IMG/VR virus record: IMGVR_UViG_3300031419_000581
Source of the DNA: a virus
Taxonomy: Duplodnaviria; Heunggongvirae; Uroviricota; Caudoviricetes
DNA: 26,981 nt
Strand: one strand, 5' to 3'
The position numbers and the translations under genes are program-made. The stretch's first letter is position 1, and each line of letters opens with the position of its first letter. The notes beneath the pieces are model-generated. The model was given only the letters and a program-made list of their open reading frames with translations. It did no database searches and had not been told where the DNA came from. Below, in pieces: positions 1-26,981 of this stretch.

Positions 1-609
1 GGTTATGATTTTGAACCTGAAATGATCAAAAAAGCAAATGCTAAACATATTGCCAATGCGAATTTTTTTGATAATTTTACCGATCTGGTTAATTATTTGA
101 ATCTACATAAGCATAAGAAATCTATGGTACTTTGTAGTTCTTTGATTCATGAAGTTTATTCATATGGAAACAAAGAAAGTATTAATGTTTTTTGGAAAAA
201 TCTTTATTCAGGTCAGTTTGATTTTGTCGTAATCAGAGATATGGCTTTTTCTGAAAAAGAAGTGAATAACGAAACTATGGCTAAATGGCATGACATTGAA
301 CGCCTTAGAAAAAATGCAACCCCTGAACATTTAGCACAATTTGAATCTATATGGGGAAGTGTAGAAAAACAAAAAAATTTAGTGCATTATCTATTAAAAT
401 ATCGCTATGAAAAAAACTGGAAAAGAGAAGTAGAAGAAAACTATTTTCCCGTTTACACAGAACAACACCTGGAATATATTCCTGATAATTTTCAGTTAAT
501 TCATTTTGAACATTTTACTTTACCATTTAATCAGGAAACCATAAAAAATGATTTCAATATTAAACTTAATACGAAAACGCATATCAAAATGATTATAAAA
601 AAATGTTGA
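1..609 (+). CDS. Class I SAM-dependent methyltransferase-like protein, 5'-truncated by the window edge
   Basis: The frame is open from base 1 (GYDFEPE-MIKKA), which resembles methyltransferase motif II (G-x-D-x(4)-M-x-x-x-A). VLCSSLIHEVYSY resembles the post-motif-IV segment. Motif I lies outside the window. Confidence 0.55.
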   Translation, partial: GYDFEPEMIKKANAKHIANANFFDNFTDLVNYLNLHKHKKSMVLCSSLIHEVYSYGNKESINVFWKNLYSGQFDFVVIRDMAFSEKEVNNETMAKWHDIERLRKNATPEHLAQFESIWGSVEKQKNLVHYLLKYRYEKNWKREVEENYFPVYTEQHLEYIPDNFQLIHFEHFTLPFNQETIKNDFNIKLNTKTHIKMIIKKC

Positions 610-662
610 TTAACACCAATGAAAAATGAATTTTAAAGACCTGGAATGTAAAAAAGCAATAG

Positions 663-800
663 TTATTTGTATTTAGCTATTGCTTCAATCAATCTTGCTT
701 TTTGTTCTTCTCTATCTTTTTCTGTTATAAAACTTTTTCTGTTTTTAAATTCAGCATTTCTGCCAAAACAAATCATAAAATTTATGAAAATATGTAACAT
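663..800 (-). CDS. Small hypothetical protein (45 aa, MLHIFINFMICFGRNAEFKNRKSFITEKDREEQKARLIEAIAKYK)
   Basis: Translated by hand and below the ORF-track cutoff. ATG at 800 is preceded by purine-rich GAGAAAAGAT, TAA is at 665-663, and it fills an otherwise empty gap. Confidence 0.35.
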   Translation of the reverse strand: MLHIFINFMICFGRNAEFKNRKSFITEKDREEQKARLIEAIAKYK

Positions 801-937
801 ATCTTTTCTCTATTTTGTATCGTCAATACTCTATTATTAAGTGAAACCAAACAAAAAACAAGGAAATAAATTATTTTAATTGCATATAAACGCGGCAGAT
901 GAAATAATACTGAAAATTTTTATATGAGGGATACTCC

Positions 938-1642
938 ATGTTTTTGTTTTATTTTAAAAAGTTTAAAGCAGCAGAAAGAAGAGTAAATAAGATTGATAAA
1001 GATATGAATAAAAAAACAAACTCTATCTGGAAGACTAAAAAAATATCAATTCTCTACATGCTTTTTATTTTTTGCGTTGGCATGTTTTCAGCCACTCTTT
1101 CAGAAGGGATAATCTTTGCCTCATGCCTGTTGTTGGTCTTTCTGACAACAAATACAATTGCTAAAACATATTATTATTTCCTGTTTAAAATTTTCAGGAA
1201 AAGGATATGGAAACTTTATATAAAAGGCAAATTTCACGAAAGTTTCAGCTATTACAGTTTCCTGAGTGGTAATGCGTTTTTTTTATTTAATGTTCAGCCA
1301 GTATACAGGATGGCTGATATGCTTAATATTGTTATTGTATCTTCAGTCATTCAATTCATGGGAAAATCATTTGATATGATATCTTATATCACTATTGTCT
1401 TCATGTTATTTATATCAATCACACATATGAGATTATCAATAAAATCACTACAAGATATAGCATTAAATTATGTTGATAATTCCTGGATTAATAACCTCAT
1501 GCATTCTGATAAGCAAGTATCTTTGAAAAGAGAAAGATGGCAAGCTTATATAGCTCTTAAAGAAAAAATATATTTGGATAATCCGAATGGTATCATTGAA
1601 AAAGAAAAATCTGAAAATATATCCAAAACAAACAGATTATAA
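938..1642 (+). CDS. Multi-pass membrane hypothetical protein with C-terminal ...KTNRL tag
   Basis: ORF track; GAGGG RBS before the ATG; about 4 hydrophobic segments. Confidence 0.75.
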   Translation: MFLFYFKKFKAAERRVNKIDKDMNKKTNSIWKTKKISILYMLFIFCVGMFSATLSEGIIFASCLLLVFLTTNTIAKTYYYFLFKIFRKRIWKLYIKGKFHESFSYYSFLSGNAFFLFNVQPVYRMADMLNIVIVSSVIQFMGKSFDMISYITIVFMLFISITHMRLSIKSLQDIALNYVDNSWINNLMHSDKQVSLKRERWQAYIALKEKIYLDNPNGIIEKEKSENISKTNRL

Positions 1643-1649
1643 CTTTTTT

Positions 1650-1677
1650 TTGACAATTTTTAGAAAAATGCTACCAT
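1650..1677 (+). promoter_or_regulatory. Sigma70-like promoter for the SIMPL gene
   Basis: TTGACA (1650-1655), 16 nt spacer, TG-c-TACCAT extended -10 (1672-1677). Confidence 0.6.
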
Positions 1678-1700
1678 TTTTAAAAATTAAGGAGGTTATT

Positions 1701-2438
1701 ATGAAAAAAAATATAATGTTATCACTTGCTGGGATTATAACACTTTCTCTAATGGGAAATTCGGTATATGCAGAAGATAACCTTTATAATCAAGTCAATC
1801 TATCTGCAAATGGTGAAACGTCCATAGAACAGGATTTTCTGACTATTAACTTATCCTATGAGACGGATGGAAGCAACAATAAGCAAGTACAGGAAAACTT
1901 AACCAAGAAATTAAATGATTCAATATCTGATATAAAAACCCAAATAAAAAATCATGACTTCACCGTAAAAATGGGAAGATTCTCTGTATATCCACAATAT
2001 AATAATTCAACCATAAGTGGCTGGCATGGTGTAGCAACTATTATAATGGAAGGTAAAGATTTTCCTGCAATAAGCAATGCGGCTTCTTCTGTAAAAGATT
2101 TTACAATTCAATCAACCAGTTTTTCAGTTAGTCCAGAAAAAATAAGTGAACTAAAAGATAAGACTGTAACAAAAGCCATTGAAAAATTTAAAGAGCAAGC
2201 GCAGAAAGTTTCAAAAGACTTCGGATTTAATCAGTATAAAATTAAGGCAGTCAATGTTTCTTATGATGAACAAGGCGCAATGCCTGTTTTCAGAACAATG
2301 ATGAATGCACAAGCACCTATGGCAGTATCTGCTAAAGAATCAACACCTGTTGATTTTGAAGCAGGGAAAACAACAATTCGTGCAAGTGTGGATGGTAGTA
2401 TTGTTATGTATGGTAATAATGAAGCTATTCAGGAATAA
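1701..2438 (+). CDS. SIMPL (DUF541, YggE/BP26-like) periplasmic protein
   Basis: The likely true start is 1701 (AAGGAGG RBS), not 1587. Signal peptide MKKNIMLSLAGIITLSLMGNSVYA. SIMPL-type motifs: VNLSANGETSIEQDFLTINLS, FSVSPE...AIEKFKEQAQ, FEAGKTTIRASVDGSI. Confidence 0.85.
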   Translation: MKKNIMLSLAGIITLSLMGNSVYAEDNLYNQVNLSANGETSIEQDFLTINLSYETDGSNNKQVQENLTKKLNDSISDIKTQIKNHDFTVKMGRFSVYPQYNNSTISGWHGVATIIMEGKDFPAISNAASSVKDFTIQSTSFSVSPEKISELKDKTVTKAIEKFKEQAQKVSKDFGFNQYKIKAVNVSYDEQGAMPVFRTMMNAQAPMAVSAKESTPVDFEAGKTTIRASVDGSIVMYGNNEAIQE

Positions 2439-2455
2439 AATAAATAATTGAAATG

Positions 2456-2485
2456 AAAAAGCAGAAGTCGTTTCTGCTTTTTTTT
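2456..2485 (+). terminator. Intrinsic terminator after the SIMPL gene
   Basis: AAAAGCAGAA-gtcgt-TTCTGCTTTT followed by a T-run. Confidence 0.8.
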
Positions 2486-2570
2486 ATCTTTTCAGGAAAA
2501 AAAATTGACAAAAACTCATATCTGAAGAGATTATACAGAGTTGTAAATACTAACGGAGAATTAAAAAATT

Positions 2571-3506
2571 ATGTTTAAAAATTTACTCATATTTCAAATG
2601 AAAGAAGATTTTTCTATTTCAGATACCGACCTTAGATCAAAAATGGCTGAATTTGCATTCAGAAAATGTGGAGCAACTGATATTAAATCATCTGGCTGGG
2701 TTTCTCCGGTCAAAGGTTCAGAAGAGCTGTGCTATTTTTCTAACGGGCATATGCTTCTGACCATTATGACAGAAGATAAAATTCTTCCTTCCACAGTTGT
2801 AAAAGAAGAAATGGAAGCAAAAATTGAGAAACTTGAAGAAGCTCAAGGTCGTAAACTGAAAAAAGCAGAGAAAGATACGATTAAAGACGAAGTCATTCAA
2901 TCTCTTCTTCCACGTGCTTTCAGTAAGTACAGTACCCTGTCTATCTGGATAGATAGTGGTAAAAAGAGAGTGCTTGTAGAAGCGTCAAGTTCCAAGAAAG
3001 CAGAAGATGCTCTGGCTCTGTTGCGTAAAACGTTAGGTTCGCTGCCAGTTTCTCCTTTCACAACCAACAGTCCGATTGAATATACTCTGACTGAGTGGGT
3101 AAAATCAGGTCAGCCAAGTGAAGGTTTTGAAGTTCTGGATGAAGCAGAACTTAAAGATATGATGGAAGAAGGTGGTGTACTGCAGAGCAAAAAACAGGAT
3201 CTGTCCAGTGAAGAAATTCAGAACCATATTGAAGCAGGTAAGCAGGTTACTAAACTTATGCTTAACTGGAAAGGTAAAGGTGAAAGCGATGATAAAATCA
3301 ATTTCCTTCTTTCAAATGACGGCTCACTGAAAAAAATAAAAATGTCAGATGTATTAAAAGATAAGAATTCTGATATTGATAAAGATGATTTTGCTCAGCG
3401 TTTTGATGCAGATTTTGTTCTGTTTGCTGGTGAAGTTTCTATGTTGGTCTCTGATATCCTGGAAGCTTTTGTGGGTTCGGAAGCAGAACAATCAGAAGCA
3501 GAATAA
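2571..3506 (+). CDS. rdgC: Recombination-associated protein RdgC
   Basis: Family hallmarks: MFKNL, GWVSP, EDKILPSTVV, GRKLKKAEKDTIKDEVIQSLLPRAFS, ALLRKTLGSLPV, FDADFVLFAGE. Confidence 0.95.
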   Translation: MFKNLLIFQMKEDFSISDTDLRSKMAEFAFRKCGATDIKSSGWVSPVKGSEELCYFSNGHMLLTIMTEDKILPSTVVKEEMEAKIEKLEEAQGRKLKKAEKDTIKDEVIQSLLPRAFSKYSTLSIWIDSGKKRVLVEASSSKKAEDALALLRKTLGSLPVSPFTTNSPIEYTLTEWVKSGQPSEGFEVLDEAELKDMMEEGGVLQSKKQDLSSEEIQNHIEAGKQVTKLMLNWKGKGESDDKINFLLSNDGSLKKIKMSDVLKDKNSDIDKDDFAQRFDADFVLFAGEVSMLVSDILEAFVGSEAEQSEAE

Positions 3507-3526
3507 TTCAAAAAATAAGGTTATAT

Positions 3527-3551
3527 AAAAAGAGGCTTACGGCCTCTTTTT
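3527..3551. terminator. Bidirectional intrinsic terminator between rdgC and the convergent ORF
   Basis: AAAAAGAGGC-ttacg-GCCTCTTTTT, with an A-run on one side and a T-run on the other. Confidence 0.85.
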
Positions 3552-3553
3552 AT

Positions 3554-4384
3554 TTAAATTCTTGATCTCTTTTGTAATGATTTTTCAACAGAAGGAGGAA
3601 ACTGAGAAAATAAAACATTTCTCTCATAATTCGTCTGAATGACTGCTTTCATGTCACCCCTCATTCGTAAGTTAATCTCACAAAAAGCTTCGAACTGAGA
3701 ATGTATAAAATCTTTCTGAATATATTTAAGCTGTAATCCGCCATTAGAAATAGTATCAAGATATTTTAAAGTATCAAGAAAAGAACTGTTAATAGGACTT
3801 TCCATTAGGTTATTTTCTTTATCGTTGCAAATTATTCTATTCCCTTCAAAATCCAGAGCCATTTTATGAACGCCTTTTTCAACAAAAGCATCGTGTATGT
3901 TAATAAAAAAATATGAAAACATTTCAATATTAGCTTTTTCAGAATGATAACGCATTGACTGAAGTGTATCTTCAAGTTCTTCAAAACGTGTGTCACTCAT
4001 AGTTTTTTTAAATTCATTGACATAATAATTTTCTATATCCGCAACATTTTTCCATTGAATTTTTTCGTGGTTAGACAAATCCCCTGATTCGTTCAACAAA
4101 CCATTAATCGTATCCTTATAATAGGGTTCCATCTTTTCACAATCAAATAAGGATAACATACGGCTGTCGATATCCCGACAATCTAATGTTTGCTGAAAAA
4201 CAGTTGAAATAGAAGATGCATTTTTAGGTAGAGTGAGATAGGCTAAATCATCATCAGGTTTATTGACTAAAATATCATGCGCGACATAAGTAATGAGTTC
4301 AAGCATATTTTCACGAACCTTTTCTTTTAACTGCGCTGCAATTTTTATATTATCCACATTCGAAGTGTCAAAATTTAATATCAT
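3554..4384 (-). CDS. Hypothetical protein with C-terminal ...KRSRI tag
   Basis: 276 aa ORF; GAGG RBS upstream; ends at the bidirectional terminator. Confidence 0.75.
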   Translation of the reverse strand: MILNFDTSNVDNIKIAAQLKEKVRENMLELITYVAHDILVNKPDDDLAYLTLPKNASSISTVFQQTLDCRDIDSRMLSLFDCEKMEPYYKDTINGLLNESGDLSNHEKIQWKNVADIENYYVNEFKKTMSDTRFEELEDTLQSMRYHSEKANIEMFSYFFINIHDAFVEKGVHKMALDFEGNRIICNDKENNLMESPINSSFLDTLKYLDTISNGGLQLKYIQKDFIHSQFEAFCEINLRMRGDMKAVIQTNYERNVLFSQFPPSVEKSLQKRSRI

Positions 4385-4684
4385 ACATACCTCATTACTG
4401 TCTATTTTAGTTTTGATAATAAATATCGACCTAAAATATAGTTAAACTATTAGTATTATTATAACAAAGCTAAGAAATTAAACAATTCAGAATGACGATA
4501 AAATGTTGATAAAGAATTAAACAAAAAAATATTTATAATGTTAAATCATAAGTTTATTTTATTCTTTTTTTCAATAAAGTAACGGGGGGATTTTAAATTG
4601 AATATAATAATAAAAAAATATTAATTATTACGTAAATTATATGAAATTATGTTAAAATAAAAATTATTTATAAAAGGAAAAATC

Positions 4685-6232
4685 ATGATTAAAATAATAA
4701 GAGAGATTGCCGATGATATAGAAACCCAAAATAATTTGGTTGATATAAAAATAAAGATAAGCAACTTATTGAAAAATGTGTCTTTGGATAAAAATAAATT
4801 TATAAGTCTATCAACGGAAAATTATGTTTTACCAGCATACTGGATAAATTTTTTGGTCGAAAATAAAGAATATAAAATGGCCTTTGATTTACTTAATAAT
4901 TATGAATTTATTTTCGGTGAAGATATGCGCCGCTCATATGATGGAAAAAATTCTCTGGTGCGAAAAATTGCATACAAAAATTCATTTAAAGACCATGAAT
5001 TTTTTAAATTTATTCTAATGAACAATCCAGATATTTTAGCAGAAAATAAAAACAATCATAATAAGTTTGAAGCAATCCGATATGGCGTGAAGCATTATGA
5101 TTTGAGAGGCAACAAAGGCTGTGGAGATATTTATAAATCTTTGTTTAATTATTTCGAATCAAATAGTGAAATAAAAGAGATTACCGAAGAGAAAATATCC
5201 GATTATAAGTATTCCTTTAATATTATTCATAAATTATCAATTGAAAATAATTGGCCAAGTATACATCCTGATTTGTGGCATTACAGAAATTATGTAACAA
5301 AAAAAGAAGGGATACCTTTATTAACATTGATATTGCAAAATTGTTCTTATGACGGATTCGGTGAATATTTCAGAATGAGTGTTGAAGATGATCCAGAAGA
5401 TATTAGTAGATTAAATAAAACAATAGAGTTAATTGGTGGAAATATAAATAAATTAAAAACAAGATCTCTTGCCGTTTTTATGAATAATATGATCGAAAAA
5501 TTAAGTTTTAAAGATTACCTAAATACAGAAAGTATTATAAAAAAATATTTGATTAATCCAATAAACTTATTAAAGGAGTTAACAGAAGAACATTATGAGG
5601 AACAAAATTTAAATGATAAAAATTTAAAAAATAATAGTCTTCATATTTTAAACAAATCAACTGTTGAAAAATGTGATGTTAATTCCGAAGGATATATCGA
5701 TCCTACAAATGTTATCAGTAAACTGAATTATTTACTGGATTTGTCAAAAGAAAATAATCATTATTCAAATGAAAACATGTTAAGTATTATTTTTTGTTAT
5801 ATTAATAAATTTGATTATCCCATGTCTGGTGCAGCATTTAATATTAAAATGCAAATAGAAAAAGAAATGATAGTAAGAAATTTTGAAAATATATTGTGTG
5901 GCTATATGGATTTATTAAAAGATAAAGATATATTTGAGTCTAATCATGAATTGAATAAAAAAAATATAGTAATGTTATTACAGAAAAATTTATTAATTGT
6001 TGATTCAAAAATACTTACAGATTTTATAATAGCAACAAAATTGTTTGAGATCGATGTGGAAAGCATGTTTGAAGAAATCAATCAGGACAGACAAAAAATT
6101 TCTAATTTTATGAGAGAGCATATGAATAGTAATAGAGCAATAATAGAAAAATTAAATAAAGAAGCTGAGAGAAAATGTATAAAAAGTAAATTAGATGAAT
6201 CTTATGAAAGAAGGAAAGTAAAAAGATTATAA
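4685..6232 (+). CDS. Hypothetical helical protein with C-terminal ...KVKRL tag
   Basis: 515 aa ORF; AAGGA RBS; very AT-rich; no recognisable domain. Confidence 0.8.
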   Translation: MIKIIREIADDIETQNNLVDIKIKISNLLKNVSLDKNKFISLSTENYVLPAYWINFLVENKEYKMAFDLLNNYEFIFGEDMRRSYDGKNSLVRKIAYKNSFKDHEFFKFILMNNPDILAENKNNHNKFEAIRYGVKHYDLRGNKGCGDIYKSLFNYFESNSEIKEITEEKISDYKYSFNIIHKLSIENNWPSIHPDLWHYRNYVTKKEGIPLLTLILQNCSYDGFGEYFRMSVEDDPEDISRLNKTIELIGGNINKLKTRSLAVFMNNMIEKLSFKDYLNTESIIKKYLINPINLLKELTEEHYEEQNLNDKNLKNNSLHILNKSTVEKCDVNSEGYIDPTNVISKLNYLLDLSKENNHYSNENMLSIIFCYINKFDYPMSGAAFNIKMQIEKEMIVRNFENILCGYMDLLKDKDIFESNHELNKKNIVMLLQKNLLIVDSKILTDFIIATKLFEIDVESMFEEINQDRQKISNFMREHMNSNRAIIEKLNKEAERKCIKSKLDESYERRKVKRL

Positions 6233-6237
6233 TACAA

Positions 6238-6259
6238 GAAAAGCCCTATTATGGGCTTT
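6238..6259. terminator. Probable bidirectional terminator
   Basis: AAAGCCC-tattat-GGGCTTT between convergent stop codons. Confidence 0.65.
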
Positions 6260-6650
6260 ATCTTTTAATATGTTTTAAAGGCGAGTTAAGTGTAGAAAGA
6301 TCTTCCATAATGCCCATATCATATAATATTTTTTTGGCATTATCAGCATCTCTCTTTGTAATAATAACACCTGGTGAAATTTCTTTAAAGCCTTTTTGTT
6401 CAAGCTCCACACGAAGTGGTTTATATATACTTCGTAATGCAGAGTCGTCAGTCATCCATAGCCAGCGATTAATGATAATCAAACGTGTGTATTCTGATTG
6501 AGCAGTCAAAAGCGGGGCAGCTATGTAAAAACGATAATAGTGATAAGGAAGTGGCTCATTTTCAATTTCAATGTCTGAAATATCATTCAGGTTAACTTCT
6601 TCTTTTTCTTTTTGAGTATTCACTGTATATATTCTCCAGTCAAAAGTCAT
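6258..6650 (-). CDS. Hypothetical protein (start uncertain, possibly GTG at 6623)
   Basis: 130 aa ORF. The annotated start lies inside a repeated motif. It ends ...KHIKR. Confidence 0.6.
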   Translation of the reverse strand: MTFDWRIYTVNTQKEKEEVNLNDISDIEIENEPLPYHYYRFYIAAPLLTAQSEYTRLIIINRWLWMTDDSALRSIYKPLRVELEQKGFKEISPGVIITKRDADNAKKILYDMGIMEDLSTLNSPLKHIKR

Positions 6651-6732
6651 GTAATCAGTTGGGGTAGTATATTCGACTGTAAGATCCTCCTATTTAATTA
6701 AGGATGAAATATTATTCTCCAGTCAAAAGTCG
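6630..6732 (-). repeat. Two direct copies of GACTTTTGACTGGAGAATA, 83 nt apart (third copy at about 8458-8480, opposite strand)
   Basis: The 19-nt word tattctccagtcaaaagtc occurs at 6630-6648 and 6713-6731 on the + strand. The reverse-complement core ttttgactggagaatatat is at 8462-8480. Confidence 0.85.
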
Positions 6733-6899
6733 CCAGAATGAATAAGTCAGCATAATATAATTATTATAATAGATAGACCCTACCTTATAATTTAAAGAAA
6801 AGCAAAACAGATATACGTATTCTTCTTATTGGGGATTTAAGAGATATTAGTTATAATAAAAAGACAGTTAAATATAAAAGTGAATAACAGGAAATAATA

Positions 6900-8072
6900 A
6901 TGAATAGATTAAATGAATTATACCAAGACGTATTTACAGGCAATTATGTCCTTTCACGTAATGACAGAAGAGATAACTTTGATAACGCATTAAAAAATAT
7001 TATCCCAGAAGGTGAACAACAGATTAGTCAGTTAAAGCAAATAATGGATAAGGTAATAATAGATAATCCAGACATAAAAGAAGGTTATACCAATAGAATG
7101 AGTTTTTCGGCATTTTTGATAAAAAATACGCAATTACCTAAAGAAATAATAGAACATGTTATTAAGAAGCATAAAATCAAGTTAAACTCAAAAAGTGGTT
7201 TAGATAAAGATTATTTTGTAGATTATATGCTTGGCGAAGATACAAGGGCAGTTAAAACAAAAGATCTCCCTTTAATGGCAGAGAGATTTATGCTCGCAAC
7301 AGAGCTTGGCTTTAAACATAAAGTAAGTGAGAAAAGCAAAGGTAGTCTTTATTACACTTTAAGCAAGAGACGTATACTGTCTGAGTTATCGCTTTCAGAA
7401 ATAGACAAGTATATGCGTTGTTTTACAGAAAATGAAATTTATCCTAAAGATAAAACGGGTTTTACCTATGTGGATAGTTTGGCAAAAATAATCACAGATT
7501 ATCAAAAGGATGATAAAAGAGAAAAAATGCAGGCATTACTGAATCCATTTATCGAGGCAGGTTTTATCAAAGTGCCAGAAAACGTCAAAGATTATAGTTA
7601 TGCTGGAAAAATGTTAACGGATATGTTAAATGTCGAAAGAAAAAGTCTGCAAGACGGAGAATACGATAAACTGGTTGAAAATATTTTGTCACTGAATTTA
7701 GGGGAAGATAAACGAAAAGCATTTATAAATTTTGTGGTTATGCACCTTGTAGAAACGCCCAGTTTTGTAGCAATTTCAGGGGATGAGATAATCAGTAAAA
7801 TAAACTATTATATTAATCATAATTTGGGTAAAGACGAACAAAAAATTTTAAAATCAGCACTTGAAGAATTCAGAAATGAAAAAATAGCATTAATTAAAAG
7901 TATTCCAGGCTTTGAAAATATGACAGACGAAGAAATAAAAAATAATGGTAGTCTGAGAATATTGAAAGAAACAATGGATAATGCTTTTGTCTTAATAGAT
8001 AAAGAAGCGTTATTACAAAGTATAGGTGAGTTTGAAAATAAAACAGAGCAATCTAAAAAGAACAGGATATAA
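6900..8072 (+). CDS. Hypothetical protein with C-terminal ...KKNRI tag
   Basis: 390 aa ORF; AGGA RBS; terminator directly downstream. Confidence 0.8.
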   Translation: MNRLNELYQDVFTGNYVLSRNDRRDNFDNALKNIIPEGEQQISQLKQIMDKVIIDNPDIKEGYTNRMSFSAFLIKNTQLPKEIIEHVIKKHKIKLNSKSGLDKDYFVDYMLGEDTRAVKTKDLPLMAERFMLATELGFKHKVSEKSKGSLYYTLSKRRILSELSLSEIDKYMRCFTENEIYPKDKTGFTYVDSLAKIITDYQKDDKREKMQALLNPFIEAGFIKVPENVKDYSYAGKMLTDMLNVERKSLQDGEYDKLVENILSLNLGEDKRKAFINFVVMHLVETPSFVAISGDEIISKINYYINHNLGKDEQKILKSALEEFRNEKIALIKSIPGFENMTDEEIKNNGSLRILKETMDNAFVLIDKEALLQSIGEFENKTEQSKKNRI

Positions 8073-8076
8073 TAAT

Positions 8077-8104
8077 AAGAGAGCAACGACATGTTGCTCT
8101 TTTT
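8077..8104. terminator. Bidirectional intrinsic terminator
   Basis: AGAGCAAC-gacat-GTTGCTCT followed by TTTT, between convergent genes. Confidence 0.75.
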
Positions 8105-8107
8105 CAT

Positions 8108-8380
8108 TTACCATGGATTATCAAATTCGCCGTCCCATTCTTTCCAGATACCCGAGCAATACTTAATTTTTTCTCCTGTCATTCGATTAACAAACCCATA
8201 AATCTGAAATTCAGTAACAGCTTGTCCTGAAATAACATTGGGGCCTGATCGAGGTCCGGCAGTATTACTAAAGCTATACGGCCATGAATAAAAAGAGAGT
8301 GTGCCTTCATGTGCATTAATATGCTGACAGGCAAGAGATTTAATTTCGTCAAAAGTAAGCTTGTCTTTTTTATGATTCAC
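8108..8380 (-). CDS. Small hypothetical protein (phage/plasmid type)
   Basis: The ORF track gives 8108-8395 with a TTG start. A better start is GTG at 8380, 7 nt after GAGGAG. WPYSFSNTAGP...GQAVTEFQ resembles a motif I recall from phage hypothetical proteins (unverified). Confidence 0.65.
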   Translation of the reverse strand: MNHKKDKLTFDEIKSLACQHINAHEGTLSFYSWPYSFSNTAGPRSGPNVISGQAVTEFQIYGFVNRMTGEKIKYCSGIWKEWDGEFDNPW

Positions 8381-8463
8381 GGTGATACTCCTCAATTAGT
8401 ATAGAGAGATATGTTATCACAGAAAGAACAGAAGAATCTACTGTATTTAGAAAAAAACGAGTT

Positions 8464-8493
8464 TTGACTGGAGAATATATTGTAACGTATAAT
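8464..8493 (+). promoter_or_regulatory. Sigma70-like promoter embedded in the repeated motif
   Basis: TTGACT (8464-8469), 18 nt spacer, TATAAT (8488-8493), then AAGGAG and ATG at 8516. Confidence 0.7.
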
Positions 8494-8515
8494 GATATAA
8501 ATATAAGGAGTAAGT

Positions 8516-9355
8516 ATGGAAAAGAAAGATGATAAATTAAATCTTATTTCAAGAAACAGTTTGAACAAGTTTTACAATATGGTCAGAACTGATTATATGA
8601 GAGATAAGAAAGCATTATCAAACAAAGTGATTGAGTATGTAATAAATGTTAGTGAAGCAGTATGGGAAAAAATGTTAAATAAACTGGATCCTGTTGATCT
8701 TGAAATGCATCGTTATGATAAAATGGAAAAGAATCTGACTGACAGGACATTTAAAATATGGCATGAGAAAAACCGAATTGCAGATGAGTATTTAGGTTAT
8801 CTGTTTTTTGCTCAAAGTTATTTTAATGGTGGTAACGCACAGGAACAATATAAAGTTGCAAAGAGAATGGGTTTATATGAACCGACATTAAATAATGAAG
8901 ATAATTTTATTTATGATTATGCAGTGAAGACAGAGAAAGTTTATTATCTTCTTGGTCTTTCGGATAAAGAATTAGCTTATAAAGGAATATATAAAATAGA
9001 AAAAGATTTGAGTACATATAGCGACGTTATGGAGTATGTAGAAAGATGGGAGACTAATATGGCTCTCAGTGAAAAAGATATGAATAATATGGATGTTATC
9101 CAAAGATTAATTACAACAGATAATGCGGGTTTTATTTTTGACAGTGAAATGGTCTTAAAAATATTACTGCGTAATGATTATAATTTTTTTCAGCCGGATT
9201 TAAGTTTTTATGAAGAAATGACGAATGAAGAATTTAAAAAACGAGTAGAGGACGATCCTAAGCAAAAAGAATATCTTGCATTATATCAGAAGAAAAAATT
9301 AACAGAGAAAGTGCAGGGAGAAATTAAACCTTCTTCCCCTATAAACAGACTATAA
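8516..9355 (+). CDS. Hypothetical protein with C-terminal ...PINRL tag
   Basis: 279 aa ORF with promoter, RBS and terminator. Confidence 0.8.
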   Translation: MEKKDDKLNLISRNSLNKFYNMVRTDYMRDKKALSNKVIEYVINVSEAVWEKMLNKLDPVDLEMHRYDKMEKNLTDRTFKIWHEKNRIADEYLGYLFFAQSYFNGGNAQEQYKVAKRMGLYEPTLNNEDNFIYDYAVKTEKVYYLLGLSDKELAYKGIYKIEKDLSTYSDVMEYVERWETNMALSEKDMNNMDVIQRLITTDNAGFIFDSEMVLKILLRNDYNFFQPDLSFYEEMTNEEFKKRVEDDPKQKEYLALYQKKKLTEKVQGEIKPSSPINRL

Positions 9356-9357
9356 AT

Positions 9358-9386
9358 AAAAGAGCTTCCTTCGTGGAAGTTTTTTT
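9358..9386 (+). terminator. Intrinsic terminator
   Basis: AGCTTCC-ttcgt-GGAAGTT followed by a T-run. Confidence 0.65.
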
Positions 9387-9429
9387 ATAGCGATGTTATA
9401 CTATCCTCTTATATAAAGAGAGTGAGACT

Positions 9430-17058: not shown

Positions 17059-18951
17059 ATGCTGAATAAAAACGTAAAACCCCAGGATATTCCTGAAAGT
17101 TTAAAAAGTATTTTGAGATTAAATGGAAAACATCATGATACGAAAAGAAGTATGTTTATGAAAGCTGTTTATGATGATAACCGAGAAAAACTGTCGGTAT
17201 TTTTTGATAAAGCCAAAAAAGAAAATGTAAATTTGTTTAATTATATCTATGATCGTAATATTTCAGTCATTGATATGTTACTTACAGGTAATAACAGTCA
17301 TGTACATAAAAAGATTATGGCTAAATATAAAAATGAAGAAGATGGTGATTATATAAAAATAAGAGAAGAATATTGGGATTCAAGAATAGATTATCTTAAA
17401 GAACATGGATTTGATTTATTTTCAAAACAAGTAATAATGATCAGTGAAAGAGAGGAAGATTTTATTGTTAAGCAACCAGAGTCATTGTTTGAAATTTTAA
17501 ATAATGTCAGTGGAGGGGAACAAATTGAGTTAGTGGAAGCTTATTTTACAGATAATGAAATTAGGAATGTAATTAATCTGGTAAAAGAAGAAAAGATAGA
17601 AAAAGATCAGCTAATAGAATATATCAAAAATAATATAAGTTATTATAATGATAATATAATGGGTTCTTTATGTAAGGAGCTAACGGATAATCATCTATTG
17701 ACGGAACATTTTTTCAAACTGCCAGTTTATACAATAATTTCATTACATGAACAGGGATACGTGGATTTCTATGAACAAATGAAAAAGGTAGATAGTATAA
17801 CGCCGGATATCGTAAAATTTTCACAGGCAATACTTGAAAGTAAATTTGAAGAATCGCGTTATACTGATTTTTTACTTCACCTTTATGAAACAGTTAACTG
17901 GAGTTTTGAAGAAATAAATACCATGATAGTATGTCCTGCAGACCAATTGCTTAATTGTGAATATACGGAAGATCAGTTTGGTTTCATTCATAGATATAGT
18001 GATTCTGAATATAGCGGGATAAATGAGTATTTTTGTTCTTACAGGGAAAAGATTGAGCATTTTCAGGAGAAATATCCGTCTCTTATTTTTCATTTTAATC
18101 TGGACAAAGAAATTGAGTTCAATCGTTTTGCCTGTCTGACAGGGCTATTTATTGATTATAAAAATCATGTAAATAATGACATTGATATCAGAAAAAAATT
18201 ATCAGAAATGGGTATTTCTGTTCAGGAAGATATTATTTATTCCTCTTTATGTAAGGTTAAATCGGACAGTGATTCTCCTTATCCACGAAGAGTAGGTTAT
18301 TTTAATTCGATTTCGCGTAATAATGGAATGTATAATTTGAGCATTTCACCTGTGTTGTTCAATAAAATTATTAACAATTTTTTATCGCAGGAAGAAATAG
18401 ACGGTGTTTGTCATAAAATATCTTCCTTATACAATAATCATGAGACGGACTATGATGTGAAGAATAAAAAAATGATATCTTATGCTAAAAAATTGTCTTT
18501 TGTTAAATTTAAGGAATTTATAAATACAACACCTTCATTAATTGTTTCAGAGTTATTAGAAAAAGAATCAACGCTTTTACCTGAAGTGGTTCGTGCTTTA
18601 AAAGAAAGTAGTTCAACAGAGATGATACGGTATCTTGGTGAATTGCATTTACATAAAAAATCGCTGTCAGATAAAAGCTCCATCTTTTTTAAGTTTGACC
18701 AAAAGAAAGAAGAAACAGAAGAATTATTTTTGACGCTACTTTTAGTGAGTTATCCATTTTTAAAAGATGACGTAGAAAGAATTGAGAAAATAAAAGAAGA
18801 TTTTTATGATATGGGATTAAAGCTTGAAAACAGGATAGTAAAAAATCAGCAGAAAAAAGAGTTTTTAAACTTATTATTTGACCGCCTTGATTTAGAAAAG
18901 ATAACACAGTCGGTCTCACCTTTACAAAAAAGATCCATGACCAGAATATAA
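17059..18951 (+). CDS. Large hypothetical protein with C-terminal ...SMTRI tag
   Basis: The ORF track starts at 17011; ATG at 17059 just after the upstream stop is more plausible. It contains the ankyrin-like fragment IDYLKEHGFDLFSK. Confidence 0.75.
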   Translation: MLNKNVKPQDIPESLKSILRLNGKHHDTKRSMFMKAVYDDNREKLSVFFDKAKKENVNLFNYIYDRNISVIDMLLTGNNSHVHKKIMAKYKNEEDGDYIKIREEYWDSRIDYLKEHGFDLFSKQVIMISEREEDFIVKQPESLFEILNNVSGGEQIELVEAYFTDNEIRNVINLVKEEKIEKDQLIEYIKNNISYYNDNIMGSLCKELTDNHLLTEHFFKLPVYTIISLHEQGYVDFYEQMKKVDSITPDIVKFSQAILESKFEESRYTDFLLHLYETVNWSFEEINTMIVCPADQLLNCEYTEDQFGFIHRYSDSEYSGINEYFCSYREKIEHFQEKYPSLIFHFNLDKEIEFNRFACLTGLFIDYKNHVNNDIDIRKKLSEMGISVQEDIIYSSLCKVKSDSDSPYPRRVGYFNSISRNNGMYNLSISPVLFNKIINNFLSQEEIDGVCHKISSLYNNHETDYDVKNKKMISYAKKLSFVKFKEFINTTPSLIVSELLEKESTLLPEVVRALKESSSTEMIRYLGELHLHKKSLSDKSSIFFKFDQKKEETEELFLTLLLVSYPFLKDDVERIEKIKEDFYDMGLKLENRIVKNQQKKEFLNLLFDRLDLEKITQSVSPLQKRSMTRI

Positions 18952-19012
18952 AATTGAAATAAAGTTAAGTATTCAATATAGTTAATTTTAAACTATATTG
19001 AGGACACGTTAA

Positions 19013-19468
19013 ATGCGAATATATAAGTCAGATATTTTTTTTGTGGCACTTTTTATATTAGCTTCACTCTCTTTAATTCTTGGCACAATGGTATTTTATA
19101 ATAATAGTATTATGAATCCTCCTATTACCGAGTCAAATAAGTTTGTGTATAAAAATATGAATAAAATGCAGGAGACTTACAAAAAATCGGATATCAAGAC
19201 CGTCACACAAGAAGCCGTTAAAAAAAATCCGGCAATAGTAAAGGAAAATAATACATTATATTTTTATACCATTAGTGAGAAGAATGGTGTATTTATAAAT
19301 AATGAAGGCGTCTCTTTTTATATGGACAAAACAGGTTGTGCTTTACTGGTGAAAAAGTTGAAATCAGATAATTTTGTATTATATTTTCATAATAAAAGAA
19401 TGACAGAAAAATCCTGTGATAAGCTACATTCAGATGGCATGAATTACACACAGGTAAAATGGAAATAA
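19013..19468 (+). CDS. Membrane-anchored pilin-like protein (paralog of 24210-24698)
   Basis: N-terminal hydrophobic helix, C-terminal Cys pair, similar by eye to the 24210 ORF; GAGGA RBS. Confidence 0.65.
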   Translation: MRIYKSDIFFVALFILASLSLILGTMVFYNNSIMNPPITESNKFVYKNMNKMQETYKKSDIKTVTQEAVKKNPAIVKENNTLYFYTISEKNGVFINNEGVSFYMDKTGCALLVKKLKSDNFVLYFHNKRMTEKSCDKLHSDGMNYTQVKWK

Positions 19469-19650
19469 GTTCAGTGATATACCTCCCCCTGAAGGAGGAG
19501 GCTTCAGATTAGTTTCCTGTTGAGGAAATTTCTTCTGAACTTTGCCTGTGTTTCCTGCGAAACGATAAAAAAGGCGTTTCAGTTGCGACCCATCCGGCCT
19601 GCAACGAGAGAATTCCTCTCTGATAAATATTTCTGGCTGCGTTATGGTCA
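19454..19650 (-). ncRNA. Predicted TnpB reRNA (right-end scaffold plus flank-derived guide); 5' boundary approximate
   Basis: TnpB guide RNAs are known to derive from the right end. Hairpins seen on the minus strand: GAGAG-gaatt-CTCTC, GTTGC...GCAAC, TTTCCT-caac-AGGAAA and the terminal right-end hairpin. The guide would begin TGAACTTATTTCCATT. Confidence 0.6.
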
Positions 19651-21176
19651 GCGTTGCAGGAAAACCCGCAGTCCTGACAGATAAATTTAGCCTGAGTTTT
19701 ACGGTTTTCCTCCGCAGTATAACTGCATTCAGAGCAGCGCTGGCTGGTATAGGCGGGATCGACTTTAACCACAAATCCCAGGTTGCGTCTGACCTTATAC
19801 TCCACCATATTATTGAACATGCCCCATGAAAGAGACAGTATGCGGCGATTGAGATCTCTTTTATCATAAAGGGATTTCAGCCACGGTTTTTCCAGCTGTC
19901 GCCGCTTTAACTTCTGCAGATAAACCGGGTCGGCATGCAGCCTTATGCGTCTTTCGCTCATGGTCATTTTTTTAACTTCAAGGTCTTCACGGATGACACA
20001 GGTGTGGTTTTTACCTATGTCGCACGAGACCTTATGCAAAAAGTCATTTTTTATGTTGGTGGCTTTTTCATAAAGTTTCGCTATGCGGGATTTAAGTCTC
20101 TGATACTGCTTTGAGATTTTCTGGTCAGGATTAATTTTTTTCTTTCTTTTGAAAACCTCATATTTGTGGCTGAGCTGCTTCTGCATGAAATTAATCCGGT
20201 CAGCTATCCATTTCAGTTTATCCCGCATTTTTTTACCGGGATGGAAGGGCTGACCCTGCTGGGTCATGATCATTTTACTGCAGCCGAGGTCATAGGCAAG
20301 GGTTTTCTCAGGAAGTACGTTATACAGGTTATCCTGCTGTTGCTGCTTTTCTTTGACAGTGAGGTTTCGTTCAACCTGTACGCTGACATAAATTTTTCTT
20401 CCTTTTCGGGTCAGGCTCAGCGTTTTAGGCATTTCATTTCGCTTCCATATCCTGTGAAAATTTAAAAAGAGTTTTTCCTTCGTGCCAGGAAGCCCAATCC
20501 ATCCTTCCTTCTTGCTGAACTTAAAAGAGGTAAGCTGTTTAAAAAAACACCTTTCGATATCAACACCTTTCTTTTTAAAGCGGGGCTTTCCTTTTTTTCC
20601 CTTTGCAAACTCAGCCATCGCGTCAGAGAGAAAGCGTAAAGTGGACTGTAGGGGCTGAGAGTGAGTATCGTTCAGAAAGTGAGAAACCTCATGGTCTTTA
20701 TTTTCACCCTGTTCATTACAGGCAGGGGTTTTCTTTAACTGCGTGAGCATTTTGCACATGTCCTGAAAGGACAGAAAGGTACGGAAGCCTTCTGGGATAT
20801 CCTGCTGGTTATCAATATAATTTTTTTTCAGCGTTTTCTGACTCTGATAAAAATCGTTAATTTTACCGAGAAAATAATTCCATACGAAACGCTGATTGCC
20901 AAAGGACCGTTCCAGATATAACCTCATTTTCTCTGAAATCCGGTCTTCCCGGACGCGAAAGCGATACGTGGTGATGAGAAGATCGGTTTTATCTTTCTCA
21001 CTCTGTCGCATCTTCTTTTTCCTGTCCGTACTTTCAGTCACCGAAACCTCACAAAATTATAGACTTAACAAAGCCAGAATAACAAAAATAAGTGAAACAT
21101 CAAGTGTTTAAACGGCAGGTTTTTAAGAAATCGTTATATCCCCGACCTGAAGGACGAGGCTTTACGGATTTGGTTG
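19474..21176 (-). mobile_element. IS200/IS605-family element, tnpB-only (non-autonomous), 1703 bp
   Basis: Minus strand left end: TTAC|CAACCAAATCCGT-AAAG-hairpin CCTCGTCC-TTCA-GGTCGGGG. Right end: GAAG-hairpin CCTCCTCC-TTCA-GGGGGAGG-TATA-TCAC|. The guide/cleavage pairs AAAG/TTAC and GAAG/TCAC follow the IS608 rules. The element is visibly more GC-rich than its flanks. There is no tnpA inside. Confidence 0.9.
19509..21041 (-). CDS. tnpB: RNA-guided endonuclease TnpB
   Basis: N-terminal HTH segment TYRFRV...FGNQRFVWNYFL; RuvC-I LAYDLG; RuvC-II IREDL; zinc finger CSEC/CQDC; RuvC-III NADHNAARNI; GTG start with GAGG RBS. Confidence 0.95.
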   Translation of the reverse strand: MTESTDRKKKMRQSEKDKTDLLITTYRFRVREDRISEKMRLYLERSFGNQRFVWNYFLGKINDFYQSQKTLKKNYIDNQQDIPEGFRTFLSFQDMCKMLTQLKKTPACNEQGENKDHEVSHFLNDTHSQPLQSTLRFLSDAMAEFAKGKKGKPRFKKKGVDIERCFFKQLTSFKFSKKEGWIGLPGTKEKLFLNFHRIWKRNEMPKTLSLTRKGRKIYVSVQVERNLTVKEKQQQQDNLYNVLPEKTLAYDLGCSKMIMTQQGQPFHPGKKMRDKLKWIADRINFMQKQLSHKYEVFKRKKKINPDQKISKQYQRLKSRIAKLYEKATNIKNDFLHKVSCDIGKNHTCVIREDLEVKKMTMSERRIRLHADPVYLQKLKRRQLEKPWLKSLYDKRDLNRRILSLSWGMFNNMVEYKVRRNLGFVVKVDPAYTSQRCSECSYTAEENRKTQAKFICQDCGFSCNADHNAARNIYQRGILSLQAGWVATETPFLSFRRKHRQSSEEISSTGN

Positions 21177-21178
21177 GT

Positions 21179-21205
21179 AAAAAAGCAGGCAAACGCCTGC
21201 TTTTT
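21179..21205. terminator. Bidirectional intrinsic terminator abutting the IS left end
   Basis: AAAAAAGCAGGC-aaac-GCCTGCTTTTT. Confidence 0.85.
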
Positions 21206-21208
21206 GCA

Positions 21209-21604
21209 TTATTGTCGCATTCCGTTATTTTCAACAACACGTCTGCCCTCTTTCATCATATTCTCATAAAGAATCTTTTTTCTTCCAACTTCAAAATTAA
21301 GTAAAGATTTGACCTGTGTTGCAGCTTTTGCAAATTGCGGGTCTTGTTTTGCTGAATTACTGAGTTGTTGATACTGACGGGTATAGTTAATAATATTATT
21401 ATTGCTTTGGTAAAGTTGGTTTGCATAATTTCGCTGAATATTATCCAGTGTATTTTTCTGCTGAACAGTTAGGTTCGGTGCTTGGTAAAGCTGATTATAT
21501 TCTGGCATATCTATGGAAGGATTAACATATAGTACTTGTGAAAAAGCCGTAGAGGAAACTCCCGCTGTGATTAATAAAAGTAAAGGAATAAGTAATTTTT
21601 TCAT
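21209..21604 (-). CDS. Exported small helical protein with an LTxxQ (Spy/CpxP-like) motif
   Basis: Signal peptide MKKLLIPLLLLITAGVSSTAFS; NLTVQQKNTLDNIQRNY; AAGGAG RBS. Confidence 0.7.
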   Translation of the reverse strand: MKKLLIPLLLLITAGVSSTAFSQVLYVNPSIDMPEYNQLYQAPNLTVQQKNTLDNIQRNYANQLYQSNNNIINYTRQYQQLSNSAKQDPQFAKAATQVKSLLNFEVGRKKILYENMMKEGRRVVENNGMRQ

Positions 21605-21724
21605 AGAATTCTCCTTATTTAAAATATCCTTATCGTTACATACTCTTTTTTTAAAAAATGTAAATAAGAATTATGGTCAAGAAAATATTAAATGAATTAA
21701 AAAAGCTATTCTTAGTCATATTAA

Positions 21725-23311
21725 TTATATGCGTTTAATTTTTCGTGGTTCAATCTTAACTTTTTTTATGAAAGTAGAAATAAGTAAATCATTTTCAAGC
21801 AGGTATTTTTCACTTTGTGGTGTAAGAATCGGAGGTTCTCCTGTTTTCTTATTTGCATTTTCAGATAGGGTAGCAAACAAATTCTCCATTAAAGGTAAGA
21901 TTTTAGTTTTATCCAGTTTTCTGTCAAAAACATCTTCCATAAAATCACTGTAAGTAATGATAGATTTAATAATTTCATTTGAACACAGAGCAAAAGAGTC
22001 AGCAGACTTAGAAAAATTTGCGCCATGTTTTAACATAACTTCATTCATAGCATATACATGGAGAGACACCTCAAAATCCTGATTAGGGTAGTCTTTAAAA
22101 TACTGTTTAAATTCAGTTATGTTATTCTGAATAATCTTAAATGAATTTGAGTCAGGATATTCATACATATTGTCAAAAAAGAGTTTATGCACATTGGTAA
22201 GTTTATCTTGGAATATCCATGATTTATCTATGGATTCCAGAGACATTCCCTTTTTAATACGGTATTCTAAAATGGCATGCTGCATTTTAGGCGAAACAGC
22301 CAGCCCAATTTGATTAAAAATATCCTGAAATTCTTTGATATAAAAATCAGAAACATCTTTTTTAATATAAACCAGAGATAACATTTCAAGATCAGTAATA
22401 TTTTCTTTCTTGTTTTTTATATAATAATACGCTTCTGCGAGTTCAAGAAAGCGACCATTCATGAGTTTTTTCTGTTCTTTACCCCGTTTTTTATCTGTAA
22501 AATAGACAGAGATATCTTCATGAAGGTAATTGCTGACATTATCAAATTGACACCAGCCTTTTTTCTTATTAAATGAAATAAAGCTGTCTTCGATCTGAAT
22601 GCCACAAGAATCCGTCTTTGCGAATTCTGGTTTTTGTGAATAGAGATACTTAAATAAGAAAGGTTTTTTATGTAAAATAGCATCAGAGAGTGCCCAGCCG
22701 GAGTAAAATTCCTGATTGTTTTCTCGTTCGGAAAAAACTTTTTCTTTACGTTGTTCATCGCTGATTAGAAATTCAAGAATCGCAATCTGTCCTTCTTTAA
22801 TAGCAAAATGGCTAAGATTATCAATAAGTTTCTTTTCGGAGATATTTAAATGCTTTAAAAGGGAAGACATATCTGCGTAGGCATTAGCAAAACTTTCATT
22901 AGCAAAAGCGTTATTTTGTAAATCAAGAGAATGGTAAAGCTGAAGTGTCTGATTTTTCATAAAGGCAAGTTTATAAAGTTTTAAGCTTTCAGTCATTTGA
23001 TACATTTCATTCAGAATATGATTAAAATCATTGTGAATGAAAACAGCACCCAGTATCTCAATAAGGTTTTCATTCTCTCTTTCTTTGATCATGATTGTAT
23101 CTGGTGAACTATTAAAAAAGAGAGCATTCTGTGCTGTGGTATGCAACACTGCCATATAATCAGAGACGAGCGAATGAACAGTAGAAGAATCAAGATTGTT
23201 TTCATTCTGCTGAACATATTCTACCAGTAAACGACCCTGTCGGGAAAGGGTGCGATTTTTTTCACTATAGTAATATGCGGAAGAATAGTTTTGTGCGTTT
23301 TTATCAATCAT
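21725..23311 (-). CDS. Hypothetical protein with two ankyrin-like repeats and C-terminal ...KIKRI tag
   Basis: 528 aa; NLSHFAIKEGQIAILEFLI and WALSDAILHKKPFLFKYLY fit the ankyrin helix-turn-helix pattern. Confidence 0.75.
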   Translation of the reverse strand: MIDKNAQNYSSAYYYSEKNRTLSRQGRLLVEYVQQNENNLDSSTVHSLVSDYMAVLHTTAQNALFFNSSPDTIMIKERENENLIEILGAVFIHNDFNHILNEMYQMTESLKLYKLAFMKNQTLQLYHSLDLQNNAFANESFANAYADMSSLLKHLNISEKKLIDNLSHFAIKEGQIAILEFLISDEQRKEKVFSERENNQEFYSGWALSDAILHKKPFLFKYLYSQKPEFAKTDSCGIQIEDSFISFNKKKGWCQFDNVSNYLHEDISVYFTDKKRGKEQKKLMNGRFLELAEAYYYIKNKKENITDLEMLSLVYIKKDVSDFYIKEFQDIFNQIGLAVSPKMQHAILEYRIKKGMSLESIDKSWIFQDKLTNVHKLFFDNMYEYPDSNSFKIIQNNITEFKQYFKDYPNQDFEVSLHVYAMNEVMLKHGANFSKSADSFALCSNEIIKSIITYSDFMEDVFDRKLDKTKILPLMENLFATLSENANKKTGEPPILTPQSEKYLLENDLLISTFIKKVKIEPRKIKRI

Positions 23312-23436
23312 GAGAGAAAGTCCTTTATAAAGATAGGATTATTATACTTAATTTTGAATTAAATAACAAGAAGAACAAGCTGTGATAATAATTGTTAAAA
23401 GTTATAATAAGATAAACAAATACAGAGATTACAACT

Positions 23437-24039
23437 ATGAATGAAGCAAGATTATTTACTTTTTTGCTGGAATCAAACTTTGACGAATTTAAAATAGCAA
23501 TAGAAAATGAAGTAATTCCGCTGGATTACAGATTTGAGGGAAGTGGTAGTGAACTTATTTTCATAAATGAGTTATCAAAAGAAAAAATGCGTTTATTGCT
23601 TGAAGCAGGTTCTAAAATTAATTCTAAGGTCAGATCCAGAACAGCATTTGATTTTATTCATTTGATAGAAGAATTTGCTTTATTAATGCAATATGACCAA
23701 AAGGAAGTAAAGAGTTTTTTAAAAGGTCAGTATGAAATGGAGCCTTATTTATATTATGATATTAGTATAATTGATTATATGTTTGAAAGCAAAATACTTA
23801 ATAAAGAAATACTCAATAAATCATATTATCATGGTTTAGCTTCATAAAGTACAAGAAATAAAGAAAAAATTGTTTATTTGTATGAAAAAGGCATGGATAT
23901 AGATGAAAAATTTATGGCAATTTTATTACAAAGTAACCGAGATTTGCATGATTTTGTTAATGTTTATATTGAGAAAAAAAAGTTAGAGGAAAAATTAAGT
24001 AATAACAAAATGTTATCAAATGTCATAAAAAGGCTTTAA
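23437..24039 (+). pseudogene. Ankyrin-like gene interrupted by an in-frame TAA (23845-23847); the full frame ends ...VIKRL
   Basis: The same frame continues for 63 codons after the stop: STRNKEKIVYLYEKGMDIDEKFMAILLQSNRDLHDFVNVYIEKKKLEEKLSNNKMLSNVIKRL, then TAA at 24037-24039. Confidence 0.75.
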
Positions 24040-24209
24040 TTTAAACAGTTTTTTATTTCAGATTTAAATTTTTGAGAAATTCGATTTGGAAAAAGTATAC
24101 ATATAAAAAAACAAATGACCAAAAGTCAACATGATTATAAATAAATTTGATATATTTTTTTTGATATTTTATGCTTTATATCTTAGAAAATAGTTGGAGT
24201 ATAAAGAAA

Positions 24210-24698
24210 ATGAATAAAAATTTTATGTTAACTTTAATGATGTTATTGTTAAGCGTGTTAGCTACTGTAATGCTGGGAGGATTTATTGCCATTAACATGC
24301 TTTATCCGACTCATTTAGATAAAAAAGCAAGTGCTACGAATGAGTATTTATATCAAAATATTACTAAACTTGATGATTTATATAGAGAATCAGGCTATGA
24401 AAGTGTTAAAGGAAAAATAGAAAAAGACATGGCATTTATCAGGCATGAAAATATACAATTCAAAGATAATAAAGAAATTACTGATACAAAAGATAAAAAC
24501 TATATTGCAGTAAGTGATGAAGGAATTCATTTTAATACAGAAAAATCGAGTTGCTTATTAATCATGAGAAAAACTACTGTATTAAAAAATAAAATGTTTA
24601 TTAATGGAAATGCAAAAGAATCTGCGGTTGGTGAAGATTGCAATAAGTCAGGATTATTTGAAGCCAGAATTTTGTTTAGTGATCTTAAAAGTGAATAA
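24210..24698 (+). CDS. Membrane-anchored pilin-like protein (paralog of 19013-19468)
   Basis: Likely start 24210 (GGAG RBS; ORF track gives 24171); N-terminal hydrophobic helix; Cys pair. Confidence 0.65.
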   Translation: MNKNFMLTLMMLLLSVLATVMLGGFIAINMLYPTHLDKKASATNEYLYQNITKLDDLYRESGYESVKGKIEKDMAFIRHENIQFKDNKEITDTKDKNYIAVSDEGIHFNTEKSSCLLIMRKTTVLKNKMFINGNAKESAVGEDCNKSGLFEARILFSDLKSE

Positions 24699-24733
24699 TA
24701 TCTATATTATGGTTCATAATTTTTAGAAATAAG

Positions 24734-25444
24734 GTGATTAAAATGCTTTCTTTTTCTTATGTTAAACAAAAGATTAATCCTATGGAAAATAATGATTCAG
24801 GTTATATACAGATTATGTTGTTGGTTGTCATGTCAGTATTAATTGCTATGGATAAGCCTGAATTTTTCATGATACTATGCGGTATTTTTCTGAGTTTTTT
24901 TTGTTTCTATTTATGGATATGTGGTAAACAAAAAAAATATATAGTTGATATGTTAAAAGCAGAGAATCAAGAAGAAGCTTATTCCAGTTATGTTTATCTG
25001 AAATATATGGTGCATGAAAAGGGTTTCTTTTCTTCTTTTTTCAGTTTTTTACAACTGTGTTTTATGGGATGTCTTAATTTAAAAACAGATAATAATATTT
25101 TGAAAATAAATAGTTTTCAGAGTTTAAAAATTGCTCTGTTTTCATGGTCAGATAGTTCGTATATGTTGCTTCTTAACTGGGGAGTCTTATTTGTTTTTGC
25201 TGCTGCTTTTTACCTGCTGTACAGAAACATTAAACCGCATTTATATTATAGAAAAAGTCAGCCTATTGTTCAGGACGATGCTATCTTGCTATCAAAATAC
25301 AACGGTCTTTACGTGGAAGAAGATAAGTGTTTTGAAAAATTCAGAGAACTGGCAGCGGAGCAAAAAGCCAGTGAAGAGAGGACAATACTTTCTGAGTTAG
25401 CGGAAGTGAAATGTGAAAAAACAAGAACAATAAAAAGGTTATAA
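24734..25444 (+). CDS. Multi-pass membrane hypothetical protein with C-terminal ...TIKRL tag
   Basis: 236 aa (possible start at ATG 24743); about 4 hydrophobic segments. Confidence 0.75.
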   Translation: MIKMLSFSYVKQKINPMENNDSGYIQIMLLVVMSVLIAMDKPEFFMILCGIFLSFFCFYLWICGKQKKYIVDMLKAENQEEAYSSYVYLKYMVHEKGFFSSFFSFLQLCFMGCLNLKTDNNILKINSFQSLKIALFSWSDSSYMLLLNWGVLFVFAAAFYLLYRNIKPHLYYRKSQPIVQDDAILLSKYNGLYVEEDKCFEKFRELAAEQKASEERTILSELAEVKCEKTRTIKRL

Positions 25445-25516
25445 TATAAATAATATTATTCTGACAAAAAGAGAATAAACAATCGGATAACAATAAAGAT
25501 ATTCTTAAAAACAGGC

Positions 25517-25546
25517 TTGATTTATAGAAGGGTTCGCTGATATAAT
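25517..25546 (+). promoter_or_regulatory. Sigma70-like promoter for the nuclease gene
   Basis: TTGATT, 18 nt spacer, TG-a-TATAAT extended -10. Confidence 0.6.
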
Positions 25547-25577
25547 ATTATCATATTTTAAAGCGGAGGAAGTCTGA

Positions 25578-26498
25578 ATGAATAACATGAAAAAAGTTCT
25601 GGCAGTAGCAGGGATTGGTTTGGCAGCATTGAGTTTTAATGCAAGCGCATTTCATTTTGGTCTGGATAGCGTTGCAGGGTATGTAAAAGATAAAGTAGTT
25701 GAGAAGACCGTAGATTCGGCAAAAGATAAAATGTCTAATGTTGCCAGTTCTGGTAGCGAGGTGAGACCCAGTGCCGAGCATTGTAAGAGTTTAATGCCTT
25801 CGGGTTATCCAACTATGGCAGGTGATAACAATCTGGTTTATTTATGTCATCAGGGTTATGTGGTTGGTTATAATACTCAATATAAAACTCCTGCATGGGT
25901 TGCTGAATTGCTGACTCGTGAAAATCTTGATACAAAAAATGCAACACGTAATGATAATTTTCGTCCAGATCCGGCATTATTGAGGGCAAATGCTTCTGCG
26001 AGTGCTTCACTGTCAGATTATTCAGGTTCTTCTCGTGTAGGTCAGGGGTATGATCGAGGTCATATGGCACCAGCAGAAGATTTTCGTAAGTTCCCTGATC
26101 AAATGGACGAAAGTTTCTATTTGTCTAACATGGTTCCTCAGAATTCCAACAACAACCGTGGTGTATGGGCCGCACTGGAAAAGAACGTCCGTGACTGGGC
26201 TCAGCGTTATCAGGTCGCTGAGGTTGTAACCGGTTCAATTTATTACAATGGTCGTAGTCAGGGGAATTTAGGTAATATTGCAATTCCTACTCATTTATAT
26301 AAAGTTGTTTATCTGCCGACAAAAAATGAAGCTATGGCGTTTATTCTTCCTAATGCGCCGGTCGATAAATCAGCACTACCTCAGTATGCTATGTCTGTGT
26401 CTGATGCTGAAAAATTGACGGGTATGAAATTTTTCCCTGGTGTTTCAGACGCAGTAAAAGCTGTGAAGCCTGCTGATTTGAAAATTTTTAACCGCTAA
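25578..26498 (+). CDS. Exported DNA/RNA non-specific endonuclease (NucA/EndoG, His-Me finger)
   Basis: YDRGHMAPA catalytic motif, SFYLSNMVPQ, NRGVWAALE, IPTHLYKV; Sec signal peptide ending ASA. Confidence 0.92.
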   Translation: MNNMKKVLAVAGIGLAALSFNASAFHFGLDSVAGYVKDKVVEKTVDSAKDKMSNVASSGSEVRPSAEHCKSLMPSGYPTMAGDNNLVYLCHQGYVVGYNTQYKTPAWVAELLTRENLDTKNATRNDNFRPDPALLRANASASASLSDYSGSSRVGQGYDRGHMAPAEDFRKFPDQMDESFYLSNMVPQNSNNNRGVWAALEKNVRDWAQRYQVAEVVTGSIYYNGRSQGNLGNIAIPTHLYKVVYLPTKNEAMAFILPNAPVDKSALPQYAMSVSDAEKLTGMKFFPGVSDAVKAVKPADLKIFNR

Positions 26499-26531
26499 GT
26501 ATAAGTATAAGTATTATATATTAAGTCAGAT

Positions 26532-26560
26532 AAAAAAAGACCTCTTATGAGGTCTTTTTT
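26532..26560. terminator. Bidirectional intrinsic terminator
   Basis: AAAAAAAGACCTC-ttat-GAGGTCTTTTTT. Confidence 0.85.
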
Positions 26561-26586
26561 ATTGTCATTGATTATTGAAATTGCTA

Positions 26587-26981
26587 TTAAATTCGATTTG
26601 CTTTATTCGCTTTATTAACAGGGTTCCACATTTCCTTCATAGAAAATTGATATGAAAGATTAAACTTCTCATATAATGAACGGTCGTCGGAAGAAAGTGG
26701 TTTTTTAGTCAATACCTCTTCGAGTTTCTGGCTGTAATTATCGTGATAATCGATAATAGTTTCGATTATCTCTTTTTTATCTTCTTCGTTCAGGCGAAAA
26801 TCAGGATATAACTCTTGCATAATAATCACACCTTCATAGAGTGATTTTAATCTTTCAACAAAGGATTTCACATTATGTTCATGAGCAGGAAACCTGTTGT
26901 TATCCTCAGTTCTGAGTTTATCCATGTAATTATCCATGTATTCTCTAACAAGTGAACGATTTTTATCAAGATTTTCAGTAA
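26587..26981 (-). CDS. Hypothetical protein, 5'-truncated by the window edge, with C-terminal ...KANRI tag
   Basis: The frame stays open upstream of ATG 26937 to the window end (TENLDKNRSLVREY-MDNY...). Confidence 0.7.
   Translation of the reverse strand, partial: TENLDKNRSLVREYMDNYMDKLRTEDNNRFPAHEHNVKSFVERLKSLYEGVIIMQELYPDFRLNEEDKKEIIETIIDYHDNYSQKLEEVLTKKPLSSDDRSLYEKFNLSYQFSMKEMWNPVNKANKANRI

Follow-up and report, generated by a model that had tools for sequence, protein, structure and literature searches.

Giant low-GC plasmids have recently been found in E. coli, Salmonella, Citrobacter and their relatives. They carry more than 1,000 genes, the majority of which lack an explanation. The pMEGA elements (Guitor et al., bioRxiv 10.1101/2025.09.30.679422) encode, according to the preprint, hundreds of alpha-solenoid or ankyrin proteins, and its Table S8 lists for pMEGA4 a Dot/Icm-type type IVB secretion system (T4BSS) with T4CP/DotL-, DotM-, DotN- and IcmW-like proteins. 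Conjugative type IV secretion systems (T4SSs) move plasmid proteins into recipients (PMC8406263). [quoted passage not shown] The coupling protein presumably recognises the basic T4A terminus (PMC10025392, PMC12981334). Among the Dot/Icm signals, the E-block is read by DotM and an FxxxLxxxK motif by LvgA, with a terminal hydrophobic residue serving IcmSW-dependent effectors (PMC12981334, PMC5802825).

The window analysed here, a stretch of 26,981 nucleotides with a GC content of 32%, derives from a giant AT-rich plasmid-like element whose RdgC phylogeny and gene content place it among the pMEGA-like giant plasmids. Its RdgC and those of low-GC contigs between 120 kb and 1.34 Mb in size form a clade with full support (100/100), apart from the chromosomal RdgC proteins of Enterobacterales and Vibrio. 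Low GC and multicopy type IVb pilins or shufflon proteins characterise pMEGA (bioRxiv 10.1101/2025.09.30.679422) as they do this element, and the gene content in common further comprises TnpB, a sirtuin, RdgC, ankyrins, phosphatases and methyltransferases. The likeness is one of gene content and RdgC, and pMEGA4 has a GC content of 26% versus 32% in the window. No match was found in PLSDB or among E. coli genomes. DNA of the element is present in plant, food and rhizosphere metagenomes, with phyllosphere samples among the matches, and part of it also occurs in sequencing runs of isolates. Related elements are hosted by enterobacteria that live on plants, in food and in guts.

Ten of the 29 CDS in the window end in R-[L/I] (Table 1). 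These are the ten C-termini listed in a first-pass annotation of the same DNA, and re-reading confirmed every one of them. Composition predicts such an ending in 0.64% of proteins (the first-pass estimate was about 1%), which gives a binomial P of 1.9e-15 for the window. Internal R[LI] dipeptides occur at the expected frequency (0.65%), and the ending is present in only 3 of 99 non-called ORFs. The dipeptide is one half of a two-part tail. Its upstream half, [E/D]-[K/R]-x-x-[L/I/M/V], hereafter the E-block, lies 21-28 residues from the C-terminus in the last predicted helix and is followed by a basic, acid-free linker predicted to be disordered and then by R-[L/I/M]-COOH. This block was found in 20 of 23 tagged but 2 of 68 untagged proteins (Fisher 6e-15) and, in a larger protein set, in 30 of 36 tagged and 8 of 75 untagged proteins. 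The motif, spanning positions -28 to -1, thus falls within the last 20-35 residues, and its terminal dipeptide is position-specific.

Table 1. Genes of the window whose products carry the two-part tail. Positions of the upstream block are counted from the C-terminus.
Feature	Coordinates	Strand	Product	Upstream block	C-terminus	Ortholog or second copy
Tagged CDS	938..1642	+	234 aa; polytopic membrane protein, cytoplasmic tail	EKIYL, -26	KTNRL	L019; 54% overall identity; EKMSL...KTNRL retained
Tagged orphan CDS	3554..4384	-	276 aa	ERNVL, -23	KRSRI	60% identity; EKNIL...SPRI retained
Tagged orphan CDS	4685..6232	+	515 aa	ERKCI, -21	KVKRL	Just 34% identity; EKEIL...KISRI retained
Tagged CDS, alpha-solenoid-like	6900..8072	+	390 aa	DKEAL, -24	KKNRI	42% identity; EREML...LNRM retained
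Tagged CDS, helical-repeat	8516..9355	+	279 aa	QKKKL, in last helix	PINRL	EKENL in place of QKKKL
Tagged orphan CDS	17059..18951	+	630 aa	DRLDL, -23	SMTRI	
Tagged orphan CDS	21725..23311	-	528 aa	EKYLL, -28	KIKRI	
Split or read-through tagged gene	23437..24039	+	136-aa ORF, TAA 23845-23847, 53-aa ORF 23878-24039	EKKKL, -22 (53-aa ORF)	VIKRL (53-aa ORF)	In-frame TAA also in second assembly (L018)
Tagged CDS	24734..25444	+	236 aa; four-helix membrane protein	ERTIL, -22	TIKRL	
Tagged CDS, 3' part	26587..26981 (ORF 26587-26937)	-	522 aa in full; runs off window	EKFNL, -27	KANRI	Complete at L018:11010-12578

Two of these genes had been read differently before. The tail assigned to the gene at 23437 is confirmed, and the proposed read-through is an in-frame TAA. 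Since a second assembly has this stop too, the tail is that of either a 53-aa ORF or a gene that is broken. Similarly, the tail at 26587 holds, and the earlier gene extent does not, the ORF in the window being the 3' end of a longer gene.

Position -1 is L, I or M in all 36 tagged proteins (Ile in 14 of them), and 19 of them have N or K at -3. The last ten residues have a net charge of +2.8 in tagged versus +0.1 in untagged proteins, D/E are nearly absent from the last six residues of the tagged set, and 64% of the tails have at least three K/R among their last eight residues. A structural model of the 8516 protein (AF2, pLDDT 86.6) places the E-block in the terminal helix and leaves residues 268-279, the last 12, disordered.

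Our data strongly support the view, already put forward in the first-pass annotation, that the tail is a selected, portable, protein-level C-terminal signal, since it is position-specific, is attached to unrelated bodies and persists in orthologs and remote homologs even as their bodies diverge. Its codons vary synonymously (Arg AGA/AGG/CGC/CGA; Leu TTA/CTA/CTT; Ile ATT/ATA), so selection acts at the protein level and the tail is no DNA-level motif. The tagged proteins evolve faster than the untagged genes around them: five tagged orthologs are 34-60% identical, while neighbouring enzymes reach 68-84%. Each of the five nevertheless retains the E-block and R-[L/I/M], in one case despite an indel, where the ending was re-created, and R-[L/I/M/F] ends eight of eight remote homologs of one family (15-28% identity). 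As a whole, the last 30 residues are conserved no better than the bodies; with the motif nevertheless kept, this is the signature of a short linear motif. In the 8516 family (13 members, 15-91% identity), the penultimate Arg is the sole invariant column, and Arg is scarce in these proteins (3.2-3.8%), yet invariant at -2. It is therefore extremely improbable that the tails are alike merely by composition or by common descent, as a duplicated exon-like C-terminal module, without a shared function. AT-rich genomes do have Lys-rich termini, and K-[hydrophobic] ends are somewhat more frequent than the roughly 3% expected, with 9 of 111 genes in tag-positive loci and 7 of 41 genes in tag-negative ones. 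However, neither source would account for a rare Arg held invariant at -2, for a linker variable in length and unconserved in sequence, for an ending re-created across an indel, or for the co-occurrence of E-block and dipeptide (P = 6e-15).

The proteins that carry the tail are otherwise unrelated, in agreement with the first-pass reading, the best pairwise BLASTP E value among them being 0.025. No Pfam or PHROG family was found for the tagged bodies. Most are helical-repeat, ankyrin or membrane proteins, and others are orphans; the earlier description of the whole set as orphans has to be corrected for 938 and 24734, which are polytopic membrane proteins. The tail of the latter is probably cytoplasmic, judging from the positive-inside rule. 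The set includes effector-like cargo such as ankyrin proteins and solenoids, and an Atlas model of the 6900 protein resembles ARM/HEAT/ankyrin solenoids with a TM of about 0.5. The observation that the tail avoids enzymes and Sec-exported proteins holds as well, with signal-peptide-like N-termini in 1 of 21 tagged versus 13 of 48 untagged proteins. The tag is also unevenly distributed among lineages. It is found in 36 of 111 genes pooled over five related low-GC lineages, in 0 of 41 genes of a nested sister lineage (L020/L028), and in 2 of 212 genes of control Vibrio/Psychromonas chromosomal loci. The pattern is best explained by a bipartite, strictly C-terminal recognition signal on a large, fast-evolving accessory protein set.

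What reads this signal may be considered in the light of the secretion machinery reported for the relatives. The best explanation, to which we give about an even chance and which agrees with the first-pass inference, is that the tail is a T4BSS translocation signal of the element's own secretion or conjugation machine. In such a scheme, the cytoplasmic coupling complex of a Dot/Icm-type (type IVB) apparatus would read the tail: E-[K/R]-x-x-[L/I] would be presented by the last helix, a linker of 12-20 residues, flexible, basic and free of acidic residues, would allow the free R-[L/I/M]-COOH to reach a binding pocket, and the tagged protein would be passed to the channel and on to a recipient, most simply another bacterium but possibly a eukaryotic cell. 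Transmembrane domains are present in about a third of T4SS effectors, which are exported by way of an inner-membrane intermediate (PMC12981334), so the two tagged membrane proteins, 938 and 24734, are compatible with export. The link to a T4BSS is indirect, coming from a preprint about relatives and thus from replicons other than this one, and T4SS, coupling-protein or adaptor genes were found neither in the window nor in 10 further loci. The preprint indicates that a similar T4SS region is kept in the tag-less sister lineage, provided that L020/L028 corresponds to pMEGA clade 2, and its available text and tables make no mention of a shared C-terminal tail (10.1101/2025.09.30.679422). Against export, no precedent exists for a substrate load as large as one third of all genes, and degrons and docking peptides are just as typically anchored strictly at the alpha-carboxylate.

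Of these, a C-terminal degron or tethering peptide for an AAA+ protease or unfoldase (ClpXP, FtsH or Lon, supplied by the host or the element) is the main rival, though an unlikely one. It could keep the tagged proteins short-lived, or it could let helical-repeat binders dock on the protease and deliver their bound targets. Bipartite degrons have precedents, such as the ssrA tag with its adaptor part and its ClpX part, and FtsH begins at the cytosolic tails of membrane proteins, a habit that would suit the two tagged membrane proteins. The elements encode their own copies of ClpP and FtsH, according to section 10 of the preprint (10.1101/2025.09.30.679422). The ClpX C-motif-2 of MuA, RRKKAI-COOH, is similar in general shape to the strictly terminal R-[L/I/M] and its preceding basic residues, in that a basic stretch likewise precedes an aliphatic residue at a free C-terminus (PMC12723719). 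However, the MuA degron reads K-A-I where the tail has N/K at -3 and an invariant R at -2, and degrons of this type offer no counterpart to a helix-embedded E-[K/R]-x-x-L at a fixed distance. Moreover, ClpX degrons mark a few regulated substrates, whereas the tail marks one third of the element's genes, and instability of so many genes, specifically the fast-evolving accessory ones, is hard to explain. A bolder version, which we regard as a long shot, is that the tail is not an export label but a docking peptide that plugs hundreds of fast-evolving helical-repeat binders into one AAA+ machine of the element or host. A giant plasmid would thereby possess a natural system for targeted degradation or remodelling and could reprogram or disarm each new host.

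That so many unrelated bodies end in one invariant dipeptide implies a single reader protein. This point favours docking to some other intracellular partner, such as a chaperone, an adaptor, a factor that loads pili or vesicles, or a scaffold or compartment belonging to the element. PDZ-, TPR- or ARM-type readers typically take free-carboxylate peptide ligands, and armadillo repeats in complex with (KR)n peptides are among the weak Foldseek top matches of one tagged solenoid, which makes contacts between solenoids and tails in trans conceivable. We nevertheless consider this possibility quite unlikely: the search turned up no candidate for the reader, no adaptor-like fold emerged for the acidic tandem paralogs at 14002-15365, and no compartment or capsid genes were seen.

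A further reading is that the tail acts after delivery into a eukaryotic cell, as a peroxisomal (PTS1) or nuclear localisation signal (NLS), instead of being recognised in bacteria. Its x-R-[L/I/M]-COOH terminus overlaps a loose PTS1 ([S/A/C]-[K/R/H]-[L/M]-COOH), with which it shares a strictly terminal tripeptide, a basic -2 and an aliphatic -1 residue, and endings such as KKRL, RRRL and KVKRL look like short basic NLSs. This role is very improbable, given that PTS1 wants S/A/C at -3, where only 6 of 36 tails have S or A and most have N/K, that Ile at -1 is frequent here, and that the E-block has no PTS1 counterpart. An NLS, in turn, need not be terminal, whereas the terminus is invariant here. 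The tag is also borne by polytopic bacterial membrane proteins, and the relatives live in the enterobacteria of plants, food and guts named above.

Whichever receptor is involved, the rule E-[K/R]-x-x-L, about 20 residues, R-[L/I/M]-COOH assigns roughly one gene in three of the tag-positive lineages to a single functional class with a common receptor. Should a Dot/Icm-like coupling complex be this receptor, these genes would constitute the largest type IV substrate repertoire known and give type IVB systems their first clean consensus signal, borne by a conjugative element instead of an intracellular pathogen. The effects of megaplasmids on their hosts or recipients would then become a directly testable gene list, and a short portable tag would be at hand for protein-delivery tools. 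A protease or adaptor as the receptor would make the finding at least as unusual.

The motif matches none of the described T4SS signals, and no published counterpart of the whole tail was found. To our knowledge, an invariant penultimate Arg at a free C-terminus is not a feature of any T4SS. The first-pass annotation had drawn an analogy to the basic tails of Agrobacterium substrates, and with respect to charge this comparison stands: the tail shares a basic, unstructured, Arg-containing C-terminus with VirB/VirD4 (type IVA) substrates, for whose signals Arg residues are important, as in the Arg motif of VirF, VirE2 and VirE3 and the tails of Bartonella Beps. In form, it does not, since type IVA signals are defined loosely by charge and have neither a fixed dipeptide at the end nor an E-[K/R]-x-x-L helix block. 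In addition, the machinery reported for the pMEGA relatives is T4B, not T4A. The resemblance to Dot/Icm effectors of Legionella and Coxiella is broader, as their signals likewise reside in the last 20-35 residues of unrelated, fast-evolving and often ankyrin or solenoid proteins, with an upstream Glu-containing block, a hydrophobic final residue and transmembrane carriers too. [quoted passage not shown] By contrast, the E-blocks of Legionella are Glu-rich (ExxE, about 10-17 residues from the end) and bind basic patches of DotM, whereas the tail is net basic, conserves just one acidic residue, located between -21 and -28, and adds the invariant Arg at -2 and strict terminal anchoring. Finally, Dot/Icm signals are carried by intracellular pathogens, while the tail described here belongs to a conjugative plasmid-like element with free-living enterobacteria-type hosts.

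On re-reading the C-termini of the window proteins, we recovered all ten R-L and R-I endings listed by the first-pass annotation, which had proposed a secretion or targeting signal shared by orphan proteins. The window (26,981 bp, 32% GC) contains about 29 credible CDS, and the 10/29 termini observed compare with an expectation of 0.64% per terminus, computed from the amino-acid composition of the same proteins (binomial P(≥10) = 1.9e-15), so that the enrichment presupposed by this proposal is indeed present. The same dipeptides occur internally at the chance rate (0.65%) and terminate just 3 of the 99 non-called ORFs in the window. The terminal codons vary synonymously (Arg AGA/AGG/CGC/CGA; Leu TTA/CTA/CTT; Ile ATT/ATA), which shows that the constraint acts on the protein, not on DNA or RNA, and rules out a DNA-level motif as the cause of the shared ending. 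Scans for tRNAs and Rfam families across the window returned no matches.

The dipeptide is one half of a two-part tag. In a first set of loci, a block of the form [E/D]-[K/R]-x-x-[L/I/M/V] was found 12–32 residues from the end in 20/23 tagged proteins, i.e. those ending in R-[L/I/M], compared with 2/68 untagged ones (Fisher 6e-15). In a larger pooled set, comprising 36 tagged and 75 untagged proteins from the window and five related loci, the block was present in 30/36 and 8/75 proteins, respectively, mostly at positions -21 to -24. Within this set, the last ten residues carry a mean net charge of +2.8 in tagged versus +0.1 in untagged proteins, and the final six positions of tagged proteins hold almost no acidic residues (0.03 versus 0.68 per protein). 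Residue -2 is R in all 36 tagged proteins, flanked by a polar position -3 (N, K, S, T) and by L (19), I (14) or M (3) at position -1. When modelled with AlphaFold2 from an alignment of 13 family members (pLDDT 86.6), the 279-aa 8516 protein forms an all-helical repeat whose last helix (residues 248–267) holds the block, followed by 12 disordered residues. A methyltransferase-like protein of the window ends in KKC, and its ortholog in the related locus L019 ends in KRM. The latter lacks the E-block and is a chance R-M ending, which illustrates that block and dipeptide together make a more specific criterion than the dipeptide by itself.

Evidence for selection comes from L019, a Logan contig representing a syntenic but diverged relative with orthologs of 13 window genes. 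Its five tagged orthologs share 34–60% identity with their window counterparts, and the recognisable proteins (RdgC, MYG1, SIMPL, phosphatase, methyltransferase, Sir2, pilin) share 68–84%. Nevertheless, all five tagged orthologs retain both the block and the terminal R-[L/I/M], in one case even after an indel shifted the tail and the ending was re-formed (PINRL versus NRQTRL). Taken as a whole, the final 30 residues are not better conserved than the bodies (24–67% versus 35–62%); with only the motif positions held and the rest of the tail free, the tag behaves like a short linear motif embedded in a flexible linker rather than a folded domain. Eight remote representatives of the 8516 family (E 6e-26 to 9e-4) were retrieved by an exhaustive profile search; all of them have the block and end in R-L, R-M, R-I or R-F, and the only column without variation in the 13-sequence alignment (15–91% identity to the query) is the penultimate Arg. 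Homologs thus keep the tail, as expected if it is functional. No relatives of this family were detected in JGI metagenome contigs or IMG/VR scans. Consistent with the earlier view that the bodies are unrelated, 13 tagged bodies lacked mutual BLASTP similarity (best E 0.025). Taken together, the terminus statistics and the re-created endings rule out chance, composition or common descent as the origin of the tails.

The bodies that carry the tag matched no Pfam or PHROG families, and searches of tagged and unknown proteins against Pfam, PHROGs and NCBIfam gave sub-threshold matches at most. Those that are recognisable are helical-repeat or ankyrin-type proteins, together with two membrane proteins, and Atlas and Foldseek comparisons of tagged proteins yielded a generic alpha-solenoid resemblance but no specific fold. 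As previously noted, there is no enzyme or pilin among them. Signal-peptide-like N-termini were found in 13/48 untagged and 1/21 tagged proteins, a trend rather than proof. As a correction to the first-pass annotation, the products of genes 938 and 24734 are polytopic membrane proteins, with strongly hydrophobic helices reaching a mean Kyte-Doolittle value of 2.2–2.4 over 19 residues; the positive-inside rule would place their tagged tails, about 50 residues long, in the cytoplasm. These membrane proteins, together with residue -3 and the strict terminal anchoring, are incompatible with a PTS1 or NLS. A sortase/exosortase-type sorting signal was likewise discarded, since the stretch that links the block to the basic end is polar rather than a transmembrane helix. 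The first-pass gene list was right about all ten ends but not about the minus-strand 26587 gene, which extends beyond the window: the 26587 reading frame covers just the 3' portion of a 522-aa gene. Moreover, the 23437 gene, previously read through its stop, is interrupted by an in-frame TAA, a stop shared by an independent ENA assembly. This gene consists of a 136-aa ORF, the stop codon and a 53-aa ORF with a perfect tail, and represents either a pseudogene of recent origin or a gene in two parts.

Features of the window and of related loci (positions refer to the window unless a locus is named)
Feature	Position	Strand	Remark
Methyltransferase-like gene	22-609; ortholog L019:1418-2197	+ (window)	
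Polytopic inner-membrane-type tagged proteins	938-1642; 24734-25444		hydropathy
SIMPL gene as listed	1587-2438	+	56-nt overlap with tagged gene 938
Helical-repeat/solenoid-type tagged proteins	genes 8516, 6900		structure comparison
Small conserved ORF, 90-95 aa	8108-8395; L019:9565-9837	-	C-terminus ...CSG-WKEWDG...; called in two other assemblies
Tandem paralogs, ~200 aa, very acidic C-termini	14002-14637; 14760-15365	+	28% mutual identity
490-aa protein	15579-17051		adjoins the tandem paralogs 3'
Acidic-protein + large-protein pair	L029:10001-12126		
TnpB (OrfB_IS605 / Cas12f-like TNB)	19509-21041	-	exactly at synteny break
Split tagged gene	23437-24039; L018:7860-8462	+	in-frame TAA 23845-23847
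SocA/Panacea antitoxin-like, Macro-domain and NADAR genes	L025:4655-5089, 8975-9601 and 330-1559		among tagged genes
Ankyrin proteins, tagged	in L018, L023, L025, L029

A pair made up of an acidic protein and a large protein, like the tandem paralogs with the adjoining 490-aa protein, recurs in L029. The paralogs had been considered as IcmS/W-like adaptors, an idea that was dropped for want of a supporting family or fold: they matched no family, and their mediocre AlphaFold2 model (pLDDT 67) gave no PDB fold match with E < 0.03. The ENA contig k141_70121 (L018) aligns with the window from TnpB on (~19.5–26.9 kb) and has other tagged genes upstream of it. Rearrangement associated with TnpB may shuffle tagged genes. 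A small ORF without family lies antisense between two tagged genes. The L019 ortholog of SIMPL has a later start and a signal-peptide-like N-terminus (MKK...; 249 aa), suggesting that the window gene probably begins at an internal ATG and encodes an exported protein. In L025, the SocA/Panacea, Macro and NADAR genes hint at ADP-ribosylation conflict functions.

Metagenomes from the phyllosphere, food, the rhizosphere and plants contain the window DNA, as do, in part, isolate runs; no RNA data set was listed as containing it. Among the related low-GC loci reached via RdgC homologs, the tag was found in 4/14 genes of L023 (28% GC), 10/21 of L025 (29% GC), 4/21 of L027 (from a 325-kb contig, 26% GC) and 3/19 of L029 (from a 336-kb JGI contig, 26% GC), whereas chromosomal control loci of Vibrio and Psychromonas had the terminal dipeptide in 2/212 genes, neither with the block. 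L020 (from a 1.34-Mb ENA scaffold) and its relative L028 (from a 221-kb ENA scaffold) were tag-free (0/41 genes) and contained no homologs of tagged proteins. In the RdgC tree, all these elements group together with full support (100/100), separately from the chromosomal RdgC of Enterobacterales and Vibrio, and the tag-free lineage branches within the tagged ones; judged from this gene tree, the tag seems to be ancestral, with one loss or change. The tag-free loci show K-[hydrophobic] ends in 7/41 genes (3.2% expected; P = 3e-4), equivalent to about four independent families because the two loci are orthologous. These ends may represent a relaxed or alternative tail, or simply reflect that proteins of an AT-rich genome have Lys-rich termini.

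The carrier probably belongs to the pMEGA family, conjugative plasmids of Enterobacteriaceae with sizes of 1.3–1.6 Mb and 26–30% GC (Guitor et al., bioRxiv 10.1101/2025.09.30.679422). These plasmids encode multicopy type IVb pilin/shufflon proteins, TnpB, phosphatases, methyltransferases, NAD/deacetylase enzymes and copies of ClpP and FtsH; one clade has >300 alpha-solenoid/ankyrin genes, Table S8 includes RdgC and a sirtuin, and cassava-leaf phyllosphere runs appear in the hit table (bioRxiv 10.1101/2025.09.30.679422). The gene content and GC of the window fit this family, as does its RdgC clade with Mb-sized contigs. A comparison of the window DNA with plasmid and E. coli collections gave no direct match, only chromosomal rdgC at 68%.

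That many unrelated proteins of the cytoplasm and inner membrane share one invariant dipeptide anchored at the carboxylate points to a single reader protein in the cytoplasm. The chances are about even, in our estimate, that the tag is a type IV export signal read by the coupling complex of a Dot/Icm-type secretion system (T4BSS), for which we infer the receptor, channel, destination and presence on this replicon. The element's own T4BSS would then serve as the channel, with its coupling complex as the reader and a recipient bacterium or eukaryotic cell as the destination. In pMEGA4, Table S8 lists a T4BSS alongside an R64-like type IVb pilus, with a coupling protein matching the Legionella coupling complex (7ovb), DotM-like (6exa), DotN, IcmW-like (5xnb), DotB, DotD and DotI components (bioRxiv 10.1101/2025.09.30.679422). 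Plasmid proteins are known to enter recipients via conjugative T4SSs (PMC8406263), and transmembrane effectors leave through an inner-membrane intermediate (PMC12981334). The tagged cargo also looks effector-like: its proteins are orphans that evolve fast, with many ankyrins and solenoids among them. The main rival, in which an AAA+ protease recognises the tail as a degron or tether, appears unlikely to us, even if the tail's free basic-then-aliphatic end recalls the ClpX C-motif-2 degron of MuA (PMC12723719) and pMEGA elements encode the aforementioned proteases (bioRxiv 10.1101/2025.09.30.679422). A lesser and similarly improbable alternative is a non-secretory docking peptide for another reader.

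Among known export signals, those of the T1SS, T3SS, T6SS and T9SS were set aside. T1SS signals are ill-defined or RTX-linked and T3SS signals N-terminal; T6SS signals are non-linear, and the T9SS signal is an 80-residue domain that follows Sec export. The pMEGA preprint does not describe a shared tail: 'C-terminal' is absent from its main text and appears in the supplementary text only in structure titles and annotation notes (bioRxiv 10.1101/2025.09.30.679422). Neither there nor elsewhere in the literature searched did we find a relevant account of secretion signals with a penultimate Arg or of a tail motif on megaplasmids, so the tag has not been described in these sources. Type IV signals are C-terminal and unstructured, and those of the T4A type are basic (PMC10025392; PMC12981334). 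The tag shares its basic character with T4A tails but has a fixed terminal dipeptide and a helix block at a fixed distance, both absent from T4A tails, and it differs from T4B (Dot/Icm) signals in that a test for their Glu-rich E-block found none. The tag thus resembles a type IV signal in its working, yet belongs to no described class.
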